From the IMG/VR virus record IMGVR_UViG_2866816733_000004, positions 32,001-96,000 of that record: 64,000 bases of DNA. The stretch is one strand, 5' to 3'. Shown one piece after another: positions 1-64,000 of the stretch; positions within the stretch are counted from its first letter, which is position 1; each line of letters begins with the position of its first letter. The notes beneath the pieces were generated by a model. The model made no database searches. It was not told the DNA's origin and worked only from the letters and a program-made list of their open reading frames with translations. Origin of the DNA: a virus. Lineage: Duplodnaviria > Caudoviricetes. Made by a program: the position numbers and the translations under genes.

Positions 1-52
1 CGCATGAGGTCGTCGGCTGGACACAACTGCTCGTCGGGGAGGCGCGGCGCTG

Positions 53-946
53 ATGGACGTCGTTGTGACCGGCGCGCGGGGCTTTCTAGGCCGACACCTC
101 CAAGCGGCCCTGGAAGCACGCGGCGACTATGTCCTCGACATCGATGTGGATCCCGACCAGGAGTGCAACCGGGACGCGTTGGAGTTCTTCCGCGACGACC
201 CGCACATGTGGGATCTAGCGATCCACTGCGCTGCGGTGGAGCCCCACCGCTCGGCGATCGACGGACGCGCCCTCGCGGTAGGCGCCGGAAACCTTGAACT
301 GGATGCGGCGATGTTCGGGTGGGCGGCGCGTGTCCACCCAGGCCGCCTGGTCTACCTCTCCAGCTCGGCCGCGTACCCGGTGTACCTGCAGACCGGCGAC
401 TACCGGGTGCCGCTGCGGGAGCACGACACGTGGGAACAGCCTGGTGAGGCCGACGCGATTTACGGCGCGGTGAAGGTGATGGGGGAGCGCCTCGCTCGCC
501 TGTACCGGGAACAGGGCGGCGCTGTGACGGTTGTGCGGCCTTTCAGCGGCTACGGCGAGGACCAGTCCTCCGACTTCCCGTTTGGGGCATTCCGCGATCG
601 CGCGCGGCGACGTGAGGACCCGTTCGTGGTCTGGGGCGATGGCACCCAGGTCCGCGATTGGATCCACGTGGACGATGTGGTGGGCGCTGTGCTCGCCGCG
701 GTAGACGCCGCCGTGGACGGCCCGGTGAACATTGCTACCGGGATCGGGACGAGCATGGCGGAGCTCGCCGAGATGTTCTGCGCTCAGGTCGGCTACGACC
801 CGCCTTTCGAGTACCTTACGGACCGGCCTGCCGGGGTGGCGTACCGCGTCGGTGACCCCACCGTCCTCAACGAGTTCTACAGGCCGAAGGTGACGCTCGC
901 GGAGGGCGTGAAAAGAGCGCTCGCAAGGCAGCCCGTCAACATGTGA
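53..946 (+). CDS. NAD-dependent nucleotide-sugar epimerase/dehydratase (extended SDR)
   Basis: N-terminal TGARGFLG Rossmann motif, SSSAAY, catalytic YGAVK (YxxxK), GDGTQVRDWIHVDD. Confidence 0.92.
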   Translation: MDVVVTGARGFLGRHLQAALEARGDYVLDIDVDPDQECNRDALEFFRDDPHMWDLAIHCAAVEPHRSAIDGRALAVGAGNLELDAAMFGWAARVHPGRLVYLSSSAAYPVYLQTGDYRVPLREHDTWEQPGEADAIYGAVKVMGERLARLYREQGGAVTVVRPFSGYGEDQSSDFPFGAFRDRARRREDPFVVWGDGTQVRDWIHVDDVVGAVLAAVDAAVDGPVNIATGIGTSMAELAEMFCAQVGYDPPFEYLTDRPAGVAYRVGDPTVLNEFYRPKVTLAEGVKRALARQPVNM

Positions 947-974
947 TCAACGTTCCGGTCTGGACAATAGACGC

Positions 975-1211
975 GTGAGCAACCGTGACGCCGAAAACTT
1001 CTGGACCGGGAACGGCGGCCACCTCTGGAAGACCGACCGGGGACCGGACAGCGCCTGCGCCCGCCCCGAGTGCGGCCTGTCCTATGCGCGGTGGAGCGGC
1101 GACCGGTGCCCGGCTGCGCCGGACTGTGACGCTGTGTTCGAGGGCGCGCGGTGCGGGCTTGAGCAGGGCCACGACGGCGACCACGAAGCCACGCTGGTGT
1201 GGGCGTCGTGA
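975..1211 (+). CDS. small Cys/His-rich hypothetical protein
   Basis: 78 aa ORF with CARPEC and RCGLEQGHDGDH; GTGA overlap with next gene. Confidence 0.5.
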   Translation: MSNRDAENFWTGNGGHLWKTDRGPDSACARPECGLSYARWSGDRCPAAPDCDAVFEGARCGLEQGHDGDHEATLVWAS

Positions 1212-1483
1212 CGAGCCTCAGCGACCTCAACCGCGAAGAGTGGGCGGACAAGCCGTACTTGATCGAACTTCGCGGCGGCAGGATGGACGGCAACCGCTTC
1301 CGCAGGAACAAGTTGGCGATCACCTGGTGCGTCCCTGAGATCGTAGAGCCCAGCCTCGTAACTGACGCGGACGGGATCTTCCGACCAGAACTCGTCCCGC
1401 TCTCGATCTACCGGCGGACAGGGATAGTCACCGACGACGGCGTCCACATCTACCAGTTCGAGGGCATCGAGCTGATCAACTGA
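1208..1483 (+). CDS. hypothetical protein
   Basis: ORF coupled by GTGA overlap; GC3-rich codon usage. Confidence 0.55.
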   Translation: MTSLSDLNREEWADKPYLIELRGGRMDGNRFRRNKLAITWCVPEIVEPSLVTDADGIFRPELVPLSIYRRTGIVTDDGVHIYQFEGIELIN

Positions 1484-1492
1484 CGGATCGGG

Positions 1493-2206
1493 GTGACCGT
1501 GCCCTCTCCGATCCCGTTGCTGGTCCTGACGAACGGCCGCCCGGACTGCATCACCAAGACGCTCCGCTCCGCGGCCGAGCATCTTCGCGGTGCCGCCCCG
1601 ATGGTGATCCTCGACGACTCCGGCGACGATGTGTACGGTCGGTGGCTGGAGGACGAGTTCATCGGCGGCCCGCTGGACGGCCACGTCCTCCACCTCAACA
1701 ACCAAGAGCGCGGCTACTGGCGGGCAATGCAGGCCGTGTGGCGGTACGCCCGCTACGTCTTCGACTACATGGGCGTGGACAAGGCTTTCTTCCTCGAGGA
1801 CGACTTCACGTTCAACGGGGACGTGCACGTCGACGATCTCGCCGGCGTGCTGGACGCGCACCCGCACCTGATCCAGATGGCTCTGTTGCGGCAGCCTTGG
1901 TTCGGCAACGAGGTCCGGCTCGGCGGGCTGATCGAAGCCCTCGAAGCGGGCGGCCAGGAGTTCACCGAGACCACCGACGGCACCCACTCGTGGGTCGAGC
2001 ACCGGGCCTGCTTCACTGGCAACCCGTCGCTGATCCCGCGACGCACGTTCGAGCGGGACTGGCCGGAAGGCAACTGGTCGGAGAGCAGGTTCGGCCGGGC
2101 GTTGTTCGCGGCCGAACCGGACGCGCATGGGGCGTACTGGGGCCGCCGCACCGACGCCCCTCGCGTGGAGCACATCGGCCACGAACGAGCCGGGTCCGAC
2201 TACTGA
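1493..2206 (+). CDS. glycosyltransferase, GT-A fold (GT2-like)
   Basis: LLVLTNGR..VILDDSG and FFLEDDF (DxD-like) motifs, C-terminal VEHIG. Confidence 0.8.
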   Translation: MTVPSPIPLLVLTNGRPDCITKTLRSAAEHLRGAAPMVILDDSGDDVYGRWLEDEFIGGPLDGHVLHLNNQERGYWRAMQAVWRYARYVFDYMGVDKAFFLEDDFTFNGDVHVDDLAGVLDAHPHLIQMALLRQPWFGNEVRLGGLIEALEAGGQEFTETTDGTHSWVEHRACFTGNPSLIPRRTFERDWPEGNWSESRFGRALFAAEPDAHGAYWGRRTDAPRVEHIGHERAGSDY

Positions 2207-2499
2207 ACCTCGTTGCTCTCGCCGAGCATGTTGTAGACGGTCTGCCGGGCCAGCCCACTGTGGTTGATGATCGCCTGAGGCTGGGTGTCGCCTTCACCGT
2301 TGTGCCGCGCAGCGCGGACGGCGGCGTCCATGTACCGCATGATGTGTCGGACCTGCTCGCGTGCGGCCTTGAGGTCTTCGCCGAGGAACTGGAGCGTCTG
2401 TAGCGCATCGACCTCGGTCTCGAACTCGAAGACGGGCTCCTTGGTCCAGTCGAGGTCGGTCTCGATGTCGATCGGGCCGGTGAAGGTGATCTTGGCCAT
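2200..2499 (-). CDS. small protein with C-terminal HTH-like motif
   Basis: ATG at 2499 with GGGAG RBS; QAIINHSGLARQTVYNML resembles an HTH. Confidence 0.65.
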   Translation of the reverse strand: MAKITFTGPIDIETDLDWTKEPVFEFETEVDALQTLQFLGEDLKAAREQVRHIMRYMDAAVRAARHNGEGDTQPQAIINHSGLARQTVYNMLGESNEVQ

Positions 2500-2516
2500 G
2501 GTCGCTCCCATGCATT

Positions 2517-2571
2517 GTGTCTAATAGTAGACACTTTAGATTGTGAGCGGCGACCTGTCTAGTGCTAGACA
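2517..2571. promoter_or_regulatory. two palindromic operators TGTCTA-N4-TAGACA
   Basis: GTGTCTAATAGTAGACAC (2517-2534) and TGTCTAGTGCTAGACA (2556-2571) in an AT-rich gap directly upstream of the HTH gene. Confidence 0.7.
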
Positions 2572-2660
2572 CCTCCAAGCCCCCGGTCTGTCGTCGCCTC
2601 GTGGAGTGGGGTCGCCACGGCAGACCGGGCCCACCCACTCCACCCGAGGGACCCCGGAAG

Positions 2661-3224
2661 ATGCGCTTCTTCTACGACACCGAATTCATCGAGCGAGGCC
2701 CCACCTACCCGCTCGACCTAGTCTCGATTGGGATCGTCGCCGACGACGGCCGAGAGTTCTACGCCGTGAGCGCCGAGTTCGACCAGCGCGCACTGCTGTC
2801 CAACCCGTGGCTCGCCGAGAACGTCTGGCCGTCGCTGCCCACGACGGAGCCGCGCCAGTACCGCGACAGGCTCGCCCCGCATGGGCGCCTCGACCTCGAC
2901 GACCCAACGGTCCGGACCCGCGCCCAGATCGCCCGCGCAGTCCGCTCCTTCATCCTCGGCGACCACCCCGACGAACTGCCGTACGTGGAGCTGTGGGCAA
3001 ACTACGGCGCCTACGACCACGTCGCTTTGTGTCAACTGTTCGGGTCGATGGTGGACCTGCCCGATGGCATGCCGATGTTTACTCGCGACCTCCAGCAGGA
3101 GGCCGCACGGCTCGGTCTCAAGGACGCTGACCTTCCCAAGCAGTCTGAGGGGCTCCACAACGCGCTGGCCGACGCCCGCCACAACAAGGTGGTCGCGGAG
3201 TTCCTCAACGCTCAGGTTGCATGA
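2661..3224 (+). CDS. DEDDh 3'-5' exoribonuclease, RNase AS/Rv2179c-like
   Basis: MRFFYDTEFIE, LVSIGIVADDGREFYAVS, AYDHVALCQLFG, HNALADARHN. Confidence 0.88.
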   Translation: MRFFYDTEFIERGPTYPLDLVSIGIVADDGREFYAVSAEFDQRALLSNPWLAENVWPSLPTTEPRQYRDRLAPHGRLDLDDPTVRTRAQIARAVRSFILGDHPDELPYVELWANYGAYDHVALCQLFGSMVDLPDGMPMFTRDLQQEAARLGLKDADLPKQSEGLHNALADARHNKVVAEFLNAQVA

Positions 3225-3613
3225 TGATCCGCGCCTTCATCCGCGAGGACCTCCCCGGCATGTTCCTGGAGATCGCTCTCATCCAGGTGTCGGACGACAT
3301 GCCTCGCCGGATCCTGCGCATCGATGAGGCCGGCGCGAACACGACCTACCGGTGGGAGGACCTACCGGACCGTCCCACGAACGTCGCCCCGACGCTCCAA
3401 CTCGGTGACAGCGAGGCCCGCGCGCTGCTGGAGGCGCTGGGACGCCACTACAGCGGCGGCTCCGACGTCCGTGCCCTCCGAGCCGACCTGGACTACGAAC
3501 GCAAGCGCGTAGACGAGCTGATTGCCCTCATGGGCGCCGTCATCGCCAACGGGATACAACGACCGCCGCGCCGCCCGCCGGATCCGCTGATTCGGAAACT
3601 GGCCGGGGAGTAG
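3221..3613 (+). CDS. hypothetical phage protein
   Basis: ATGA overlap with the exonuclease gene; coiled-coil-like C-terminus. Confidence 0.65.
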   Translation: MMIRAFIREDLPGMFLEIALIQVSDDMPRRILRIDEAGANTTYRWEDLPDRPTNVAPTLQLGDSEARALLEALGRHYSGGSDVRALRADLDYERKRVDELIALMGAVIANGIQRPPRRPPDPLIRKLAGE

Positions 3614-3615
3614 AC

Positions 3616-3795
3616 GTGACCACCGCCGACGAGGCCCATGTCGTCCCGCTCAACGACCTGATCGAACACGACACCGAAGGCGACTGCGTCTGCGTACCCG
3701 AGGCACGCCCGGTGACCCGCGATGACGGTTCGATTGCATGGCTGATGGTGCACCACTCGTTGGACGGGCGCGAGACCTCGGAGCAACTGCAGTGA
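3616..3795 (+). CDS. small actinophage protein (59 aa; not in the ORF track)
   Basis: Manual translation VTTADEAHVVPLNDLIEHDTEGDCVCVPE...HHSLDGRE...; GGGGAG RBS; GTGA overlap with next gene. Confidence 0.7.
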   Translation: MTTADEAHVVPLNDLIEHDTEGDCVCVPEARPVTRDDGSIAWLMVHHSLDGRETSEQLQ

Positions 3796-4493
3796 CCCGC
3801 GTCCTCGTTGGCATTCCGTGGCGCCACCAGCCGCACCGCGTCTACGCCCACGACCTGACCGTCCAGCGCTACGAGGAACTGCTGCCGGACGCGACGGTCC
3901 TGGACTTCGACACCGAGCACGAGCAATTCTGTCTGGCTGGCGCGAGGAACTTGGCGGTCCGCTTCGGCGAGCGCGTCAGAGCCGACGTCATCGTCCTCGC
4001 CGACGCAGACACCCTCCCGGAGCGAGAGCCGCTCCTCGCCGCGATCGAAGGCGCCGCTCACAGCAGCGTGGTGCATCTGCCGTACACCGAGTACCGGTCG
4101 CTGCGCCGCGACGGCACCGACCAGTTCCTCGTCGGCGTCCCGTTGCAGGAGTGCAGCCACCTGGTCGTGGACGGCGCCTGCTCCGGCGTCTACGTCACCA
4201 CACCCGCCACCTGGGGGGCCCACGGCGGCCAAGACGAGCGATTCCGCGGCTGGTCGCCAGAGGACGCTGCCTGGATGGCCGCACACACGACCCTCCTCGG
4301 CGACCCGGTCCGCCACAGCGGACGCGTCTACGCCCTCCACCACGACTCACCACCGAAGACCGGCCCCGACCACGAAGCCGGCTACGCGCTGGTCTACCGC
4401 TACCACCAAGCCCAGGGCGACCTGGCCGCGATGCGCCGCCTGATCGCCGAGGCCGAGACCTGCAACAAGTCAACATCCGCCACCGGCGGGTAA
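3792..4493 (+). CDS. glycosyltransferase, GT-A fold with GT7-like C-terminal motif
   Basis: VLVGIPWR, ARNLAV, LADAD (DxD), GGQDERFRGWSPED. Confidence 0.82.
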   Translation: MTRVLVGIPWRHQPHRVYAHDLTVQRYEELLPDATVLDFDTEHEQFCLAGARNLAVRFGERVRADVIVLADADTLPEREPLLAAIEGAAHSSVVHLPYTEYRSLRRDGTDQFLVGVPLQECSHLVVDGACSGVYVTTPATWGAHGGQDERFRGWSPEDAAWMAAHTTLLGDPVRHSGRVYALHHDSPPKTGPDHEAGYALVYRYHQAQGDLAAMRRLIAEAETCNKSTSATGG

Positions 4494-4519
4494 GAGTGAT
4501 CATGGGCAGGTGATCCACG

Positions 4520-4753
4520 ATGGCCACCGAGGAGACCAGTCCCAGCGCAGCCGCAGCAACTCAACGCCTCCTGACCTATTGGGCGCATGGACCGGGCCGA
4601 GCAAAGATCATGCCTGAGGTTGAGGGCGCTTGGGATCGCTGCCATGTCGAGCTCGGCAAGTACATCCAGGGTCGGCAGCTCGATGGCTTCTGTGCCCGCG
4701 TGATTCATGAGGCCACGGGCCGCTGGCCTGGTCAGCATCGCGACAAGGACTGA
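4520..4753 (+). CDS. small phage protein
   Basis: LLTYWAHGPGRAKI...WDRC...FCAR..HEATGRWPG pattern; position next to packaging genes. Confidence 0.65.
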   Translation: MATEETSPSAAAATQRLLTYWAHGPGRAKIMPEVEGAWDRCHVELGKYIQGRQLDGFCARVIHEATGRWPGQHRDKD

Positions 4754-4759
4754 CTGGCC

Positions 4760-5071
4760 ATGGCGTACGGTCCACGCTCCGCCCGCACATCCCCGCTGCC
4801 ATCGGACTGGGAAAGTTATCGTCGGCCAGCTGTGCTCGAGCGCGACGGGTACGTATGCCAGTGGGAGATCAGCAGGGACGGCACGAGGTGCGGCCGTCCA
4901 GCGACGGACGTCGACCACATGGGTGCGGCCGATGACCACCGCCTCGAGCTCCTGCGTGCGCTGTGCGGGCCGCATCATCGGCGTCGCTCCGGCGCGCAGG
5001 GTGCCGAGGCGATGCACGCGCGGAAGATCCCTCGGCAGCGGCCAGTGGAGCGGCATCCGGGTCTGCTGTGA
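4760..5071 (+). CDS. packaging-associated HNH endonuclease
   Basis: VLERDGYVCQ..RC...ATDVDH...LRALCGPHH; immediately upstream of the cos/terS region. Confidence 0.85.
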   Translation: MAYGPRSARTSPLPSDWESYRRPAVLERDGYVCQWEISRDGTRCGRPATDVDHMGAADDHRLELLRALCGPHHRRRSGAQGAEAMHARKIPRQRPVERHPGLL

Positions 5072-5223
5072 CCGGGTCCCGCCTGCCTATGCGGCCTTTG
5101 GTGATCATGGTGAGGCGATGGGCTGGCGCCAGTACGTTGAGGACGTCGTGAGGCATGCGGCGATCACGGCCGGGTGATCACGGCGGTGGCGATCTTGAAG
5201 GAGTGATCATGGCGACGATGACC

Positions 5224-5451
5224 CAAGATCAACTCTGTCAAGATCAAAGTCACGCTCCATGCAACCGGGCAAACCGAACATTTCTCGCACCAAGATCATA
5301 ACCTGGGGGATATCCCCAAGATCATCCACTTCCCGCTCCGGCAGGGTATTGGCGCCGCCCACGCCTACGGGTCTGGGGCCTTGATCAACTAGCATCCATT
5401 TGATCATCATCGTTCCTTGATCTTGTTTCGGAGGGATGGTGACTGATCATG
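5224..5451. other. putative cos/packaging region with CAAGATCA repeats; candidate cohesive end near 5339-5349
   Basis: Non-coding gap between HNH and terS; CAAGATCA at 5224, 5239, 5291, 5317; inverted copy at 5418-5425; palindrome GGGGATATCCCC at 5306-5317. Confidence 0.55.
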
Positions 5452-5904
5452 GCTGGACGCGGCCCCGCCCCCAAGCCCGCTGATCGCCGGGCACGCGCCA
5501 ACAAGGACACCGTCGGGCAGACGGTGCTGCGGTTCGAGCGCGCCGCACAGCCCGAGCTTCCCGACGACGTGGACTGGCATGACCGGACCCGGGACTGGTG
5601 GGCGATGTGGGGCCGGTCGGCGCAAGCCGAGACGTTCACCGCGACCGACTGGTCGTTTCTGCTGGACACGGCACTGATGCATCACGCGATGTGGAGCAAG
5701 GGGCAGTGGACCCTCGCTGCTGAGGTCCGGCTGCGGGTCGCGAAGTACGGGGCGACCCCTGAGGATCGCGCGAGGCTGAGGATGGTCTTCGCGGACGCGG
5801 ATGAGAAGGACGAGAAGCGTGCTGCGAAGGCGGGCGCGTCGGCGCGGGAGCGGTACGGGAAGCTGCGGGTGCTGCCGGCCGGTAAGGCGTCCGGGGGCGA
5901 GTAG
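5449..5904 (+). CDS. terS: terminase small subunit
   Basis: MAGRGPAPKP...WW..W...TDWSFLLDTA..H...AAEVRLRVAKYGATPEDRARLR; upstream of terL. Confidence 0.88.
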   Translation: MAGRGPAPKPADRRARANKDTVGQTVLRFERAAQPELPDDVDWHDRTRDWWAMWGRSAQAETFTATDWSFLLDTALMHHAMWSKGQWTLAAEVRLRVAKYGATPEDRARLRMVFADADEKDEKRAAKAGASARERYGKLRVLPAGKASGGE

Positions 5905-7577
5905 TGCCCTGGCGCGGCCCGGAGTACCCGGGGGAGCTCCCGACGCTCGGCTACTACGCGCTGGACTGGTTCGCGGAGATGCTGATCGTCCCGGATGGTC
6001 CGGCGGCGGGGCAGCCGCTGGTGTTCACGCCGGAGCAGGCGCAGTTCGTTCTGGATTTCTACGCGGTGGATCCGCGGTTCGAGGGACCCGCGATCCGCGG
6101 CAGGGCGCTGGTGAACGCGCGGCGGATCCGGCGGGCGGTGTTGTGCCGGCCGAAGGGGCACGGGAAGTCGCCGCTGCTGGGTGCGCTGTGTCTGCTGGAG
6201 ACGCTCGGCGAGGTGGTGCTGGACGGCTGGGACGCCGATGGGGAGCCGGTGGCGCGGCCGTGGACGTCGCTGGGCTTCAAGGCCAAAGCACAGATCGTCG
6301 CTGTCAGCGAGGACCAGACGACGAATACGTGGGATCCGCTGCTGGAGATGGCCCGGAATGGGCCGGTGTACGACGAGTACGACATCGAGCCGATGGAGAC
6401 GTTTGTGAACGTCCCGCGCGGCCGGATCGAGTACACGACGTCGTCGGCGGTGTCGCGTGAGGGGTTCCGGCCGGTGTTCGCGGCGATGGACCAAACCGAG
6501 TCGTGGGTGAAGTCGAACGGCGGGCTGAACTTGGCGGCGTCGATCCGCCGGAACCTGGCGAAGGTGAACGGGTCGTCGGTGGAGACCCCGAACGCGTGGG
6601 TGCCTGGTCTGGACAGCGTCGCGGAGAAGTCGCATCAGGCGTGGCAGCAGCAGGTCGAAGGCCGCCTGAAGGGCGACGACGGGATCCTGTTCGACCACCG
6701 CGAGGCGCCACCGGACACCAACCCGGCCGACCGGGACTCGCTGATGGCGGGCCTGCGGGTCGCCTACGGCGATTCCGGGGACCTCAACGGCGGGCACGTG
6801 AACCTTGAGCGGATCTTGCAGGACTACTGGGATCCGGCGACGGACCCCGGTGAGGCCCGCCGGTTCTACCTGAATCAGATCGCGCCGGCGACGGACGCAT
6901 GGTCGACGCCACAGGAGTGGGCGGCGTGCGCCGACCCGACTGTGGTGGTCCCAGACAGCGCCGAGATCGTGCTGTTCTTCGACGGGTCCAAGTCCTCCGA
7001 CGCCACGGCGCTGATCGGATGCGACATGGAGACAGGGCATGTCTTCGACGCGGGCGTGTGGGAACCCGACCCCGGCGACCTGGACGACCAGGTGCCGGTG
7101 CATGAGGTCGACGCTGCGGTCGCGCGGGCGTTCGAACGGTGGCAGCCGGTGGCGTTCTTCGGCGACGTGCGGGAGTGGGAGTCGTTCGTCCACACGCTGT
7201 GGCCGGAACGGTACGGCGACCGGCTGCTGGTGATGGCGAACCCGCGGGGTCGGAACGCGGGGCCGGTCGCGTGGGACATGCGGTCGCGGACGCGGGACTT
7301 CACGCTCGCCGCGGAGACGTGCCACACCGAGATCGAGCAGCGGCAGTTCACTCATGACGGGTCGTCGCCGGTGGCGAGGCATGTGGCGAATGCGCGGCGG
7401 CGCCCGAATCGGTACGGCGTGTCGGTCGGGAAGGAGTCGCCGCGCTCGCCGTTGAAGATCGACGCGGCGGTGTGCGTGATCGGCGCGCGGATGGTCCGCC
7501 GGATCGTGCTGACCTCCCCTGAGTGGGCGAAGCGGACGAAGAAGAAAACCCGGACCGGCCGCGTCTACGGGTTCTAG
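5904..7577 (+). CDS. terL: terminase large subunit
   Basis: Walker A RPKGHGKSP, Walker B-like AAMDQTE, nuclease FFDGSKSSDAT and KIDAAV. Confidence 0.95.
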   Translation: MPWRGPEYPGELPTLGYYALDWFAEMLIVPDGPAAGQPLVFTPEQAQFVLDFYAVDPRFEGPAIRGRALVNARRIRRAVLCRPKGHGKSPLLGALCLLETLGEVVLDGWDADGEPVARPWTSLGFKAKAQIVAVSEDQTTNTWDPLLEMARNGPVYDEYDIEPMETFVNVPRGRIEYTTSSAVSREGFRPVFAAMDQTESWVKSNGGLNLAASIRRNLAKVNGSSVETPNAWVPGLDSVAEKSHQAWQQQVEGRLKGDDGILFDHREAPPDTNPADRDSLMAGLRVAYGDSGDLNGGHVNLERILQDYWDPATDPGEARRFYLNQIAPATDAWSTPQEWAACADPTVVVPDSAEIVLFFDGSKSSDATALIGCDMETGHVFDAGVWEPDPGDLDDQVPVHEVDAAVARAFERWQPVAFFGDVREWESFVHTLWPERYGDRLLVMANPRGRNAGPVAWDMRSRTRDFTLAAETCHTEIEQRQFTHDGSSPVARHVANARRRPNRYGVSVGKESPRSPLKIDAAVCVIGARMVRRIVLTSPEWAKRTKKKTRTGRVYGF

Positions 7578-7601
7578 CGACCCATCCTGCGAGGGGGTGC
7601 T

Positions 7602-10337
7602 GTGGCGCTCTCCGACGTGGAAGCACCGGATACGGCGAAGAGTCTGCTGGCGTTGCGGGAGGACGAGCAGCGCCGCCTGTCGAAGATTACCGCGTACATG
7701 GGTGGCAGGCAGGACAGCGTGTACGTGCCGCGCGGCGCCCGGCAGGAGTACCGGTGGCTGATCAAACGCGCGAAGGTCAACATTCTGCCGCTTGTGGTGA
7801 CGGTGGTCGCCCAATCGCTGTTCGTGGACGGGTACCGGCCAGAGCGCACTGATAAGAACGCGAGGGCTTGGGAGTACTGGCAGGCCAACCGGATGGACGG
7901 TCGGCAGCACGGCTTGCATCGGGCGACGTTGAAGTACGGGGTGGCGTACACGCTGGTGCTTCCGGGGCAGCTCGCGGAGCAGCCGATGCCGGTGATCACG
8001 CCGAAGTCGCCGCGGCGGTTGACGGCGTTCTACGCCGACCCTGTCGAGGATGAGTGGCCGCTTTACGCGGTCGAGGTGAAGGTCGAGAACCAGTCGAACG
8101 GTAAGAAGCGGCAGGTCGTGTACCTGTATGACGAGAAGTCGCGGTTCACGCTCGTCGGTGATGGGAGGCCCGGCACGCCATTGGTTCTGGCCAGCGAGGA
8201 CGCGGTCGCCGAGCACGGCCTTGGCGTGTGCCCGGTGGTGCGGTACCTGAACGGCGACGACCTGGACGGCGACGAATGTGTCACCGGTGAGGTCGAACCG
8301 CTGTTCGACATGCAGGACCAGCTGAACTCGACGACGTTCGGCCGGATGATGGCCGAGCAGTTCGCGGCGTTCCGGCAGCGTTACGTGTCGGGGATGGTCG
8401 CTGAGGACGAGGAAGGCCGACCGCGGGCCCCCTTCCAGTCGGCAGTGGACCGGCTGTGGGTGGCTGAAGACGCCGATACCAAGTTCGGGGAGTTCGATCA
8501 AACCGAGCTCGGCGGATACCTGAAGAGCGCTGAGGAGACGATCCGGCACATCGCGACGGTGTCACAGACCCCACCCCACAACCTCCTCGGGCAGATGGCC
8601 AATTTGCCTCTGGCGCTCGACACGCCTGTTTTGTCACCCCACGGCCGTAGGGTGATGGGTGTGTTGAAGCCGGGTGATGAGGTATTTGCTCCTGACGGAA
8701 GCGTGGTCAGAGTCAAGGCTGTGTCGCCGGTGTTCCACGACCACGAGTGCTATCGAATGCGGTTCGACGATGGTACTGAGGTGGTCGCTGACGCTCAGCA
8801 CCGCTGGACGACGACGCACTTTGTGAACCCGGCCAATCCGTATGGCCCGGCAAGGCATCTCACGTGCCCGGAATGCGGTTGGGTTCCGCGAGCCCGGAAG
8901 GCGCCAGCGCGTGGAGTCGCGCTCCACAGGTCCCGCTCGCACGGAATCTCCGCAGTGGCGGCGCCCAAGGGGGGTGCTCGCGAGACGTCGGTTGTGACGA
9001 CCGCCCAGATCGCTGCCAGCCTGCGCACGTCGATGGGGACGTACAACCACTTCATTCCGGTTGCCAAGCCATGGGACGGGCCTGAGCGGGACTACAGCAT
9101 CGACCCGTATGCGCTGGGGGTCTTCCTTGGTGATGGCGACCATATCCACGGCGCGATCACCAGCCACAAAGATGACGCGGAGGAGATGGCCGCTCACCTA
9201 CGTGCCTGCGGCGAGTTCGTTGATGTCTGTCCCTATGCTGACGGCAGCGATAGGCGCTACATCCGGATCCGTAATGACCGGGAGCGTTGCCCCTACGGTC
9301 ACGAACGTCCCCGCGGAACGCGTTCGGACACTGCGCGGTGCCACGAGTGCCGACGCATACGTGACCGTGGCGACTCAGAGACTCGGATCAGGGTCAACTC
9401 GACATTCAGATGGCGCTTCATGGCCCTGGACCTTCGACGGAACAAGCACATCCCGGAGGAGTACTTCCGTGGCTCCTTGAAGCAGCGCCTCGCCCTGCTC
9501 CAAGGGCTGATGGACACCGACGGGACTGTGAACCGCGGGCAAGGGTCGGTTGCAATCACCTTGCACGACGAGCGGCTGGCGCGCGACCTCTACCGGCTAG
9601 TCTGCTCTTTGGGGCACAAGGTAGTCCTCCGCGAACGCCCGTGGACGTCGAAGCAACTCGTTAAGTCGGGTATCTGCTGGCGTATGACATGGGCAGCACC
9701 TGACATAGTCTTCCGCCTGGCGCGGAAGGTGGCGTTGCAGCGTACCGACTTCGGTGATGGTGACGGTGACGGGAAATCCAACAGCCCGTTCCGGCGCTAC
9801 GTTGTCGCTTGCGACCTCATACCTTCGGTCCCAGTCCGCTGTATCACCGTGGACTCTGACGATCACCAGTTCTGTGTAACTGATTCCTTTGTCCCGACCT
9901 GCAACTCAGCTGAAGCTTTGAACGCCGCGCGTGACGGGTTGAACTCTAAGGTCGCCGAGCGGAAGAGCACGACGGGGGAGTCGCATGAGCAGACGCTTAG
10001 GCTCGCGTCGCTAGCTGCTGGGGACCAGGCGGGCTGGAGGGACACCGCAGCGCAGGTCGTGTGGCGCGACACTGAGTCCCGAAGCCTGGCGCAGACGGTT
10101 GATGCGCTCGGGAAGCTCGTGCAGATGCTGGGTGTACCTCCCGAGGTGCTCTGGGAGCGGATCCCGAACGTCACCCAGCAGGACGTGGAGCGGTGGAAGG
10201 CCGCGGCAGAGAAGGGTGACGCGATCGGCCAGCTCAACAAGATCGTCGCGAAGCAGACCGGTCGGGTCGCTGAGCTGACCGCAGCCGCGACAAGCCCCGC
10301 GCCGGTGGCGGCGGCGAACGGTGCCGTCCCAGGCTGA
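7602..10337 (+). CDS. portal protein (SPP1 gp6-like) containing an intein
   Basis: Follows terL; removing the intein restores GQMANL/SAEALNAA and gives about 478 aa. Confidence 0.92.
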   Translation: MALSDVEAPDTAKSLLALREDEQRRLSKITAYMGGRQDSVYVPRGARQEYRWLIKRAKVNILPLVVTVVAQSLFVDGYRPERTDKNARAWEYWQANRMDGRQHGLHRATLKYGVAYTLVLPGQLAEQPMPVITPKSPRRLTAFYADPVEDEWPLYAVEVKVENQSNGKKRQVVYLYDEKSRFTLVGDGRPGTPLVLASEDAVAEHGLGVCPVVRYLNGDDLDGDECVTGEVEPLFDMQDQLNSTTFGRMMAEQFAAFRQRYVSGMVAEDEEGRPRAPFQSAVDRLWVAEDADTKFGEFDQTELGGYLKSAEETIRHIATVSQTPPHNLLGQMANLPLALDTPVLSPHGRRVMGVLKPGDEVFAPDGSVVRVKAVSPVFHDHECYRMRFDDGTEVVADAQHRWTTTHFVNPANPYGPARHLTCPECGWVPRARKAPARGVALHRSRSHGISAVAAPKGGARETSVVTTAQIAASLRTSMGTYNHFIPVAKPWDGPERDYSIDPYALGVFLGDGDHIHGAITSHKDDAEEMAAHLRACGEFVDVCPYADGSDRRYIRIRNDRERCPYGHERPRGTRSDTARCHECRRIRDRGDSETRIRVNSTFRWRFMALDLRRNKHIPEEYFRGSLKQRLALLQGLMDTDGTVNRGQGSVAITLHDERLARDLYRLVCSLGHKVVLRERPWTSKQLVKSGICWRMTWAAPDIVFRLARKVALQRTDFGDGDGDGKSNSPFRRYVVACDLIPSVPVRCITVDSDDHQFCVTDSFVPTCNSAEALNAARDGLNSKVAERKSTTGESHEQTLRLASLAAGDQAGWRDTAAQVVWRDTESRSLAQTVDALGKLVQMLGVPPEVLWERIPNVTQQDVERWKAAAEKGDAIGQLNKIVAKQTGRVAELTAAATSPAPVAAANGAVPG
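8607..9905 (+). mobile_element. class-3-type intein (433 aa) with LAGLIDADG homing endonuclease
   Basis: Starts PLALDTPV; block B ADAQHRW; LAGLIDADG motifs LGVFLGDG and LQGLMDTDG; block F VRCITVD; ends VPTCN followed by Ser+1. Confidence 0.92.
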
Positions 10338-11370
10338 GCAGGCGGCGCTCACCGCCGCCTATGTCGCCGAGCAGAGGCTGCTGGCGGCGTCGCTGTCCCG
10401 TGACCTGGTGCTGCTTGTACGGCAGATCTTCAGCGTCGCTGATCCGGGGCAGTCGTGGCCGACGACGAAGCTGGCACTCGACACGCTTATACGGGAGCGG
10501 CGCCGCCAGTCAGCGAACCTGGCAGCGCGCTACTACGTCGACCTGCGGCAGCTGGCTGTCCCGCAGTCACCGCTGAGGCGCGAGGCGGCGATCTACGAGG
10601 CGCGCAGGCGCCAGTTCCGACCAGAGGTGCGCGTGGATCCCGGAACGGGACTCGTACACACCCGGCTCGCGTCCGCCGCCGAAGTCTCGGAGGCGACTCG
10701 GACCATTGAGGCTCCTCTGCCTGAACAGCCTCGCCCAGAGGGTGCGCCTGCCGAACTGGACGGTTTCGCGGACATCAGCGAGGAAGACGCGTGGGCGGAA
10801 CTGGAGAAAATCGCACCGATCACGCTTGAGGACATCGAAGAGCTCGACGAGGATCGGGTCGACGCGAACCTCAACGCCACGGGGGTCGCCTCCTACAAGA
10901 AGGCGATCCGGGCGGGGCAGCCCCCGGAGAGGGCCCGCGACACCATGGCGGTCAACCTGGCGGGGTCGGCGGCCACGCTGGCCCTTGAGGGCGGACGCGA
11001 AACCATCCGCAGCGCCGTCCTGGGCGACGACGAAGCCATCGGCTGGGCGCGTGTTACCGACGCCGACCCGTGTGCTTTCTGCGCGATGCTCGCTTCCCGC
11101 GGCGCCGTCTACCGGTCCAGGCAGACCGCGGGCGGGGCGAAGAACAAGCAGTTCGAGGGCGAAGGAATGTTCAAGTTCCACAATCATGACGGCTGCTCCG
11201 CGGTCCCGGTCTTTGACGCCGATGATCCCGTCCTCGAGGAAGCCGAACGGCTGTACGACAAGTGGCTTGAGGTCACCCGCGCAGCTCCAGGCGAGAAGAT
11301 GATCGACGCGTGGACGAAGTACTGGGATAACCGTGAAGACAAACCCAGACCCGAAACAGCCACCGGGTGA
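10321..11370 (+). CDS. capsid maturation/MuF-like head morphogenesis protein
   Basis: GWARVTDADPCAFCAMLASRG...FHNHDGC.AVP motif; follows portal. Confidence 0.82.
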   Translation: MPSQAEQAALTAAYVAEQRLLAASLSRDLVLLVRQIFSVADPGQSWPTTKLALDTLIRERRRQSANLAARYYVDLRQLAVPQSPLRREAAIYEARRRQFRPEVRVDPGTGLVHTRLASAAEVSEATRTIEAPLPEQPRPEGAPAELDGFADISEEDAWAELEKIAPITLEDIEELDEDRVDANLNATGVASYKKAIRAGQPPERARDTMAVNLAGSAATLALEGGRETIRSAVLGDDEAIGWARVTDADPCAFCAMLASRGAVYRSRQTAGGAKNKQFEGEGMFKFHNHDGCSAVPVFDADDPVLEEAERLYDKWLEVTRAAPGEKMIDAWTKYWDNREDKPRPETATG

Positions 11371-11788
11371 ACGGATCCTGGTGTGCGGGCCGCCCGCGGC
11401 CGGGAAATCGACCTGGGTGCGCAGCCAGGCGCGTCCCGGTGACCAGGTCATCGACTTCGACGCGTTGTGTCGTACCCTCGGGTCCCGGTCGCATCACGAT
11501 CACCCGCCGCACGTCCGTGCGCTCGCCAAGTCAATGCGCCGCAGCCTCGAAGAGCAGGCCACAACGCATCCCGGCCGCACGTTCGTGATCCGATCCCTCG
11601 CAGACCCTTCCGACCGCGCCGCCGTCGCTGAACGGCTCGGCGCCCGTGTGGTCATGTTCGCTGTCCCCGCTGCGGAGGCGCTTGAGCGCGCCCGCGGCGA
11701 CAACCGGCCTGAGTGGACCGATCAGGCGATCCGTTCCTGGTGGGACCGGTACCGGCCGTCTCCGGCCGACGAATCACCCGAGACCTGA
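11333..11788 (+). CDS. P-loop kinase/AAA_33-like ATP-binding protein
   Basis: ILVCGPPAAGKSTWV..VIDFD; start uncertain because a GTGA-coupled start at 11367 is one base out of frame. Confidence 0.75.
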   Translation: MKTNPDPKQPPGERILVCGPPAAGKSTWVRSQARPGDQVIDFDALCRTLGSRSHHDHPPHVRALAKSMRRSLEEQATTHPGRTFVIRSLADPSDRAAVAERLGARVVMFAVPAAEALERARGDNRPEWTDQAIRSWWDRYRPSPADESPET

Positions 11789-11810
11789 CGCGGCATCGCC
11801 TGCGTCTGGA

Positions 11811-11910
11811 GCCGTCCCGACGTGGGCGGTTTTTCATGCCCGGACGCCGACATGGCGCCGGGCCCGCAACACCACGCGGCCCCGGCATGGGGTCGGTCCC
11901 GACATGGGAG
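11811..11910 (+). promoter_or_regulatory. four hairpins with GACAT-like loops in the scaffold leader; the first is followed by a U-tract and the last covers the RBS
   Basis: CCC-GACGT-GGG, CGCC-GACAT-GGCG, CCCC-GGCAT-GGGG, TCCC-GACAT-GGGA. Confidence 0.6.
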
Positions 11911-11915
11911 ACGCA

Positions 11916-12536
11916 TTGTCCGAGAACGCCCCCGAGCCTGTCGCGCCCGCTGAACCGGCGCAGCCGGCAGAGCCCGCCACCGAGCCCGCGCCAGCACAAC
12001 CCGGCGAGGTCGAGCAGCCGTCCACCGACCCCGGCAAGGGCGAGGAGAAGGACTGGGAGGCCGAGGCCGCCAAGTGGAAGAGCATGGCCCGCAAGCACGA
12101 AACCGAGGCCAAGAAGAACGCCACCGCGGCGCAGAAATACGCCGAGTGGGAGGACACCCAGAAGTCCGAGCAGCAGCGGCTTGCCGACAGGGTCGCCGCC
12201 GCTGAGGCCGAACGGGACGACGCTCGCCGCAGCCACGCCCAGCTCATGGCCGCGGCAACGCACAACGTCCCTCCGTCGCTCATCGACCGGATCGGCGGAT
12301 CGACTGCCGACGAGATCAACGAGTCGGCGGAGGCGCTGGCCGCTGAGATCACCCGCCTGGTGCAGGAACGCGCGTCTGGGATCGCTCCAGCGCCTGCACC
12401 GGCGCCGGAGCCCAAGTCGGCTCCGGCCGCGACGCGGCCAGTGGAATCGCTAACACCCGGTGCGCGACCGGCAAACGAGGCACCTGCTGACCCCAACGAG
12501 GCGTTCCGCAGCTTCTTGACGAGCCGCCGCACCTGA
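11916..12536 (+). CDS. capsid scaffolding protein
   Basis: TTG start after GGGAG; Pro/Glu-rich N-terminus, DWEAEAAKWKSMARKHE, KSEQQR coiled coil; upstream of capsid gene. Confidence 0.85.
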   Translation: MSENAPEPVAPAEPAQPAEPATEPAPAQPGEVEQPSTDPGKGEEKDWEAEAAKWKSMARKHETEAKKNATAAQKYAEWEDTQKSEQQRLADRVAAAEAERDDARRSHAQLMAAATHNVPPSLIDRIGGSTADEINESAEALAAEITRLVQERASGIAPAPAPAPEPKSAPAATRPVESLTPGARPANEAPADPNEAFRSFLTSRRT

Positions 12537-12613
12537 TCACTGACCGCAGCTACCGGATCCTGCATGCCACGGGGCCCGGGGCCGCTGCATACCTGAAAGT
12601 GAGGTAACGCCCC

Positions 12614-13576
12614 GTGGCCTACAACGACATCATCAGCCGGGACGCGTCCAACGACCCGCTGATCCCGACCCCGGTCTCCGCGCAGATCCTGCAGGAGATG
12701 CCGACCGAGTCGTTCATCCTGCAGCGGGCCGGCCAGGTCCGCATGTCCACAAAGTCTCAGCGGCAGCCGGTCCTGGACGTGCTTCCTCGCGCCTACTGGG
12801 TGTCGGGCGACACCGGCCTGAAGCAGACCAGCGCGGTCGACTGGAAGAACGTGACCCTGGTCGCCGAAGAACTCGCGGTGATCGTCCCGATCCCCGAGGC
12901 ATATCTCGACGACGCGCAGGTCCCAATCTGGGATGAGGTCCGACCCCGGATCGTGGAAGCGCTCGGCAAGGCGATCGACTCGGCCTGCCTGTTCGGAGTC
13001 GACAAGCCCTCCTCATGGCCGGCCGACATCTACTCCTCCGTGGTCGCGGCCGGTAACACGGTCCGGATCGGCACGGGAGAGGACTTCGGCGTCGACGTCG
13101 CAAACCTCGGCGAGAAGATCGCCAAGGACGGCTTCGCCGTCAACGGGTTCGCATCACGGCCTGGCCTGAAGTGGAAGCTGGTGGGGCTCCGTTCCACGGA
13201 CGGGATCCCAATCTACCAGCCGGACCTGCAGAACGGCGGCGGCGGAAACCTATACGGATACGGCCTGTCGGAAGTCATCAACGGATCCTGGGACTCCGAC
13301 GAGGCCGAACTGATCGCTGGCGACTGGTCCAAGTGCGTGATCGGCATGCGGCAGGACATGAGCTGGAAGACCTTCACCGAGGGCGTCATCTCTGACGCCG
13401 ACGGCAAGGTCATCCTGAACCTCATGCAGCAGGACTCGATGGCGCTGCGAGTCGTCATGCGGCTGGGATACGCGACGTCCAACCCTGTGACGGCGCTGAA
13501 CACCGACGCCAACACTCGCTTCCCGTTCGGCGCGGTCCAGGCGGCCACCGCCGACAACGTCGCCGGCTCGGCCTGA
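12614..13576 (+). CDS. major capsid protein (HK97 fold)
   Basis: AYWV..G.K, LVAEELAVIVPIPE, IAGDWS, NLMQQDSMALRVVMRLG. Confidence 0.93.
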   Translation: MAYNDIISRDASNDPLIPTPVSAQILQEMPTESFILQRAGQVRMSTKSQRQPVLDVLPRAYWVSGDTGLKQTSAVDWKNVTLVAEELAVIVPIPEAYLDDAQVPIWDEVRPRIVEALGKAIDSACLFGVDKPSSWPADIYSSVVAAGNTVRIGTGEDFGVDVANLGEKIAKDGFAVNGFASRPGLKWKLVGLRSTDGIPIYQPDLQNGGGGNLYGYGLSEVINGSWDSDEAELIAGDWSKCVIGMRQDMSWKTFTEGVISDADGKVILNLMQQDSMALRVVMRLGYATSNPVTALNTDANTRFPFGAVQAATADNVAGSA

Positions 13577-13656
13577 CCCGACCGTCTTACGATGCCCGCT
13601 GGGCGGCATGATCCTTCGCGGCCTCTCGCCGCCCAGCTGGCAGCGGGGAGGACAAC

Positions 13657-14652
13657 ATGCGGGTCATGGCGATGATCCCCGACTACCCGCCCCGCGGGGT
13701 CGGGTCATGGGTCATGACACACAACCTGCTGAGGGCACTGGTGGAGCGCGGCCACCAGGCCGACGTGGTTCTGTCGGCGGCCGATGGCGACCCCTACGAG
13801 CTCGACGGAGTGCGGGTCTGGCCGCTGGTGGACAAGTCGGACCCGTTCCGATTCATTGACGACGCCCATGTCATCGTCGCGCACGTTGAGAGCGCAAGCC
13901 GGGCGCTGATGCTAGGAGAGATCCGCGGTGTGCCGGTCGCGCAGATCGCGCACAACGCCAACGCGTTCACTGAGGCGGCGCTGCGGAAACGCCCGGCCAG
14001 CCTCACGGTGTTCAACTCTGTGCAGGTGTCGGAGAAGCTGGCGGGGCTGTGCTGCCGATCCATCATTGTGCGGCCACCCGTCCGCGCCGAGGACTACGAA
14101 ACCGTCCCCGGCGGTGCCGTCACACTGATCAATCTCAGTGAAGACAAGGGCGCCGAGACGTTCTACCAGCTCGCCGAACGCCTCCCTAAGACGGCGTTCT
14201 TGGGTGTCCGGGGAGGCTACGGCGTTCAGGTGCTCCCGCGCGGACCTGAGGACCTCCCGAACGTGGAGATCCTCGGACACGTCCGGCCGGACCAGATGCG
14301 GGACCGGGTGTACGCCCGCACCCGGGTCCTGCTGATGCCGTCGGCTCACGAATCGTGGGGCCGCACCGGTGTGGAAGCGATGACCAGCGGCATTCCCGTG
14401 CTCGCGCATCCAGCTCCGGGACTGCGCGAGTCGCTCGGCGCCGCTGGCACATTCGTCGACCGCGACGACCTTGACGGTTGGGAGCGGTCGTTGCGGCTTC
14501 TGCTGGACGGGCGCCGCTGGCGTGCGGCGTCCCGGCGGGCGAAGGCGCGGGCAGTGGAACTCGACCCCACGGCGGACCTGGACCGGTGGTGCACCGAGAT
14601 CGAAGCCCTCGGCCGGAGGAGGCTGCGTGTCCGCTCTCGCGTCGCAGGCTGA
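13657..14652 (+). CDS. glycosyltransferase family 4 (GT-B)
   Basis: INLSEDKG, LLMPSAHESWGRTGVEAMTSGIPV (E-x7-E), PGLRE. Confidence 0.9.
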   Translation: MRVMAMIPDYPPRGVGSWVMTHNLLRALVERGHQADVVLSAADGDPYELDGVRVWPLVDKSDPFRFIDDAHVIVAHVESASRALMLGEIRGVPVAQIAHNANAFTEAALRKRPASLTVFNSVQVSEKLAGLCCRSIIVRPPVRAEDYETVPGGAVTLINLSEDKGAETFYQLAERLPKTAFLGVRGGYGVQVLPRGPEDLPNVEILGHVRPDQMRDRVYARTRVLLMPSAHESWGRTGVEAMTSGIPVLAHPAPGLRESLGAAGTFVDRDDLDGWERSLRLLLDGRRWRAASRRAKARAVELDPTADLDRWCTEIEALGRRRLRVRSRVAG

Positions 14653-15244
14653 CATTGAACGGCGCCTCGGACGGGGACTCACCGCGCCCGAGGCCGCACG
14701 AGTTGCTGCGCTTCTGGACGACGCTTCGGCGCTGGTCCGCGCCTACACAGGGCAGGCGTTCGAACTGGTCGAGGACGATGAGGTGGTGCTGCGCGCGTCC
14801 GGCGGGGCCATCGTCCTGCCGCAGCGGCCCGTTTCGGCGGTCTCGTCTGTGGTCGCGGTCGGAGGGTCTGAAGCCCTTCCCGACTTCACCGTTGTGGACT
14901 GGATGTTCGACGAGATCGACACGATCCGGATTGGTGAGGGTGCCTGCGTCATCAACCTGCCCGAGGTGTGGTGGGACGACGACGGCTACCCCGGCACTTA
15001 CCGGGTCACCTACTCCCACGGCTACGCGGCGGTGCCCGGCGATGTGCTGAGCGTCGTGTGCGGGGTCCTGATGCGGTCTTTCGGGAACCCGCAAGGGTTG
15101 CGGAGCGAGACGGTCGGGTCGTACTCCATCACCTACGCGGTCCCCGCCACCGGCGAAGCCCTCGGCCTCAACCTGACCCGCTACGAGCAGAGGGCCCTGG
15201 ACCGGTACCGGCGGAAGGCCGCCACGATCAGGGTGACCCGCTGA
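14627..15244 (+). CDS. head-to-tail adaptor
   Basis: LAS.ADIE.RLGR.LT, LLDDASALVR, NPQGLRSETVGSYS; GGAGGAGG RBS. Confidence 0.85.
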   Translation: MSALASQADIERRLGRGLTAPEAARVAALLDDASALVRAYTGQAFELVEDDEVVLRASGGAIVLPQRPVSAVSSVVAVGGSEALPDFTVVDWMFDEIDTIRIGEGACVINLPEVWWDDDGYPGTYRVTYSHGYAAVPGDVLSVVCGVLMRSFGNPQGLRSETVGSYSITYAVPATGEALGLNLTRYEQRALDRYRRKAATIRVTR

Positions 15245-15558
15245 TGCTCGGCCCGCACACCGTCACGGTTCGACGCCCGGCAGGCAGGGACGGGTGGGGG
15301 AACACTGTCGCCGGCGCCGCCGAGACCCCTGTCCCCGGATGCTTCTGGCAGCCGGTGTCGACCGATGAGCAGCTCAACGCCGCGGACACCGTCACCGTCG
15401 TCGCCCGGGTGTTCATGCCACCCGCAGCGGACGTGAAGGCCACTGACCGCATCCGGTTCGAGGGCCGCGACTACGCCATCGAGGGACGCCCCGAACTGCA
15501 CCACACCCCAGCAGGCCCGCACCACTACGAGGTCAACCTCAAAGAGATCGAGGGGTGA
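15244..15558 (+). CDS. head-to-tail stopper
   Basis: TVTVRR..RDGWGN, DRIRFEGRDYAIEGRP, HHYEVNLK. Confidence 0.82.
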   Translation: MLGPHTVTVRRPAGRDGWGNTVAGAAETPVPGCFWQPVSTDEQLNAADTVTVVARVFMPPAADVKATDRIRFEGRDYAIEGRPELHHTPAGPHHYEVNLKEIEG

Positions 15559-15562
15559 ACCG

Positions 15563-15877
15563 ATGGCCAGTGCCAAGATCCGCTACGAGATGAACTTCGC
15601 GGGCCTCGGCAAGATCATGAGGGGGAAGCAGATGGAGGCGATGCTGCGCGGCGAAGCCCAGAAGGGCAAGCAGTACGCCGAACTCATCGCCCCCGTCGAG
15701 ACCGGCGACTACAAGTCACGGTTCCGGGTGTCGTCGGCGCCACGCGGCGCCGGCCGGTGGGCAGACCGCGCCGCCGGCTACCTCCACAACGACTCCGACC
15801 ATGCCCTGCATGTGGAGTACACCGACGACTACCGGACCCTCGGTGTCGTCGCCAGCATCATCGAAACCGGCCTCTGA
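15563..15877 (+). CDS. HK97 gp10-like neck/tail protein
   Basis: APVETGDYK..., ALHVEY motif; synteny. Confidence 0.72.
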   Translation: MASAKIRYEMNFAGLGKIMRGKQMEAMLRGEAQKGKQYAELIAPVETGDYKSRFRVSSAPRGAGRWADRAAGYLHNDSDHALHVEYTDDYRTLGVVASIIETGL

Positions 15878-15878
15878 C

Positions 15879-16271
15879 GTGCCGGTCCTCGCCGCGTGGC
15901 CACCCGCCGCGCGGATCGTCGGAGCGGTCGTCGACGACGTCGGAACGGTGGTCGGGGAGACCGGAACCGACCTCCTCGTCCTGCTGCAGGGCGGGCAGCG
16001 TGTGATCCGCGTCAGGCGGATCGGCGGCACCGACGACCGCGTCACTGACATCGCCCGGATCGACGTCCGCGTGTACGCGGTCGACCTGTCGAACGCGGAG
16101 GTCGGCTCGGAGTCAGTGCGGCAGTGCCTGCTGTCCGGGCCGGTCGCGACGGCCCATGGTGTCCTCGACCGCGCCGAGACCGAGGTCGGCCCGCAAGAGG
16201 TGCCGAGCCCGGACCCGGAGAACTACCGCGTCGTGTCCGCCACCTACCGGGTCAGCGTGCGACGCCGCTGA
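15879..16271 (+). CDS. tail terminator
   Basis: IRVRRIGG.DD..TD.ARIDV.VYA; precedes major tail gene. Confidence 0.78.
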   Translation: MPVLAAWPPAARIVGAVVDDVGTVVGETGTDLLVLLQGGQRVIRVRRIGGTDDRVTDIARIDVRVYAVDLSNAEVGSESVRQCLLSGPVATAHGVLDRAETEVGPQEVPSPDPENYRVVSATYRVSVRRR

Positions 16272-16352
16272 CCTTCTTCTCTCGACTAGGCCCGCCAGCC
16301 TGTCCAGCCCCGCAAGCGGGGCCATTCGTGTCCCGCAAAGAGAGGGATCCTC

Positions 16353-17024
16353 GTGGCTGGTTCTGCCTACGACGACATTCAGCAGCGGAACGCCGCGCTG
16401 ATCTTCAAGGCCCTGCAGGGGTCGGTGTTCACCGCGCCGTCCACCGCAGCGGCCATCACCAACCTCACCGACTCCGGTGACAAGCTCCTGAAGGCGCTGC
16501 CCACCGGATACGAGGATGTCGGCTGGACGTCCGATGACGGCGCCCAGTTCGGCCGCGACGTCGACACTTCCGACATCACCGGCTGGGGCAGCGTGGAGCC
16601 GCTGCGGTCCGACGTCAACTCCGATGTGACGACGTTGCAGATCGCGTGCCTGGAGACCAAGAAGGCCACAATCGGGCTGTACACGGGCGCGGACATGGCC
16701 GCTGCGACCCCGGATCCTGTGTCCGGTGAGCTCAGCATCGAGAAGCCGGCCCGTCCCTCGTTCCGCTACTACCGGGTCATCGCGATTGCGGTGGACCTCA
16801 CCGACGACGGCGAATACTACGTCGCACGGTTCCTCCCGCGCGCCCGCGTCACCGACTTCGATGAGCAGGCGATGCAGTCCAGCGACGACAGCCCTCTGAC
16901 CTGGGCCGTCACCCTCACCTCGTACCAGGACGCCACGCTCGGCTACAGCGAGCGGTACATCTTCGGTGGGCCGGGCTGGGCGACGCGCTTGGCCTCGATG
17001 GGCTTCGACGCCCTCGCCAGCTGA
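16353..17024 (+). CDS. major tail (tube) protein
   Basis: LPTGYEDVGWTSDDG, ITGWGSVEPLRSD, ARFLPRA. Confidence 0.9.
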   Translation: MAGSAYDDIQQRNAALIFKALQGSVFTAPSTAAAITNLTDSGDKLLKALPTGYEDVGWTSDDGAQFGRDVDTSDITGWGSVEPLRSDVNSDVTTLQIACLETKKATIGLYTGADMAAATPDPVSGELSIEKPARPSFRYYRVIAIAVDLTDDGEYYVARFLPRARVTDFDEQAMQSSDDSPLTWAVTLTSYQDATLGYSERYIFGGPGWATRLASMGFDALAS

Positions 17025-17103
17025 TCGTCGCGGCGGCCGGGCAGAGCTGGCGGGCCCCCGGCCGCCGCGACATCCAGGCCCGCCGCCGAGCCAGGAGAAG
17101 CCG

Positions 17104-17277
17104 ATGGCGTCCACGCCTGCCTACCCGGTGTACCGCAGCCCCGACGGCAAGTCGGAACAGATCGCGTCTACGCCAGCGCGGGAGGTGCAGCTCAAGCATG
17201 CCGGGTGGCGCAAGGTCACCCAGCCCAGGAGGAAGACCGATGCCCGCCAGCATAAGCCCGCGCCCGCGGGCGAGTAG
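17104..17277 (+). CDS. small hypothetical tail-operon protein
   Basis: ATG after AGGAG; 57 aa. Confidence 0.55.
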   Translation: MASTPAYPVYRSPDGKSEQIASTPAREVQLKHAGWRKVTQPRRKTDARQHKPAPAGE

Positions 17278-17296
17278 ATCACGGAAGGCCCGCCGC

Positions 17297-18021
17297 ATGC
17301 CCAGCAAGAAGTACCAGCTCGACAAGTACCGCAACGAGGCTGTGAAGCCCGACTTCGAAATCGTGGTCGACGCGGAGACCAGCATCCTCATCAGGATGCC
17401 GACGGTGGATGAGGTCATCGACCTCAACGACATCACCGACATCCGCGCGCAGCTGCAGATCCTGGCGAAGGACCAGTACGAACGGCTGATGGAGGTCATC
17501 AGCGACGACCCGGGCGCGATGCTGCAGCCGCTGATGAACGACATGCTGAAGCACTTCGGCCTGGGGAAATAACGAAGGTCGCTGACCTGATCGACAGGTA
17601 CGGCGACGCGATCCGCTACGACCTGCGCCATGAACTCGGCGTCGACATGCTCGACTTCTTCCGCGGCTCCCTGTCCGCTGAGGCGATCCTCGACTTCCTC
17701 CAGCACCTGCCGTCTACGTCGGCGTACAGCGCCGCGCTGGCTGAGGACGAGGACCTGGCGAAGGAACTGCTGGACGAGCCCGACAGGGCGCCGAGCCCGC
17801 CGCGGCTCACCGAGTTCGGCCCCGAGGTCCAGGCCCTCGCAGAGGTCCGTGACCTGCTGGCCTCCGTCCTCGCGGTGCTGGTGAAGGCGAACGGCGGGAA
17901 GCCGCAGAAGCCCAAGCCGTATCCCCGGCCGGTGACGGCGCTGCAGAAGTTGAAGCGGCGAATGCGGTACTCGCGGCACCTGGACGTGGTTCGTCGCGTC
18001 CTGCCGGGCCGTTCCTCCTGA
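17297..18021 (+). CDS. tail assembly chaperones (G 17297-17572; GT via -1 programmed frameshift)
   Basis: G ends CTG GGG AAA TAA; GGGGAAA at 17563-17569; the -1 frame is open (EITKVADLIDRYGDAIRYDL...) into ORF 17647-18021. Confidence 0.85.
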
Positions 18022-18087
18022 TCTTTGTGAGGCTTTCGGTCTCCTCCCTGAAGGGTGCCCTGGGTCGGGCAGGGAGGAGCGCCTGCC

Positions 18088-21000
18088 GTGGCTGTCGAAG
18101 TGGGCGGCGCGTTCATCTCCGTCCGCCCTGACCTCAAGGGCTTCCATACCAAGATCAAGACCGAGTTGCGGTCGATGGCGCCGTCGATGGTGTCGATCGG
18201 CCGTGAGTGGGGGACCGCGCTCCAGCGGGGGATCAAGGAGAAGCTCACCCCGATCGAGGTTCGCCTCGAAGCTGGCGCAACGGCCGCCCAACTGGCCACG
18301 TTGAATCGGGCCGTCGACAAGCTCGACGGCCGGGTCATCAACATTCAGGTCAACGCTGATGTGTCCGCTGCGGCGGCGCGCCTGGTGTCATTCGAGCAGA
18401 CTCTGTCGCGACTGGACGGCCGCAAGGTCAACGTCCAGATCAACGTCGACATGGCTGGCGCGGTCAGCGAACTGCTCGCGTTGGAGCAGGTTCTGGCCAG
18501 AATCGATGGCCGCCGCGTCAGCGTGCAGGTCGACGTTCAGATCGCGGGCGCTCTCGCCCAACTCGCCGCAGTGCGAGGCGCGGTCACGAACATCGACAAC
18601 CGCCGCACGATCAACATCGATGTCGATATCGGGTCGGCGATGGCCGGCCTTGGTGCGCTGCGCGCAGCGCTGATCGGCCTCGCTGTGGTGGCATCGCCGG
18701 CCCTGGTGGGGATCGGTGCCGGTGTTGTGGGTCTAGCTGGCCCGCTTGCTGCGGCGGGCGCGGGTTTCGCGGGGTTCGGGGCGGTGGCGCTGCCGGCGAT
18801 CAGCCACGTTTCCAAGGCACTGCAGCAGGAGAAGCAGGCCAGTCAGCAGTCTGCCGCCGCGTCGGGTCAGGCGGCGCAGCAGGCGTTCGCGGCTGCGTCG
18901 GCGCGGCAGCAGTTGGCGTCAGCGGTCCGCAACGCCGCGTACGCCCATCAGCAGGCCGTGGATCAGGTGCGGCAGGCCGAGCAGCAGTATCAGCAGGCGC
19001 TTCAGGGTGAGGCGGAAGCGCAGCGGGCGGTGACGCAGGCGCGGCTCGCGGCGCGCCGCGCGATCGAGGATCTACACAACCAGGTCGCCAGCGCCCGGCT
19101 GGGGTTGGAGGAGGCGCGGCTCGGGGTCGAGCAGTCCCGGGCGGCGTGGGACCAGATGGCCGCGGCGGCGAAGGCCGCCGCCGACAAGGTCGCGTCCGCT
19201 CAGTCGGCGCTGGCAGCCGCGCAAGCCGCGCAGGCGACGGTGCTGGGGAACCCCGCTGCGACGGACGCGGCGAAGAAGCAGGCCCAAACCGGCGTCGACG
19301 CCGCCCAGCAAGCGCTGAAGAACGCCCAGGCCCAGAAGAAGGCCGCCGATTTGGCGGCGCGGCAGGCCGAGCTGAACTACCGGCAGTCGATCCAGCGGGT
19401 GAAGGAGCAACAGCTTCAGCTGCGGCGGCTGGAGCAAGACGAGAGGTCCGCGTCCAAGGCCGGGGTTGAGGGGTCGGACCAGGTCAGGCAGGCACGGCAG
19501 CGTCTCGCGCAAGCCAACCAGCAGATCGCCAGCAGCGAACTTGCGTTGCGGCGGGCGCGGGAGAACGTCACCCGCACTGATCAGCAGTCTGCGGATCAAA
19601 TCGCGTCGGCGCGGCGGGCGCTGGCGCAGGCGACGTCGCAGGCGGCGGCGTCGACGGGCGCGCTCGGGCAGCAGCTGGTGAAGCTGACGCCGCTGGAGCG
19701 CCAGCTCGCGAACGCATGGAAAGACCTGACCGCGGTGTTCGGGGCATGGTCGAAGAGCCTGCAGCCGGCTGTCATCCCGGCACTGATCAAGGGCATCGGG
19801 TTCCTCAAGGCACTGCTGCCCACCTTCACGCCGATCGTGAAGGGCGCCGCGGCGGGGATCGGGACGCTGTTCGACCGAGCGACGCAGGCGGCGAAGTCGC
19901 CATTCTGGGCACAGTTCTCGCAGTTCCTGGGGCAGTCCGCCGGTCCGGCGATCTTGGGGCTCGGGTCGCTGCTGGGGAACCTCCTCAAGAGCCTCGCCGG
20001 GCTGGCTCAGTCGTTCGCGCCGATCGGGTTCGCGTTCCTGCAAGTCCTCAACGCGATCGCGGCACGGTTCGCGGCGTTCACCACGGGGCTGGCGAACAAC
20101 CCGGCCTTCCAAGCCTTCACCAAGCAGTTCATTGCGCTGGCGCCGCTGATGGCGCAGACGTTCATCAGCCTCGGCAGTCTTCTCGGTTCGCTGTTCGCAG
20201 CGCTCGCCCCGGCGCTACAGCCGATCCTCGGACTGATCAACACGCTGGCGTCGTCGCTGGCGGGTGTCCTGCGACAGGCCGGGCCAGCGATCGCTTCGGT
20301 GTTCTCCGCGCTCGGCTCCGGACTGTCCGCAGTGATCGTTGCGCTCGCGCCGGTGGTGACGCAGCTGGTGCAGGCGCTCGCACCGCTCCTCGTCCAACTG
20401 ATCAACGGGCTGAAGCCCATCCTGATCTCGCTCGTTCCCGTGCTCGGGCAGATCATTTCCGGTCTCGCCCCGGTCATCTCGGCTCTGCTGTCGGGGCTGC
20501 AGCCCGCGATCCAGTCGCTTGTGCCTGTGGTGTCGCTGCTGGTCGGCGCGATCGCGAAGATCCTGTTCGCGTTGGCGCCGGTGCTGCCTCTGGTCGGCCA
20601 GTTCATCGCACAGCTCGTCGCGGGCCTAATGCCGGTCCTGACGCCGATCGTGAACGCGATCGCGTTGATGGCGCAGCAGATCGCCGGAACGCTCATTCAG
20701 GCGCTTCAACAGTCCGCGCCAGCCCTCCAGCAGATGCTGCTGGCGGTTGCGAGTCTGCTTCCCGAACTGCTGCCGCTGGTGCCGTTGTGGGCCGAGTGGT
20801 TCAAGGCGATCGCTCCGCTGCTGCCGGTCATCATCCAGCTGGCCGCGGTGATCGTGCAGGCACTCGTGCCCGTCCTTCGCATCGCCATCAAGATCGTCGT
20901 CTGGTACTGGACGACGATCGCGCACCTGCTGCTACCGGTGTTCCGGCTGCTCGTCACCGTGATCACGTGGGTCGCGGGGATCCTCACGCCGATCATCCAG

Positions 21001-22977
21001 GCGATCGGGTGGCTGATCCGCGGCATCGGTACCGCCGCGATGTTCGTGTGGAACATCATCAAGATCGCGTTCGCGGGGATCGTGTTCGCCGCGAAGATCC
21101 TCGCCGCCGTGATCTTCGTGGTGGTCGTCGCGCCGCTATTGATCGCTTTCAAGCTCCTGCAGATCGCCTTGATGGCGCTCTGGCAGCACGTGTTCGTGCC
21201 CGCCTGGCACGGCATCTCCTGGGCCGCGCAGCAGGCATGGAAGCTCCTGCAGCCGCTATTCGGGCTGATCCGGGCAGGAATGCGGCTCCTTGGCTCTGTC
21301 ATGTCCTGGCTCTGGCGCAACATCGCCGTCCCCACCTGGAACGGCATCCGCGCCGCGATCAGCGTCGCATGGGGGGCCATCCGCGGAATCTTCAACGCCG
21401 TCGTGGGGTTCCTCCGCGTCACCCTCGGCCCGATCTTCACCTGGCTGCGCGACAAGGTCATCCGCCCGGTCTGGAACGCGGTCGGCTCTGTCATCAGGGC
21501 CGCGTGGACCGGAGCGATCCGCCCCACCTTCGACGCGGTCAAAAACGCGGTCGGGAAGGTCCGCGACGCGTTCAAGACCGCGGTCGACGGAATCGGCCGC
21601 ATCTGGGACGGCCTGAAGAAGATCACCAAGGGACCCGTCCAGTTCGTTGTCAACACGGTCTACAACAAGGGCATCCGGGCGGCGTGGAACACCATCGCCG
21701 GCCTGGTGAAGCTCCCTGGCCTCCCGGAACTGAAGTTCGCGGCCGGCGGTGTCGTCCCGGGCGGCGCCTACGGAGTACTGCCCGGCTACGCGCCAGGCCG
21801 GGACACGATGCTCGCGGCGGTGTCGCCGGGCGAGGCATGGATCCGGCCCGACGCCACGCGTGCCCTCGGGTCGAACTTCATCTACGGCCTGAACGCCGCG
21901 GCGGCGTCCGGAGGGACTACCGCCGCAGCGCGGTTCCTGTCGCAGGCGGGCGGCCCGCAGTTCGCGTTCGGCGGCATCGTCGGGAAGATCAAGGACGCTG
22001 TCGGCGGCGCGAAGAACCTGGTCGTGAAGGGCGCCTCGGACCTGCTGTCCAAGGGCGCGTCTTTCGCCGCCCGCAAGATCCTCGACCCGATCCTCGGGCA
22101 GCTCAACGAGGTCGCTGGCGACTCCAACTGGGTCAAGGCGATGACCCGGCTGCCGCGGCGGATGATCGACGGGTTCATCGGCTGGCTCAAGAAGGCCATC
22201 GACCCCAAGCTCGGCGGCGACGCCACCGGGGTCGTCGCGGCGGCGAAGAAGTACCTGGGTGTCGGTGACGACCGTGGCCGTGACAACGACAACCCGTTCA
22301 CCCGCCACTACGGGTGGCCGGCCGGTACGCCGTGGTGCGCGCTCTTCGCCTCGAAGGCGATCGAGGACGCGCACGCCACCAAGAAGTACTCGGGCGCACC
22401 CACCGCCGCGGTCGCCACGTTCAACGCGCAGATGCAACACGTTCCTGTCTCCGCAGGCCGCCCAGGTGACTTGGCGACCTACCGCGGGAACGGGCACGTC
22501 AACATCATCGAGAAGAAGGCCGCTGGCGGCTACATGACCATCGGCGGCAACCAAGGGCCCAAGGTCAACCGGTACGTGCGTGGCGGGCAGACCGCTGTGC
22601 TGCGTCCGAAGTTCGCGACCGGCGGGATCGTGCCGAGCATGGCGCGGCAGGTGTTCGGCAAGGAGTGGCTGCACGCCGACGACCCGGCCGACCGGCGAGA
22701 CCCGCTCGCCGCGATGTACAACCAGCTCGTCCGTCCGACCCTGTTCGACACCGGCGGTTGGCTCCCGCCCGGAGTCAGCACCGTCGCGAACTTCACCGGA
22801 CGTCCCGAGGCCGTACTCACCGACGGGCAACTCCGCCGCATCACCGCGGCGGAGGGCCGCGGCGACAGGCACGTGTCGGTCATGGACCACGCAACCGTGG
22901 TCGTGCAGGACCCGGTCGACATCGACATGCTCGCGCAGCGGCAAGAGTTCGCCGCCCGCAGCGCCTCCTTCGGATGA
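18088..22977 (+). CDS. tape measure protein with C-terminal CHAP-like peptidoglycan hydrolase
   Basis: About 1630 aa, Ala/Gln coiled coil and W-periodic repeats; PWCALFAS..GHVNII..TIGGNQ; FDTGGWL...GRPEAVLT. Confidence 0.93.
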   Translation: MAVEVGGAFISVRPDLKGFHTKIKTELRSMAPSMVSIGREWGTALQRGIKEKLTPIEVRLEAGATAAQLATLNRAVDKLDGRVINIQVNADVSAAAARLVSFEQTLSRLDGRKVNVQINVDMAGAVSELLALEQVLARIDGRRVSVQVDVQIAGALAQLAAVRGAVTNIDNRRTINIDVDIGSAMAGLGALRAALIGLAVVASPALVGIGAGVVGLAGPLAAAGAGFAGFGAVALPAISHVSKALQQEKQASQQSAAASGQAAQQAFAAASARQQLASAVRNAAYAHQQAVDQVRQAEQQYQQALQGEAEAQRAVTQARLAARRAIEDLHNQVASARLGLEEARLGVEQSRAAWDQMAAAAKAAADKVASAQSALAAAQAAQATVLGNPAATDAAKKQAQTGVDAAQQALKNAQAQKKAADLAARQAELNYRQSIQRVKEQQLQLRRLEQDERSASKAGVEGSDQVRQARQRLAQANQQIASSELALRRARENVTRTDQQSADQIASARRALAQATSQAAASTGALGQQLVKLTPLERQLANAWKDLTAVFGAWSKSLQPAVIPALIKGIGFLKALLPTFTPIVKGAAAGIGTLFDRATQAAKSPFWAQFSQFLGQSAGPAILGLGSLLGNLLKSLAGLAQSFAPIGFAFLQVLNAIAARFAAFTTGLANNPAFQAFTKQFIALAPLMAQTFISLGSLLGSLFAALAPALQPILGLINTLASSLAGVLRQAGPAIASVFSALGSGLSAVIVALAPVVTQLVQALAPLLVQLINGLKPILISLVPVLGQIISGLAPVISALLSGLQPAIQSLVPVVSLLVGAIAKILFALAPVLPLVGQFIAQLVAGLMPVLTPIVNAIALMAQQIAGTLIQALQQSAPALQQMLLAVASLLPELLPLVPLWAEWFKAIAPLLPVIIQLAAVIVQALVPVLRIAIKIVVWYWTTIAHLLLPVFRLLVTVITWVAGILTPIIQAIGWLIRGIGTAAMFVWNIIKIAFAGIVFAAKILAAVIFVVVVAPLLIAFKLLQIALMALWQHVFVPAWHGISWAAQQAWKLLQPLFGLIRAGMRLLGSVMSWLWRNIAVPTWNGIRAAISVAWGAIRGIFNAVVGFLRVTLGPIFTWLRDKVIRPVWNAVGSVIRAAWTGAIRPTFDAVKNAVGKVRDAFKTAVDGIGRIWDGLKKITKGPVQFVVNTVYNKGIRAAWNTIAGLVKLPGLPELKFAAGGVVPGGAYGVLPGYAPGRDTMLAAVSPGEAWIRPDATRALGSNFIYGLNAAAASGGTTAAARFLSQAGGPQFAFGGIVGKIKDAVGGAKNLVVKGASDLLSKGASFAARKILDPILGQLNEVAGDSNWVKAMTRLPRRMIDGFIGWLKKAIDPKLGGDATGVVAAAKKYLGVGDDRGRDNDNPFTRHYGWPAGTPWCALFASKAIEDAHATKKYSGAPTAAVATFNAQMQHVPVSAGRPGDLATYRGNGHVNIIEKKAAGGYMTIGGNQGPKVNRYVRGGQTAVLRPKFATGGIVPSMARQVFGKEWLHADDPADRRDPLAAMYNQLVRPTLFDTGGWLPPGVSTVANFTGRPEAVLTDGQLRRITAAEGRGDRHVSVMDHATVVVQDPVDIDMLAQRQEFAARSASFG

Positions 22978-22990
22978 GGGGAGCGGCGCT

Positions 22991-23854
22991 GTGAAGACCG
23001 CGGTGCGGCTTGTCGACGGCGCGCGGCAGCTGAACCTGCACCCCTCTCTCGATTACATCCCGCAAAAGCTCAGTGTGACCTCACCGCCGGTGCGTGAAGC
23101 CACCGAGCCCCGGACCGACGACGACGGGGAGCGCGACTCCACGACCCTGTTCGGCGGCCGCGCGGTGTCGCTTGAAGTCGTGGTCGTCGACGAGCAGGTC
23201 GACTGCGAGGTTCTCCTCGACCAGCTCAAACAGTTCCTGCATCCCCGCAGCAGGCCGTACCTGTATGTCACCGATGACGGCTGGTCGCAGGAGCGGCGGA
23301 TCCGGCTGCGCGTCGACCAGTGGGACGAACCCTACGAGGGATACAAGGCGTCACAGTCACGGCCGGTGCAACTGCAGTGGAAGGCGCCCGACGGGATCTG
23401 GGAGGCCGTCGCCACGGTCGAGGAGACCGTGAACGCCGACCTCGCCGGCGACCCGGTCGGGTTCACCTTCCCGGTGACCTTCCCGGTGACGGCGACGGCG
23501 ACGATGTCGGCTGGCGCGTCCACGGTCGTCAACCTCGGTGGCGTCCCGTCGCACTTCAGCGCCCTGCTGTACGGCCCCTGCACAGGTCCGCGGCTGATCA
23601 ACGAGACGACCGGTGAGCAGATCGCCTTCACCGAGTCGCTAGTGCTTGGCCCGGGGGAGTACGTGGAGATCGCCACGCGGGAGCGGACCGCGTGGCTGAA
23701 CTCCGAAACCAGCCAGTCACGGCTGAACTTCATCGATTTCGACTCCACGTCCTGGTGGCGGATCGAGCCGGGCGACCAGCAGATCCGTTACGCGCCGCTC
23801 GACACGGCGGGTGCAGCCGCTGCCGTCATTACCTACCGGCCCGCGTGGCTATGA
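22991..23854 (+). CDS. distal tail protein (Dit)
   Basis: Follows tape measure; KAPDGIW, GFTFPVTFP, VNLGGVP...GP..P.L.N. Confidence 0.8.
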   Translation: MKTAVRLVDGARQLNLHPSLDYIPQKLSVTSPPVREATEPRTDDDGERDSTTLFGGRAVSLEVVVVDEQVDCEVLLDQLKQFLHPRSRPYLYVTDDGWSQERRIRLRVDQWDEPYEGYKASQSRPVQLQWKAPDGIWEAVATVEETVNADLAGDPVGFTFPVTFPVTATATMSAGASTVVNLGGVPSHFSALLYGPCTGPRLINETTGEQIAFTESLVLGPGEYVEIATRERTAWLNSETSQSRLNFIDFDSTSWWRIEPGDQQIRYAPLDTAGAAAAVITYRPAWL

Positions 23855-23864
23855 GGAGGACGCC

Positions 23865-24944
23865 GTGACGCTGAAGCGGCCCCTGTACATGCAGGCGGGC
23901 GGCGGCGATACACCCTTCTCCTACGACGCGGTCGACTTCCGTGCGATCCTCGCTTCGGTCTTCAACGTCGGGGGCGTCTGCAACACCAGCCCCGCCGACC
24001 TGAAGGTGACCCAGCGCAGCGCTGGCGCCAACTTCTCCGTGGACGTGGCGGCCGGGTATGCGGTCATCGCCGGAACCGACGTAGCCGGGCAGGGGTTCTA
24101 CCTGGTCCAGAGCACCGCCACGGTGAACCTGGTGGTGCCGCCGCCGCCGGTGTCCGGGACGCGGGTTCACCGGGTGGTGGCGCAGGTCCGCGACAAGCTC
24201 CACAACGGGGCGTTGGCGGCGAACACCTACGACTTTGTGCTGAGCGTGCTGGAGGACACCGGGTCGGGGACGCCAGCGACGCCCGCGTCGGCGCTGAGCC
24301 TGGCGACGGTGAGCGTCGCGTCCACAGCACTCAATGTGAGCGACAGCAACATCACCGACACGCGGGTGAATGCGGTCTCCACGATAGGCATCGGCCGGTG
24401 GGTCGGGTCTGATGCGCTTCGCCCTCCCGCTCCGGTGGACGGCGAGCTGATCTGGCGGACGGACAAGAGCTACTACGAGGTCGCGGTTTCCGGGTCGTGG
24501 CGGCCTATCGGCCTCGCCGCACCCGCCGCGCGCCTCGGCCGCGTCACCACCAACCAGTCGATCACCAACAACACGACGACGCCACTCCAATGGAATTCGG
24601 AGTTCGAGGACACCCACGGCGGCCACGACAACTCCACCAACAACAGCCGTTACACCGCGCCGATCGACGGGCTGTACCAGGTGACGGCGACCGTCGCGTG
24701 GGACTCCAACTCCAGCGGAATCCGGGAGATCTCGCTGCGCGTCAACGGATCCACGATCTTGGACGGTAACCGGATCGGTGCCGGTTTCAACATCACCTTG
24801 ACGCAGACCGTGAGCCACCTCGTGCGGCTCACCGCAGGCCAGTACGTCGAGGCGATCGTGTGGCAGAACACCGGCGGGTCGCTGGCCATCGACAGGACGT
24901 TCCACGCCGGCCCGCTGATGGACGTCGTCTGGATGCGCCCGTGA
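23865..24944 (+). CDS. minor tail protein with C-terminal C1q-like domain
   Basis: LKVTQR..GANFSVDVAAG; SRYTAPIDGLYQV..., VRLTAGQYVE. Confidence 0.72.
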   Translation: MTLKRPLYMQAGGGDTPFSYDAVDFRAILASVFNVGGVCNTSPADLKVTQRSAGANFSVDVAAGYAVIAGTDVAGQGFYLVQSTATVNLVVPPPPVSGTRVHRVVAQVRDKLHNGALAANTYDFVLSVLEDTGSGTPATPASALSLATVSVASTALNVSDSNITDTRVNAVSTIGIGRWVGSDALRPPAPVDGELIWRTDKSYYEVAVSGSWRPIGLAAPAARLGRVTTNQSITNNTTTPLQWNSEFEDTHGGHDNSTNNSRYTAPIDGLYQVTATVAWDSNSSGIREISLRVNGSTILDGNRIGAGFNITLTQTVSHLVRLTAGQYVEAIVWQNTGGSLAIDRTFHAGPLMDVVWMRP

Positions 24945-24963
24945 CCATGCGAAGGGGAGCCTG

Positions 24964-25311
24964 ATGTTCACCCCGGCCACCCGCGATGCCGTCATGGACG
25001 GCACGTCGATCGCCGCGCTGTGCACGCACGCGAGCCTGCACACGGCAGACCCGGGCGGGACCGGCGCGAGCGAGGTGGCGGGCGGCTCGTACGCGCGCGT
25101 CGCGGTCACGTGGGCGGCGTCGTCCGGCGGCACGAAGACCCTCACGGCCGCCGTGACGCTGCAGATCCCGGCAGGGACGACGTTCACCCACTTCGGCCTG
25201 TGGTCAGCCGTCAGCGGTGGGACGTTCCGAGGCGGCGAACTGCTCAGCGCGTTGCAGTCGTATCCGACCGGCGGCACCTTCGACCTGTCGATTTCAATCC
25301 CGTCGACGTAG
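24964..25311 (+). CDS. minor tail/fibre-associated protein
   Basis: SLHTADPG.TGASEV.GGSYARVAVTW...THFGLWSA.SGG. Confidence 0.72.
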   Translation: MFTPATRDAVMDGTSIAALCTHASLHTADPGGTGASEVAGGSYARVAVTWAASSGGTKTLTAAVTLQIPAGTTFTHFGLWSAVSGGTFRGGELLSALQSYPTGGTFDLSISIPST

Positions 25312-25426
25312 GAGCGCTCACAGTGACATTCACCGCCCAGGCGACGATGGCCGCCGCCGAGGCGTTCTGCGCAAGGGACATCAACGCCTCGCGGGACGAC
25401 CTCGCCGAAGTAGGGATCAGCGCCTG

Positions 25427-25897
25427 ATGGCCAAGGCTGGATATGCCGTCGTCACCGGGGGCGCGGTTGCCCTGTCGGCGGCGACCGCCAAGAGCGTCCT
25501 GGGCGTGAAGGCGCCGTCCGGGAACGGCATCGACCTCAAGAAGTTTCGGGTCGCCTTCGACGGCGTGACCGCGACGAACGTCCCGGTGCTGGTCGAGCTG
25601 TGCGCGGCGACGTTCGCGACGAACTCGCCCGGCACCAACAGCACCAGCGTGACGCCTGTGCAGGTGTACGGCCGGGCCGTCACGGTTGGTGCGACGGCGG
25701 CCAGGACCTGGACCACGGAGCCAACGGTACTCACGGTGATCGGCGAGTTCCTGCTGTCGCCTGCCGGGGGCGTGGTCTTCTACGACTTCCCGCTCGGCGA
25801 CACTCCGGACTCGGCGGTGTCCGAGGGGTTCGTGATCCGCTGCAACGCGCCCGCTGTTGTGAACGTCAGGGCCAGCCTCGAATTCGAGCGCTGCTAG
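25427..25897 (+). CDS. virion-associated hypothetical protein
   Basis: Beta-rich Thr/Val/Ala ORF in the tail operon. Confidence 0.6.
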   Translation: MAKAGYAVVTGGAVALSAATAKSVLGVKAPSGNGIDLKKFRVAFDGVTATNVPVLVELCAATFATNSPGTNSTSVTPVQVYGRAVTVGATAARTWTTEPTVLTVIGEFLLSPAGGVVFYDFPLGDTPDSAVSEGFVIRCNAPAVVNVRASLEFERC

Positions 25898-26331
25898 GGC
25901 CGCCACTCGTCCCGGTAGTCGCGATGGTCGGCGTACGGCAGAGTGAGCAGGCGCATGGTGGTGCACGGCCACTCTCCGATGATCTCTTCTCTAACATGGC
26001 ACGTCGCGCAGTAGCGCCAGCGGAGCGGTTCTGACCCTCCCAGCACGGCACCGCCCTCCATCGGGTGCTCCGCGAAGATCCGCCGCTTGGCCTCGACGTC
26101 GGCCAGCACGTGGTCAGGGTCGTGGCGGGCGGCATGGTCGAGCACGTCCGCCTCGTTCTTGTCAGCGGTGGCGATGACGTGGCCGCTCTGCGGATCGTCG
26201 TAGCTGGCGTACAGATCGCCAAGGATGCCGTCTGTGCGCCAGGCCCCCGAGTGGGCTGCGGCCAGCGCGCGCTGGGCCAGGGCGGCATCCTCGTCCAGCC
26301 GCTCGTTCAGGAATCTCACCAGGTCGTCCAC
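25894..26331 (-). CDS. DUF6221-like protein
   Basis: MDDLVRFLNERLDED, RHDP..VLADVEAKRRI, MRLL.LPYADH.DYRDEWRP. Confidence 0.8.
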   Translation of the reverse strand: MDDLVRFLNERLDEDAALAQRALAAAHSGAWRTDGILGDLYASYDDPQSGHVIATADKNEADVLDHAARHDPDHVLADVEAKRRIFAEHPMEGGAVLGGSEPLRWRYCATCHVREEIIGEWPCTTMRLLTLPYADHRDYRDEWRP

Positions 26332-26360
26332 GTCTCCAGCATCGCACCGACGGGAGGACC

Positions 26361-27056
26361 GTGGAGCTGAATAACGGCGCCGAAGGCGGGACGAACACCA
26401 CCACGGTCTCTGCCGCCAACAGCGGCGGCGCCAGCGGCAACCCGTTCGACTCCGTGGTCGGCACCCCGACGATCACGTTCGACAACACGCACGCGCTCGG
26501 GAACTTGAGCTACAAGGTCGTCGCCGGGGCCAGCGCGCAGCAGATGGTGTGGTCGTCGGCCAGCCACGGCACGCAGTCCGAGACGTGGGGCCGCCTCTAC
26601 CTGTACTCGTCCGGCGCGCCGTCCGCAGTGACCGGTATCGTCCGCTGGCTCGTCGGCGTCGGCCAGACCGCACGGCTCCGCTACGAGTCCACCGGCGTCC
26701 TCACCCTGTCCGACGTGGGCAACAACCCAGAGTTCGCCACCGCCAACCCGATCCCGACTGGGCAGTGGGTGCGCCTCGAGTGGCACATCCTGTTCCAGGC
26801 CGGGACCGGAGTGTGCGACTTGCGGACCTACAACAACGCCGACAGCACGACGCCTACCGAGTCGCTGTCGTCGGCGACCCTGAACGCGGCGGCGGGCTGC
26901 GACACCGTGCAGTGGGGATCGTTCAACGCGGTCACGTGGACGGGCTGGCTCGATGGTCTGCAGGTGAACAACACCGGCTTCCCCGGGCCCATCACCGCCC
27001 GCCCCGCCGTCACCGTCGCCAACCGCGCCGCCGTCGTGCGCGCGGCGGGGTGGTGA
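26361..27056 (+). CDS. minor tail protein (beta-sandwich, lectin-like)
   Basis: NNGAEGGTN.TTVS..NSGG; GQWVRLEWH. Confidence 0.6.
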   Translation: MELNNGAEGGTNTTTVSAANSGGASGNPFDSVVGTPTITFDNTHALGNLSYKVVAGASAQQMVWSSASHGTQSETWGRLYLYSSGAPSAVTGIVRWLVGVGQTARLRYESTGVLTLSDVGNNPEFATANPIPTGQWVRLEWHILFQAGTGVCDLRTYNNADSTTPTESLSSATLNAAAGCDTVQWGSFNAVTWTGWLDGLQVNNTGFPGPITARPAVTVANRAAVVRAAGW

Positions 27057-27059
27057 CCA

Positions 27060-28463
27060 GTGGCACGACTCGGTCGCGGCCAGCCCAACCGGCCTGTCGT
27101 CACCCGTACCTCGGTCAAGGGCCCGCTCCCCGGCACCGGGACGATCCAGGTCAACTTCACGCTGACCGGCACCGGCACCAAGCACGCGTCCGGAACCGGG
27201 ACCATCGCGCTCGGGCTCGCGCTCACGGGCACGGGCGTCAAGCACGCGCCCGGGGCGGGCGCCGTCGCCATCGCGTTCACCCTCACCGGCAGCGGCACGA
27301 AACAGACCGGTATCGGGTTGCCGCCGAGACCGCGGACCCGCTGGCAACTCATCCTTGGCCCCGCGTCGGGCGGCCATGAGCTCGCGTTGACGGAGGCGAC
27401 CGGCCGCCGCTACACGGCGCGGCTGACGGACGCGTCAGAGCTGGCGTTCTCTCTGGATGGACGGCACTCGCAGGCCGCGGCGGTCGAAGAGCTCGCTACC
27501 GATGTGCACGTGTTGTGGACCTCTGATGCGGGGGACAGTCGGCTGCTGGACCGGTGCCGGGTCGGTTCGACGCAGGACACCCTGGATGACGCCAAGCACA
27601 CGATGTCGGTTGGCTGCCTGGACTACAAGGCAGTGTTGAATCGGCGTCGGCTGTACTCCGACGCGACCCTCACCTACACCGCCAGCGATCAGGCCGAGAT
27701 CGCTTGGGCCCTGATCAACTACACGCAGGGCCTAGCCGGTGGTGCCCTCGGCATCGCCAAAGGATGGGTTGGGACAACACCGACGGGCGTGGTCCGTGAC
27801 CGGACGTACGAGGTCGGCGATTCCGTCGGCGAACGCGTCCAGGAGCTCAGCGAGGTCATCGACGGTTTCGACTGGGACGTCACGCCGGTCAGCGCGTCCG
27901 CTCTGCGGCTGGACGTGTGGTCACCGCAGCGGGGCTCTGATCGGGGCGTGGTTCTGGAGTTCGGCGGGATCGTCGCTGCGGCGACCAGGGACACCAACCC
28001 TGCCGACTACGCCAACGCGCTCCGGTATACCGGCGCTGCCGGTGATGACGTGGCCCCGGGCCCGACGGCTCAGGAGAGACAGGCCGGCGACATCGGCTCC
28101 GTCTTGCAGGGTCGCTGGGATGCGGTGTTCGGCGACGACGGCCTCACCACCCAGTCCGCGCTTGACGACCGCGCGGACTGGCAGCTGGCGCAGTCGCAGG
28201 TGGTCCGCCCGGTCTGGACGGTCACGCTGCGCGCCGGCGCGTGGGATGGGCCCGACCACATCTGGCTGGGTGACCCAGTCCGGTTGATTGTCAGATCCGG
28301 GCGGCTCGCCGTCGACACCACACTCCGGGTGTTCGAGGTCGAGATCGGGCTGGACGGCAACGGCGGCGAGTCAGTGCAGCTCGCGCTTGGCGGACCACGT
28401 CCAGACTACCGGAGGCGCCCGTCGCTGGTGGATCGGCGGCTGACGAACCTGGAGAGGCGGTAG
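27060..28463 (+). CDS. baseplate hub/minor tail protein (Gp37-like)
   Basis: VQELSEVIDGFDWDV, RGSDRGVVLEFGG, LGDPVRL; synteny. Confidence 0.72.
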   Translation: MARLGRGQPNRPVVTRTSVKGPLPGTGTIQVNFTLTGTGTKHASGTGTIALGLALTGTGVKHAPGAGAVAIAFTLTGSGTKQTGIGLPPRPRTRWQLILGPASGGHELALTEATGRRYTARLTDASELAFSLDGRHSQAAAVEELATDVHVLWTSDAGDSRLLDRCRVGSTQDTLDDAKHTMSVGCLDYKAVLNRRRLYSDATLTYTASDQAEIAWALINYTQGLAGGALGIAKGWVGTTPTGVVRDRTYEVGDSVGERVQELSEVIDGFDWDVTPVSASALRLDVWSPQRGSDRGVVLEFGGIVAAATRDTNPADYANALRYTGAAGDDVAPGPTAQERQAGDIGSVLQGRWDAVFGDDGLTTQSALDDRADWQLAQSQVVRPVWTVTLRAGAWDGPDHIWLGDPVRLIVRSGRLAVDTTLRVFEVEIGLDGNGGESVQLALGGPRPDYRRRPSLVDRRLTNLERR

Positions 28464-28466
28464 GGA

Positions 28467-28757
28467 GTGACGGCTGCCTTGGCCCAGGTTCCGTGGCAGA
28501 CGCTGCTGGCTAGCGGTCTGGTGGCGGGCCTGCTCGCCACGATCGTGCTGATCGTCCGGTCGATCATCCAAGGCGCGCTTGTTCCCCGCCAGCATCTGCT
28601 GGACGTGCAGGCCGAGCGCGACAAATGGGAGGCCGCATGGCGGGTACAGCAGGAGACGCTCGCCGAGATCGATGGCCGGCTGGACGCCAACACCGAGGCG
28701 CTGAGGCTCATGCAGCAGCTGGTGGACGCGCTGGCGACGAAGGGGTCGGCGCGGTGA
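28467..28757 (+). CDS. membrane protein (lysis cassette)
   Basis: One TM helix followed by G.LVPR...RDKW.AAW coiled coil. Confidence 0.72.
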   Translation: MTAALAQVPWQTLLASGLVAGLLATIVLIVRSIIQGALVPRQHLLDVQAERDKWEAAWRVQQETLAEIDGRLDANTEALRLMQQLVDALATKGSAR

Positions 28758-28957
28758 GGCTGCCGTGGCGGCGACGCCGCGATGACGCCATTCCCTCCGA
28801 CGCCGACGAAGCGTTGGAGCTCAGCGAGCAGCGGCGGGAGCAGGCCGTCGAGCGACGTGCGGAGTTCGACCGGCTCGCCGAGCGGATGCGGCGTATGCGG
28901 ACGACCAACCATTTGGCGGAGCGGTTCGCGCAGGCTTTGAGGGAGGGGCGTCGTTGA
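28754..28957 (+). CDS. small lysis-cassette protein
   Basis: VRLPWRRRR...NHLAERF; coupled overlaps on both sides. Confidence 0.68.
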   Translation: MRLPWRRRRDDAIPSDADEALELSEQRREQAVERRAEFDRLAERMRRMRTTNHLAERFAQALREGRR

Positions 28958-29277
28958 TCCAGTTGCTCGGCACCATCGGCCTGGTCGCGGGCGCCGTGGC
29001 GGCCACCGCGTTCGTGGGGCTGTACCACCTGTCGGCGCGCTGGTGGCGCAGCGAGGAGGGCATTCACCTGATGGCGTTCACCGGTGCGCTGGCGGTGGTG
29101 TTCGACTGGCAGTCGGTGCGGGCGCTCATCGTCGGCATGCGGCAGGTGTCGCTGGGTGTGGAGATCACGCGTGCCGCCATCTACTGCACGGTGGCGGCCC
29201 TGCTGGTGTGGCGGCTGTGGCTGCTGTACCGGCTGCAGATTCGGCCGGGGATGAAGCGTGAGAGGGGCAGGCAGTGA
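28954..29277 (+). CDS. putative holin (three TM helices)
   Basis: Three hydrophobic segments; WWRSEEG.HLMAF. Confidence 0.7.
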   Translation: MIQLLGTIGLVAGAVAATAFVGLYHLSARWWRSEEGIHLMAFTGALAVVFDWQSVRALIVGMRQVSLGVEITRAAIYCTVAALLVWRLWLLYRLQIRPGMKRERGRQ

Positions 29278-29414
29278 GCGAGATCGAGCACATGGGCGAG
29301 GTCGACCGGCATCCGGGCGTGCACCGGGCGACGGAGGCCGACGAGGAGCAGGTGCTGCGGGGGCTGTACGGCGAGCCCGACCAGTACGGCGTGTTCCAGG
29401 GGGTGGAGGGCTGA
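29274..29414 (+). CDS. small acidic protein (46 aa; not in the ORF track)
   Basis: Manual translation VSEIEHMGEV...EADEEQVLRGLYGEPDQYGVFQGVEG; GTGA and TGATG coupling. Confidence 0.6.
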   Translation: MSEIEHMGEVDRHPGVHRATEADEEQVLRGLYGEPDQYGVFQGVEG

Positions 29415-29893
29415 TGACCCGGGGTCCTGATTTGAGGCAACGAAAGAAGCGCGCAGACAGCGGCCGGGTTTCCTGGCCGCTCTTCTTTTCCCATATTGCG
29501 CTTCCGGATGAAAACAACTGCATGGAGTGGGTGGGCCCGGCAGGTGAAGCGACCCTCGGCTTCAAGTACGGACGCCATGGAGCGCGCACCGCGCACCGGA
29601 TGGCCTACGAGTACTGGCACGGCCCCATCCCCCACGGCCTGGTCATCGACCACGTGTACGCCTGGGGGTGCCGGAGCACCTTGTGCTGTGCACCTGACCA
29701 TCTCGAAGCCGTCACGCAGGCCGAGAACGTCGCACGCGGCCATAAGGGTGCCCTGTTCACGCACTGCCAGAGCGGCCACGAGATGACTTCGGCGAACACC
29801 TATGTCCGGAAGGACGGACGCGGTCGACAGTGCCGTCGGTGCAAGGCCGACCGCGAACGCATCCGGCAGCGCGCCTTGAAGGAGGCGGGCTGA
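29414..29893 (+). CDS. HNH (His-Cys type) homing endonuclease
   Basis: CMEWVG, AHRMAY, IDH...C...CC.PDHLE.VT..EN; C-terminal THCQSGHE...RQCRRC. Confidence 0.88.
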   Translation: MTRGPDLRQRKKRADSGRVSWPLFFSHIALPDENNCMEWVGPAGEATLGFKYGRHGARTAHRMAYEYWHGPIPHGLVIDHVYAWGCRSTLCCAPDHLEAVTQAENVARGHKGALFTHCQSGHEMTSANTYVRKDGRGRQCRRCKADRERIRQRALKEAG

Positions 29894-30663
29894 TGACCGT
29901 AAGCAGCATGCTGGCCGAGGCGCGACGATGGCTCGGTACTAATGGCCGGCCGAACGCTCTGACGATGGCGTATGCCTCTCGGCACGGTGCCGACTATCGC
30001 AGCACGGCATGGTGTGACATCGCCGTGACTGAGTGGGCCCGCCGCTCCGGCAACACCGCCGCCGTCCTGCCAGGCGGGGATCGGGCCTACACGGTGTGGC
30101 ACGCGGAGGACTTCCAGAAGGCCGGACGCTGGCACACCGGCACCACGGCCGAGGTGAACGCGGCCAAGCCGGGCGACATCGTGTTCTTCGACTGGGGCGC
30201 GACCAACTCGATGGACGCCATCGACCACGTGGGCGTCATCGAGAGGGTGCTCGGTGACGGGCGGGTTCAGACGATCGAGGGCAACACCTCCGACCAGTGC
30301 CTGCGGCGCGTGCGCTCGGCCGACGTCATCGCCGGGTACGGCCGCCCGGCCTACAGCAACGAGGAGGACGACATGCCGCTCAGCGACGCCGACCTGAACA
30401 AGATCCGCGACATCGTGTGGAACACCGACACCGCCCCGGCTCCGACCGGCTCGGCGACCAAGGACAACCCGACGTGGCGGCACGTCAACCTGATGCGCGA
30501 CACCTACAGCGCGGTCCGCGAGGTGCAGGCGCTGGTGGCCGCGCTGGCCGGCCAGGTGCCCGACGTGGACGAGGCCGCGATCGCCCAGCACGTCGTGAAC
30601 GCGCTCCCCGAGACGCTCGCCCAGCAGGTGCTCGACGGGCTGAAGACCCGGCTGGAGAGCTGA
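29893..30663 (+). CDS. endolysin, CHAP domain
   Basis: AWCDIAV, PGDIVFFDW, DHVGVIE, TIEGNT. Confidence 0.9.
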   Translation: MTVSSMLAEARRWLGTNGRPNALTMAYASRHGADYRSTAWCDIAVTEWARRSGNTAAVLPGGDRAYTVWHAEDFQKAGRWHTGTTAEVNAAKPGDIVFFDWGATNSMDAIDHVGVIERVLGDGRVQTIEGNTSDQCLRRVRSADVIAGYGRPAYSNEEDDMPLSDADLNKIRDIVWNTDTAPAPTGSATKDNPTWRHVNLMRDTYSAVREVQALVAALAGQVPDVDEAAIAQHVVNALPETLAQQVLDGLKTRLES

Positions 30664-30734
30664 CCAGTCTTTATGCCGGATCCGGCAAGAACGTGGCGGC
30701 ATCCGTCGCCCGGTGACCCGAGGAGGTCGCACCC

Positions 30735-31079
30735 ATGAAGGTCTTCGGATATGAACCGGCCGTCATCGCCTACGCGGTGAACGCCGCCGTGGCGCTGCTG
30801 GTCGCCTACGGGCTGGACCTGTCGCAGGGCCAGGTGGAGGCCGTCGCCGTCATCACCACGGGCGTCCTGGCGGCGGTCGCGGCCGTGATGACCCGCCCGG
30901 TCGTGGTGTCCACCATCACCGGCGCTGCGGCCACCATCCTGACCGCGTTGGCCGCCTTCAAGATCGAGCTGACCGCCGACCAGATCGGCGCGACCGTCAC
31001 GGGGCTGTCCATCGTGCTTGCGCTGCTGCTGCGGCAAAACGTGTCCCCGGCGCCGGGCGTGACGGCGAGGCGCCCTTGA
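30735..31079 (+). CDS. holin-like membrane protein
   Basis: MKVFGYEPA, multiple TM helices, RQNVSP; follows endolysin. Confidence 0.8.
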   Translation: MKVFGYEPAVIAYAVNAAVALLVAYGLDLSQGQVEAVAVITTGVLAAVAAVMTRPVVVSTITGAAATILTALAAFKIELTADQIGATVTGLSIVLALLLRQNVSPAPGVTARRP

Positions 31080-31169
31080 GCCCGGCGTTCGTCGGCCGGA
31101 TCCGGACCGGCGCGGGCACCCCTGACCCATAGACTGATTCTGCCCGGTATCCGGGCGTGGGGACAGCGC

Positions 31170-31212
31170 ACGAACGCCCGCCTTCCTTCGGGAGGGCAGG
31201 CGTTTCGTCGTT
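31170..31212. terminator. GC-rich hairpin terminator (C-TTCG-G loop)
   Basis: ACGAACGCCCGCCTTCC-TTCG-GGAGGGCAGGCGTTTCGT at the end of the late operon. Confidence 0.72.
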
Positions 31213-31270
31213 CTCTTGAGACGGTTTCAAGTGCGGGCTCGCCGATCAAGGTCCTTCAGGTTCCCGCGCA

Positions 31271-31317
31271 ACGACGCCTCGTCCTCTGCTTCGGCGGAGG
31301 GCGGGGCGTTTCGTCGT
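31271..31317. terminator. second, related hairpin terminator
   Basis: ACGACGCCTCGTCCTCTGC-TTCG-GCGGAGGGCGGGGCGTTTCGTCGT. Confidence 0.72.
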
Positions 31318-31325
31318 GTGCGAGG

Positions 31326-31547
31326 TCAGGTGGGCTCCTCGTAGAAGCCGTCCAGATGTTGATCCAGCTCAGCCAGATCCGGGTGCGCTGCGATCTCGCG
31401 CCGATCCGCTTCTCGCATTGCCGCCTCGGCTACCAGGGTCGTAGCCGCCGCCTCCAGCATCTCCGCGTCCCCGCGTAGGAGGGCGGCCCTGAGGCGCATC
31501 ATGGCAGCACGGAACTCGGGATCATCCGGGGATGTCGTGGCGCTCAC
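31326..31547 (-). CDS. hypothetical protein
   Basis: 73 aa, coupled to the upstream HTH-like gene. Confidence 0.55.
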   Translation of the reverse strand: MSATTSPDDPEFRAAMMRLRAALLRGDAEMLEAAATTLVAEAAMREADRREIAAHPDLAELDQHLDGFYEEPT

Positions 31548-31909
31548 TGTTCCGGGCCTTCTGGGCGCGGTGCCCCGGCCAGGGCCTTCCGCATCGAGGC
31601 GGCCATCTCCGTGACCGCTGCGCTGAGCCGCTCGAACTGGGGAGCGAGTTCCGCGAACTTCTTGGCCGACCGGGCCAGCGCGACCGACTGCAGGCGCTTC
31701 AGGGTGGTGGGCCGGGACGCGATCCCGGCGGCGTGCACGCGGCGGGCGATCTCGTTGACGGACACGCCTGAGCGGTGGATCACGAACAGGTACTGCCAGA
31801 ACGCCTGATCGACTTCGTCCTTTCGGGCGTCGAGTTCGAGCTTCGTGGCGATGATGGCGTCCACGTCGTCGGTGGTGAGCTGGCGGGCGGGTTCGATGTG
31901 GGTGTCCAT
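31544..31909 (-). CDS. HTH-like DNA-binding protein
   Basis: GVSVNEIARRV....SRPTTLKRL; AGGAGG RBS. Confidence 0.62.
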   Translation of the reverse strand: MDTHIEPARQLTTDDVDAIIATKLELDARKDEVDQAFWQYLFVIHRSGVSVNEIARRVHAAGIASRPTTLKRLQSVALARSAKKFAELAPQFERLSAAVTEMAASMRKALAGAPRPEGPEQ

Positions 31910-31923
31910 GCGGGCCTCCTGAT

Positions 31924-31984
31924 GGTCAAAGGACTTGACCTCTACTATGCAGTCAAATCCTTTGACCGGTCAAGATATTTGACC
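31924..31984. promoter_or_regulatory. three 17-bp palindromic operators RGTCAA-N5-TTGACC
   Basis: Copies at 31924-31940, 31951-31967 and 31968-31984. Confidence 0.78.
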
Positions 31985-32039
31985 GAAGAATCTGAGGTGT
32001 GTCCATGACCTGCACGAACACATGCCCTACCCTGACCGC

Positions 32040-32268
32040 ATGGCCACACGAACCTGCCCAAACGGCCACGCGCTTCGCCCCGGCCACGTCCTCGTCGGCT
32101 GGTCACCCTGCACCTGCACCTCCGCGTGGGGCGAGCACAAGGGCCACCGCACCGTGCGAGGCGTGCCGTGCGGTCGGGGAGACGATGGTGCGATACCAGC
32201 CCGAGCACATCGGCGGCGGCCACCCCAACCGGCGCACCCGACCGGCGGGACCGCAGGAACCTGACTAG
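32040..32268 (+). pseudogene. probable frameshifted zinc-finger protein
   Basis: MATRTCPNGH...PCTC...GHRT in one frame continues as CEACR...YQPEH in another near 32153. Confidence 0.45.
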
Positions 32269-32534
32269 GGAGGGCCCCGGCCGGACCGCTGACCTTGGCA
32301 CGGTCACAGCGGTGCCGGCCGGAGCAGCACGGCCTGGAGGCATGGGGATGCCCCCAAGCGAGTGGATGCGGGCCGGGAAGCCGGGAAAGATCTCCGGCCC
32401 GCACCCCACCCCCCAAGTGGACGGCGCCCCGTGCGGGGTGCAGGGCGCCGACCCACACCTAGAGATCCACTTGGTAGAACAAGCACGTTTCGGTCAGCTT
32501 CTGAAGCATGGCCTAGGCCAAGGCGCGTTCGCGC

Positions 32535-32556
32535 AGTACCTAGGATCCTAGGTACT
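32535..32556. promoter_or_regulatory. perfect 22-bp palindrome, probable GntR operator
   Basis: AGTACCTAGGATCCTAGGTACT about 50 bp upstream of the GntR gene. Confidence 0.62.
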
Positions 32557-32603
32557 CAGGACCCGAGGTAGAGAGGAACCTTGCCGCCTTTACGGTCCCC
32601 AGC

Positions 32604-33020
32604 ATGCAACGGCGCATCGACCGCACCTCCGACCGGGCTTGGTTCCGGCAACTCGCGGACATCATCCGGGATCGAATCGACTCGGGGGAGTGGCAGCCAG
32701 GCCGCAACCTGCCAAGCGAAGCCCACCTGGGACAAGAGCACGAGGTCAGTCAGCTCACCGTCCGTCGCGCCTTTGTAATCCTCCGCGCCGAGGGATGGGT
32801 GGAGTCCGTGCGGGGGATGCCCTGGAGGGTCCGTGAGCGAGAGGGACCAACCACGGTGGAGCTCAAACCCGGTGACCAGGTCACCGCGCGGGTCGCGACT
32901 CGGGCTGATCAAGAGCGGCACGACATCCCCGAGGGCACCCTGCTGCTCGTCGTGTCCAGGGAAGGGCAGCCGGACCGGGTGTACCGTGCAGACGAAGCCG
33001 TGGGTGAGGTCCCTGACTAG
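32604..33020 (+). CDS. GntR-family winged-HTH regulator
   Basis: QLADIIRDRIDSGEWQPGRNLPSE..L..EHEVS..TVRRA...LRAEG. Confidence 0.88.
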   Translation: MQRRIDRTSDRAWFRQLADIIRDRIDSGEWQPGRNLPSEAHLGQEHEVSQLTVRRAFVILRAEGWVESVRGMPWRVREREGPTTVELKPGDQVTARVATRADQERHDIPEGTLLLVVSREGQPDRVYRADEAVGEVPD

Positions 33021-33211
33021 CGCCGGTTACCGCTGTGCCGGTCGTGAGCCTGGGTATCCACTGTTGAGTTAGCGAAGCGGTACCGTTCCTGCCTGAAGAT
33101 ACGTTCGTCGAGCAGGTGCCCTCAGACTCACACTTCGATCCCCAGTTTTGCAAGGTGCAGAAATAGTTGCTTTTCTCCACGTCAGAACCCACCTTCGAAA
33201 ACTGAGCCCTG

Positions 33212-34102
33212 ATGATCGAGCCCACCGACCTCACCGCCGCGCGGTGGAGCCCCGCCGTGCGGCGGCAACGCCTCGCCGGCGTCCTCGCCGACCTCCGCGA
33301 CCGTGACGGACGCACCGCCGAGCAAATCGCCAGCGAACTCGGTGTCGCCAAGACCACCGTCATCCGCCTGGAGAACCCCAGGCATCTCACCTTGCCCAAG
33401 CGAGAACTCATCGAGCGGCTCCTGGACGTCTACCGGGCAGGCACCGCCACCCGGAAGCGCGTACGCGACCTTGTCGACGAAGCCCGGCAACGGGACTGGT
33501 GGCACCCCTACAAGCCCTACCTCCGACCCGCCCACACCACCTACCTTGGCCTCGAAGCGGAGACCGCTGTCCAGCGGATCTACCAGCCCACCCTGCTCCC
33601 CGGACTTCTGCAGACGGCCGCCTACAGCGCAATCACCGTCAAGGAACAACACCCGGCCCTGCCCGAGCGCGAGGCTGAGGCGTTCACCGCCGAGCGCCGG
33701 GCCAGGCACGAGCGCATGTTGACCGGCCCAGACCCGATCCGCCTCTGGGCCGTCCTGGGCGAAGCCGCGCTACTGCAGGCCGTTGGCGGCCCCCGCGTGA
33801 TGGCCGAACAGCTCGACTACCTGCACCGCATGGCGCAACTCCCGCACGTCACCATCACCATCGTCCCCTTCTCCGCAGGCGCACACGAAGGTCTCGCCCC
33901 GTTCGTGATCCTCACGTTTCCGCAGCCCACCGACCCGGAACTGGCCTACATTCCCGACCCGGTCGGGCACTGGGTCCGGACCCGCGAAGACGTGGACCAC
34001 CTCGTCGGAGTCTTCGAGCGGCTGATGCTGCTGCTACCCGACCGCGACGCGAACCTGCAGATGATCGCCGCCGCGGCTCAGCGGTTCCGAGCCGAGACCT
34101 AA
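33212..34102 (+). CDS. XRE-HTH plus DUF5753 regulator
   Basis: RRQRLAG.L..LR, TVIRLEN, WW, YLGLEAE, PGLLQT..Y, WAVLGEAAL...VGG..VM.EQL. Confidence 0.88.
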   Translation: MIEPTDLTAARWSPAVRRQRLAGVLADLRDRDGRTAEQIASELGVAKTTVIRLENPRHLTLPKRELIERLLDVYRAGTATRKRVRDLVDEARQRDWWHPYKPYLRPAHTTYLGLEAETAVQRIYQPTLLPGLLQTAAYSAITVKEQHPALPEREAEAFTAERRARHERMLTGPDPIRLWAVLGEAALLQAVGGPRVMAEQLDYLHRMAQLPHVTITIVPFSAGAHEGLAPFVILTFPQPTDPELAYIPDPVGHWVRTREDVDHLVGVFERLMLLLPDRDANLQMIAAAAQRFRAET

Positions 34103-34887
34103 GGTTTGCGGGCGACGCCGCCCAGCAGCAGATGCGGCCCCAACTCCATTGGTGCCACCGGCCGCCACTCCCGCACCTCTACCAGCCCGGGGTCCTCCAG
34201 GGGCCACCCGCAGAACATGCCCGCGATCTCGTCCCGGGAACGGATCGCTACACCACCCGCCGGCGCGTACACCGCCTCCAGGTCCGCGAGCAGCTCAGCC
34301 GGAGCACCATCGGACGCCATGTGTGAAACGGCCAGGAAACTCCCGGCCGGGACGGCATCGGCGTACCGGGTCACGACACCCGCAGCGTCGCCCACGACAT
34401 AGTGCAGCACCGCAAGCATCAAGATCCCGACGGGCTCATCGAAATCGATCAGCCGACGCGTCTCCGCCGCGGCGAGCACCTGGTCGACGTCCCGCACGTC
34501 GGCCTCCACATAGCCGGTCCGCTGCCCGGATCCCCACATCGCGCGAGCATGGCTGTGCGCCGTCGGGTCCTTCTCCACATACACCACCCGCGCGTCACCC
34601 GCATGCGAGCCGAGGATCTCGTGGACGTTGCCCCCGGCCACCGGCTTCGGCTTCCCCGCCCCGAGATCGAGGATCTGCCGGATACCGCGCTCGGCGAGGA
34701 AGCCGACGACACGTTCCAGGAACTGTGCGTTCGCGACAGCGTTGGAAGCGAGGCCCGGCCACTTCGCCTCGTAGGCGTGCACGATCTCCCGGTCGGTGAG
34801 GGTGTTGTCGTCTCCGCCGGTGGTGTAGTTGTAGGCGCCCGCCAGGCTGATGTGAGTGGGGTCAACGTCCCGTTGAGGATCGTCCAT
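34099..34887 (-). CDS. SAM-dependent methyltransferase (actinomycete Methyltransf_19 type)
   Basis: YNY..GG.DN...DRE, GIRQILDLGAG, RVVYVEKDP, IDFDEPVGILM.AVLHYV, PAGSFLAVSH. Confidence 0.88.
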   Translation of the reverse strand: MDDPQRDVDPTHISLAGAYNYTTGGDDNTLTDREIVHAYEAKWPGLASNAVANAQFLERVVGFLAERGIRQILDLGAGKPKPVAGGNVHEILGSHAGDARVVYVEKDPTAHSHARAMWGSGQRTGYVEADVRDVDQVLAAAETRRLIDFDEPVGILMLAVLHYVVGDAAGVVTRYADAVPAGSFLAVSHMASDGAPAELLADLEAVYAPAGGVAIRSRDEIAGMFCGWPLEDPGLVEVREWRPVAPMELGPHLLLGGVARKP

Positions 34888-34962
34888 AACCTGTGTCTAC
34901 ACCCCCGACCTGGAGCGAGGCCAGCCCGATAAGTAGAGCACCTACCCGGCTGGCCTGCAGAA

Positions 34963-36630
34963 TCATCGGCGGATGTAGCCGTTCACCACCATCGGCAGTG
35001 ACGCGTCCACGCCCGCCATGTTCAGCACGCCCTCGTCCCGCGGGTCACCGATTGAGTGTCCGTTCGCTGCCATCGCAGCGATCACCACCCGAGCGTCCCC
35101 GTTGACCGCGCGCCGGTACGAGGTGAGCGCCTGCGACGGATGCTGTCGGCCCGCCCACGTCTCGTTGTCAGTGAGTACCAAGATGCCGTCGACGTGGAGC
35201 TTCTCGCGCTGCGCCCACTGGAACGGCAGAGACAGGTCAGTCCCACCACCCGACGGAGACCACCGGCCAACCTCACGCAGGTTCGTGTGTGCCGTCACCC
35301 GGGAGGAATGGACGCTGGTGTCGACGTCGATGACGTGAACGTTGCCGCCCTCGATCCGGTTGAGGATCACCGCCATCGCGTTCGCGACCTCGTAGCAGGA
35401 CCCGAGCGGCACGCCACCCGAGCGCACACCGGCCCATGACATCGACCCGGACGAGTCCACGGCGATGAGCAGCCGATGGCCGGACGGCTCGATGTGGCCG
35501 AATGACAGCTCGTACGCCTCTTCCAGCGCGTCCACGATCGCGGGAACCGGCGACCAGGTCTGGAAGTCGGCGCGCGGGTTCGGCTGCGACCGCCCGGCCT
35601 GGTAGACACGCACCGCCAGGAACAGGTCCATCGGGTGGATCCGCGCCTTGGAGAGCGCGTCGGCGTTGGTGAGCCGCGCCGCAGCGAGGCGGGTCGCGTC
35701 ACTCATCGGCTTGAGCGTGCCGAGCCTGGTCATCCTGGCCAGGTTCCGGATGAGCGCGGTTATCCCGATCGTGTCGACGAGCTCATCCCACACACCCGCG
35801 TCGGTGAGCACGGCGTCGGGCAGGAACTCCCACGGCACGCCGCGGTCCTGGACCACGTCGATCGCGTCGACCGGGTTGGTGACGGCCTGCGCAGCGAGGA
35901 ACGCGTCAACGGCCGGCACCTGCGTGCGAACGTCAGCGTCGGCGACGTTCCCCGCGATCCACCCGAACAGCGCACGCCGCTCCGGAGTATCAGCCTTCGG
36001 GTGCGCGATCCGCAGCGCGTCCCGTAGCGCGAACGCCTCACCCGAAGACGTTTTACGCTGACGCGCCTTGCACACCCGCCACGCCACCTGGTCGACTTCA
36101 CCGTTCAGGAACCACGACCCGAGGGCGGTCCGCATCGCGCGGCCGATGACCGGGGCGGTACCGCCGCTGGTGGCCTTGCCGGCGAGGTTTTTCCAGTACC
36201 CGAAGTACGTTGCGAAGTGGTCGGTGGTCCGGGCGACCTGCGCAAGAGACACCTTGACGGCCTGCTTAGTGTCGGCGTCCCCGCGGGCTGCAGCCGCGGC
36301 GAGCGCGAACAGCGCGGGACGGTTCTTCGGCGCCCGCGGTGGACGCGCCGTCGAGATTTCCGTTGCCGTCTTTACGACACGGACACCGTCGGCCTGAACG
36401 GCATCGAACACGACCCCGGCATTGTCGGCAGTGAGCTGGTCCTCGCCGACGTAGTAGGTACCGCCCGTTGTGCCGAGGATCAAGAAGTCCTCGAGCTTGG
36501 TCCACAGGTCCTTGGCGAATCCGTACCCGCCGGCGTTGTTGCGGACCTGCTCGGCCTCACGGCCAGGAATCGGCTGGTTCTGCGGCGTCTGGATGGTGGA
36601 CACGGACGCGAGAGGATCACGGGCCATCAT
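34963..36630 (-). CDS. rsr: Ro60/Rsr TROVE-domain RNA-binding protein with C-terminal vWA domain
   Basis: QVRNNAGGYGF, FLILGTTGGTYY, ALIRNLARMT, ARIHPM, MIDAS DSSGSM, GGGTD, LTDNETW; GGAGG RBS before ATG at 36630. Confidence 0.95.
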   Translation of the reverse strand: MMARDPLASVSTIQTPQNQPIPGREAEQVRNNAGGYGFAKDLWTKLEDFLILGTTGGTYYVGEDQLTADNAGVVFDAVQADGVRVVKTATEISTARPPRAPKNRPALFALAAAAARGDADTKQAVKVSLAQVARTTDHFATYFGYWKNLAGKATSGGTAPVIGRAMRTALGSWFLNGEVDQVAWRVCKARQRKTSSGEAFALRDALRIAHPKADTPERRALFGWIAGNVADADVRTQVPAVDAFLAAQAVTNPVDAIDVVQDRGVPWEFLPDAVLTDAGVWDELVDTIGITALIRNLARMTRLGTLKPMSDATRLAAARLTNADALSKARIHPMDLFLAVRVYQAGRSQPNPRADFQTWSPVPAIVDALEEAYELSFGHIEPSGHRLLIAVDSSGSMSWAGVRSGGVPLGSCYEVANAMAVILNRIEGGNVHVIDVDTSVHSSRVTAHTNLREVGRWSPSGGGTDLSLPFQWAQREKLHVDGILVLTDNETWAGRQHPSQALTSYRRAVNGDARVVIAAMAANGHSIGDPRDEGVLNMAGVDASLPMVVNGYIRR

Positions 36631-36644
36631 TGGCCTCCGAGGTG

Positions 36645-36672
36645 TTCGACCCGCCACGAAGGCGGATGTGGG
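36645..36672 (-). promoter_or_regulatory. circularly permuted Ro-binding helix in the rsr leader
   Basis: Minus strand CCACAUCCGCC-UUCGU-GGCGGGUCGAA ending about 6 nt before the GGAGG RBS; same two strands as the Y RNA terminal stems in swapped order. Confidence 0.68.
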
Positions 36673-36692
36673 GGACTGGCGCTGGCCCGCGC

Positions 36693-36838
36693 GGGGAGGG
36701 CGGATGTGGTGGCGCCTGCCGGGTTTTTAGACCAATGCGCTACCTGGCTGCGCTACCGGCCGACCAGGTCGGCCGAGCAGGATTTGAACCTGCGACCTTT
36801 GGTTCCCGATAACCGACGGGCTTCGACCCGCCCTCCCC
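36693..36838 (-). ncRNA. yrlA: YrlA-type Y RNA with permuted tRNA-like domain
   Basis: Terminal stem GGGGAGGGCGG/CCGCCCTCCCC; GTCGAAG...GGTTATC; T-arm GCAGG-TTCAAAT-CCTGC precedes acceptor-like stem and D-arm GCGC-AGCCAGGTA-GCGC; adjacent to rsr. Confidence 0.9.
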
Positions 36839-36866
36839 ATGACGTCCAGCTTGGCCCGTAGGGCCG

Positions 36867-36947
36867 GGTGTCTGCACGGATGTGGGAACGACCGCCGGAG
36901 GGCTCTATGCGAAAGATAACCGACGGTCTTCGACCCGTGCAGGCACC
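36867..36947 (-). ncRNA. second, shorter Y RNA (YrlB-like, no tRNA domain)
   Basis: Terminal stem GGTG-C-CTGCACGG/CCGTGCAG-A-CACC; GTCGAAGACCGTCGGTTATC...CCGGCGGTC...CCACAT motifs shared with YrlA. Confidence 0.82.
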
Positions 36948-37015
36948 GAGCCTGACGCGCTGATCCGAAGGTAACGCGCCGGATCACAGTTCGCATCTTG
37001 ATATTGGTCGGGGGA

Positions 37016-37291
37016 CTACCTCTGGGCCGCCGCCCGCAATTCCTTCTTCGCGTCCAGCACGTCATCGACCGTCGCCCACCACCGGTGGCGCTGCAGCCGT
37101 TCTGTGAGGTCCCAGCGTTCCGCGCGGGCGCGCTTCAGCTCGGTGTGCTGCTCGTCGGTGACTGTGGCCGTGCCCGCTATGACGTCGAGGGCCGGCGGGT
37201 GCGACGCCGTGATCTCCTGGCAGCGGGCGTCCGCGGCGTACCAGTCGCGCTGGAGTTGGAGCAGGTCAGGCGGGAAGTCGTAGGTGGCCAC
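37016..37291 (-). CDS. small hypothetical protein
   Basis: VATYDFPPDLLQLQRDW...HRWWATV...LRAAA. Confidence 0.65.
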   Translation of the reverse strand: MATYDFPPDLLQLQRDWYAADARCQEITASHPPALDVIAGTATVTDEQHTELKRARAERWDLTERLQRHRWWATVDDVLDAKKELRAAAQR

Positions 37292-37366
37292 GCGACGATC
37301 ATGCCACCAGAGCACCAAGACAGGTCAGCGGGGGAGTGGTGGCGCGCTAGACAACCGTAGAGACCG

Positions 37367-38416
37367 CTAGAACTCGATGTCGTTCATCGGGTTGTTCCTC
37401 CACTGATCTACGGCTCGGATGTAGACGAGGAGCACGGGGGAGTTGGGGTTCCAGCGACCATGCTTAGCGATCTCAGAGATAGGGACGCCTGCTGCGTAAG
37501 CGGTCGAGGCTGAGCCTGCCCGGAGCCCGTGGGAGGTGTACTTCGCGGGAAGGTTGGCGAGGACGCCACGGCGGTGGACGATATCGCAGGCGGACTTGCC
37601 TGTGAGGCGTACGGCGACTTTGCCGGCACTGTTGGGCTCGCCTCCAATTCGCCCGTGGCGGTCGACGGGGCGGAACAGAGGACCGTCCACCAGGCCCCGC
37701 TCGGCGAGGCACTCCTTCCATCCGTTGACGGCTTCGACCGGGCACATGTCGGCGCGCTTGCTGCGGGGGATGGCGACCCTGATGCCGCTGGCTTCCTGGT
37801 CGGTCTTCGACCGCTTTACATAGACGCTGAGCCCCTCGGGGGTTTCGATGGCGTCGTCCTGGTCGAGGCCGACGAGTTCGGAGCGGCGCGCCATCATGTT
37901 GAAGCCGAGGAGTAGGAGTGCCCGATCGCGTACGCCCTGCAGGGTCCTCAGGTCGCAGGTCGCGATCATGGCACGCAGCGCGTCGGGCATGATCGGTGTC
38001 GCCTGCTTCTCTCGGTTGCCGTCCTCGGCCCACTGCCTCCGGTAGGTCTTGAGGGCTTTGAGAGGTTTCTCGCTATCAGGTTCGTCCTGGCAGCCAGCGT
38101 CTGTGTGCTTGGAGCGGATCGTGGAGATTGCCTGAGCAATGGTGTTGGGGGCGCTCTTGCCCCTGCACATGTGGTTGACGTACTCGGTGAGTGTCTGCGC
38201 GGTGGCAGGGAGGTAGACGCGTCCTTCGTGCTCACACCACTCGCGGAAGTCCTTCCACGCCCGGTCGTATGCGATGCGGGTGTTCTCGGCGGTGGAGTTG
38301 ATGAGACGCTCAGCGGTGTCGGCGCTGATGGTGAAGTCGATGTCGCTGTACGCGACGGGCGGCGGCTCGGTAGGGCGAACGACGATGGGGGAGGAGGTGA
38401 CCTCTAGGTCGGACAC
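37367..38416 (-). CDS. Cre-like tyrosine recombinase/resolvase
   Basis: NTRIAYDRAWKDF.EWC (SAM-like), RDRALLLLGF...RRSELV, RSKTDQ, HGLRAG, HGRW, YIR. Confidence 0.92.
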   Translation of the reverse strand: MSDLEVTSSPIVVRPTEPPPVAYSDIDFTISADTAERLINSTAENTRIAYDRAWKDFREWCEHEGRVYLPATAQTLTEYVNHMCRGKSAPNTIAQAISTIRSKHTDAGCQDEPDSEKPLKALKTYRRQWAEDGNREKQATPIMPDALRAMIATCDLRTLQGVRDRALLLLGFNMMARRSELVGLDQDDAIETPEGLSVYVKRSKTDQEASGIRVAIPRSKRADMCPVEAVNGWKECLAERGLVDGPLFRPVDRHGRIGGEPNSAGKVAVRLTGKSACDIVHRRGVLANLPAKYTSHGLRAGSASTAYAAGVPISEIAKHGRWNPNSPVLLVYIRAVDQWRNNPMNDIEF

Positions 38417-38419
38417 GCC

Positions 38420-38605
38420 TTACTGCCTAGCCAGGCTGCGGATCTTGCGTGCCGCGTTGCGGTAGGTCTGGGCCGCGATGGAGCGCTGGTCTTCGTTGAA
38501 GATGTCAGCCCCGCCGCCAGCCTCCAACTCTTCGGCTTCGGCGTCAAGAAGCCGAGCAGCCTCGCCAAGCGCATCACGTGGGGCTGTTTCTGCGGTGATC
38601 TTCAA
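38420..38605 (-). CDS. small hypothetical protein upstream of the recombinase
   Basis: 61 aa ORF ending 3 nt before the recombinase start. Confidence 0.5.
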   Translation of the reverse strand: MKITAETAPRDALGEAARLLDAEAEELEAGGGADIFNEDQRSIAAQTYRNAARKIRSLARQ

Positions 38606-38627
38606 GGGGGTCCCCCATCGAATTCTG

Positions 38628-38655
38628 AATTCCTATAATGCATCTTAACGGAACC
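38628..38655. other. lox/dif-like recombination site (11-6-11)
   Basis: AATTCCTATAA-TGCATC-TTAACGGAACC: imperfect inverted arms (TTCC..TAA / TTA..GGAA) around a 6-bp spacer, upstream of the recombinase operon. Confidence 0.62.
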
Positions 38656-38727
38656 CAGGCGTCTGTGACCTCACTCAAACGGAACGATTCTAGATCGATG
38701 TCCGCTTCTGCCTTACGGACGGTAGCC

Positions 38728-39594
38728 TCACCGCAGGTACAGCTCTTTACCGATGTCCTCAAAGGTCCTGGGCAGCCGCGGATGTGACTTCGTGATCGAG
38801 CAACCCACGCCCCCATCCTCCCCAAGGAGTTGAAGTGTGGTTGTCTCCTCACCTTCCTGGAAGGTAGGGATGAAGACCGGGTGTCGCTCAAGAGCCAAGG
38901 TGATCTTCAGTGATGGTATGCCGAAGTCCTGATCGCCGGCATAGTTCACCCTGATCTCGGTGAATGGTGCGCGTACGCCCCTGGCGTCCTCCGTTCCGGA
39001 GCCAGCGCGCGCAAGCTCCAACCAGTCGATCACCGTGATGTGACCGAACCACTCGAAGAGCGCTTCCCCCTCCGGCCCGATCATTGCGATATGCCCGTCC
39101 ACCGTCGAGGGGGCCGACAGGGGCGCATCCCGCAGATCAGTCTCGCCCGCGATGAAGAAGCCATGATCAGCAAGCACGAAAATCGGGCGAACGCTATCGT
39201 TTCGAAGCAAGCCGCGGTACCTCATCCCCAGGTAGTGGAGCCGGTGAGTGCCAATCGGATCCAGTCTCCGTGGCGGGGGGCTGACCTCGGCATCCTCACC
39301 CCAACTGTTGGCCAGCACCGCAGGTCCGTGTTGGGAAGAGTCGATGACGACTGTCACCGAGGGACTCGCGCTCATTGCTGCGTGACGTGCCTGGCGTAAG
39401 GCGGTCGCTTGATTGACTTCTGTAGCCCGCTGGGCCTCGACAACGGCGCGGGCGGCTTCCTGGCCTTGCCGCTCAGTCGCCTGCGCGCTCCGCCGCGCGT
39501 ATCGCAGCGCACCCAAGGAGCCTGCCAAGGCGACGACCGATACCACGTTGGTGAGGGCGACTTCGGAGTTCACGATAGCCGATCCTAGAAACAC
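38728..39594 (-). CDS. hypothetical protein with N-terminal membrane anchor
   Basis: N-terminal hydrophobic helix then YARRSAQA coiled coil; atypical codon usage. Confidence 0.62.
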   Translation of the reverse strand: MFLGSAIVNSEVALTNVVSVVALAGSLGALRYARRSAQATERQGQEAARAVVEAQRATEVNQATALRQARHAAMSASPSVTVVIDSSQHGPAVLANSWGEDAEVSPPPRRLDPIGTHRLHYLGMRYRGLLRNDSVRPIFVLADHGFFIAGETDLRDAPLSAPSTVDGHIAMIGPEGEALFEWFGHITVIDWLELARAGSGTEDARGVRAPFTEIRVNYAGDQDFGIPSLKITLALERHPVFIPTFQEGEETTTLQLLGEDGGVGCSITKSHPRLPRTFEDIGKELYLR

Positions 39595-39654
39595 CGGTGG
39601 GGAGTCGTCTGCCCGTTGGCCGCTGTCGGTCCCGTCTTGTTACGAGGATGAAGC

Positions 39655-40656
39655 TTATGATGAGCTAGGCGTCCTCTTAATACCTGACATACGCCACTGA
39701 GGGGGTGTGATACATGCCTGGACCTCTGCGAGACGCAGCGCCACGGCGATGACGAAGTCTCTGCAGTAGTCGAACTCTTCCTGAGTTGGTGAGTAGCCCT
39801 CGGGAGGGTGCACCTCGCGTGTGCCAGCCATCGAGTGGAAGACGAACGGCGTGAGGAGTGTGAATCTGTGGTATCGATGATAGTCGATTCCGACCGCAAC
39901 CATGCGCATTGCGTCCTGTAGATAGTACGTCACCTCCGAGCACTTGGTGATCTGTTCGGCTAGGGTGCCGGCCCCCCGCACGGGCACACCCAGGCGGTTA
40001 TGTTGATCTACCCGCTGCAGTGCTGCGGTGACATCCTGCTCGCGCATGAGGCCGCGAATTTCTGGACCAAAACTGAAGACAGACTCCCTACGGTCATCGC
40101 CTCGAACATGGCTGGTGAACAGGTCGGAATAAGCGTCCACGAGCCAGCTCATTGCCTGAATAGTCTCCCCAGTCTTCCATCGTTCCGAAGCCCGCTTCAC
40201 GAGGGACTGAGCACTCTTCTGAGGCATGAGATTTGCCATGTCGAGAGTATTGTAATCCAAGTCGAACACCAGAGTGGCGTTTTCCTGGAAGAACGAATGA
40301 ACGTCCCTGCGGGCAAGGTCGATGTCTTCGGGGCTTGGAGGGGCTCCTGCGTGCTTGAAGTCCTTGCGGCATCGATTGAGGCGATCCATGCCCACTTTGC
40401 CCGCGAGTGTGACTTCGACCTTCTTCATCTCAACCCAGTACTTCATGAACTCAGTCGGCTGGTTGGCCTTGCATACCTCACACGCCAAGATCAGGAACTG
40501 CTCGACAGCGTCGTGGAAGGCTAGGATGCTGATCCTGTTCATCGGGCTCGGCCGGTTGGACTGTTCGACAGCCTCGTGATGGATGAGCTTGATGAAAGCG
40601 AGGCGCTCCATGATGTGCGGGGTAACTGGAGTGGGTGGGGTCATGGTGTCCATCAT
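39655..40656 (-). CDS. HEPN-like protein (possible defence nuclease)
   Basis: FHDAVEQFL and LNRCRKDFKH (R-x4-H); lower GC than flanks. Confidence 0.55.
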   Translation of the reverse strand: MMDTMTPPTPVTPHIMERLAFIKLIHHEAVEQSNRPSPMNRISILAFHDAVEQFLILACEVCKANQPTEFMKYWVEMKKVEVTLAGKVGMDRLNRCRKDFKHAGAPPSPEDIDLARRDVHSFFQENATLVFDLDYNTLDMANLMPQKSAQSLVKRASERWKTGETIQAMSWLVDAYSDLFTSHVRGDDRRESVFSFGPEIRGLMREQDVTAALQRVDQHNRLGVPVRGAGTLAEQITKCSEVTYYLQDAMRMVAVGIDYHRYHRFTLLTPFVFHSMAGTREVHPPEGYSPTQEEFDYCRDFVIAVALRLAEVQACITPPQWRMSGIKRTPSSS

Positions 40657-40694
40657 CCTCCGGATCGCATGGGGATGCCGCGATTTCCCAATCC

Positions 40695-41234
40695 CTACAC
40701 ATCGTCGATGCGGATCACCAGGCGTCGAGCGTGAGGTCCAGTATCGATCGGGCGGGTGCGGATCGACTCGACGTGCCCGTCGCCCTCCAAGACCACGCCG
40801 TCCGACATCTCCAGTCGGAGTCGCCGCTTCCCTTCTCCGGGGGCGGGCGAGTCAGGTGTCGTCCAGCCAGTGACGATCCTCTGGCCGTCGATGATGGAGT
40901 AGTCGGGATCGATTGTGTCCAGCTCGGTGATGAGCTGCGTCCTACGCGAAGTGGAGATCAGTCGGCCTGTGAGTTCCATGGTGGGTTCCTTGGCGTCCGA
41001 GGCGTATCGCTGGGTGAGGGCGGTGGCTGCTTCGGAAAGGACCTCGAGAGGGTTGTCGCCGACGAGGTTGATGACGACCTCGGCGTCGCTGTTGCAGATC
41101 GTGACGTCGGCTCGGTGCCACGTGGGAGTGGGTGCGTCGACGTCCCCGTCGAGGGTCTCTCCGCCGGTGGACAGGGTGACGGTGTGACCGGTGTCGAGCA
41201 GGTGAGAGAGCCGTGCGTCGAGGCTCTGGTCCAT
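40695..41234 (-). CDS. hypothetical protein
   Basis: ORF with GGAAGGA RBS. Confidence 0.55.
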   Translation of the reverse strand: MDQSLDARLSHLLDTGHTVTLSTGGETLDGDVDAPTPTWHRADVTICNSDAEVVINLVGDNPLEVLSEAATALTQRYASDAKEPTMELTGRLISTSRRTQLITELDTIDPDYSIIDGQRIVTGWTTPDSPAPGEGKRRLRLEMSDGVVLEGDGHVESIRTRPIDTGPHARRLVIRIDDV

Positions 41235-41269
41235 AGTGTCCTTCCCGGAATGTGCATTCTGTGAGCCCA

Positions 41270-41686
41270 TCAGGTCGTGCTGTCATCGCCCAGTCGTTTG
41301 CAGCCGTCCTCGCCGCAGAGCCACACCCCCGTCACGGGCGGTGGCGGAGGAAGATAGAAGAAGTTGATCGGAAAGCCTGTGAGGCAGACGAGCGCCTGCA
41401 GTTGCTCCTCGGTCGGGACGCGTTCGCCGGCCTCCCACTCGTCCACCATGGGCTCCTGGCCGCCGAGCGCCTCGTCGACCTCGGGCCCGTACAGGCCGCA
41501 AATGTCAAGTGCCACTGTGATGCGTTCGGGTGTGGGTAGGCCGTTGCGTCTTTCGGCCTGGCGAACGCGGTCCATGACCTTGGTGATCTGAGACTGCCGC
41601 CGGATTCCAGGCCCGAAGGCACCGACCGGTGAGGTGGAGCGGCGTCGCTCTCGAAGTTGGCGGGCGCGTTCGAGGTCGTCAGCCAT
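41270..41686 (-). CDS. XRE-like HTH protein
   Basis: EVDEALG..EPMVDEWEAGERVPTEEQLQAL..LTGFPINFF. Confidence 0.7.
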   Translation of the reverse strand: MADDLERARQLRERRRSTSPVGAFGPGIRRQSQITKVMDRVRQAERRNGLPTPERITVALDICGLYGPEVDEALGGQEPMVDEWEAGERVPTEEQLQALVCLTGFPINFFYLPPPPPVTGVWLCGEDGCKRLGDDSTT

Positions 41687-41962
41687 GCCCTATTCTCCCA
41701 TGCCCGCAGGTCAGATGCCGGTTTGTGTAGCCGAGAGTTCCCAATCCCTACGTCACTCGTCGGTCTCGCTCCTGGGTTCTCTCAGGTGGGGCCGCAGGAG
41801 GGTCGCGATGCGAGTGATCTCGGCGGGGCTGAGGGGCCGATCGTGGCGGCCGTCTTCCTGGCCGGCGCGGAACGCCTCGTCGGGTGTGCGGCAGATGCGG
41901 CGCTTCGGCTGGTTACCCATATGGGCTCTCCCTCTTCGCAGGTCAAATGCGGGCAGTCGAGA

Positions 41963-42211
41963 CTATCCACGGGTGCCTTCCGGGTCCTGGTGAATTAGGA
42001 ACCGGTGCAGATCGTCGTCTGGTGTGTGCTTCAGGTAGAGCTCCCCGCCCGTCCGCTGCAGCGCCATGAGGAACGCGTACGCCTGGACGGCGCGGTTGAC
42101 GGTGTCGGTCTTGGAGATGCCGAGCGCTTGAGTGGTGTTGTCGAGGGCGAGGACGGCTTCGCCGAGGAGCTGGACGGTGATCTGGGCTGCGGCCCTGGGT
42201 GGATCTGCCAT
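41963..42211 (-). CDS. ribbon-helix-helix (CopG-like) protein
   Basis: ITVQL...A..AL......GISKTDTVNRAVQAYAF. Confidence 0.65.
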   Translation of the reverse strand: MADPPRAAAQITVQLLGEAVLALDNTTQALGISKTDTVNRAVQAYAFLMALQRTGGELYLKHTPDDDLHRFLIHQDPEGTRG

Positions 42212-42241
42212 AGCTGCTCCTGCGTGTCTGGGTGCTGTCGT

Positions 42242-43294
42242 CTAGCGTGCCTGCTGCCGGGCGTGCTCGTTGCGGACGGCCTGGACGATGAACTCGGCGA
42301 CGTCCTTCGGGTACTCGGCGTGTACCTCGATCCACACATCTGTCTCGTCGTACTCCCCGGCCAGGATCACCCAGCAGCGGGTGCGTGTACCGCCGGGGTT
42401 GTCGGGGGCGGGTTGTGCGCGCCAGGTGTCGATGTCGACTCCCCCGATATGCGGGTCTTCGTTGGTGAGCATGGGGTTGGTTCGTCCTTCCACTAGTTGG
42501 GGCTGCAGCGGGTGCTGTCGCCGGTTCACTCCGCCGCATGTTGACAGTCGGTGGAGCAGTACGCGTCGTCCGTCTCGATCTCAATGAAGACGGCCATGGT
42601 CAGGACTTCCAGCGGCCGACAACGACCGGCTGCGCCCAAGAGACCGTCTTGCGGCGGTCGATGATGATGTTCCCGTCGGGATCGAGGATGATCTCGTCTT
42701 CTCGGATGTTGTCGTCCGCGAAGGATGCGATGACTTGCTGCTTGATGGCGGTTTCATCCGTCGCGGTCATGACCAAACCAACCCTCAGTCGTCAGGCTTT
42801 CCTGGTGGTCCTCTTTGCAGTTGATGTCGCTCACCGGCGGGGGCTCCCGTCCGGCCAGTGGCTCTCCAACAGGGCCCGTTCGTGGTCTGCGCAGTACCCG
42901 AACGGCGCTCCACGCTTGGACGGCTTGTGGCACATGGTGTCGCGCTGGCCCCAGTGGGAGTCGCCGATGTCCCAGCAGCACTGGTTGGCGTTGAACGCGG
43001 CCTTCTCTTCTCGGGTGAACCTGTCGGGGTCCGTGCTCGGGGTAACGATGCGGTTCCGGTCGGCCATGCTTTCTCTCGGTTCGAGGTGGATGATCTGTGT
43101 TCCGTGAGGCGCTCCCCCACGGGGTAGCGGAGCGCCAGGACGCAGCACCAGCGCCGGGGCTACTTCTTCTTCGGGTCCTCGCTGTCGGCCTTCTTGCCGT
43201 CGACGACCGTCACCTTGGCGTTCTTGCCTACGGCGCAGTTCTCGACCTTGACTTCGCCGCCCATGTTGACGATCCCGGTGATCTTTTCGGCCAT
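42242..43294 (-). other. cluster of small hypothetical genes (42242-42472, 42600-42770, 42831-43067, 43160-43294)
   Basis: Short co-oriented minus-strand ORFs with GC3-rich codons; two found by manual translation. Confidence 0.5.
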
Positions 43295-43345
43295 GTTGTT
43301 CTTCCTCTCGTATGGTGGCCGGGTGCCCGGCCTGTTGGTGCGGGG

Positions 43346-43819
43346 TCAGATGATGCGGAGTTCGCGGAGGAACTCTCGCCAGATCGGCTCCAGGTTGCGG
43401 AGGTCCGCGAGTTCACGTGGGGTTCGCCAGGTGAGGTCGTGGAGTTCGCCGTTGGAGCGGACCTTCGGCGGCTGCGGGCCGGTGAAGAGCGTGGTGAACA
43501 CCAGCCAGTGGTGCCAGTTCTCGCCGTCGATGGACCCGGCTTTGCGGTGGCAGCGGTCGCCTCCGAGCCGGTTCAGGACGAGACTCAGGTCGCGGTCCCG
43601 GACGCGTAGACCGGTCTCCTCTTCCAACTCGCGGACGCCGGCGGCGCGGAACGCGGGCTCCTCTTCATGGGCCCCGGTCGGGATGCGGGTGGCGAGTTCG
43701 TCGACGTGCCCGGCGCACGGCGCGACCGCCACCGGGGTTTTCGCGCGCAGGCCGGTGAGGTAGCGGCCTTCCCAGACGGCGAGGACGCCGACTACAGCGT
43801 GGTTGCAGGGATCTCCCAT
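43346..43819 (-). CDS. NUDIX hydrolase
   Basis: PCAGHVDE...AAGVRELEEETGL (Nudix box with an insertion). Confidence 0.8.
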   Translation of the reverse strand: MGDPCNHAVVGVLAVWEGRYLTGLRAKTPVAVAPCAGHVDELATRIPTGAHEEEPAFRAAGVRELEEETGLRVRDRDLSLVLNRLGGDRCHRKAGSIDGENWHHWLVFTTLFTGPQPPKVRSNGELHDLTWRTPRELADLRNLEPIWREFLRELRII

Positions 43820-44034
43820 CACGACACCCGGTGGATCTTGATGCGGCCGATGCGGAACATCCACTCGTTGGTAGGGCCGTCCTTCTTGACGCGGGACGGT
43901 ATGTAGACGACGTCGTCGGCCCTATCCGGGTTGGTGGTGTCGGCTTCGAGTTGCTCGACGTCTCTTGGGGGTAGGTCGGCGTACAGGGTCTGGGCGGGCC
44001 CGTTGGCGGGCCGGAACTCAATCTCGATCTTCAA
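43819..44034 (-). CDS. hypothetical protein
   Basis: 71 aa, AGGAG RBS. Confidence 0.5.
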   Translation of the reverse strand: MKIEIEFRPANGPAQTLYADLPPRDVEQLEADTTNPDRADDVVYIPSRVKKDGPTNEWMFRIGRIKIHRVS

Positions 44035-44052
44035 GGGGCTCCTCTGGAGGGG

Positions 44053-44328
44053 TTAGGCCGCGGCCTGCTGGCCGGGACGAGCGGTGTCGGCGAGCGCGAA
44101 CAGGCGCTTCCAACCGGCGACGGTGAGCTGGTAGCGGACTCCGCCGTCGACCGACTGGACGATGAGGCCCCCGCGGGCCTGGACGTCGATTTGCGTCTTG
44201 ACGGTGTCCGGGGTTAGCCCCGCCACCGTTGCGATCTCGCGGCACGTTGACGGGCGCTGTGCGGCGCGGAGGATGGCGTGCTCAACGTCGTCCCAGATGC
44301 TCGACGAGAAGCGGTTGGTCGTGATCAT
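44053..44328 (-). CDS. winged-HTH protein
   Basis: STCREIATVAGLTPDTVK.QI.....GGLI......RYQLT..G. Confidence 0.68.
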   Translation of the reverse strand: MITTNRFSSSIWDDVEHAILRAAQRPSTCREIATVAGLTPDTVKTQIDVQARGGLIVQSVDGGVRYQLTVAGWKRLFALADTARPGQQAAA

Positions 44329-44346
44329 TGGAGAGGCCCTCTCGGG

Positions 44347-46419
44347 TTAGGCGGCGCACCTATAGCGGCCGGTTCGGGGTCGGGTGAGATAGCCGGCCTC
44401 GACGAGTTCCTTCAGGAGGTCGGCGACCTGGCGGTGCTTGAGGCCAGTGGCGGCTTCGATCTCCACGGGGCGGGTAGCGCCTGCGTGGACGGCGTTGACG
44501 ATCGCGAGTCGTGAGCCAGCGAGCTCGGGAAGGCCGCGGCGTGGCGAGGCTGGTGCGATGTTCTCTAGATCTGCGGGGATGAGTGCGCGGGGGAATTCGA
44601 TGACCTCGCCCATCTCTCCCTGTGCGGTCGTGTCCGGAGCGGGCTGCGGGGTTCGCATGTCATCGGGCAGGATGCCGCTGCGGAGCTGCTCAATCCGCGC
44701 GGCTGATGCCACACGACCTGCGGTTGAGGACTCGTGCCGGTCTCGGTAGGCGGTGCCTGCCGCGAGCGTCGCTGTCGCGGCGAGCGTGTCCAAGGCAACA
44801 CTCGGCTGCGTAGCGAGCCAGCCCCGGGCGACCTCCGAGCTCTCCCCCGGGGTGGTGTTGCGGTTCCGGAACGGCGCGGTCCGGGTCCCCGTTTGCGGGG
44901 TGCCCTGTATGTACCCGTATCCGGGGATGTCCGGGAGGTGGCGTGGATCCACATCCAACCCGGGCATCAGTGAACCAGCCGTCTTGGAGGACACGTGCAA
45001 GGCGATGGCGTTGCCGGCCATGATGTTCATCCGCAGGGCCTCGGAGTTCCCGAAGGTTTCCAGGCCGGGGTACTGCGACAGGCAGATGAACGCGATGCCG
45101 ACTTTGCGTCCTTCGCGGGCGATCTTTGCCCACCACGGTTTCCACGCCTTCACGCTGAATGGGTTGTGACACTCCTCCACGACGAACAGCAGCCCGGGCC
45201 GCTGGGGGGACGGGGTGAACCCGGTCAGGCCCTCGTAGGAGTTCTCCTCCCCGCGCGCTTTGAGGATCTCCACCGCGGCGAACAGCATGTCCTCGGCGTT
45301 GACCATGGTGCCGAACCAGTCGGCGTGCTCGGCCAACGCCGGCGACGATCCGCCGCCCTGAGGGTCGAGGTACCAGAACACGGTGTCGCCACCCGACAGC
45401 GCGGAGATGACCTTGTTCTCCGCGACGCGGGATTTTCCGCTGCCGGTGTCGCCGATGATGGCCATCGACCACATCGAGCCACTGGTGTACAGCCGAGACT
45501 TGGCTTCACCGGACCCGTCCGCCCAGGGGCCGAGGCCGATCAGTCCGTTCTCGCGGCGAGGGCCGTCGAAATTGACGGCGCCGGTGATGGGCGAGTGCTC
45601 AATGACCTGCAACCGGAACCGGGACGGGTACTTCTTCCCGGTGACCGGGTCCGGCGGCGCGGACTCGGCGATGAGGTGTTCGAATTCCTCCTCCAGACCC
45701 GTGGCGATCTTCGGGAGGGCGGCGACAACGTTCTCCAATGTCTGCTTGCCGCGGTCAAGCTGCCCGAGGAACTCATGCCCGTACTGGGTCGGCTTGGGAA
45801 GTGTGAGCTTGGAGTTGGCGAGTGGCCCGCCCGGGCACCCGATGAACGCGTCCCAGTCGTCAATGATCCGGGTTGCCCGGTTGATCGGTTCCTCCTGGTG
45901 CACTGCTTCTGGTGCCTCCTCGGGCGGTGGATAGCCGAGGCGGATGTGCTGCCACCAGCGGGCGGCGAGCCCGTACTCGACTGCGGCGAGGGCGGCGATG
46001 TCACTGGTCGCCACGCCGTAGGGCGCGACGGTCAGCCAGCCCGCACCGAACAGGCCACCTAGGAGGACGCGGCGGCCGAGGCGCCGACGGTGGCGCCTGG
46101 CCCGCTTCGACGTCAGTAGGGCTAGGGGGACTGAGATCCCGGCGAGGATGCCTGACATCCCTGCGGGGCTGACGGCGCCGACCGCCGAGATCGCCTCTGC
46201 GGCCACACCAGCGCCCAGCACGGAGCCCGCAAGCAGGTGAGGTAGCAGCGGGCGCCGGCACCGCCACACCGTGGCGTACAGACTGCGTTGGACTCGCACG
46301 CCGACGCTTTCAGGGCGCCACTCATCCTCGCCGGACTCTTCCCGCAAGTCGGCAGAGCCGGTTTGCTCCTCTTCGCGGAGATCTCCGACGTCAGGTGTGA
46401 CCTTGACGAACGTGGGCAT
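44347..46419 (-). CDS. traB: FtsK/SpoIIIE-like conjugative DNA translocase (TraB-like)
   Basis: N-terminal TM helices, Walker A GDTGSGKS, Walker B VVEECH, IAREGRKVGI..SQYP, C-terminal wHTH; followed upstream by Spd-like genes. Confidence 0.88.
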   Translation of the reverse strand: MPTFVKVTPDVGDLREEEQTGSADLREESGEDEWRPESVGVRVQRSLYATVWRCRRPLLPHLLAGSVLGAGVAAEAISAVGAVSPAGMSGILAGISVPLALLTSKRARRHRRRLGRRVLLGGLFGAGWLTVAPYGVATSDIAALAAVEYGLAARWWQHIRLGYPPPEEAPEAVHQEEPINRATRIIDDWDAFIGCPGGPLANSKLTLPKPTQYGHEFLGQLDRGKQTLENVVAALPKIATGLEEEFEHLIAESAPPDPVTGKKYPSRFRLQVIEHSPITGAVNFDGPRRENGLIGLGPWADGSGEAKSRLYTSGSMWSMAIIGDTGSGKSRVAENKVISALSGGDTVFWYLDPQGGGSSPALAEHADWFGTMVNAEDMLFAAVEILKARGEENSYEGLTGFTPSPQRPGLLFVVEECHNPFSVKAWKPWWAKIAREGRKVGIAFICLSQYPGLETFGNSEALRMNIMAGNAIALHVSSKTAGSLMPGLDVDPRHLPDIPGYGYIQGTPQTGTRTAPFRNRNTTPGESSEVARGWLATQPSVALDTLAATATLAAGTAYRDRHESSTAGRVASAARIEQLRSGILPDDMRTPQPAPDTTAQGEMGEVIEFPRALIPADLENIAPASPRRGLPELAGSRLAIVNAVHAGATRPVEIEAATGLKHRQVADLLKELVEAGYLTRPRTGRYRCAA

Positions 46420-46499
46420 CGCCTGCTCCTCGCGCGTGAACCGGGGGACGTGGCGTCGGGTGAGGCGCCCGACCTCTGTTCGGGCGCCCGGACTCAACG

Positions 46500-47507
46500 T
46501 CAGTCCTGGGTGACGAACTCCTTGTCGCCGGCGCCCTGACGGGCCTGGTAGGCGTCCTTGACGACCATGTCGGCTTCGAGTTCGGCGTGTGCGTCGTCGA
46601 ACGCGGCGGTCAGATGGCTGGCCAGATCCTGGGCGAGGGCGAGCTTGTCGATGACCGCTCCACTGACCCCGGCGTTCCGCATCGTCGAGATCGATATCTC
46701 GGTCGATGCCACTGCGGCCCCCGACTGGGTGGCCATCTCCTGGGTCCACCGCAGTGCGGCGATCAGGTTGGTGGTTTCTCCGGACACGATGTCCTCCTTG
46801 GTGATTGGTGGGGTGGAGCCTTTGCTGCGCCACCGGCTCAGGTCGGTGACGGTCCCTCCGGAGGCCTTGCCGCTGGCGGTGACTTCCTTGTCCTCCTGCT
46901 CGGGGACCACGGGCGGCGCGGCGGCTTGACGGGCTGCGGTGTCCGCCTTCTGCCGGGCGGTCTCCGTCTCCCAGCAGCTGCGGCACGCGAGGACGGTGCC
47001 CTCCGGGGCATGTGAAAGGTGGAGTGGTCGGAGGTTGGCCAGCCGGAACTCGTGGTTGCACAGGTAGCAGCGGGCATCTGGCGCTTGAGGCGCTTCGGCC
47101 GTGGGATCAGCGGACGGCCCCGCCGAAGGCCTTGCAGAAGCCTTAGCGGAGGGTGCGGGGGCCTGGTCGTCGACGGAGGGGTCCATGCGCTCGTTGATCT
47201 CGTAGGCATGATCCTCGGCGTCGGCGAGATCCTTCTTCGCCCATTTGCTGCGGCGACGCGCGGCGGCTCTCTTCGCCATCCGGGCTCGCCGCTCATCGGC
47301 GGACGCGCAGGCATCCGACCAGGCGTTGGCGAAGAACCGTCGGCCCGGGCCCCCACCCGAACTGCCCTTACTTCGCTTCCAACGCTCTTGCTCGCGCCGG
47401 AAACTCGGCGGGTCTTCCCCGCGGGCCTTCCACGACAGGTCCTGGACGGTGTTGCGGGTCAGGTAGTAGGCGATCCACAACGCCAGCAGCAGGTCGAAAC
47501 CCATCAC
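46500..47507 (-). CDS. transfer-region protein upstream of traB
   Basis: N-terminal hydrophobic segment, CxxC...CxxC, C-terminal GETT...VKDAY....AGDKEFV. Confidence 0.62.
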   Translation of the reverse strand: MMGFDLLLALWIAYYLTRNTVQDLSWKARGEDPPSFRREQERWKRSKGSSGGGPGRRFFANAWSDACASADERRARMAKRAAARRRSKWAKKDLADAEDHAYEINERMDPSVDDQAPAPSAKASARPSAGPSADPTAEAPQAPDARCYLCNHEFRLANLRPLHLSHAPEGTVLACRSCWETETARQKADTAARQAAAPPVVPEQEDKEVTASGKASGGTVTDLSRWRSKGSTPPITKEDIVSGETTNLIAALRWTQEMATQSGAAVASTEISISTMRNAGVSGAVIDKLALAQDLASHLTAAFDDAHAELEADMVVKDAYQARQGAGDKEFVTQD

Positions 47508-48894
47508 GACTCCCCAAGATCGGAGACGAACGCGGCGACCTTGGTGTTGACCGTTTCCACTGCGTCCCCGCCGGTCTTCCCGAGGGACCCGCCGATCACT
47601 AGGGCCAGCAGTGTTGGCATCACGACCGCGGCGAACTGGGCGCCCTTGTCGGCCTGCTTGTCGAAGGAGATGTCGGCGACGGCGATCCCGACCATGATGA
47701 TCGTCACCGCGACCGACACCGCGAGCACCAAGTCCGGCTCGTCGGCGAGGTCAGCCGCGCCCTTCCCCACAAACGACACCGAGCCAGCGACCCCCTTGCC
47801 GACAACGGTGTGGGCCAGACCACACCCGGCAGTCGCGGCCAGCAGCATCGTGATGACAGCTACGGCCTTGGCGTTGCGCTGCGAGTTCACTCGCTTGTTG
47901 AACACGTACAGCGTCGCCAGACCGGCGAGCAGCACAACCCATCCCATGATGGTTCCTCCTTTGCTTTAGATGAGCCACGACAGTGGCGGGGCGTGGGACA
48001 GCAGCCACAGCAGCAGCAGCGCCGCGGCGAGCCGGGAAGGTCGCTCGGCGATCCACTCGATGACGGCGCATATCGCGATGGCGGGGAGCGCGACGGTGAG
48101 GGCGTACACCTGGCCGACCTTGCGGGCGGCGCCGTCCTCGGTGGTCCACTCGCCGCGGGTCGTGTACGCCCACACCTTCGCGAGGCCTGCGCGGTCCTTC
48201 GACCACACGTCCGGTGGGGTGAAGGTGACGCGGACCCACGCGGTGACCTCCGCCAGATAGTCACGCGCTGTGATCGTCGAGGTTTCCGCACTGTCGGGTT
48301 GTGACTGTGCGGCTTCGGGGTTACTCTCGCGCGCACCTGCGCGCGTTGCGCGTTGGGTTTCTCCCTCGGGCAGAAAGTCACTGTGCGGACCGCACTGTGC
48401 GGACTGTGCGGTCCCCCGCTCAGGCTCACTGTGTGTCGCCGTCACCGGCTCCTCCTTCCGTCTTGCGGTACAGCCGGTTCCCGGCGTCCACGAGCATTTG
48501 CACGAGCCGTTCAGCGCCTTGCGGGTCCGGGTGGGCCGCGAGCCCGGCCCGGTAGTGATCGGCTGCGATCATGACCCTCGCCCGCGGATCTGTGGTCGCG
48601 GCGAGCGCCTCGTTCAGGCGTTGCAGGCGGCGGGGGAACCGGGCCGTTCGGCGCATCGGCTTGCCCTTCGCGCGGCGGCTACCGGCCACCGGTGCCACCG
48701 CCCGCCAACTGCAACACGGCGATGACCGCGACCAGGACCAGCAGCACGGCTCCGGCCATGAGCAGCGGACGGACCAGAGCGGCGCTCGGCACCGCTAGGG
48801 CGACGATCAAGAACCAGGTGAACGTCGCACCAGCCGCGGACCACACCGCGGCGATCTTGAACCCCGCCTTCGAAGGGAATCGCTGGACGATCAC
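47504..48894 (-). other. four coupled small genes, mostly Spd-like membrane proteins (47504-47947, 47966-48445, 48426-48698, 48679-48894)
   Basis: Hydrophobic multi-TM ORFs between the DUF2637-like gene and traB. Confidence 0.6.
48289..48435. repeat. ACTGTGCGG direct repeats (candidate clt/TraB-recognition repeats)
   Basis: Perfect copies at 48304, 48380, 48394, 48403; degenerate copies near 48290 and 48428. Confidence 0.6.
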
Positions 48895-50273
48895 TGGTTC
48901 ACCGCCTCCTGGTTCGCGTCCTGGTTCACGAGTTCGCGTGCCTCGGTGAGCCGGTTGTAGGCGGTGGTTTTGGTGAACCCGAGGCGTTCGCGAACCACCC
49001 CGAGGGTCACCGCATCCCTGCCGAATTCACGGATGAGGTTCACGACTAGTTGAACCTCGGCGGTCTTCTTCGCCGCACGGTCAGGGAGGTTCGCGGTGCT
49101 ATGAACCTGGTGGGCCTGCTTGGTTCGCGGTTCGGCAGGGGGTTCTTGAACCTGTGGTTCAAGAACCTCGGTTCGCGTTCCCTGCTTCGCCGTGGGCGGT
49201 TCAAGTTCGCGAGGCTGGTGAACCTGAACCTTCGCTGGGCGAGGTTCGTGAACCTGCTCCGCGACTGGTTCGTGAACCTCCACCTGAACCGGCCTTTGTA
49301 CCTCGGCGCGAACCTCGACCCGCGTCGGCGTGAACTCCACGGGCGTGAACTGCCGTCCCTGAACCATGAACCCGGTTCGCTGAACCAGTGACGTAAACCC
49401 CGCCCATGGCGCCTCCGGGGTCAGGTTCGCGAGCGCGTCCGCGTTGTACATCGACCCGAGTTGGGCGATGAGCGCTTGCTGCCGGGCCGGGTCTGCGGCG
49501 AGGCCAGCGTGCGCGACCGCAGACAGCATCGCCCGGTCGAGGCGGTGCTTGGCGAGGTCGATCCGCCAGTCCCGTGCGTCATCCCGGCGGAGTCCACGGA
49601 CCTTAGCGGCGGCCTTGGCGACGCGGGTGAGGCGCCGGTGCGCGTCGACCTCGGAGGCGGTCCGGCCAGACGGCTCCGCGATGCGAAGCCACACTAGGAC
49701 CCGCTCCGGGGTGAGCCGCAGGTGGATCGTGGAGCCGCCGCGGGCCCGGCGACGTTCGATCGACATGCCCCGTTCCCACAGCCACGCTGCCAGCAGAGGC
49801 ATCGCGAGCCGGAACGCCGCCTCGGGCCACTCGTCGGCGTCGGTTGCGGAGAACGCGCCGGACAGGGCGGTGACGACCCACACGGCTATCCCGTCGATGC
49901 CGGCCTTGGCGTCCTCGGGGATCTCGGCCTCGCGGATGTTGCGGCGGGCCCGCATCGCGCACGTGAACGTCACCAACTCGAGGACAGCGAACGCGACGAT
50001 GCGGAGCTCGACAGGGAAGTCGAGGATGTCGCGGAAGAACCGCCACATGCCCTGCGCGGCAATACCGGCGGCGATCACGGCGACGACGAACGTGAGCCGG
50101 TTCTCCAGACTCGCCTTCGCCTCAGGCGCCCCATCGGTCTTGCGCTTGGCGGGCCGCCAAGCCAGGAACGCTTTCCAGGTGAGGACGCCGACGAGGACAG
50201 CCCCACCGGACACCAGGTACGGCCACGCGTCGGCGGCGACCGCCTCAAGTTCGGTGAGGGACGGGGCGTTCAT
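48891..50273 (-). CDS. SpdB/DUF2637-like multi-TM protein with C-terminal HTH
   Basis: About five TM segments; C-terminal VTLGVVRERLGFTKTTAYNRL. Confidence 0.72.
   Translation of the reverse strand: MNAPSLTELEAVAADAWPYLVSGGAVLVGVLTWKAFLAWRPAKRKTDGAPEAKASLENRLTFVVAVIAAGIAAQGMWRFFRDILDFPVELRIVAFAVLELVTFTCAMRARRNIREAEIPEDAKAGIDGIAVWVVTALSGAFSATDADEWPEAAFRLAMPLLAAWLWERGMSIERRRARGGSTIHLRLTPERVLVWLRIAEPSGRTASEVDAHRRLTRVAKAAAKVRGLRRDDARDWRIDLAKHRLDRAMLSAVAHAGLAADPARQQALIAQLGSMYNADALANLTPEAPWAGFTSLVQRTGFMVQGRQFTPVEFTPTRVEVRAEVQRPVQVEVHEPVAEQVHEPRPAKVQVHQPRELEPPTAKQGTRTEVLEPQVQEPPAEPRTKQAHQVHSTANLPDRAAKKTAEVQLVVNLIREFGRDAVTLGVVRERLGFTKTTAYNRLTEARELVNQDANQEAVNQ
48896..49428. repeat. dense GGTTC/GAACC array with GGTTC-NN-GAACC palindromes inside coding sequence
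   Basis: About 15 GGTTC and 15 GAACC counted by eye in about 530 bp; palindromes at 49141, 49156, 49243, 49267. Confidence 0.88.
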
Positions 50274-50593
50274 GCCGCCTCCCGCACAGACACGGTGAGG
50301 CGGCTACGCTTCATCTTCCGGCGCTCCCGCTCCGACAGCCCGCCCCACACACCGAACCGTTCGTCGTGGGCGAGGGCGTACTCCAGGCACTCGGTCCGCA
50401 CCTCGCAGACGAAACAGGTTCGCTTCGCGGCCCGGGTGGATTCGCCCTTCTCCGGGAAGAACGCGTCCGGGTCGGTCTCGGCGCACAGGGCGCGCTCGGT
50501 CCAAGCGGGCACGTCAACGACCGGCAGGGCGGGCGGTGCGGGCGACTCCCACGGCAGTTGGACACGGACGTTGCGGGGTCGAGGCGCAGGCAT
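50270..50593 (-). CDS. whiB: WhiB-family transcription factor
   Basis: WTERALCAETDPDAFFPEKG...CFVCEVRTECLEYAL...FGVWGGLSERER. Confidence 0.95.
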   Translation of the reverse strand: MPAPRPRNVRVQLPWESPAPPALPVVDVPAWTERALCAETDPDAFFPEKGESTRAAKRTCFVCEVRTECLEYALAHDERFGVWGGLSERERRKMKRSRLTVSVREAA

Positions 50594-50696
50594 CGTAGTG
50601 CTCCTCAGTAGGGAAGAGGCTGGCCGGACGGGGTCCGGGTGTCGGGCTGCGAGGTGGGTCGCCGCGGCGGCCGCGGCTTCTGCTGGGTCTGGCGTG

Positions 50697-51074
50697 TCAC
50701 GGCGCACCGCCCACAGCGGGTGAGGTGTCGAGGCGCCAGCCGCGGATCGTGTTCGGGCTGCGGCGCAGGATCCGGTCGGCGACGAGGCCGGGGACGGTGC
50801 CGCCGAGGTAGTCGACGCGACCGCAGATCGACAGGGTCGGCTGCCGGTCGGCGCCGTTGTCGGTGTACGGGGCCAGGAGCACGGCGAGGTCGGGATGGTC
50901 GCGGGGGTAGATAGCGACGCGTACGGCGTCACCGCGGTCCATGAGGTAGCCGCTGTGCCAGACCCAGTCGGGGCCGGTGTGCTTCTGCGGGCCGTTGAAG
51001 ATCCCGGTGACCGTGATCTCGGCACCGACGCAGTGGGCGCCGGAGACCACAGCCTGGATGCTGGAGGTGGTCAT
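50697..51074 (-). CDS. possible OB-fold nucleic-acid-binding protein
   Basis: EITVTG...W....L.D.GD.VRV.IYP...SICGRV pattern. Confidence 0.45.
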   Translation of the reverse strand: MTTSSIQAVVSGAHCVGAEITVTGIFNGPQKHTGPDWVWHSGYLMDRGDAVRVAIYPRDHPDLAVLLAPYTDNGADRQPTLSICGRVDYLGGTVPGLVADRILRRSPNTIRGWRLDTSPAVGGAP

Positions 51075-53740
51075 TCCGCCTCCTTGGGGTAGTACTGCGC
51101 GCATGCCTCGGCGGTGTCGACTGCGTCCTGCCCGCGGCGCGGAGGCCACGTCGCGTCCTCGAGTTCGGCGAGCAGCTCCTCGTCCTCGTCGGGCAGTTCG
51201 ACAGTCATCGACTCCGGGTGAGAGGACGGGGGCTCGTTGATCGCCTTCACGGTGGACCCACACGCAGAACAGAAGAACCAGGGGCCGTACCTGCGGCCGC
51301 TACCGGAGGTCTCGGCGGGCTGGAACTGCCAGATGTGTTCGCCGGAGAGGCGGTGCCACAGGCGTCGCAGAGCGTTCACCGCGGCTCACCCCGGTCCCGC
51401 AGGTTCGCGGCGGCCTGGTCCACGGCGGCGAGGGCCCGGATCGCGAACAGCTCACCCTGGATGAACTCGGCCTCGCCGCTGTCCACCGCGTTGGTCAGCT
51501 CGCGGATGTAGGAGACGCGGCGTTCAGCGTTCATCCCGGGCGGCGGGTCCGCGAGCTTCACGATCCCGCCGGCGAAGTGGAACCCGTACGGGGTGCCGTC
51601 CCCAGCCGTGTCCTCGACCGTGTACTGGAACAGTGCCGTCAGCTTGAACCGGTGCCCGGGCTTGCTGGTGGTGCACTCGCAGACCAGCTTGGGTGCGCCC
51701 GTGTCGCCGCGCAGTTCGTGGGTGCCTTCCAGCCCGTAGCGGCGCAGGCCCATGAAGACCGCGGCCTCGCCGGCTTCGTAGGTGCGGCGCCCGAAGGTGA
51801 TGGTGCCGTTGCTCACAGGGTCACCTCGCGGTTGAGGTCCGCGGCGTGCACGGCATGCCCGTGGGGGCAGCGGTAATGGATCGGACCCTCGTCCAGCGCG
51901 ACGCCCTCATGGGCGGGGCAGTGCGCTGGCGGACGGGTCGACGGGGCGGTCAGGACCCGGGCAGCGGTCATGTTTCGCTCGACCAGGTCAGAGGCGGTGC
52001 GGATCATGACGCGGCCTCCTGCGGTGGGTGGTAGCCGGCGACGGCTCCGAGCCATGTGGCGTGGTCGGCGACGGCGGGGGTGGTGGCGACGTGAGCACCG
52101 GATGCCTGGAGCAGCAGGGCGAGGAGCGCGTCGGCGGACACGCCGGGCGCTGGACGGGTGTCGATGCCGAGGGCGTCGAGCATCTCGCTGAACGCGACCC
52201 TCGCTGCGGCCAATGGCAGCGCATCGACGGGAGATGCGGGGGCGGGGACGACCGTGAGAGCCGGCCGCTCGATAGCGGGGGCGGTCACTTCTGCCTTCCA
52301 TGCTGCTGCCGGTCGTAGGCGTCCCGGACCTTCTTCGGCTCGCCGCCCGGGTAGGTGATGGTCTGCTCGTCGGTTACGCTGGTGAGCATCGGACCTGCCT
52401 TCTTCGCAGTGGGTGAGCGTCCTACTGGCCCCGCCCTGGTGTTCCAGCACCGGGCGGGGCTTCGTGCTGTACGGGGAGCTCTCCGCCGCCCCGCGCGGGG
52501 TCTCTGCCACAGAAGTGCCAAGAGCCTGGACGGGCCTCAGTTCTTGTCCGCGAGGACGTGGCGCGCCATGTCTGTGGTGATGTCGCTCCGGCGCTGGCCG
52601 TAGCGGATCTCGGCGTACACCTCCTCGGGCGTGAACCTCGGATGCTTCGCGGCGACTTCGAGGATGAATCGGGTTTTGGCGTCGTCGAGGTCGGCAGGCG
52701 CTGGCGAGGTACTGCGCTGGAGGGGGCGACGGACGGACCGCTCTCGCTTGTCGGAATAGGTCATCGGTCGTTCTTCCTACTGGTGGATGTGGGGTGGAGC
52801 CCTCCGCCGCCCCGCCCATCAGGGGACCTGACACGAGGGCGTCAGCAGACGAGACGGCGGAGGAGATCATGACGACGCCTTCAGCACAGTGACTTCGTCA
52901 TCGGGGGCCAGGCAGAACGACATGCTTGGGTCGTCGGAGAGCGTCAGGTACACGGTGGGCGCACCACCCTCGCCGTGCTCCCGGTAGGTGGCCTTCACGA
53001 CCGTCGGCCACCGTCCGCCGGCCTTCGTGATCTGCTGGTTGTCGCGGACAGGGCGCCGCCGCCAGCGGGACTTGTAGCGGCACACAACCTTGGTCACGCT
53101 CTGGTCTTCGCGGACCTCGCGGGCCTGGATCGTTTGTGTCTGCTGCTTGCCGCTCATCGGGGCGTCCTCCGGCGCAGCCGCTGGAGGAACACCTGGACCG
53201 GCACCAGCGGCGGTAGGTCGCCGCACGCTGGGCAGTCGTCATGCTGGTGCGAGACGTCGCTGCACTCGGGGTCGAACACCTCGGTGACCTGACCGACGAC
53301 CAGGACGTACACCGCGAGGACGAACCCGGTCCCGAGCAGCAGCTTCGAGTCCTGGATGAAGCCAGTGGCCCCGAGCAGGATCATCGAGATCATGGCCGGG
53401 GAGGGGAGCGCCCGGACGACCCGGCGTGCCTTAGCAGTGCCGTGCGGCGTCGTTCGCTCGGGCTCAGCGTGCGCGACTGTGTGGTGGATGGACAGCGGAT
53501 GGGGGCCCCGCGAGATTCCACGCAGCGTGCGCGGAGTTTCCTCGGGCGTCGGCTCGCCTCTGCCAGACGTGATCATGAGTGGTCCTCTCTCGGTGGGAAG
53601 ACGGTGCGCCAGGCGTCGACCAGGGCACGGCCCCTGTACGAGCCGAGCCGCTCGAGGTACTCCTCGGCAGCTGAGCGCGGAGTGTCGGCGTTGACCTGCG
53701 TCTTGGTGGCTGGCTCGACCTGAGCCGCGGTGTCTTCACG
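51071..53740 (-). other. run of small coupled hypothetical genes (51071-51379, 51376-51816, 51813-52007, 52004-52288, 52285-52389, 52537-52764, 52867-53157, 53154-53576)
   Basis: Repeated ATGA/GTGA overlaps on the minus strand. Confidence 0.55.
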
Positions 53741-53816
53741 TGTCACTGGAGACCTCCGAGCGACACGCCGCGCCGCCATCCCGGAAACGGGATGGGCGGC
53801 GGCAGAGACTTGAGGT

Positions 53817-54233
53817 ATGGGCAGAACCCGTACCCCTCGATGGGCTCGGCGCTTCCGACAGCGCCGTGCCGCCACCCGCATCCCGTCCGGCTATCAGCCC
53901 GGACACGTCCACGGCTTCACCGGAGAAGCCGCAACCATCCCGGTCAGCCGCACGTACTACCGCAGTGACACCTGGGACGCGCCCGAACTGAGGCTCCATC
54001 TGACCGCAACCGTCAACTACCTCGGAAGGATCGCCAAACGCTCCTACGCGCAGGCTTCCAAGCGAGGAGACGTTGACGCGCTCGCCATGCTTGACGCCGA
54101 ACACCGGCCCCTGGCGGACACGGTGCTGATCGCCCCGCACCGCGTCCGGAGTGCCATGGACGCCCGCGGCTACGACGACATCGACCACCGGCCTGACCTT
54201 GAGGACCCTCATAGCTGGTCCTCCGCGGCGTAG
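53817..54233 (+). CDS. hypothetical protein opposing the surrounding operon
   Basis: GAGG RBS, plausible composition. Confidence 0.42.
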   Translation: MGRTRTPRWARRFRQRRAATRIPSGYQPGHVHGFTGEAATIPVSRTYYRSDTWDAPELRLHLTATVNYLGRIAKRSYAQASKRGDVDALAMLDAEHRPLADTVLIAPHRVRSAMDARGYDDIDHRPDLEDPHSWSSAA

Positions 54234-54688
54234 TTCGCGGCCTCCGCGAGGTCGAGTCCGGTTACGCGGCCGGACGCGAGACAGCCACGGAGGCTGACGG
54301 GGATGCCCGCCGCCATCGACGCTGCGAGCCGCAGCGCTCGCGTGGCACGAACAGGTCCTTCAATCTCGCCGGCGTCTAGGGCGGTGACTGCGTCCTCCCA
54401 GAGCACGTGGGCGTGCCGGACACCGCTCGCCCGGTCCCGCTTCTTCGCCACGCGCACGAACCGGGCGACGAAGTCGGGCCGGGCGAGCCAGTACGGAACG
54501 AGCCCCTCCACGGTCGTTTCGATCAGTGCCTGAATAGCGATGTGTTCGCTGTCGGCGACGGCATGGGGGCAGTGCTTCGCGTACGTCGTGAGCCCGTCGC
54601 ACAGGTCTGCGAGCCCGATCGGCTTGGTCTTGCGACTCAGAACATTCAGCACGCCTACTCCTCGCCGCTGCCGGGGGTGTAGAGGCAT
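54209..54688 (-). CDS. hypothetical protein
   Basis: ORF in the minus-strand operon; start uncertain. Confidence 0.5.
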   Translation of the reverse strand: MPLHPRQRRGVGVLNVLSRKTKPIGLADLCDGLTTYAKHCPHAVADSEHIAIQALIETTVEGLVPYWLARPDFVARFVRVAKKRDRASGVRHAHVLWEDAVTALDAGEIEGPVRATRALRLAASMAAGIPVSLRGCLASGRVTGLDLAEAANYAAEDQL

Positions 54689-54785
54689 CCCGGCCGGTCC
54701 GTGTCGAACACGGCCATCGCGAGGGGCGCCTCGTCCTGTTCTGGGCCCGGGTGCACGGGGTCCGTGGACGTCATGTCGGTGGAGT

Positions 54786-55088
54786 TCATGCCGCTCCCTT
54801 GTTCGCCTTGGCGAGCCACTGGGCGGCGAACACGTCGAAGTCCGGGTGCCGGCCTGCTCGTACCTCCGCGATGACGTCGTCGACGAACTCGCGGAGGATT
54901 AGGTGTTGGCCGCCGCACCGGCCACTCGGCCATGCGCCTGCCTGAACGCGACGGCGTACCGTCATGGTGGAGATGCCGAGGATCTGAGCGACTTCGGAGA
55001 TCGTAAGGAAGAGGGGCGACTCGTCGGATGGCGAGTCCGGCTCAACGGCGTCGACGCTCACAAGCGCGTCCTTCCCGGGGGGCGTCAT
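54786..55088 (-). CDS. excisionase-like HTH_17 protein
   Basis: FLTISEVAQILGISTMTVRRRVQAGAWP..RCGG. Confidence 0.82.
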   Translation of the reverse strand: MTPPGKDALVSVDAVEPDSPSDESPLFLTISEVAQILGISTMTVRRRVQAGAWPSGRCGGQHLILREFVDDVIAEVRAGRHPDFDVFAAQWLAKANKGAA

Positions 55089-55393
55089 GCCGCGGCCTCG
55101 ACCGGCTGGGCCACTCCCTCTTGGGCCTGGGCGATCCAGTTGGCGGCGTAGTCCTCGAAGCGGGCGCCGGACGGCGCGCTGATGAATCCGAAGACGAAGT
55201 CGCTTCGCATCCGGTAGCTGTCGCCGAACTGGACGCCGGGGAAGCGTCCTTCACGGAGCCCGCCGTAGAGGTAGGACTTGCTGACCTTGAGGACCGTCGC
55301 TGCCTCCGAGACGAGCAGGAAGGGTCCCGTGCTGCACGCGCACGGCGTGCGCTCGATGTCCTTCGCGCCCTGGAGACGCTCGGTGCTCTGCAT
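55085..55393 (-). CDS. excisionase-like HTH_17 protein (paralog)
   Basis: FLLVSEAATVLKVSKSYLYGGLREGRFPGVQFG.SYRM. Confidence 0.82.
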   Translation of the reverse strand: MQSTERLQGAKDIERTPCACSTGPFLLVSEAATVLKVSKSYLYGGLREGRFPGVQFGDSYRMRSDFVFGFISAPSGARFEDYAANWIAQAQEGVAQPVEAAA

Positions 55394-55396
55394 GGA

Positions 55397-55416
55397 CTAA
55401 ACGTTATGACGTTTAG
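55397..55416. promoter_or_regulatory. palindromic operator, probably for the KorSA-like GntR
   Basis: CTAAACGT-TATG-ACGTTTAG 3 nt upstream of the leftward operon start, divergent from the GntR gene. Confidence 0.68.
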
Positions 55417-55529
55417 CCAATGATTGCAAGGGGCTCCGTGCTGTTCCTCTTTCGAGGTGCTGCCCTACCTGGGAAGCTGCTTGTAGGCGTTGCTATAAGG
55501 TTTCGGACAAGCGAGGAGGTGGAGGTCGG

Positions 55530-56309
55530 ATGCAGGGAAAGCAGGGGCGTCCTGCGTACAGGCAGATCGCGGAGGATCTCCGTGCGCAGATCGAGGATGG
55601 TTCCCTGCCGGAAGGCGCCCGCATCCCGTCCGAATCCGAGCTCGGTGCGGACTACGGGGTCTCAAGGATCGTCGTCCGAAACGCGATGGGACTCTTGGCG
55701 AGCCAGGGCCTGATCAGCAAGGAACGTGGCCGTGGATCATTCGTTCGGCACCGGGGCCCGAAAGAGACACGCATCGTCGGTGACTTCTACGGCAAGCGCC
55801 ACACGGGTTCACCGTTCGCGGCAGCCGTGAAGGCGGCTGGGCATCGACCTGAGTGGGACTACCAGACCAGAGAGACGACCGCGTCGCCCGCGGTTGCTGA
55901 GCGGCTCGGCATCGAGGGCGGCGACCCCGTCATGCGCACGACGTACACGTTTTTCAGCGATAACCAGCCCGTCATGCTGTCGACGTCGTATGAGCCGCTG
56001 GCGATCACGCGCGGGACGCCCGTCGAACATCCTGAGGCCGGGCCGATCACCGGAGTTGTCGCGCGCATGGACAGCATCGGGAAGGTCATAACGCACGTCA
56101 CCGAAGAGACTGTGGCTCGGGCGGCCAGGAACATAGAGAGGGAAGCCCTCGACGTCGCCGAGGGGACCCCGGTGTTCGCCATCACCCGGACGTACTTCGC
56201 CGGCAACCAGGCCGTAGAGACTGCGGACATCGTCGTGTCCGCGGACCGCTACAAGCTCAAGTATCGGGTGCCTCTACCTCCGCCAGGTGAGCAGCGGGAC
56301 TCGGAGTGA
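55530..56309 (+). CDS. GntR/HutC (UTRA) repressor, KorSA/TraR-like
   Basis: YRQIAEDLR..I..G.L..G.RIPSE, GRGSFVR, C-terminal UTRA domain. Confidence 0.9.
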   Translation: MQGKQGRPAYRQIAEDLRAQIEDGSLPEGARIPSESELGADYGVSRIVVRNAMGLLASQGLISKERGRGSFVRHRGPKETRIVGDFYGKRHTGSPFAAAVKAAGHRPEWDYQTRETTASPAVAERLGIEGGDPVMRTTYTFFSDNQPVMLSTSYEPLAITRGTPVEHPEAGPITGVVARMDSIGKVITHVTEETVARAARNIEREALDVAEGTPVFAITRTYFAGNQAVETADIVVSADRYKLKYRVPLPPPGEQRDSE

Positions 56310-56559
56310 TCTGTCCCGATGGTCCGTCCACTAGCCCCACCGGCCCGTAGAGCGCGAGGACGTCGGCCACCGACGAGCCGCTTCCTCGCCGACCCCAACG
56401 CAGAGGTCCCGCAAATGTGGTGCTCGAGGTGTCTGAAGCGAGATCCCGGCGATCCATGCCCCAACGATCGCCCGTACAGGCTGCGTCACGCCATGTACGA
56501 ACCCTGCAACTCCAGTGCATCATCGGCAAGTAGAGCCATTAGCTAACGCAGGAGGGGTG

Positions 56560-57207
56560 ATGATGGGCCCGACGCGATCGTGGACGGGACGAGACGCGAC
56601 CACCCTGCGGAAGGCGCTGCGCATGACCACCGACGGCTTCGCTGCACGGCTGCAGGTCGCGCCGCGGACCGTCGCGAACTGGGCCGCTCACCCGGAGATG
56701 GTGCCGCGGCTCGGAGCGCAGGACGAGCTCGACCGTCTGCTTGCCGCTGCGCCCGCTGAGGTCCAGGCGCACCTCGACGATGCCAGTGCTTCGACCGGAG
56801 TTGAGGCGGCCCAGGTGTTGCGCGTAGCGATCGCGGTCCTTGCGCACGACGGCCAGGTGCTCCTGGTCCGTCGGCGTGACGACGGCGCCGGGATCTCGTG
56901 GCAGTTCCCTGCGGGGATTATCAAGCCTGGTGAGCGTGGCGAGGACGTCGCCGTCCGTGAGACGCTCGCGGAGACCGGCGTGCACTGCTCGGTGAAGGAA
57001 CACCTTGGTAGCCGCTGCCACCCGGTGACCGGCGTCCAATGCGACTACTACCGGTGCGATTACCTGGCAGGGGACGCCTACAACCGCGACTCTGTTGAGA
57101 ACACTGGCGTGACGTGGGCGCCACAAACACAGTTGACCAAGTTCCTTTCGAGAGAGACCGTCTACCCGCCGGTACTGCGGATGCTGGAGGACACCCATGC
57201 AGCCTGA
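56560..57207 (+). CDS. XRE-HTH fused to NUDIX hydrolase
   Basis: LRKALRMT...FAARL.V..RTVANW; WQFPAGIIKPGE...AVRETLAETG. Confidence 0.85.
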   Translation: MMGPTRSWTGRDATTLRKALRMTTDGFAARLQVAPRTVANWAAHPEMVPRLGAQDELDRLLAAAPAEVQAHLDDASASTGVEAAQVLRVAIAVLAHDGQVLLVRRRDDGAGISWQFPAGIIKPGERGEDVAVRETLAETGVHCSVKEHLGSRCHPVTGVQCDYYRCDYLAGDAYNRDSVENTGVTWAPQTQLTKFLSRETVYPPVLRMLEDTHAA

Positions 57208-57604
57208 GATCGACACTCGCCCGACGATCGCGGCGGCCGTCATCGTGCAAGGTGGCCGATTCCTCCTGGTGCAGCGGGCTGTGTCCGAGGGGTCGCTGTC
57301 GTGGCAGTTCCCGGCTGGCGAGGTCGAGATCGGCGAGACGCCGGAAGACGCCGCGGTGCGGGAGACCGCCGAAGAGGCCGGCGTCACAGTGGTCGCGAAG
57401 TCGCGGCTGGGGGAGCGGATCCACCCGGCGACAGGCCGCACGATGATCTATGTCGCCTGCGAGATCGTTGAGGGTGAAGCGCATGCGGCCGACGTCGACG
57501 AGATCGCGGCTGTCCACTGGTGCCACCTCGACGAGATCGGCGACTTCGTCCCGTACGGGTTCTACGAGCCGGTGCAGTTGCACCTCGAAGCGCAGCTCGC
57601 CTGA
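57197..57604 (+). CDS. NUDIX hydrolase (pSAM2 Pif-like context)
   Basis: WQFPAGEVEIGETPEDAAVRETAEEAG; LGERIHPATGR.M.Y.AC. Confidence 0.9.
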   Translation: MQPEIDTRPTIAAAVIVQGGRFLLVQRAVSEGSLSWQFPAGEVEIGETPEDAAVRETAEEAGVTVVAKSRLGERIHPATGRTMIYVACEIVEGEAHAADVDEIAAVHWCHLDEIGDFVPYGFYEPVQLHLEAQLA

Positions 57605-57967
57605 TGCAGGCGCTATCGGGAGACGGGGCAGGCTAGCCAGTCGTCGTAGCTGTCGCCGTTCCCGCGGTGCGTGAGGTACCTCTTGGCCTCCAGCCATTGG
57701 AAGGCGTCCATCAGCGTCATCGACGTGAACGCGTCGTACCGCGATGACTGGCATCACCAGCTCGAGCGGCAACGGATCAGGGAACTCGGCTGGAGTGACT
57801 CTCTTGGAGCCCGCCGCGAGGCTGAATACGTCTGCGGTCGCCTCGAACGAGGGGCCTGCGGCTAGGTCGCGCACCCTGGGCCAGCCTTATGGGGTGGTCT
57901 GACGACATGTCGTGTATCCCCCTACTCGGTCGGTTGTCAAGCATCGCAGGTCAGTCCGGCGTTCTGA

Positions 57968-58054
57968 TGTGCCACTTCTGGCACAAGATCGCGATTCGGT
58001 GCCACTTTTGGCCCAGCTGCCCGCATCGAGCTGTGCCATTTTTGGCACAAGATC
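57968..58054. repeat. three GTGCCA-N4-TGGCAC palindromes
   Basis: 57968-57985, 57999-58014 (one mismatch), 58032-58049. Confidence 0.78.
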
Positions 58055-58544
58055 ATTGCGGCCTCCTGCGGTAGTAGGTCCGGCGAGAGATCCCGAGTTT
58101 GGTCGCCGCGGTCTTCGCGTCGGACTCCCAGATGCGCATCCCGATCGCCAGCCGAAGCTCGCCGCCTGCCGTGGTCCCGTCGATCAACCCTTCAAGCCAT
58201 CCCTTGAGTTCTTCGAGTTCCTCACGGGCTGACCGCTCCGCTGGGCTCTCAGCCGCTCGCGCGCCTGGGCTCCAGGAGACACAGCGCAGCGAGATACCGC
58301 GAGCGGTCATCGCGCGCTTCACGTCAGCGGGAGCGCAGCCTCGATGGCACATCCAGACGATGCGCTGCGAGCCGCCAGCCGTGAGGCTCAGCGTCCGCTT
58401 GCTCTCCTCTGGGCGAGCGCACACCGGGCAGCGTGCGGACCACTGTCGTTTGCCTTCAGCGGTCCTACGCGCGCCGTCCAAGTTGGCGCAGACGTGGTCT
58501 GTCAAACAGTCTTCGGCGTCGAGTTCACAGCGGTGCACGACCAC
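58053..58544 (-). CDS. primase-type zinc-binding domain fused to an HTH
   Basis: WSARCPVC...LSL....IVWMCHRGC; C-terminal AATKLGISRRTYYRR. Confidence 0.62.
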   Translation of the reverse strand: MVVHRCELDAEDCLTDHVCANLDGARRTAEGKRQWSARCPVCARPEESKRTLSLTAGGSQRIVWMCHRGCAPADVKRAMTARGISLRCVSWSPGARAAESPAERSAREELEELKGWLEGLIDGTTAGGELRLAIGMRIWESDAKTAATKLGISRRTYYRRRPQ

Positions 58545-58666
58545 CGCCGGAGTCGAGCGTCGCTGATGGGGCCGAGATGCATCGTGGGCTATTCTGGCTG
58601 TGCTGGTTGCTGTGGAGGCGACCGAAGCGTTTGCGGCTCTCAGGCTTTGCCTGGGGGCCGCTTCTT

Positions 58667-58903
58667 CTACCTGGCGGTGGCATGTTCACCTCCCTCCTGC
58701 GGAGAGAGCAGGAGGGAGGCCAGCCGCTCGAGGTCGTCCTGCGCGAGAGCGGGGGCGTCGGCGCGCAGCTTGGCGATGAAGTCGCGGGCGTGTTTGACCT
58801 TCAGTTCGTAGCGGAGGTCCGCCACGAGATCGGGACGGTCAGGGTGATGCCGCTTCAGTGCGGCGAGTCGGGCGCGGGTGCTGCGCCAGTCGGGTTCGGG
58901 CAC
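58667..58903 (-). CDS. small phage protein resembling the phiRv1-type helical family
   Basis: RARLAALKRHHPD.PDLV...APAL...LERLASLL. Confidence 0.55.
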   Translation of the reverse strand: MPEPDWRSTRARLAALKRHHPDRPDLVADLRYELKVKHARDFIAKLRADAPALAQDDLERLASLLLSPQEGGEHATAR

Positions 58904-59131
58904 CGGGTAGCCCTTCGAGCTTTCGCCCTGCTGATCCCGCAGGTCGACACCACAGCGGTGGAGGGAATCCTGCCCGCGGTCGGCTTCCCTTCCCCAAGAG
59001 GGCCGTGCCGCGGGTGGCACTGGATAACCGCTGTCGCCTCCCGTAGGAGACCGCCTCCCGTTTAGGAGGACTCCGGTTGCTCACTGCTAGTGATTTTAGC
59101 AGGAAAGGCAGTGGTCCAAGCCGGACCGTTT

Positions 59132-59818
59132 CTACGCGGCGTCTCCGTCGATCTGCGGCGGCGGGTCGTCGTCGGCGAGATCAAGCCCAATCTGAGTGAA
59201 GCCTCGGGCGGCGAGTCCGCGGGCGCTGTGGGTGAGCTGGTATGCGAGGACGCCGGCGGCGCTGCGATGGAGTTCCCAGTGGGTGCCTGTCCACCAGAAC
59301 ATGGGCTCGTACGTCCGCCGGGGGGCGCCGGACACTTTGAGGACACCGGCCGCCCGTAGTCGGCGCGTGAGTTCGGGGACGGCATAGTTCATCCCGTACC
59401 GCTGCCTGAGCTCGGCGGCGACTTCTTCCCAGGTGTAGGTGACGGGTTCGAACGCCATGACCGGCTTGAGGGCGTAGGTGCCGGCACGGCGGATGGTCGG
59501 GAGAACGTCGCGGTACACCCAGTCCTGGAACCGAGTGACTTGGTCGCGGACCGTTGAGTCTTTGATCCGCGACACTTGCCGTTGTCCGAGCACGCGGTAG
59601 AAGCCAGGCTCGGTGACGTGCCATATCCGCTGGTCACCACCAGGGGTACACGCTGTCGTGTACCCCTTCTCTTCGTCTGGGATGGACTCTACGAGCCGGT
59701 GAGCGTCACGGAAGGCCAGGGCCCGCGCGAGTCCGGGCGCTTCTACCTTGAAGGAGTCACCGATCGGTGTGATGCGCAGGTGGAACTCTTCGTTGTGGAA
59801 CAGCCGCAAGCCGTTCAT
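59132..59818 (-). CDS. BRO-N domain protein (antirepressor-like)
   Basis: LARALAFRDA, TPGGDQ...VTEPGFYR, FQDWV..DVLPTIRRAGTY. Confidence 0.88.
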   Translation of the reverse strand: MNGLRLFHNEEFHLRITPIGDSFKVEAPGLARALAFRDAHRLVESIPDEEKGYTTACTPGGDQRIWHVTEPGFYRVLGQRQVSRIKDSTVRDQVTRFQDWVYRDVLPTIRRAGTYALKPVMAFEPVTYTWEEVAAELRQRYGMNYAVPELTRRLRAAGVLKVSGAPRRTYEPMFWWTGTHWELHRSAAGVLAYQLTHSARGLAARGFTQIGLDLADDDPPPQIDGDAA

Positions 59819-59932
59819 GCCGCCTCCAGCGGTGGGGTTGCTGAGGTGCTGTGCATGATGACACAGTATGATTCCAGTCATGTTGAGTCAACTTGAGCGA
59901 TCTGAGCAAACGCCGCGCGGAAGGGTGGGGAG

Positions 59933-60415
59933 TTGACGTTTCTGGAGGACGCTGACGAGGCGGCATGGACACGACTAGGGCGATTGCTTGCTGCCCGGCG
60001 CGCCGAACTCTCCCCGAAGTTTCGCTCCAGGCGTCTCTTCGCGGAGTTTGCGGGGATCAACCACCGGGTCTTGTACGACATCGAGAGTGCCCGACGCCGA
60101 AACTTCAGCCCCAACACCCTGACGGCCATTGAACACGCGTGCTCCTGGAAGCCAGGTTCGATCGCGCGGATCCTCGAGGGCGGGGACCCAGTTGAGAACA
60201 CTGTCATCCTTGGTCCCGTCCGGGCCATCGACGACGACCCCGTCAGCCCCGTAGAGATTCCCGCAGAAGTTGACCTTTTTGCCATCCCGCGGTGGGAACG
60301 CCACCTCTGGCTTGCTCCTGACCTCTCGCGGAAGGAGCGCCGACTCTTGATCAATTTGATCAGAGCCGAGCGTCTCAGTGCTGAGCAAGATGATCCGCCG
60401 ACTGGCAGCGGGTGA
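59933..60415 (+). CDS. XRE-like repressor (candidate immunity repressor)
   Basis: RLGRLL.ARR.EL, FAE.AGI..RVLYDIE.ARR..FS..TL.AIE...W.PGSI..IL.GG.P; divergent from BRO. Confidence 0.72.
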   Translation: MTFLEDADEAAWTRLGRLLAARRAELSPKFRSRRLFAEFAGINHRVLYDIESARRRNFSPNTLTAIEHACSWKPGSIARILEGGDPVENTVILGPVRAIDDDPVSPVEIPAEVDLFAIPRWERHLWLAPDLSRKERRLLINLIRAERLSAEQDDPPTGSG

Positions 60416-60442
60416 CGGTCCCGAGAGCGCTCGCTTGCTGAG

Positions 60443-60530
60443 CGATCTGCTGGTGGCGGTCAAGCCAGGTGCTGCTGTCCCCCGTAGAGGGTGACTGCGC
60501 TGACGCGTCCAGGCGGTGGATGGTTCACCC
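60443..60530. repeat. intergenic repeat copy 1, before TA-like pair 1
   Basis: CAAGCCAGGTGCTGCTGTC at 60461-60479 is identical to 62452-62470. Confidence 0.65.
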
Positions 60531-60648
60531 ACTGGTCGCCTCGGCCCACTCTGGTCATCGCGCGCCACGTTGCTGGACCTCGGGAATGGATCAGGACGCT
60601 GGCTCTAGGTTGGGGCGGCGAAGAGGGTGACCGTGAAGGGAGACGCCA

Positions 60649-60960
60649 GTGGCTGTCGAGTACACGCGTCCGGTGGTGCCAGCCGAGGATGAGCAAGTGA
60701 TTGCGCAGGCCATGGCGGTGTGGGACGCGTTGACGCCGGGTGAGCAGCGGGAGGTGTTCCGGTCGTTGGCGCAGGTGGTGACCCGATATGGGCGGACGAA
60801 GGATGTTGACGCTCTGACGCGGTTTGCGGAGAGTGTTGACGGGATGGTTCGTCTGGAGTCAACCACTGACCTACGGCGAGCTATACGGGAGACCCGCGGG
60901 GCGCCGGGTAAGCCGGCGGAGGTGAGCTTCGCGGACATGGCCAGGCAACTCGAGGAGTAG
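60649..60960 (+). CDS. putative antitoxin
   Basis: Small helical ORF 2 nt upstream of a toxin-sized gene. Confidence 0.45.
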   Translation: MAVEYTRPVVPAEDEQVIAQAMAVWDALTPGEQREVFRSLAQVVTRYGRTKDVDALTRFAESVDGMVRLESTTDLRRAIRETRGAPGKPAEVSFADMARQLEE

Positions 60961-60962
60961 CC

Positions 60963-61256
60963 ATGCGGCGGCTGCGGCCCACCACCGAGACTCAGCGGGT
61001 CGTGGCCGAGTGGTCGGCCTCCGCGTCACCGGACCACCGGCAGCGCCTTGCGGAGCTGTTGAGGACGTTGGATGACGGGTGCTGGGAGACGCGGTGGTGG
61101 AACGAGCAGTGCAGCAGTGAGCCCGAGGTATACGAGTTGAGGTTCGACACGGCAGCTCACGTGTTCATGCGGATCTTCGTTGATGAGGTTGATGGGGTGG
61201 AGTACGCGGACTTCATCTCGATCGAGCACAGTGGCGCATCTACTCGGGAGCGGTGA
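60963..61256 (+). CDS. putative RelE/ParE-fold toxin
   Basis: 97 aa; predicted strand-helix-helix then three strands (VYELRF, VFMRIF, FISI). Confidence 0.42.
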   Translation: MRRLRPTTETQRVVAEWSASASPDHRQRLAELLRTLDDGCWETRWWNEQCSSEPEVYELRFDTAAHVFMRIFVDEVDGVEYADFISIEHSGASTRER

Positions 61257-61338
61257 CTAGCCGATCGGCCAGTTGCGGCAGGCTAGGAGGTTGTACGTCC
61301 GCGGAGGATTGACCGGCGCCCGCGGGCAGCAGGTCAGC
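61257..61338. repeat. intergenic repeat copy 2
   Basis: CTAGCCGATCGGCCAGTTGCGGCAGGCTAGG...TTGACC...GGTCAG, similar to copy 3. Confidence 0.68.
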
Positions 61339-61428
61339 GCTGGCTTCGTCGGTTGAGTCTCGTCGACCGGACCGGGTCGGCGGGTTGCTGGCTACTCTTG
61401 GATGGCCAGGGTCAGGTTATGAGGAGAC

Positions 61429-62004
61429 GTGGTGACTGAGGCGTCCGGATCACAGCAGTCCGCGTTGACCGCTGGGGAATCCTCGCTGAGCGTAGACGAC
61501 CGTCAGCGCCTGCGGGCAGAGCTCTATCAGCTACTTCTGGATCTTGAAGCCACGGACTCAAATGTGCCTCGCGATCCGCCGAAGGTGCCAACTAGCGGTC
61601 GCGCTCCGGACGTGGTCTATTACTCGCAGCGGGCTGGCCAGCTCTCGCCGACGGCGCTACGGCTCGGGCTGGTGCACTGGGCCGAGCGCTCTTCAAAGCC
61701 GAGTTCGGATTCGCTTCACGAGCTGCTCTTCCTTCTGGAAACAAGGGAGCGGGCATCACGTAAACACGGCCGGGGCGGGCATCCTGCCCGCATGCGGAAT
61801 GTCCCCGTGGCTGACGGTCTAGCGGCTGAAGTTGAGGAGAAGGCCGGCGGCGAGCCCTTGGGCGGACTCGTGGAGCGGCTGCTGCGTGACTGGCTGGCCC
61901 AGCGGCGACTCGAGGACTACCTTCATGCCTCCGATGAAGAAGACGCCCCCTTGACTGAGGATGAGGTTGAGGAGGGAAGGCGGGCGTGGCGCGGCGAGGA
62001 GTAG
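61429..62004 (+). CDS. antitoxin (C-terminal RHH-like region with acidic tail), N-terminally extended
   Basis: NVPVADGLAAEV...LVERLLRDWL.QRRL.DYL...EEDAPLTEDEV; overlaps the PIN gene. Confidence 0.6.
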   Translation: MVTEASGSQQSALTAGESSLSVDDRQRLRAELYQLLLDLEATDSNVPRDPPKVPTSGRAPDVVYYSQRAGQLSPTALRLGLVHWAERSSKPSSDSLHELLFLLETRERASRKHGRGGHPARMRNVPVADGLAAEVEEKAGGEPLGGLVERLLRDWLAQRRLEDYLHASDEEDAPLTEDEVEEGRRAWRGEE

Positions 62005-62435
62005 ACGACCGGCCGCCGCTGCTGCCGTCCCGTTCGTTCGTTCTGGACGCGCAAGGACTCGGCCTGTACGTGGCGCGTGACCGGAGGATGCGCGCGATCA
62101 TTGCAGCGGCGCTGGAAGACGGGTTCGTTCCGGTGATCAGCGTGTTGACGTTGGCGGAGCAGCGGTACTCGATGAACGGCCCGGCGTTTGATCATGCCCT
62201 GTCGTCGGTGACGGTGGTTGATGCGAACCGTGCGATCGCAGAACGGGCCGCGCGGCTGCTGGCGGAGGCGGCGTTGGACGGGCACGAGAACCTGATCGAC
62301 GCCTTTGTGGTCGCTACAGGGTCGTTCGCTGAGGTCGGTGCGCGAGTGGCGAGTTCGGATGCCTCGCACATGCCGCCGTTGTGCAAGGCCGCGAGGGTTG
62401 TCACGGGTCGGACGATCGGGCTGGTTCGGATCTAG
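61986..62435 (+). CDS. vapC: PIN-domain (VapC-like) toxin
   Basis: FVLDAQGL, LTLAE, LIDAFVVA, SSD acidic tetrad. Confidence 0.85.
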   Translation: MARRGVDDRPPLLPSRSFVLDAQGLGLYVARDRRMRAIIAAALEDGFVPVISVLTLAEQRYSMNGPAFDHALSSVTVVDANRAIAERAARLLAEAALDGHENLIDAFVVATGSFAEVGARVASSDASHMPPLCKAARVVTGRTIGLVRI

Positions 62436-62524
62436 CCTCGGCCGGTTGCGGCAAGCCAGGTGCTGCTGTCTTCAGGGAGAGTTGACCACGGCCTGCCGCG
62501 CGGCTGCGGGCGGCCCGGGTCAGC
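62432..62524. repeat. intergenic repeat copy 3
   Basis: CTAGCCTCGGCCGGTTGCGGCAAGCCAGGTGCTGCTGTC...GTTGACC...GGTCAGC. Confidence 0.68.
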
Positions 62525-62576
62525 GGACATTGCGGGTCTACTTAGCGTCTCGCGGAGACTTGCGTACTCTTGCTAT

Positions 62577-62789
62577 ATGGCAGGAGACGAGATCCAGGTC
62601 GCGCTGCCCGCAGCGACCGTTGAGGCTGCCAGGGCCATCGCCGAGGCCGTCGGCACGTCTGTGGGTGAGCTCGCGGCGCGTGGGCTCCGCAACGAGGTCC
62701 TCCGTCGGCAGTTGGCCGCTGATCCTCTTGCCGAAGATGATGAATGGCTGGATTTCGCCGAGGAGGCCGAGGAAGACTTGCGCCGGTGA
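62577..62789 (+). CDS. RHH antitoxin
   Basis: IQVALP..TVEAAR..A...GTSVGELAARGLR; acidic tail; TACTCT 6 nt before ATG suggests a leaderless mRNA. Confidence 0.75.
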   Translation: MAGDEIQVALPAATVEAARAIAEAVGTSVGELAARGLRNEVLRRQLAADPLAEDDEWLDFAEEAEEDLRR

Positions 62790-63094
62790 GGCGCGGAGAA
62801 GTCTGGATCGTCGGCAGCCGGGTGTCGGGCCGTGATCAGTATGTCCTGATTGTCGGCAATGACCTCCTGGTCGAGTCTCTCGGCTCGGTGATCACGGTCG
62901 GTGTGGAAGCCGGGGAGGCGTTCGCCGGTGCAAGCATGGTGACTGTTCAGCTGACGCAGCCGTTCGAGGGTACGGTGCGGGCCCACTGGGTCACGACTGT
63001 CCGCAAGGACCGGTTCGAGCGGATGGTGGGGATGGTCGATCGGCACACCATGGACGTGGTGGACGCGGCGTTGAGGGCCGCGCTGGATCTGTAA
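62786..63094 (+). CDS. mazF: MazF/PemK-like toxin
   Basis: VRRGEVW, VLIVGND, TV.K.RF...VG.V....M..VDAALR.ALDL. Confidence 0.8.
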   Translation: MRRGEVWIVGSRVSGRDQYVLIVGNDLLVESLGSVITVGVEAGEAFAGASMVTVQLTQPFEGTVRAHWVTTVRKDRFERMVGMVDRHTMDVVDAALRAALDL

Positions 63095-63103
63095 GCGCCT
63101 GAT

Positions 63104-63283
63104 TCATCTGCAGTTGGGGCCTGGGCCGTCCGGGTGGGCTTCGAGGTAGGCGGCTTCGATGGCGGGTGTGGCTTGCCCGGAGAACGCCCGGTTGCCTTGC
63201 TCGACCCACCAGGCGCGGATGCGGGCGTGGTAGGCAGGGTCGGGTCCACGGCGAGGGGCGTCGCTGGGGTGCTTGGCGGCCAT
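63104..63283 (-). CDS. stand-alone Lsr2-like DNA-binding domain
   Basis: IRAWW.EQG....SGQ.TP.IE.AY..AH matches the Lsr2 C-domain pattern; AAAGGA RBS. Confidence 0.55.
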   Translation of the reverse strand: MAAKHPSDAPRRGPDPAYHARIRAWWVEQGNRAFSGQATPAIEAAYLEAHPDGPGPNCR

Positions 63284-64000
63284 AGTGGGTCCTTTCCGCA
63301 GGTCAGGCGGCGATTCCGGTGATCGTAGTCTGCCGTACGGGTCGGACAGTGCCGGGACGGGACTGCGGCGGGGCGCTGTCGAGGCCGGTGCCGGCGCGCG
63401 GCATAGCGGGCCGCAGGGGGATTGCCCGGCTGATGGCGTTAGTTGTGTAACTGTCTGTGTGCTCTGGGGTGGCTGCTCGCCTACCGGCGCCCGGCAGCTA
63501 CGGCCCATACGTCTCCGTGGAAAGATTCTTACGGGTATTCATCTCCCAGTGTGGTGGGCAAACGGCTGGCAAATTGCCGTATCTTGCGGGCATATGTCGC
63601 GATACCCGAAAGTACTTTCGGATTCAACTCCGATGACTTGAGGGGCTAATCTGTCGTTCACGGGGCGCACACGGGCCGTTGGCGTCAAGATTGCCATGGG
63701 AACTTCAGCGTTACTGTTGGCCAGTTCATTACCTGAGCGGCCCACGGTCTTGATCGGAAAGGATCGGCCACACCTAGATCCGACGTGCCACCTGACGCCC
63801 CCCGGCTGTCGGTGACCTTGCGGCCCGGCTCGGGCCGGCTGGAAGGCGAAGGATCTTAGGGGAACTGCTCGAGCACCCCCCTAGTGCTCTCATGGAACGA
63901 GGGTCGCCCCCCGCTGCGAAGCTGCCAGCCACCGGCTGGGGGCGACCCTCCCAAACACGACCCCGGGAGGGGCCTGATGTGCATGGAAGACTACGCGAGA

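Follow-up and report, generated by a model that had tools for sequence, protein, structure and literature searches.

An AICE-type TraB module within an integrated siphovirus of an Actinomadura-like genome: a candidate family of phages that may also spread by conjugation

The Streptomyces plasmid-phage pZL12, reportedly described by Zhong et al. in 2010 (J Bacteriol 192:3747), carries a tra locus. PMC4487206 and PMC3583192 cite it as a plasmid-phage precedent and, as far as the accessible literature shows, it is the one characterised combination of a phage and a TraB-type conjugative replicon, in the form of a plasmid. pZL12 (phage ZL12, GQ919031) unites a siphovirus virion module and an FtsK/SpoIIIE-like tra gene in one element of about 90 kb, together with genes adjacent to tra, a NUDIX gene, a divergent GntR regulator and a tyrosine recombinase. 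The AICEs form a second group of related systems: they integrate into the chromosome by means of a tyrosine integrase and encode a single FtsK-like Tra protein, Spd-like membrane proteins, a KorSA-type GntR regulator, a Pif-type NUDIX hydrolase and an excisionase-type HTH protein. They are small (10.9–17.3 kb for the model AICEs; PMC2440964), lack virion genes and target a tRNA gene. The roles of TraB, clt, Spd and GntR proteins are described in PMC4447253 and those of KorSA and Pif in PMC2440964; in pSAM2 such regulators govern donor–recipient behaviour. Finally, on the virion side, the McProf-type Mycobacterium prophages (BK061309 and relatives), of about 67 kb, have a terminase gene that lies tens of kb into the deposited record.

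We analysed a 64,000-nucleotide stretch of DNA (the window), which is part of contig C222 of an Actinomadura-like draft assembly (805 contigs, 10.2 Mb). As originally predicted, it contains (i) at 5.4–31.1 kb, a seemingly intact set of siphovirus genes for packaging, head, tail and lysis, recognised by TerL tblastn, PHROGs and Pfam matches, and (ii) contiguous with it, at 37.4–57.6 kb, an AICE-type transfer module with a distant TraB, small membrane proteins, a WhiB regulator, excisionase-type HTH proteins, a GntR-UTRA regulator and NUDIX hydrolases, recognised by TraB profile matches, transmembrane (TM) predictions and the HTH_17, GntR-UTRA and NUDIX families (Table 1). Probably, the window is the central part of a temperate siphovirus, at least 106.9 kb long and integrated in the chromosome, the TraB module being a stable part of the phage genome.

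The element resembles pZL12 in layout. Whereas pZL12 is a circular plasmid with ParA/ParB, the present element sits in the chromosome, flanked by att sites and provided with an arm-type integrase; C222 gave no match to ParA (AAA_31) or ParB (ParB_N). The hosts differ as well, the relatives of our element being of Streptosporangiales type and pZL12 coming from Streptomyces. The recombinase and GntR proteins of the two elements are about 30% identical, while their TraB and TerL proteins display no BLASTP similarity (E 0.3–0.4 for both); membership of the pZL12 lineage was rejected since these hallmark TerL and Tra proteins lack sequence homology. The pZL12-like plasmid NZ_CP108705 has a TerL of 38% identity and no TraB match. 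The element shares with AICEs every feature listed above for their integration and transfer, but differs from them in its size, in its full virion and lysis set and in its target, the 3' end of a protein gene. Besides, no AICE-type replication protein (RepSA, RepAM, Prim-Pol) was recognised, the module ORFs scanned matching no Pfam or NCBIfam replication family. Within the phage collection, the McProf-type prophages have the TerL most similar to ours (about 51% identity), and 2042 phage records match TerL by tblastn; a TraB tblastn search against 50,697 phage records, McProf-type prophages included, found no match.

Table 1. Features of the element. Positions are window coordinates unless a contig is named; C222:103694-103706 corresponds to window 71694-71706.
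Feature	Position	Strand	Evidence or remark
attL	C479:1118-1130		13-bp core
AAGATCA-type repeat array	5150..5460	.	Just upstream of terS; candidate packaging (cos/pac) region
Terminase small subunit TerS	5449..5904	+	phrog_1897 6.7e-16; 82% identical in G294 prophage
Terminase large subunit TerL	5904..7577	+	tblastn 51% identity to annotated Mycobacterium prophage TerL
Portal with large internal insertion (intein-like)	7602..10337	+	phrog_104 3.9e-108, in two stretches
Head maturation protease	10321-11370	+	phrog_193 4.3e-50
Scaffold	11916-12536	+	phrog_1793 9e-16
Major capsid protein	12614-13576	+	phrog_10 5e-47; 82% identical in metagenome relative
Major tail protein	16353-17024	+	phrog_476 2.8e-61
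Tape measure, 1629 aa	18088-22977	+	phrog_4197 5.5e-112
Dit and minor tail proteins	22991-28463	+	phrog_5577/33, phrog_1885
CHAP-domain endolysin	30025-30663	+	Pfam CHAP 2.1e-10
Holin	30735-31079	+	phrog_9752 1.7e-19
XRE-DUF5753 regulator (+), SAM methyltransferase (-), Ro60/TROVE-vWA (-)	33212..36603	.	Pfam
Xer/Cre-like tyrosine recombinase, internal	37367..38416	-	Pfam Phage_integrase and SAM_1
NUDIX hydrolase downstream of traB	43346..43822	-	Pfam NUDIX 1.3e-8; 78% identical in CNU-125, 50% in G141
TraB-like dsDNA translocase, 716 aa	44347..46497	-	Predicted; Walker A GDTGSGKS
Conserved 334-aa protein, 143-aa (3-4 TM) and 80-aa (2 TM) membrane proteins	46500..48208	-	Spd-like candidates
Dense GGTTC/GAACC array, often GGTTC-NN-GAACC	48859..49428	.	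Candidate clt (TraB recognition locus) or origin
460-aa membrane protein, DUF2637-like	48891..50273	-	SpdB2-like candidate; 3-4 N-terminal TM segments predicted
WhiB-family regulator inside transfer block	50270..50512	-	Pfam Whib 3.7e-26
Two excisionase-type HTH_17 genes	54786..55393	-	HTH_17 1.1e-7 (54786-55088) and 2.8e-4
GntR-UTRA (HutC-type) regulator	55530..56309	+	KorSA/TraR-like by position; Pfam GntR 9e-18, UTRA 1.3e-17
Two NUDIX hydrolases	56560-57207, 57197-57604	+	Pif-like by position; Pfam NUDIX 1.4e-14 and 4.6e-22
Right-arm accessory genes: weak BRO-N protein and toxin-antitoxin-like cassettes	59132..63094	.	Bro-N 2.8e-4
MazF/PemK toxin	62744-63094		PemK_toxin 4.8e-8
attR	C222:103694-103706 (window 71694-71706)		13-bp core

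The boundaries of the element are marked by a 13-bp att core, GTGGTACTACTAA, present in two copies in the 10.2-Mb genome, at C479:1118 and C222:103694 (window 71694); no third copy, and none inside the element, was found on C479 or C222 at up to one mismatch. Integration took place at the 3' end of a menB-like gene, and a conserved menC-like gene lies downstream of the element. The right end of C222 carries a single-copy chromosomal gene conserved in 18/18 genomes of the genus (81–92% identical), and in three relatives the site is empty, the counterpart of C479 (1–1131) directly preceding this gene. At attL, the small contig C479 encodes an arm-type tyrosine integrase (Arm-DNA-bind_4, SAM_3 and catalytic domains), which stands in the phage immunity end; CI-like repressors (HTH_3 repressor-like genes) are likewise at the left end of the element. 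Altogether, an integrase, an immunity repressor and attL/attR at host junctions are all present, as in a temperate tailed phage. The element spans two separate contigs, C479 and C222; when their junction was sought through an overlap or a shared split gene, no overlap was seen and the relative's gene was matched by the C222 part only. The absence of an att boundary between the virion and transfer modules, part of the original prediction, held up: no tRNA was found on the contig, no direct repeat of at least 21 bp in the window or the contig, and no internal att core. An Rfam search of the window at gathering thresholds returned no family.

The siphovirus hallmark set is complete (terminase, portal, HK97-type capsid with protease and scaffold, tail tube, tape measure, lysis genes). 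The core virion genes, the integrase, the repressors and traB are all full-length open frames with conserved catalytic motifs. The insertion in the portal matches intein-bearing terminase PHROGs. In the repeat array preceding terS, 19 GATCA/TGATC motifs were counted between 5102 and 5485, several as overlapping pairs, against an expectation of about 1.6 per 500 bp. The AAGATCA-type motifs are conserved in a metagenome relative whose contig ends map to window ~5400–5450.

In the transfer module, TraB consists of N-terminal hydrophobic segments, an FtsK/HerA-type ATPase and a C-terminal winged HTH, the order of membrane anchor, FtsK-like ATPase and C-terminal wHTH found in the TraB proteins of Streptomyces plasmids (pSVH1, pIJ101; NF041214). 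A profile built from 13 homologues matches EccC (4nh0, FtsK/SpoIIIE-type; 7e-16), FtsK (2ius; 2e-5) and HerA, and all 13 sequences agree in the Walker A and acidic Walker B residues. The best NCBIfam match is plasmid_TraB (NF041214, 1.1e-11, residues 247–713), with 43.9 bits for a curated equivalog cut-off of 800 bits, which makes TraB a distant relative only; a single-sequence Pfam scan gave no FtsK_SpoIIIE match. Lying 2.4 kb upstream of traB, inside a gene, the GGTTC/GAACC array comprises 31 copies in 570 bp (contig mean 1.4 per 500 bp, SD 2.0) and recurs at the same place in the metagenome relative and in another chromosome, G141. Given the FtsK/EccC/HerA and plasmid_TraB matches, the invariant Walker motifs and the conserved position of the array, TraB looks functional, as judged from its sequence. 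The array resembles the clt of Streptomyces plasmids in being a cluster of short repeats near traB, but has a 5-bp core, often within a 12-bp palindrome, instead of an 8-bp direct repeat. Other TraB lineages have arrays of other motifs nearby, at several but not all TraB loci. As a simple marker of TraB the GAACC array was rejected, the TraB of Actinomadura sp. CNU-125 being 52% identical and devoid of a strong array. The product of the gene that holds the array may itself bind it, by analogy with RepAM, which binds repeats inside its own gene (PMC2440964).

Upstream of traB, TM segments are predicted in the 143-, 80-, 71- and 460-aa proteins. The 334-, 143- and 80-aa proteins belong to no Pfam family, and their genes occur in the same order beside traB in G141, the metagenome contig, CNU-125 and an IMG/VR contig, L034. 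For the 460-aa protein, which has homologues in G141, the metagenome contig and the same-genus chromosome G294, the nearest ESM Atlas clusters carry DUF2637 (score 0.94, a lead only). The GntR-UTRA regulator is 30% identical to pZL12.80, and the right NUDIX pair shows 54% identity to the NUDIX protein beside TraB in genome G079. Of the phage-type genes predicted within or beyond the transfer region, WhiB is matched inside it (3.7e-26), and the BRO-N match is weak (2.8e-4); likewise, among the three toxin-antitoxin-like pairs, the MazF toxin is solid and the PIN match marginal (0.0095). The XRE, methyltransferase and Ro60 block, between the lysis genes and the internal recombinase, is retained in relatives, a TROVE protein occupying the same place in the metagenome relative. 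The internal recombinase, XerD/XerC-like below the NCBIfam cut-off, is 82% identical in G294, 59% in CNU-125, 41% on a Nocardiopsis dassonvillei plasmid (G214) and 28–31% in pZL12-type plasmid-phages. Around it, a short-word BLAST for att repeats shared with the right arm gave chance-level matches only, in the present genome and in G141; no conserved non-coding site was seen beside it across four elements, and nearby lox/dif-like candidates amounted to weak short palindromes. We propose that it is a resolvase or circularisation enzyme, not the chromosomal integrase. The claim that this Cre-like enzyme is the only recombinase is true of C222, on which no serine recombinase or serine integrase was found, and wrong for the element, given the arm-type integrase on C479.

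Other elements with phage genes co-linear with TraB, a search for which the original prediction had suggested, were found: the phage-plus-TraB order recurs in G294, in Actinomadura sp. CNU-125 and in a 96,738-bp metagenome contig (G427:C1) and, in part, over the stretch read of L034, where TraB (36% identical) is convergent with holin, minor tail and tape measure genes. L034 emerged from an IMG/VR profile search seeded by a five-sequence TraB alignment; the TraB sequence alone found no match there. In the G294 prophage, TerS, holin and recombinase are each 82% identical, with a TraB-profile match (2.7e-37) at the same place; the CNU-125 contig has a TerL of 45–47%, a Ro60 of 80%, a recombinase of 59% and a TraB of 52% identity. 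G427:C1 displays the same gene order (TerL 49–51%, capsid 82%, holin 72%, TraB 53%), with a large serine integrase replacing the tyrosine integrase; integrases and some virion genes differ among the relatives. G427:C1 is un-integrated: it carries the tra module, was assembled without host flanks, and has its integrase/attP region internal, its two ends joining co-linearly at window ~5400–5450, beside the conserved repeat array before terS. Since attP is internal and the ends join upstream of terS, the tra module appears to travel with un-integrated phage DNA. Homologous modules also exist with no virion gene within 20 kb, in the G141 chromosome (whose genome gave no TerL match), on the N. dassonvillei plasmid and at other TraB loci read; therefore, the module can move between element types. 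Because the virion and TraB modules of the present element lie inside one attL/attR pair, the opposite of the separately att-flanked AICE named beforehand as the contrary outcome, and because their co-linear layout recurs in relatives, the conclusion that they form one heritable element is supported. Together with its relatives, the element seems to represent a phage family for which conjugation may be an additional means of spread.

According to the explanation that we favor, Int-mediated excision would yield a circular dsDNA with two possible routes. In the first, packaging would start at a cos/pac site immediately preceding terS, and lysis would then free the packaged DNA. In the second, a membrane-anchored TraB hexamer would bind the circular dsDNA, its C-terminal wHTH probably recognising the GGTTC/GAACC array, and pump it into a neighbouring hypha, the Spd-like membrane proteins spreading it across septa. 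A Kor/TraR-type brake would be provided by the GntR-UTRA regulator, and the NUDIX proteins, in a Pif-like role, would prevent transfer from one lysogen to another. The internal Xer-like recombinase would resolve or circularise transferred or replicated DNA. Spread by conjugation, like the excision and virion steps, is inferred. Note that, with a length some 10% above that of the 96.7-kb relative, the element may be too large for the capsid. More generally, we tentatively suggest that temperate siphoviruses of about 97–107 kb from Streptosporangiales (Actinomadura and relatives) could act as TraB-type conjugative elements as well as integrating prophages, with one and the same DNA molecule, tra included, being packaged and also pumped as dsDNA between hyphae.

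Alternatively, the TraB/Spd module might serve the phage cycle within a single mycelium: once infection or induction has occurred, it would carry phage or prophage DNA through the septal cross-walls, and a single infection would lysogenise or exploit many compartments. Retention of the module beside the lysis genes in at least four related phage genomes fits this proposal, which we regard as unlikely: the module includes GntR and NUDIX regulators typical of conjugative elements (PMC2440964), and its close homologues reside on plasmids and on a chromosomal element without nearby virion genes. Such a role and conjugation are, moreover, not mutually exclusive. It is quite improbable that an independent AICE or plasmid-derived element, moving separately, inserted in or beside an unrelated prophage. 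Homologues of the module (Xer-like recombinase, NUDIX, TraB, Spd-like, Xis-like and GntR genes) do stand alone in the G141 chromosome, such modules occur on the complete Nocardiopsis plasmid, and identity levels of virion and tra genes differ between relatives, implying mosaicism. However, the module is not flanked by att-like repeats, the att core has no third copy, the genes on both sides of it are common to relatives with other integrases and integration sites, and it is present in the un-integrated 96.7-kb genome. We find it just as hard to credit that the element is a decaying prophage/AICE mosaic, mobile by neither route: its excess length over a complete relative, the large portal insertion and the fragmented draft would fit decay, but the core genes are full-length and the att sites intact. 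Finally, that the element is an extrachromosomal phage-plasmid using its Xer/Cre-like recombinase as P1 uses Cre is very improbable. The pZL12-type plasmid-phages, with their related tyrosine recombinase, GntR, NUDIX and FtsK-like tra genes, and the relative assembled without host flanks would fit this reading, but the present assembly contradicts it: the att core is duplicated at the host junctions, an arm-type integrase is present, and the contig is devoid of ParA, ParB, serine recombinase and end overlap. The predicted plasmid maintenance is thus unsupported; integrated at the menB-like 3' end, with no ParA/ParB on the contig, the element is not a plasmid in the present genome.

What is new with respect to pZL12 is an integrating version, recurrent in several genomes including a named strain, Actinomadura sp. 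CNU-125, in which the phage-plus-tra layout is constant, whereas the elements differ in the type of their integrase and in some of their virion genes. Software that searches for AICEs or prophages may cut such elements into pieces or give them a wrong label. To find conjugation genes, at least one large survey (PMC7969092) relied on a tool that recognises mating-pair-formation and relaxase genes; surveys of this type would miss these systems, since the tool would not flag a single-protein TraB. If our explanation is true, the phage would gain a second horizontal route, lysis-free and receptor-independent. It raises a testable question: whether a phage bypasses receptor specificity and lysis by conjugating, or uses conjugation proteins to spread through a compartmented mycelium.

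The contig bearing the virion genes and the TraB block (C222) is 104,490 bp long, the window being its positions 32001–96000, and belongs to a 10.2-Mb draft assembly of 805 contigs (G+C ~67%). A codon-usage gene call resolves nearly all of it into short, tightly packed genes. Since one same-genus genome is Actinomadura, sequence comparison makes Actinomadura the most likely host; TraB-bearing relatives come from Actinomadura, Actinoallomurus, Nocardiopsis, Marinactinospora and Trebonia. The last gene on C222 belongs to the enolase superfamily (menC-like) and has host-like codon usage. Each of the 18 genomes of the genus carries it as a single copy (81–92% identity), a genus-level statement independent of the three unpublished genomes (G414, G419 and G425) that enter the order- and class-level tally of this gene. 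In three relatives, the stretch just upstream of the menC-like gene matches positions 1–1131 of C479, a small contig of the same assembly, which code for a menB-like enoyl-CoA hydratase. Beyond this part, C479 is foreign DNA, coding for an HTH protein and for a tyrosine integrase of the arm type with Arm-DNA-bind_4, SAM_3 and catalytic domains. A 13-bp core, GTGGTACTACTAA, which includes the menB-like stop codon, closes the host part of C479 at 1118–1130 and recurs at C222:103694–103706, where host sequence resumes; these are the only two copies in the genome. The element thus spans C479:1131 to C222:103693, i.e. at least 106.9 kb plus the unsequenced gap between the two contigs. A 17-bp direct repeat, GCCCGAGGGGAGCCCGG, lies ~110 bp inside attL (C479:1240–1256) and ~136 bp inside attR (C222:103558–103574, window 71558–71574), and possibly represents arm-type integrase binding sites. 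At the left end of C222, a CI-like repressor faces a rightward early operon (Rad52-type recombinase, DUF5131, WhiB, HNH); ParA, ParB and serine recombinase were not found on this contig. Given the host junctions, the att cores and a contig devoid of ParA/ParB, the maintenance as a plasmid envisaged in the original prediction does not hold: in this genome the element is not a plasmid.

The packaging, head, tail and lysis genes claimed earlier were all matched (PHROGs, TerL comparison, CHAP, holin). PHROGs matches comprise TerS, the portal, head protease, scaffold, major capsid, major tail, a 1629-aa tape measure, Dit and minor tail proteins, and a CHAP lysin and a holin come after the tail genes. 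Because the portal match is broken into two stretches, with a middle part matching intein-bearing terminase PHROGs, the insertion in this gene is likely intein-like. The Ro60/TROVE gene is 80% identical in the contig of Actinomadura sp. CNU-125 and 70% in genome G118; no Y RNA was found in the window with Rfam at the gathering threshold.

Features of the virion and transfer regions (window coordinates)
Feature	Position	Strand	Remarks
TerL	5904-7577		51% identity with McProf-type Mycobacterium prophage TerL
Portal gene	7602-10337	+	About twice the usual length; large insertion
Ro60/TROVE + vWA gene	34963-36603	-	Full; between lysis genes and recombinase
Xer/Cre-like tyrosine recombinase	37367-38416		Sole recombinase on C222
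TraB-like protein	44347-46497	-	716 aa; N-terminal hydrophobic stretches, Walker A GDTGSGKS

The transfer-type genes previously proposed (TraB, membrane genes, Xis-like, GntR, NUDIX, WhiB) are likewise present. Searched singly against Pfam, TraB gave no FtsK match and only a weak match to a wHTH at its C-terminus; a profile built from 13 homologues matches the FtsK/SpoIIIE-type EccC 4nh0 (7e-16), FtsK 2ius (2e-5) and HerA. The top NCBIfam match is plasmid_TraB (residues 247–713), at 43.9 bits for a cut-off of 800 bits. By tblastn, proteins ~26–32% identical to TraB are encoded on 81 actinomycete plasmids, and no match was found in 50,697 phage records. Upstream of traB lie genes for a conserved 334-aa protein and for membrane proteins of 143, 80, 71 and 460 aa; the block also holds WhiB, excisionase-type HTH_17 genes, a divergent GntR-UTRA regulator and three NUDIX hydrolases. 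These gene kinds match those listed for AICEs (PMC2440964) and for pSVH1-type plasmids (PMC4447253). The idea that a Cre-like enzyme is the only recombinase stands for C222 and fails for the element, which also has the arm-type integrase on C479. The stretch upstream of the internal recombinase (window 38417–40694) has a lower GC content (0.60–0.62); it contains two long minus-strand ORFs (38728–39594 and 39655–40656) with poor codon scores and no Pfam match.

That no att boundary separates the virion and transfer genes was borne out: between attL and attR neither a further candidate att repeat nor, at up to one mismatch, a third copy of the core occurs. It is the comparative data, from relatives with both TerL and TraB, that decide for one element rather than two. 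The suggested search for such elements, in which a TraB alignment was scanned against one genome per species, returned two ~95-kb contigs carrying both genes. The first, a metagenome contig (CAZYSQ010000001.1; 96,738 bp, 68.6% G+C), is co-linear with the element throughout, with TerS/TerL, head and tail genes 70–85% and the holin 72% identical, followed by XRE, a TROVE protein at the position equivalent to Ro60, a tyrosine recombinase and the TraB block (TraB 53%), then the right arm, a 610-aa large serine integrase, a repressor, early genes and glycosyltransferases. The public record places this actinophage genome in a bin labelled Acholeplasmataceae, apparently through a binning error. Its integrase region being internal, this copy is not integrated. 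Its ends show no terminal overlap and, once joined, align without loss to window ~5400–5450, immediately before terS. They could be an assembly break; in our reading the contig is a complete genome that terminates at the packaging site or close to it, and the tra block would therefore belong to the unit genome. Directly upstream of terS and reaching into it, window 5102–5485 contains 19 GATCA/TGATC motifs, mostly AAGATCA and several as overlapping pairs. Such motifs are kept in the metagenome contig, whose ends fall ~130 bp outside the array. The array is a candidate region for recognition by terminase.

The second contig, from CNU-125 (95,313 bp), carries early genes, TerL (45–47%), Ro60, the recombinase (59%), NUDIX (78%), TraB (52%) and the right arm, with a large share of the virion module unlike that of our element. 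A complete same-genus chromosome, G294, contains a prophage of more than 100 kb (TerS, holin and recombinase 82%, 460-aa protein 66%) with a more distant TraB at the equivalent position (profile E 2.7e-37), and in an IMG/VR contig genes for a tape measure, a minor tail protein and a holin (52% identical to ours) converge with the gene for a TraB (36%). The association of phage and TraB thus persists although integrases and integration sites differ and part of the virion genes have been exchanged. Some TerL-based relatives gave no TraB in a single-protein search, which likewise missed the TraB of G294, so that these counts are lower bounds.

The strongest 5-mer cluster on C222 is GGTTC/GAACC, with 31 copies in window 48859–49428 (contig mean 1.4 per 500 bp), often as GGTTC-NN-GAACC, in the 3' half of the gene for the 460-aa protein. 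An array of the same motif occupies the equivalent position in the metagenome relative and in the chromosome G141, both with a TraB ~53% identical to ours, while CGGACC-type arrays occur in G294 and G011, both with a more distant TraB, and GGGAC/TCCCA arrays in the TraB locus G079 and the IMG/VR contig; no strong array was found in CNU-125. Known clt loci carry 8-bp repeats recognised by the C-terminus of the cognate TraB (PMC4447253). RepAM binds repeats inside its own gene (PMC2440964), and the array may instead serve as a replication origin or be bound by the 460-aa protein itself. Of these readings, we favour a putative clt.

The G141 chromosome carries the block from recombinase to GntR; virion genes are absent within 20 kb of it, and that genome gave no TerL match. 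A complete Nocardiopsis dassonvillei plasmid of 68 kb has related TraB and recombinase genes, as do other plasmids. The TraB module is exchangeable. Among the products of the right arm are a protein-kinase-like protein (window 64150–64929) and an ATP-dependent DNA ligase (66337–67317) that is 49% identical to one located 9 kb from TraB in the free-standing G079 element. The early-region DUF5131 gene (contig 11136–12023) has a 61% identical counterpart in G393, located 10 kb from TraB, and WhiB-domain genes are likewise common to early regions and TraB loci. Genes are exchanged between the early regions of phages and the backbones of AICEs and plasmids.

The Streptomyces plasmid-phage pZL12 also has an FtsK/SpoIIIE-like gene adjoining virion genes, together with a NUDIX gene, a GntR regulator, a tyrosine recombinase and ParA/ParB; its recombinase and GntR are ~30% identical to those of our element, whereas TraB and TerL show no BLASTP similarity. 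None of the papers searched joins prophage, AICE, TraB and terminase. We consider it highly probable that the element is an att-bounded temperate phage forming one heritable unit with a conserved TraB-type transfer module. The full reading, an integrated phage with an AICE-type TraB conjugation or spreading module in its own genome, mechanism included, is the one towards which we lean, and that virion and conjugative spread both work is a tentative proposition, slightly more doubtful than not. Because of the pZL12 precedent, a phage with a tra locus is a known concept; what is new here is that the element is integrated, that it is of another lineage and that it recurs as a family.

What the first reader, a model, noticed from the sequence alone, without database searches (positions are those of the whole stretch)
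36633..36672. Permuted Y-RNA mimic in the rsr leader: candidate Ro60 translational autoregulation
Seen: just before the GGAGG RBS the mRNA reads CCACAUCCGCC-UUCGU-GGCGGGUCGAA. These are the two strands of the Y RNA terminal helix (CCACAUCCGCC and GGCGGGUCGAA match YrlA exactly) in swapped order, closed by a loop where Y RNAs have free ends, and keeping the G-U, U-A, bulged C, G-C geometry. Known: Ro60 recognises a bulged-C helix in Y RNAs. Inference: free Rsr binds its own leader and blocks translation while Y RNAs titrate it, matching protein to RNA levels. I do not know of this having been described.
Basis: partly seen in the sequence, partly recalled or inferred. Interest (0 to 1): 0.86.

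Follow-up and report, generated by a model that had tools for sequence, protein, structure and literature searches.

The report
Y-RNA mimic hairpin before Ro60 gene
The messenger RNA for this actinomycete's Ro60 (Rsr) RNA-binding protein has, just before its ribosome-binding site, a small conserved hairpin that copies in swapped strand order the stem by which Ro60 grips its partner Y RNAs, so spare Ro60 probably shuts off its own synthesis, though nobody has tested this.

Summary
On the minus strand, CCACAUCCGCC (36671-36661), loop UUCGU, GGCGGGUCGAA (36655-36645) lies 6 nt before GGAGG and the rsr start. Both 11-mers are exact copies of the 3' and 5' strands of the terminal helix of the YrlA-type Y RNA 22 nt upstream.

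It is not chance or a relic. The hairpin is present in 58 of 78 related Rsr loci (Actinomadura, Nonomuraea, Streptosporangium, Actinospica). The arm carrying the GNCGAA Rsr motif is nearly invariant, the loop is free, and the hairpin always lies 3-10 nt from the Shine-Dalgarno.

Where a lineage's Y RNAs use another helix (GGGUUGAA, GGGCCGA, GAGCCGGA), the leader hairpin uses the same one. A detector for this found 55/79 leaders against 2/1027 coding windows.

My best reading (about 0.6) is an Rsr-binding operator giving negative translational feedback, in competition with Y RNAs. Binding and repression are untested.

It has been lost repeatedly, and other Rsr subfamilies (Mycobacterium, Streptomyces types) lack it.

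I found no paper describing it. This scan has noted the same idea before on phage and archaeal DNA (AI notes, unchecked).

It is a new member of a known kind: autogenous control by target mimicry.

The parts
36968..36996 (-). Promoter-like pair ATGCGA (36996-36991), 17 nt, TACCTT (36973-36968), just upstream of the first Y RNA. It is the probable start of one Y RNA-Y RNA-rsr transcript.
   Evidence: I saw this by eye in the own sequence and in relatives L002-L005, which keep RTGCGN-N17/18-TANNTT at the same place. The sigma-70 consensus scan finds nothing here. Inferred, not tested.
36873..36942 (-). Small Y RNA (YrlB-like). Its terminal helix is GCACGGGUCGAA / CCACAUCCGUGC, and it has no tRNA-like module.
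   Evidence: Sequence reading. It shares the GGGTCGAAGNCCNTCGGTTA word with YrlA, and these are the only two copies in the whole genome.
36693..36838 (-). YrlA-type Y RNA with a 17-bp terminal helix (GGGGAGGGCGGGUCGAA / CCACAUCCGCCCUCCCC) and T-arm-like and D-arm-like hairpins.
   Evidence: Rfam RF02553 at 39.1 bits, E 6.9e-7, below the gathering score of 69. Fold -81 kcal/mol, z -3.6.
36645..36671 (-). Leader hairpin, a permuted copy of the Y RNA Rsr-binding helix. The 5' arm 36671-36661 equals the Y 3' strand. The loop is 36660-36656. The 3' arm 36655-36645 equals the Y 5' strand and carries GUCGAA (the GNCGAA motif) and the bulged C at 36648.
   Evidence: The covariance model R1 has one strong hit in the window, here, at 56 bits, E 3e-11 (next best 16.8 bits, E 0.11). 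There is a single pattern match in the 10.2-Mb genome. It is conserved in 58/78 related loci.
36634..36638 (-). Shine-Dalgarno GGAGG, 6 nt after the hairpin's 3' arm.
   Evidence: In relatives the distance from GUCGA to the SD is 3-10 nt, mode 4.
36625..36630 (-). Two in-frame ATG codons. The second (36627-36625) is the likely start.
   Evidence: Relatives start at the codon aligned with the second ATG (MARDPL). It lies 6 nt from the SD, against 3 nt for the first ATG.
34963..36630 (-). rsr, the Ro60 orthologue (TROVE plus vWA), 554-555 aa.
   Evidence: Pfam PF05731 and PF25045. PDB 2NVO E 4e-70 and 1YVP E 4e-64.

Best explanation
The 27-nt hairpin in the rsr leader is a minimal Rsr-binding site. 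It presents the same bulged-C helix, with the GNCGAA motif, that Rsr recognises in the Y RNAs transcribed just upstream, but it is closed by a loop where Y RNAs have their free ends. It ends 6 nt from the Shine-Dalgarno and about 17 nt from the start codon, so it lies inside the region a 30S subunit must occupy. A 60-kDa Rsr ring bound there would hinder initiation. The hairpin has only 8 pairs, against a 17-bp terminal helix plus a second helix in YrlA. Y RNAs should therefore win Rsr first, and the leader would be occupied only when Rsr exceeds its Y RNAs. That is negative feedback matching protein to partner RNA. Shown here: the mimicry, its position, its conservation, and its co-variation with the Y RNAs. 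Inferred: binding, repression, and competition.
For: (1) Both 11-nt arms match YrlA exactly. Each word occurs only twice in the window, both times in this locus.

(2) The hairpin is present in 58 of 78 related Rsr loci across Thermomonosporaceae, Streptosporangiaceae and Actinospica, spread over the whole Rsr tree.

(3) The conservation pattern fits a protein-binding RNA. The arm equivalent to the Ro-contacted Y 5' strand is almost invariant (GGCGGGUCGA). The other arm changes only C<->U opposite G. The loop is 2-7 nt (mostly 4-5) of any sequence, and the flanks are free. The U-G wobbles (58/59 and 27/59 rows) pair only in the sense-strand RNA, so this is not a DNA operator.

(4) Chen et al. 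2014 (PMC4201824) name GNCGAA as the likely Rsr recognition motif and report that Ro60 mainly contacts that strand.

(5) The hairpin is anchored to the RBS, not to the Y RNA. It lies 3-10 nt from the SD and 13-23 nt from the start. Its distance from the preceding Y RNA 3' strand ranges from 16 to 67 nt.

(6) The leader follows lineage-specific Y helices: GGGUUGAA Y RNAs with GGGUUGAG leaders (L132, L135), GGGCCGR Y RNAs with CAUGCCCGG...CCGGGCCGAG leaders (L096, L122), and GAGCCGGA (L144). A detector requiring the bulged geometry and at least 7/8 identity to the locus's own Y motif hits 55/79 and 8/78 leaders, against 2/1027 and 3/1014 coding windows and 0 shuffles.

(7) A phage Ro60 binds a minimal stem-bulge-stem CGAA hairpin with KD about 17 nM (PMC12135203).

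(8) No helix sequestering the SD is conserved, so any control needs a bound factor.
Against: No binding, toeprint, reporter or transcript data exist, and none could be produced here. The element has been lost at least 5 and probably about 10 times in the clade, so it is dispensable. It was not found in the other Rsr subfamilies sampled (Mycobacterium-like and Streptomyces-like loci), nor in Gordonia phage Cashline or Mycobacterium phage LinStu. True compensatory changes within the main clade are almost absent (1 pair, 1 cell), and that alignment was picked by a pattern for the hairpin, so its 99% pairing is partly by construction. Identity to the neighbouring Y RNAs could in part reflect duplication or gene conversion between nearby repeats rather than a shared ligand. 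The sign of the effect (repression or stabilisation) cannot be read from sequence.
Confidence: 0.6

Rival explanations
1. Rsr does bind the hairpin, but for another purpose. It might protect the 5' end of the processed rsr mRNA and so stabilise it (positive feedback). It might mark the processing boundary between the last Y RNA and the mRNA. Or it might capture newly made Rsr in cis.
For: Y RNAs and rsr lie too close for a separate promoter (4-40 nt between the Y RNA end and the hairpin). In M. smegmatis the Y RNAs come from one precursor upstream of rsr (PMC4201824), so after processing the hairpin may sit at the very 5' end of the mRNA. Y RNAs themselves need Rsr for stable accumulation (PMC4201824). 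All the mimicry and co-variation evidence fits this reading as well.
Against: A 5' stabiliser need not keep a fixed 3-10 nt distance from the SD. In some phage loci the motif lies between the SD and the AUG, or the SD lies inside the arm (L140, L157, L162), and binding there can hardly help initiation.
Confidence: 0.2
2. The hairpin works without Rsr, as a generic structural element. It could be an attenuator or terminator between the abundant Y RNAs and the mRNA, or a barrier to ribonucleases. It resembles the Y helix only because it arose from a Y RNA.
For: It is a G+C-rich hairpin of about -11 kcal/mol directly after a set of highly expressed small RNAs. Actinobacterial terminators often lack U runs (my own knowledge).
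Against: There is no U run and no terminator call on this strand. A generic hairpin would tolerate compensatory changes along the stem, yet the GGGUCGA arm is invariant and includes unpaired positions (the bulged C and the trailing A/AA). The hairpin tracks each lineage's own Y motif, including the bulged base C->U. Its position is tied to the RBS, not to the end of the Y RNA.
Confidence: 0.1
3. It is a non-functional relic of rearrangements in a tandem Y RNA array: a leftover 3' strand next to a leftover 5' strand.
For: Related loci carry 2-4 Y RNAs in tandem, in which a 3' strand is naturally followed by the next 5' strand. The element is lost often, and partial remnants exist (L003, L016, L046).
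Against: It is kept in 58/78 loci whose Rsr proteins are only 57-86% identical, while the loop and flanks have diverged freely. A relic would not keep both arms, their complementarity and the RBS spacing over that distance.
Confidence: 0.05

Closest known systems
Autogenous translational operators by target mimicry: E. coli thrS (ThrRS binds a tRNA-Thr anticodon-arm mimic just upstream of the SD) and ribosomal-protein leaders (S8, L1, S15, L20)
   Same: An RNA-binding protein's own leader carries a small copy of its main RNA target at the ribosome-binding site. Free protein is expected to compete with the 30S subunit, and the main target titrates it. (These systems are cited from my own knowledge.)
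   Different: The protein here is Ro60/Rsr and the target is a Y RNA helix. The copy is circularly permuted, with a loop where the Y RNA has its ends. Binding and repression are not shown here.
Bacterial Y RNAs (YrlA/YrlB, D. radiodurans Yrn1/Yrn2; Rfam RF02553; PMC4201824)
   Same: The same bulged helix and GNCGAA motif, the same strand and the same transcript neighbourhood upstream of rsr. The sequence is identical over 11+11 nt to this locus's YrlA.
   Different: The hairpin has no free 5'/3' ends forming the helix, no internal loop, and no tRNA-like or other effector module. It is 27 nt instead of 70-146 nt, and it abuts an SD. It does not match the Rfam model.
Thermus phage phiLo Ro60 with Yrl1/Yrl2 and a minimal Yrl2 mimic (PMC12135203)
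   Same: Short CGAA-bearing stem-bulge-stem hairpins encoded upstream of a Ro60 gene. A minimal hairpin binds that Ro60 at about 17 nM.
   Different: That paper treats them as Y-like partner RNAs and does not raise autoregulation (the word does not occur in it). It is a different lineage, and the sequences were not compared here.
Archaeal L7Ae binding a k-turn in its own 5' UTR
   Same: A small-RNP core protein whose mRNA leader carries the motif it binds in its partner RNAs. (Cited from my own knowledge and from an earlier scan note.)
   Different: A different protein fold, a different RNA motif and a different domain of life.

Membership tests
Autogenous translational operator by target mimicry | The element lies in the regulated gene's own leader, at or next to the ribosome-binding site | tested here: met
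   The hairpin ends 6 nt before GGAGG. In relatives it lies 3-10 nt from the SD and 13-23 nt from the start.
Autogenous translational operator by target mimicry | The element resembles the protein's primary RNA target in sequence and structure | tested here: met
   11+11 nt are identical to the YrlA helix strands. Position profiles match those of 160 Y RNA strands from relatives. The leader follows lineage-specific Y variants.
Autogenous translational operator by target mimicry | Conserved among relatives beyond what the flanks show | tested here: met
   Present in 58/78 loci. The arms are about 98% identical against 59% mean column identity, and the loop is free.
Autogenous translational operator by target mimicry | The gene's product binds the element | not testable with these tools
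   No protein-RNA binding tool was available. There is only indirect support from PMC4201824 and PMC12135203.
Autogenous translational operator by target mimicry | Binding lowers translation and is relieved by the primary target | not testable with these tools
   This needs toeprinting and reporter assays. No RNA run was listed for this DNA.
Y RNA (YrlA, Rfam RF02553) | A helix formed by the RNA's own 5' and 3' ends, enclosing an internal loop or effector module | tested here: not met
   The strand order is swapped, the helix is closed by a 5-nt loop, and nothing is enclosed.
Y RNA (YrlA, Rfam RF02553) | Match to the family covariance model | tested here: not met
   The Rfam E-value search of 36400-37400 hits only 36709-36819, the upstream YrlA, and not the hairpin.
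Intrinsic transcription terminator | A G+C-rich hairpin followed by a U run | tested here: not met
   The hairpin is followed by CACCUCGGAGG. There is no terminator call on the minus strand.

The most novel reading that the evidence does not exclude
Setting their own level through a minimal Y-helix operator at the RBS is a general habit of Ro60-family proteins in bacteria and phages (and, by earlier scan notes, archaea). The operator, the Y RNAs and the protein's recognition surface co-evolve. The natural variants then form a ready-made specificity code for Ro60-RNA recognition (bulged C or U; U-A or C-G next to the bulge), and the roughly 25-nt hairpin is the smallest natural Ro60 ligand.
Probability: 0.4. 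Interest if true: 0.75.

Novelty: new member of a known kind. Interest (0 to 1): 0.66.

Why it matters
How cells keep Ro60 matched to its Y RNAs is not known. Ro60 without a Y RNA is thought to have its RNA-binding surface ungated. A conserved self-binding site at the RBS would give a simple answer, and it would give a 27-nt natural ligand with natural variants for dissecting Ro60-RNA recognition. It would also add the Ro60/Y RNA particle to the RNPs that control their protein component by target mimicry. The prediction can be tested directly with standard assays in culturable actinomycetes or in a heterologous host.

Tried and rejected
(1) A 66-nt fold paired the loop and 5' arm with the SD. 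This was a truncation artefact. Longer contexts and the whole precursor form the hairpin, and RNAalifold finds no conserved SD-sequestering helix.

(2) Rfam gave no family for the hairpin.

(3) A loose pattern over 401 genomes of the order gave as many matches as its reversed control and was uninformative.

(4) Model R1 over 150 genomes of the class gave only one weak hit outside the own genome, inside a coding region (L090). I judged it chance.

(5) 29 TROVE loci from other actinobacterial families gave no R1 hit. Reading their leaders found one lineage with a variant mimic (L096) and otherwise different leader motifs.

(6) A loose generic detector had too many control hits. I tightened it by requiring a match to the locus's own Y motif.

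(7) Gordonia phage Cashline and Mycobacterium phage LinStu carry Y RNAs but no leader mimic.

(8) Sequencing runs: none was listed, and no RNA holder was listed.

(9) Neighbouring ORFs gave no Pfam hits beyond an integrase, a methyltransferase and an HTH protein.

(10) I did not use complex prediction, because it takes proteins and small ligands only.

(11) Five literature searches found no report of Ro60/Rsr autoregulation.

Full report
What is there. The window's minus strand carries a compact Ro60 locus. The gene at 36630-34963 encodes a 555-aa protein with TROVE and Ro60-type vWA domains. It aligns end to end with D. radiodurans Rsr (2NVO, E 4e-70) and with vertebrate Ro60. Two Y RNAs lie upstream on the same strand. 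The first is small, about 36942-36873, with helix GCACGGGUCGAA / CCACAUCCGUGC. The second is a 146-nt YrlA-type RNA at 36838-36693, with a 17-bp terminal helix and T-like and D-like arms. It scores 39 bits (E 7e-7) against Rfam RF02553, below the gathering score, and folds with z -3.6. The word GGGTCGAAGNCCNTCGGTTA occurs only at these two places in the 10.2-Mb genome. Best relatives place the organism in Actinomadura.

The observation. Between YrlA and the start codon the RNA reads CCACAUCCGCC-UUCGU-GGCGGGUCGAA, then CACCUC, GGAGG, CCA, AUGAUG. Each 11-mer occurs exactly twice in the 64-kb window. The copies are the leader arm and the corresponding YrlA helix strand, but in the opposite order. 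Chance expectation is 0.12-0.16 per word. The hairpin reproduces the Y helix: G-C pairs, then U-G, A-U, a bulged C, and C-G. Alone it is worth -10.5 to -11.8 kcal/mol. Its core pairs have probability about 0.9 in an 81-nt leader, and it forms in the MFE fold of the whole 361-nt precursor next to both Y RNA helices. A first fold of a 66-nt piece paired the loop with the SD instead; that did not survive longer contexts.

Is it kept by selection? I fetched 79 related rsr loci from named genomes. The same hairpin stands just before the SD in 58 of the 78 that could be placed on a tree. The genera include Actinomadura, Spirillospora, Nonomuraea, Streptosporangium, Sphaerisporangium, Microtetraspora, Sinosporangium and Actinospica, and the proteins are 57-86% identical to the window's.
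- In the alignment the 3' arm GGCGGGUCGA is nearly invariant.
- The 5' arm changes only C<->U opposite G.
- The loop is 2-7 nt (mostly 4-5) of any sequence.
- The flanks are free: mean column identity is 59%, against about 98% in the arms.
- RNAalifold predicts this hairpin on its own and nothing else.

Classical covariation is nearly absent (one compensatory cell). The rows were chosen by a pattern for the hairpin, so the 99% pairing figure is partly by construction. The two U-G wobbles pair only in the sense-strand RNA, which argues against a DNA operator. A covariance model built from the alignment finds one strong hit in the window (56 bits, E 3e-11; next best 16.8 bits, E 0.11). It finds at most one hit per related locus, and that hit is at the leader in every locus but L069, where it lies about 950 nt upstream (described under the other Ro60 genes below). 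On a quick ML tree of Rsr the hairpin is spread over the whole clade and needs about 10 changes, at least 5 of them forced by well-supported branches. That means repeated loss: the Herbidospora clade, an Actinomadura side clade, a Nonomuraea sub-clade, Spongiactinospora and single species. Half-deleted remnants are visible (L003, L016, L046).

Is it tied to the ribosome-binding site? The distance from GUCGA to the SD is 3-10 nt (mode 4) and to the start codon 13-23 nt (mode 16-18). The distance from the preceding Y RNA's 3' strand ranges from 16 to 67 nt. The hairpin is therefore anchored to the RBS and not to the end of the Y RNA. It has no U run and no terminator call.

Is it really a copy of the Rsr site? 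Position profiles of the leader arms and of 160 Y RNA strands from the same loci agree, down to a shared C/U polymorphism in CA(C/U)AUCC. Chen et al. 2014 identify GNCGAA near the Y RNA 5' end as the likely Rsr recognition motif. They report that Ro60 mainly contacts that strand and that Rsr protects those bases in D. radiodurans Yrn1 (PMC4201824). The leader's invariant arm is exactly that strand, and the tolerant arm is its partner.

The strongest evidence is co-variation between leader and Y RNAs across lineages.
- In a sister clade found in IMG/VR contigs (L131, L132, L135; 62% identical Rsr), all Y RNAs carry GGGUUGAA, with a bulged U instead of C. The leader hairpins carry GGGUUGAG or GUGUUGAA, with a compensatory CCGGC/GCCGG top.
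- In another actinobacterial family (L096, L122), Y RNAs use GGGCCGR / CAYGCCC, that is U-A replaced by C-G next to the bulge. The leader reads CAUGCCCGG-loop-CCGGGCCGA, abutting the SD. In L123 only a shortened version remains.
- L144 shows the same for GAGCCGGA.

I wrote a detector that requires three things: the bulged-pyrimidine hairpin geometry, a position within about 35 nt of the start, and at least 7/8 identity to one of the locus's own Y 5'-strand motifs. It hits 55 of 79 leaders in the main set, against 2 of 1027 coding windows, 0 reversed leaders and 0 shuffles. In viral contigs it hits 8 of 78 leaders, against 3 of 1014 coding windows, 1 reversed and 0 shuffles. A looser version without the own-Y condition had too many control hits and was dropped.

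How it most likely works. Rsr, once made in excess of its Y RNAs, binds the leader hairpin. The hairpin lies within the stretch that a 30S subunit covers, so initiation is hindered. Y RNAs have much longer helices and should outcompete the 8-pair hairpin, so that repression reports the Rsr:Y RNA ratio. This is the logic of the thrS operator and of ribosomal-protein leaders (my own knowledge). A phage Ro60 binds a minimal stem-bulge-stem CGAA hairpin at about 17 nM (PMC12135203), so a hairpin this small can be a ligand. No conserved helix hides the SD, so a bound factor is needed for control. Binding, repression and competition are all inferred. I put the full mechanism at about 0.6, and the narrower claim that this is a selected mimic of the Rsr site at about 0.9. 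The rivals are three. Rsr may bind for stabilisation or processing of the mRNA (0.2). The hairpin may be an Rsr-independent structure (0.1), which is disfavoured by invariant unpaired bases and by tracking of the bulged base. It may be a relic (0.05), which is disfavoured by its conservation.

Limits and breadth. The element is not general to all Ro60 genes.
- 29 TROVE loci from other actinobacterial families gave no model hit.
- Mycobacterium-like loci instead keep a GCCC...GGGC clamp around the SD, and Streptomyces-like loci keep GAAUUC-GGGGG-AAUUC.
- Gordonia phage Cashline and Mycobacterium phage LinStu have Y RNAs but no mimic.
- In some phage contigs the motif lies between the SD and the AUG, or the SD lies inside the arm (L140, L157, L162).
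- In L069 the hairpin and the first 33 rsr codons are followed by an inserted GIY-YIG-like ORF and a second rsr copy.

Known or new. Five full-text searches found no report of Ro60/Rsr autoregulation or of a Y-helix copy in an rsr leader. Neither the main bacterial Y RNA paper nor the phiLo paper mentions it. This scan's own notes record the same idea on phage and archaeal DNA within the last days. Those are unchecked AI notes. They agree with my reading, and I used them only as a lead to look at viral contigs. The kind of mechanism, autogenous control by target mimicry, is textbook. Its use by Ro60, the permuted topology and the leader-Y RNA co-variation appear to be unreported. I file it as a new member of a known kind, with interest 0.66.

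Noticed in passing
L069:525-1600 (Nonomuraea sp. NPDC049750): The hairpin, SD and first ~33 codons of rsr are fused in frame to a ~265-aa ORF that begins with a GIY-YIG-like motif. A second full-length rsr copy with an unrelated leader and an apparent frameshift follows. It looks like a homing-endonuclease-type cassette inserted into rsr.
   Followed up: partly
L109, L111, L112, L117-L119 and L099, L102, L104, L106, L116 (leaders): Other Rsr subfamilies keep different leader motifs. The Streptomyces-like loci share GAAUUC-GGGGG-AAUUC around the SD. The Mycobacterium-like loci share CGCCCGGAAGGAGGGCA, a GCCC/GGGC clamp around the SD. These may be separate RBS-control hairpins.
   Followed up: no
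window 36968-36996 (-): A promoter-like pair, ATGCGA-N17-TACCTT, lies just upstream of the first Y RNA. It is kept as RTGCGN-N17/18-TANNTT in relatives L002-L005 and is not a sigma-70 consensus. It overlaps the inverted repeat TGATCCG...CGGATCA.
   Followed up: no
window 36625-36630 (-): There are two in-frame ATG codons. Relatives start at the second (MARDPL), which is also the one at a normal distance (6 nt) from the SD.
   Followed up: partly
window 37367-38416 (-), and loci L013, L130, L134: A tyrosine integrase gene lies just upstream of the Y RNAs. rsr is patchy in the genus (4 of 36 other genomes). One homologue is on a plasmid (L013), and 66-80% identical copies lie on IMG/VR contigs. 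The whole Y RNA-rsr cassette is probably carried by a mobile element or prophage.
   Followed up: partly
L035:1340-1503 (Nonomuraea sp. NPDC050547): The last Y RNA has no 3' strand of its own. The only CACAUCCGCC after its 5' strand is the hairpin's 5' arm, so Y RNA helix and leader hairpin would be mutually exclusive there.
   Followed up: no
L013-L085, 600 nt upstream of rsr: Many Nonomuraea and Streptosporangium loci carry three or four Y RNAs in tandem, about 115-170 nt apart, before the hairpin.
   Followed up: no
window 36727-37065 (-): A 112-aa ORF overlaps both Y RNAs and has no Pfam hit. It is very likely spurious and a trap for gene callers.
   Followed up: partly

Follow-up and report, generated by a model that had tools for sequence, protein, structure and literature searches.

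Within the coding region for its own linker and HTH, a gene for a membrane-HTH protein of an actinomycete conjugative prophage-like element carries a dense array of GGTTC/GAACC pentamers that is under selection as DNA and whose motif changes, among relatives, together with the type of HTH. The protein probably grips its own gene, because the motif changes in relatives whose DNA-binding tail is of another kind. The array may thus be the cognate target of the HTH encoded by the same gene and tether the element at membrane transfer or spreading machinery, a reading to which we give about an even chance.

Genomic setting and domain architecture

The DNA examined (64,000 nt; Duplodnaviria; Caudoviricetes) comprises positions 32,001 to 96,000 of IMG/VR record IMGVR_UViG_2866816733_000004 and is referred to here as the window; the host element lies on a contig of 104 kb (C222) in a genome of 10.2 Mb. 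The membrane-HTH gene (48891-50273, minus strand) is an ORF of 460 aa with 318 homologues. It overlaps its neighbors at both ends, with its start on the stop of a whiB-like gene and its stop on the start of the small membrane gene that follows. The WhiB-like gene (maximal ORF 50270-51025, minus strand; PF02467, E = 4.5e-25, with the WhiB domain at the 3' end) is translationally coupled to the membrane-HTH gene, an arrangement found in all relatives, and the order WhiB, membrane-HTH gene, small transmembrane genes, TraB is kept across them. The TraB/FtsK-like translocase gene (44347-46419, minus strand) encodes about 690 aa from an ATG at 46419, its maximal ORF reaching 47061, and the matches of the TraB C-terminus to wHTH-like profiles are weak, lying under the Pfam cut-offs. 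About 500 bp downstream of the membrane-HTH gene, and apart from the GGTTC array, CCGCACAG occurs as four exact direct repeats (48305-48411, minus strand), which match the pJV1 clt repeat CCGCACA[C/G][C/G] (PMC3583192) and form a candidate clt for TraB; a cluster of the same 8-mer was found in one relative (L081). Phage packaging genes accompany the TraB transfer module in the window's element and in three of the five IMG/VR proviruses checked, the carrier proviruses being about 65-105 kb in size. A megablast search with window positions 44000-52000 against plasmid and phage collections returned no match.

The first-pass annotation described the gene product as a membrane-anchored HTH protein, and five predicted membrane helices together with a confidently modelled C-terminal three-helix domain bear this description out. 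In the AlphaFold model, the N-terminal membrane domain (aa 1-178; 49740-50273, minus strand) has helices at residues 6-39, 56-82, 88-114, 128-144, and 149-178, for which the positive-inside rule suggests an N-out/C-in topology. Its sequence points to a distant relationship with DUF2637. Residues 56-201 align with a Streptomyces plasmid protein (BLASTP, E = 3e-14) that has the same WhiB-linked synteny and scores 31.5 bits on PF10935 (cut-off 22.8); the membrane-HTH protein itself gave no match to PF10935 or any other Pfam profile, even at E <= 10, and no family in PHROGs. The membrane domain is followed by a conserved helical juxtamembrane domain (aa 189-281; 49431-49709, minus strand), modelled as helices throughout and containing many residues that are invariant in 54 homologues, and by a linker of about 100 residues (aa 293-393; 49095-49397, minus strand) that is predicted to be disordered (pLDDT below 50 at residues 320-393), is compositionally biased, and bears most copies of the motif. 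The C-terminal three-helix HTH (aa 393-459; 48897-49097, minus strand), which includes a VNQ..NQ..VNQ tail, is modelled with a pLDDT of 87 as a domain alone and of about 96 in the full-length model. This predicted HTH weakly resembles TetR_N: a search of its profile against the PDB placed three TetR-family chains, aligned on their HTH, at the top with weak E-values of 0.01-0.04, and the top Foldseek matches were likewise TetR-family and weak (E 0.35, prob 0.91, TM 0.54), so that no match in either search was significant by a strict threshold. A TetR ligand domain is absent from the protein. It should be noted that the weaker matches to the HTH profile in 401 genomes fell in open frames of about 190-250 aa, as is usual for regulators of the TetR family.

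The array and selection at the level of DNA

The array (48896-49428, both strands; codons 282-460) has the extended consensus GGTTC-R-S-G. It had been described as about 30 pentamers divided evenly between the strands, and the count is indeed exactly 30, with 15 on each strand, compared to about 1.2 expected from the genome-wide GGTTC/GAACC density of 2.24 per kb; shuffles of the whole window (about 134 per 64 kb) give a similar expectation of about 1.1 per 533 bp. With 29 sites, it is the densest 500-bp cluster of the genome. Just two further clusters exist in the genome (13 sites on contig C65 and 12 on C144), and both were set aside as unrelated one-stranded tandem repeats. Sites cover the coding parts of both the linker and the HTH and are used in five of six motif/frame combinations (V-H/Q/R, G-F, E-P, R-T, and N-L/Q), in agreement with what had been noted at first sight. 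The GGTTC-NN-GAACC palindromes reported at the same time were also recovered, and this is the commonest arrangement of adjacent sites: four exact 12-bp copies of GGTTCNNGAACC (49141-49152, 49156-49167, 49243-49254, and 49267-49278) and one with a single mismatch (48985-48996) lie inside the array, in which same-strand spacings of 12 and 24 bp are also present. The 64-kb window contains no further exact copy of GGTTCNNGAACC and the whole genome only 17 others; in these palindrome searches, no operator copies were seen elsewhere in the element.

Selection acts on the DNA and not on a protein repeat, as the first-pass annotation had proposed, because rare codons build sites beyond what synonymous resampling yields. 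The valine codon GTT accounts for 54% of usage in the tail versus 6% in the element and 0% in the 5' part of the gene, and the glutamate codon GAA for 50% in the tail versus 23% in the element; it is with these rare codons that the array sites are made. Synonymous-codon resampling produced 5.3 ± 2.0 sites, with a maximum of 13 in 5000 resamplings, versus the 30 observed. A protein-repeat artefact is ruled out by these codon tests. The array motif also appears to dictate the peptide sequence of the C-terminal VNQ..NQ..VNQ tail. The array is an example of how far selection on DNA overwrites coding sequence, with rare codons forced into the linker, and its pattern could be used as a signature to find further in-gene binding arrays.

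That the motif density is functionless, a by-product of a low-complexity linker rich in V, Q, E, and P or of replication slippage, is hardly credible. The disorder and biased composition of the linker would suit such an origin, as would the true tandem peptide repeat in the tail of one relative (L124), but both strands and five frames are used, GTT and GAA are needed despite their rarity (the codon tests already disfavor this origin), and the sites reach into the well-conserved HTH-coding part and shape the peptide tail. Moreover, the linkers of relatives have diverged in sequence, yet 21-47 copies are kept. It is also very unlikely that the selected feature is secondary structure of the mRNA or of single-stranded DNA, through which GGUUC-GAACC pairing would contribute to stability, attenuation, or a single-strand origin. 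A folding energy of -250.4 kcal/mol was obtained for the 540-nt RNA versus -212.1 ± 6.4 for shuffles (z = -6.0), and the arrays of four relatives have z-scores of -3.9 to -6.2. However, the commonest arrangement, GGTTC-NN-GAACC, has a 2-nt loop and is unable to make a hairpin, the array of another relative (L094) is largely one-stranded (30:9) with a z-score of -1.15, and structure alone leaves the change of k-mer with HTH type unexplained. RNA structure is real in most arrays but, given the value for L094, is not conserved. As a separate observation, the strong self-complementarity that the array confers on the mRNA counts against the tethering reading.

Co-variation of motif and HTH among relatives

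If the protein binds its own gene, homologues were predicted to have different in-gene k-mers that co-vary with the HTH, and this outcome was obtained. Close relatives were retrieved individually; a scan of genome contigs gave almost only an array-less subfamily, which served as a negative control. All eight genes that end in the same HTH as the window protein (type A) carry a GGTTC array with 21-47 sites in the tail, whereas 106 non-type-A tails contain at most three GGTTC each. In genes with the GRHIPAEKLAKAL...ELVKQ type of HTH, GGACC/CGGACC occurs at 11-25 copies, versus six or fewer elsewhere; another HTH type has 28 copies of GGGAC, and further types have GGTAC and GCGACC. Each of these non-type-A arrays is two-stranded, with its own motif per HTH type. 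At a finer scale, GGTTC is followed by A or G where the helix is TTAYNRL and mostly by G where it is TTAFHRL. Most genes whose tails cluster with the largest subfamily (78 of 83) are array-less though they have a C-terminal tail, a count that is coarse since several IMG/VR tail types were merged into this cluster by single linkage; an in-gene array is therefore not required for the basic function of the family. Much of the co-variation of HTH and array is explicable by co-inheritance as a cassette, since the two lie side by side.

Two elements of Actinomadura viridis (L082 and L087) differ in this cassette. Their TraB proteins are 98% identical (93% over the C-terminal 95 aa), their WhiB proteins 99%, and the first 328 aa of their membrane-HTH proteins 86%, but the HTH tail and array are swapped, with GGTTC in the former and CGGACC in the latter. 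Across GGTTC elements, in turn, TraB C-termini are only 23-74% identical. These comparisons bear on whether the array is read by something other than the HTH encoded in cis, such as TraB, another regulator of the element, a host protein, or a phage terminase acting on a pac-like site, which we consider quite unlikely. Some phages have pac sites made of short repeats within a gene, and the element bears a phage packaging module; furthermore, clt loci are repeat arrays that can overlap coding DNA (PMC3583192). Against TraB as the reader, near-identical TraB accompanies a swapped HTH and array, which argues that the array is not its clt, divergent TraB accompanies the same array, and a separate pJV1-like clt repeat exists; TraB was rejected on these grounds. 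Both array types are found in elements that have GntR or HTH_31 regulators, and identities of 73% and 64% link the HTH_17 and HTH_31 proteins, respectively, of a CGGACC element to their counterparts in a GGTTC element. WhiB, GntR, HTH_31, and HTH_17 proteins were accordingly rejected as array binders, their distribution not tracking the array type. A host factor is disfavored because two elements in the same host species bear different arrays.

An intragenic operator is also unlikely, if less so. Here, the HTH, possibly when unengaged in a membrane complex, would coat the 3' part of the gene, block RNA polymerase, and throttle the downstream, translationally coupled spd-like genes and traB, the unregulated expression of which is toxic (kil). 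The membrane-HTH gene precedes the small membrane genes and traB in an operon with tight coupling, and traB is a kil function that is controlled by a repressor in Streptomyces plasmids (PMC4447253). The co-variation data fit an operator as well as they fit tethering, and the two readings are compatible. However, 20-50 sites are far more than a roadblock would call for, the palindrome does not occur at any promoter-like position in the 64-kb window, the elements already have dedicated GntR or HTH_31 regulators, and a permanent membrane anchor would be an odd design for a repressor.

A tethering model in relation to known systems

Under the tethering reading, the five N-terminal helices would hold the protein in the membrane and the HTH would hang, presumably on the cytoplasmic side, from its flexible linker of about 100 residues. 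The DNA coding for linker and HTH, overwritten with about 30 half-sites of which some are paired as 12-bp palindromes, would be bound by this HTH, thereby tethering the double-stranded DNA of the element to the membrane beside the Spd-like proteins and TraB encoded just downstream and making the element available for transfer, for segregation, or for spreading within the mycelium. A similar role, as a centromere and tether serving spreading, partition, or transfer, had been suggested in the first-pass annotation. The membrane-HTH protein could then be viewed as a functional analogue of SpdA/sps that is fused to a membrane anchor. By our own reasoning, the distance of 7 bp between half-site centres, closer than in a classical TetR-type operator, counts against this reading, as do the weak TetR_N similarity behind the HTH assignment and the array-less tails that cluster with the largest subfamily.

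In-gene binding is less unprecedented than first proposed. SpdA2 of pIJ101 binds a 12-bp palindrome within its own coding region, and synonymous recoding of the sites lowered segregational stability (Thoma et al., 2014; PMC4170104). SpdA interacts with Spd/TraB spreading proteins and has been proposed to link DNA to the translocation apparatus (PMC4447253). The two systems appear to be analogous, not homologous: in both, candidate sites lie in the coding region of the binder on a TraB-type conjugative element, but SpdA (pIJ101 SpdA2; pSVH1, pJV1, pSN22) is a small soluble protein of 117-163 aa with an N-terminal DNA-binding part, whereas the candidate binder described here is fused to a five-helix membrane domain. 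Likewise, sps (CGTCACGTGACG) is present in 1-3 copies and is conserved across plasmids, whereas the arrays have 20-50 sites and a motif that differs by HTH type. BLASTP of the C-terminal 69 aa against pIJ101 SpdA2 (L090, 7970-8377, minus strand) gave no alignment at E <= 100, and a search of the window for CGTCACGTGACG gave 0 matches with up to one mismatch, the positive control pIJ101 having 2 exact copies. Deletion of SpdA2/sps in pIJ101 only mildly affected the phenotype (PMC4170104), an observation that counts against the tethering reading.

The array resembles the clt of TraB in being a cis locus of short repeats, carried by an actinomycete element of the kind that transfers dsDNA, with a putative membrane-associated reader that has a C-terminal HTH-type domain. 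Streptomyces clt consists of 8-bp direct repeats recognized by the C-terminal wHTH of TraB, and it can overlap coding DNA (PMC3583192). In contrast, the array does not co-vary with TraB, occupies both strands, and is partly palindromic; direct repeats of 7-9 bp in one orientation, as in clt, are found in the four CCGCACAG copies and not in the array. SpdB2 of pSVH1 is similar in being polytopic in the membrane, in its size class of about 400-460 aa, and in being encoded in an spd operon upstream of traB; its cytoplasmic C-terminal part contacts DNA, and SpdB2 homologues have been reported on actinophages (PMC4447253). SpdB2 is, however, oligomeric and pore-forming and binds dsDNA non-specifically, whereas the membrane-HTH protein would act through a sequence-specific HTH and a cognate array. 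Similarity to pIJ101 SpdB, which alone was compared, was not detected by BLASTP (best E of 6). The centromeres of type II/III partition systems (parC/ParR, tubC/TubR) consist of many close short sites that are cooperatively bound by a small DNA-binding domain, and Noc and RacA act as tethers between specific sites and the membrane or pole. The same-strand spacing in the array recalls the tandem 12-bp centromere repeats of plasmid partition. Unlike in partition systems, the candidate binder is integral to the membrane, its ORF contains the sites, and the element's contig has no ParA-like (PF13614) gene, the PF13614 matches of the genome being on other contigs.

To the best of our knowledge, a DNA target among Spd proteins has been defined only for the small SpdA/sps pair, and with a mild phenotype. 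The membrane-HTH family offers a clear and testable protein-site pair that bears on spreading through the recipient mycelium after TraB-mediated transfer, with an obvious cis locus of 20-50 sites, specificity variants in nature that include a near-isogenic swap in one species, and an array that can be synonymously recoded as a control. Since the TraB module and packaging genes occur together, the result also concerns hybrids of phages and conjugative elements. More tentatively, and with some doubt, the family may represent self-contained, NTPase-free tether cassettes, in which the HTH of a membrane protein captures a high-copy array in its own ORF and in which swappable HTH-array units define specificity or incompatibility groups. 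Such capture may favor DNA in cis, since insertion of the protein into the membrane during transcription would already keep its gene there. If true, tether cassettes would constitute a previously undescribed class of DNA-positioning system and supply the missing cis site for the spreading of actinomycete plasmids or phages, and swappable cassettes would govern the way in which conjugative prophage-like elements are passed along the mycelium.

The membrane-HTH protein and the array in its coding DNA

The membrane-HTH gene (48891-50273, minus strand) encodes a protein of 460 aa and carries its array in the last 40% of the ORF. No family was assigned to the protein from Pfam or PHROGs. A Streptomyces linear plasmid encodes, in the same GntR-WhiB-X setting, a protein matched by Pfam DUF2637 with which the N-terminal domain aligns (E=3e-14). 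A full-length AlphaFold model, with 54 homologues as input, comprises five long hydrophobic helices (aa 6-39, 56-82, 88-114, 128-144, and 149-178), a conserved helical domain (aa 189-281), a disordered stretch (pLDDT <50 at aa 320-393), and a confident three-helix C-terminal domain (aa 393-459; pLDDT ~96, or 87 when modelled by itself). Because the charged loops obey the positive-inside rule, the topology is predicted to be N-out, C-in, and the HTH should be cytoplasmic. The nearest sequence and fold matches of the C-terminal domain are TetR-family N-terminal HTH domains, and these are weak (profile against PDB, E 0.01-0.04; Foldseek E 0.35, prob 0.91). When 401 genomes of the order were searched in six frames with its profile, the weak matches fell mostly in ORFs of 190-250 aa, a TetR-regulator-like length.

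Exactly 30 GGTTC/GAACC pentamers, 15 per strand, were counted at 48896-49428, where ~1.2 per 533 bp are expected (genome density, 2.24 per kb; ~134 per 64 kb in dinucleotide-preserving shuffles of the window). This agrees with the first-pass annotation, which had described some 30 copies, split evenly between strands, against about one expected. A scan of the whole 10.2 Mb assembly placed the array at the top 500-bp density (29 sites). The only other clusters in the genome, on contigs C65 (10800-11500; 13 sites) and C144 (45900-46450; 12 sites), are one-stranded tandem repeats unrelated to the membrane-HTH array; one encodes a repeated DA(W/R)FGEA-like peptide, pentapeptide-repeat-like as judged by eye, and the other is a degenerate ~19 bp tandem repeat (GTGGCGGTTCCCGTCCCGC). 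As also noted previously, the pentamers are read in different frames, with five of the six motif/frame combinations used in gene orientation (V-H/Q/R, G-F, E-P, R-T, and N-L/Q), and form palindromes: the array holds four exact copies and one single-mismatch copy of GGTTCNNGAACC. No exact copy occurs elsewhere in the window, and the rest of the genome holds 17, with ~13 expected in total. When 212 sites were pooled from seven elements, the consensus widened to GGTTC-R-S-G. Neighbouring sites are most often arranged as inverted GGTTCNNGAACC (19 pairs), followed by sites on one strand at a distance of 12 bp (24 pairs) or 24 bp (8 pairs among those listed). The array is real and strongly non-random.

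Codon usage demonstrates selection on the DNA of the tail, as had been proposed from the extension of the array across the HTH. Val is encoded by GTT in 54% of cases in the tail, compared with 6% in 22 element genes and 0% in the gene's 5' portion; for Glu, GAA accounts for 50% in the tail versus 23% in the element. Redrawing the tail peptide synonymously from element codon usage yielded 5.3±2.0 sites (maximum 13 in 5000 draws), and shuffling the tail's own synonymous codons yielded 12.3±2.4 (maximum 21), versus the 30 observed. The sites run on into the conserved HTH-coding DNA. Further, the DNA encoding the C-terminal VNQ..NQ..VNQ consists of three GAACCAG units at a spacing of 12-15 bp, and the motif appears to set this peptide.

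Co-variation of motif and HTH type across the family

A total of 318 database relatives were found, mostly from Streptosporangiales; they share a conserved N-terminal stretch of 290 aa followed by a modular tail. DNA was collected for 114 tails, and k-mer enrichment was scored against each tail's own locus. An array was present at p<1e-8 in 25 of the 114. Of the 83 tails that grouped with the largest subfamily (tail ...YRALWKLEP..HGIVDTGTFP) on clustering, 78 have none. All eight genes ending in an HTH of the KTTAYNRLTEAREL type (type A) carry 21-47 GGTTC/GAACC each, versus at most 3 (mean 0.7) in the 106 other tails. Tails with a second HTH (GRHIPAEKLAKALSIGKPAALELVKQ; type B) carry 11-25 GGACC/CGGACC, arranged as GGTCTCGGACC-like units on both strands, versus at most 6 in other tails, and a variant of this helix (L016) is accompanied by GACCAG instead. 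A third HTH type occurs with GGGAC (28 copies in L039, 16 in L035), and relatives in IMG/VR add GGTAC, GCGACC, GTGTCA, and CGTAC, one tail type apiece. Motif and HTH thus co-vary across the family, bearing out the expectation that homologues would carry different in-gene k-mers.

The L035 gene (10682-11400; Nonomuraea fastidiosa) has an apparent frameshift that leaves the HTH in another frame past the stop with the array kept, unlike L039, where the HTH is in frame. The tail of L124, from IMG/VR, encodes a long tandem PRTDE repeat that yields 51 CCGTAC; since this is a true tandem repeat and the other arrays are not, L124 cannot be set beside them as evidence.

Within type A (the window's own locus, L081-L086, and L094), different recognition helices go with different bases following GGTTC: the base is A in 20 of 21 sites with KGTAYNRL, A or G about equally with KTTAYNRL, and mostly G in the two KTTAFHRL genes (37/47 and 20/28 sites). 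This could reflect a base-specific contact, although the independent lineages are few.

Candidate readers of the array

Recognition of the array by TraB, the dsDNA translocase, is rejected, since near-identical TraB proteins occur with different arrays and diverged ones with the same array. In two near-isogenic Actinomadura viridis elements, L082 and L087, TraB is 98% identical (93% over the C-terminal 95 aa), WhiB 99%, and most other genes 83-100%, and the membrane-HTH proteins share 86% identity over their first 328 aa, beyond which tail and array are swapped (GGTTC x28 in L082 versus CGGACC x20 in L087). Conversely, TraB C-termini among GGTTC elements share only 23-74% pairwise identity. 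The distribution of other regulators is likewise independent of array type, which rejects them as readers: GntR-type and HTH_31/DUF5753-type proteins are each found with both types, and L087 (CGGACC) and L083 (GGTTC) have HTH_17 and HTH_31 proteins that are 73% and 64% identical, respectively. A host factor is unlikely because both array types occur in one species. RNA secondary structure is an unlikely alternative for the selected feature, even though the 540-nt mRNA segment of the array is far more stable than shuffles (z = -6.0), as are four other arrays (z = -3.9 to -6.2). Inverted pentamers confer such stability automatically, the favoured GGTTC-NN-GAACC unit can form no hairpin, the L094 array (strand split 30:9) reaches only z = -1.15, and structure leaves the switch of motif with HTH type unexplained.

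Among the candidates compared, the motif is tracked by one alone, the HTH that this DNA itself encodes. A contiguous pair would move together as a cassette even without interaction; nevertheless, cognate binding is the economical reading because four or more unrelated HTH types are each paired with a distinct two-stranded motif of their own. The main rival, an autoregulatory roadblock over downstream kil-type genes, would be compatible with membrane tethering as a second function.

Just downstream of the CGGACC-type tail in L087 (11533-11904; = L093), a separate 123-aa ORF encodes a diverged HTH, 56% identical to the GGTTC type, with helix TTAHYRLAEARR, and lacks a GGTTC array. It may be what is left of the tail that the incoming cassette displaced.

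A better candidate for the TraB recognition locus (clt) lies ~500 bp downstream of the array, where four exact direct CCGCACAG repeats (48305-48411, minus strand) fall within ~100 bp in the 5' coding part of the ORF at 47966-48445. The repeat sequence agrees with that of the pJV1 clt in the form quoted in PMC3583192, CCGCACA[C/G][C/G]. The same 8-mer clusters around 11818 in L081, the A. decatromicini relative; the C-termini of its TraB and of the window's TraB are 74% identical. These repeats are likely the element's clt.

Genetic setting and putative role

A whiB-like gene lies upstream of, and is translationally coupled to, the membrane-HTH gene. Downstream are small membrane-protein genes, a conserved gene of ~335-415 aa, and the TraB/FtsK-like translocase, with Nudix and tyrosine-integrase genes beyond, the same layout as in the spd-tra operons of Streptomyces plasmids and AICEs (PMC4447253). 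No ParA-like gene was found on the element's 104-kb contig. That contig joins this TraB/Spd-like transfer module to an integrase (37367-38416) and a complete siphovirus-type module (1-31000), which includes a large terminase (5904-7577), a major head protein (12614-13576), a 1640-aa tape measure (18055-22977), and a minor tail protein (27060-28463). The family occurs on 26 viral contigs in IMG/VR, and three of five proviruses checked (the records behind L122, L123, and L129) encode a large terminase. Elements with both packaging and TraB modules look like phage/conjugative-element hybrids.

We infer that the HTH binds the array in its own gene and that the pair has a role in transfer or stability. 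The membrane domain would anchor the protein, possibly as an oligomer (as is reported for SpdB2), the flexible linker would give the HTH reach to DNA, and 20-50 sites would engage many copies with high avidity, so that the array stretch is held at the membrane next to TraB and Spd-like proteins. Such holding would serve hand-over of the element through septa or hyphal walls, or its retention in sporulation. With the sites located inside the gene for their own putative binder, capture in cis could, speculatively, be favoured by co-transcriptional membrane insertion.

No published description of such a system was found, and literature under DUF2637 was unrelated. The nearest precedent for an in-gene binding locus is SpdA2/sps of pIJ101: SpdA2 binds a 12-bp palindrome located within spdA2, synonymous removal of which leads to 16-21% plasmid loss (PMC4170104), and SpdA was later proposed to be the interface of DNA with the Spd/TraB apparatus (PMC4447253). 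By sequence comparison the two systems are analogous rather than homologous: no similarity to SpdA2 or to pIJ101 SpdB was found, and the sps palindrome was absent from the window. Further differences are the fusion to a membrane domain, the number of sites, and the variety of specificities. The array may be classed as a putative in-gene binding locus whose reader would be a DNA-binding protein of the spread or stability type.
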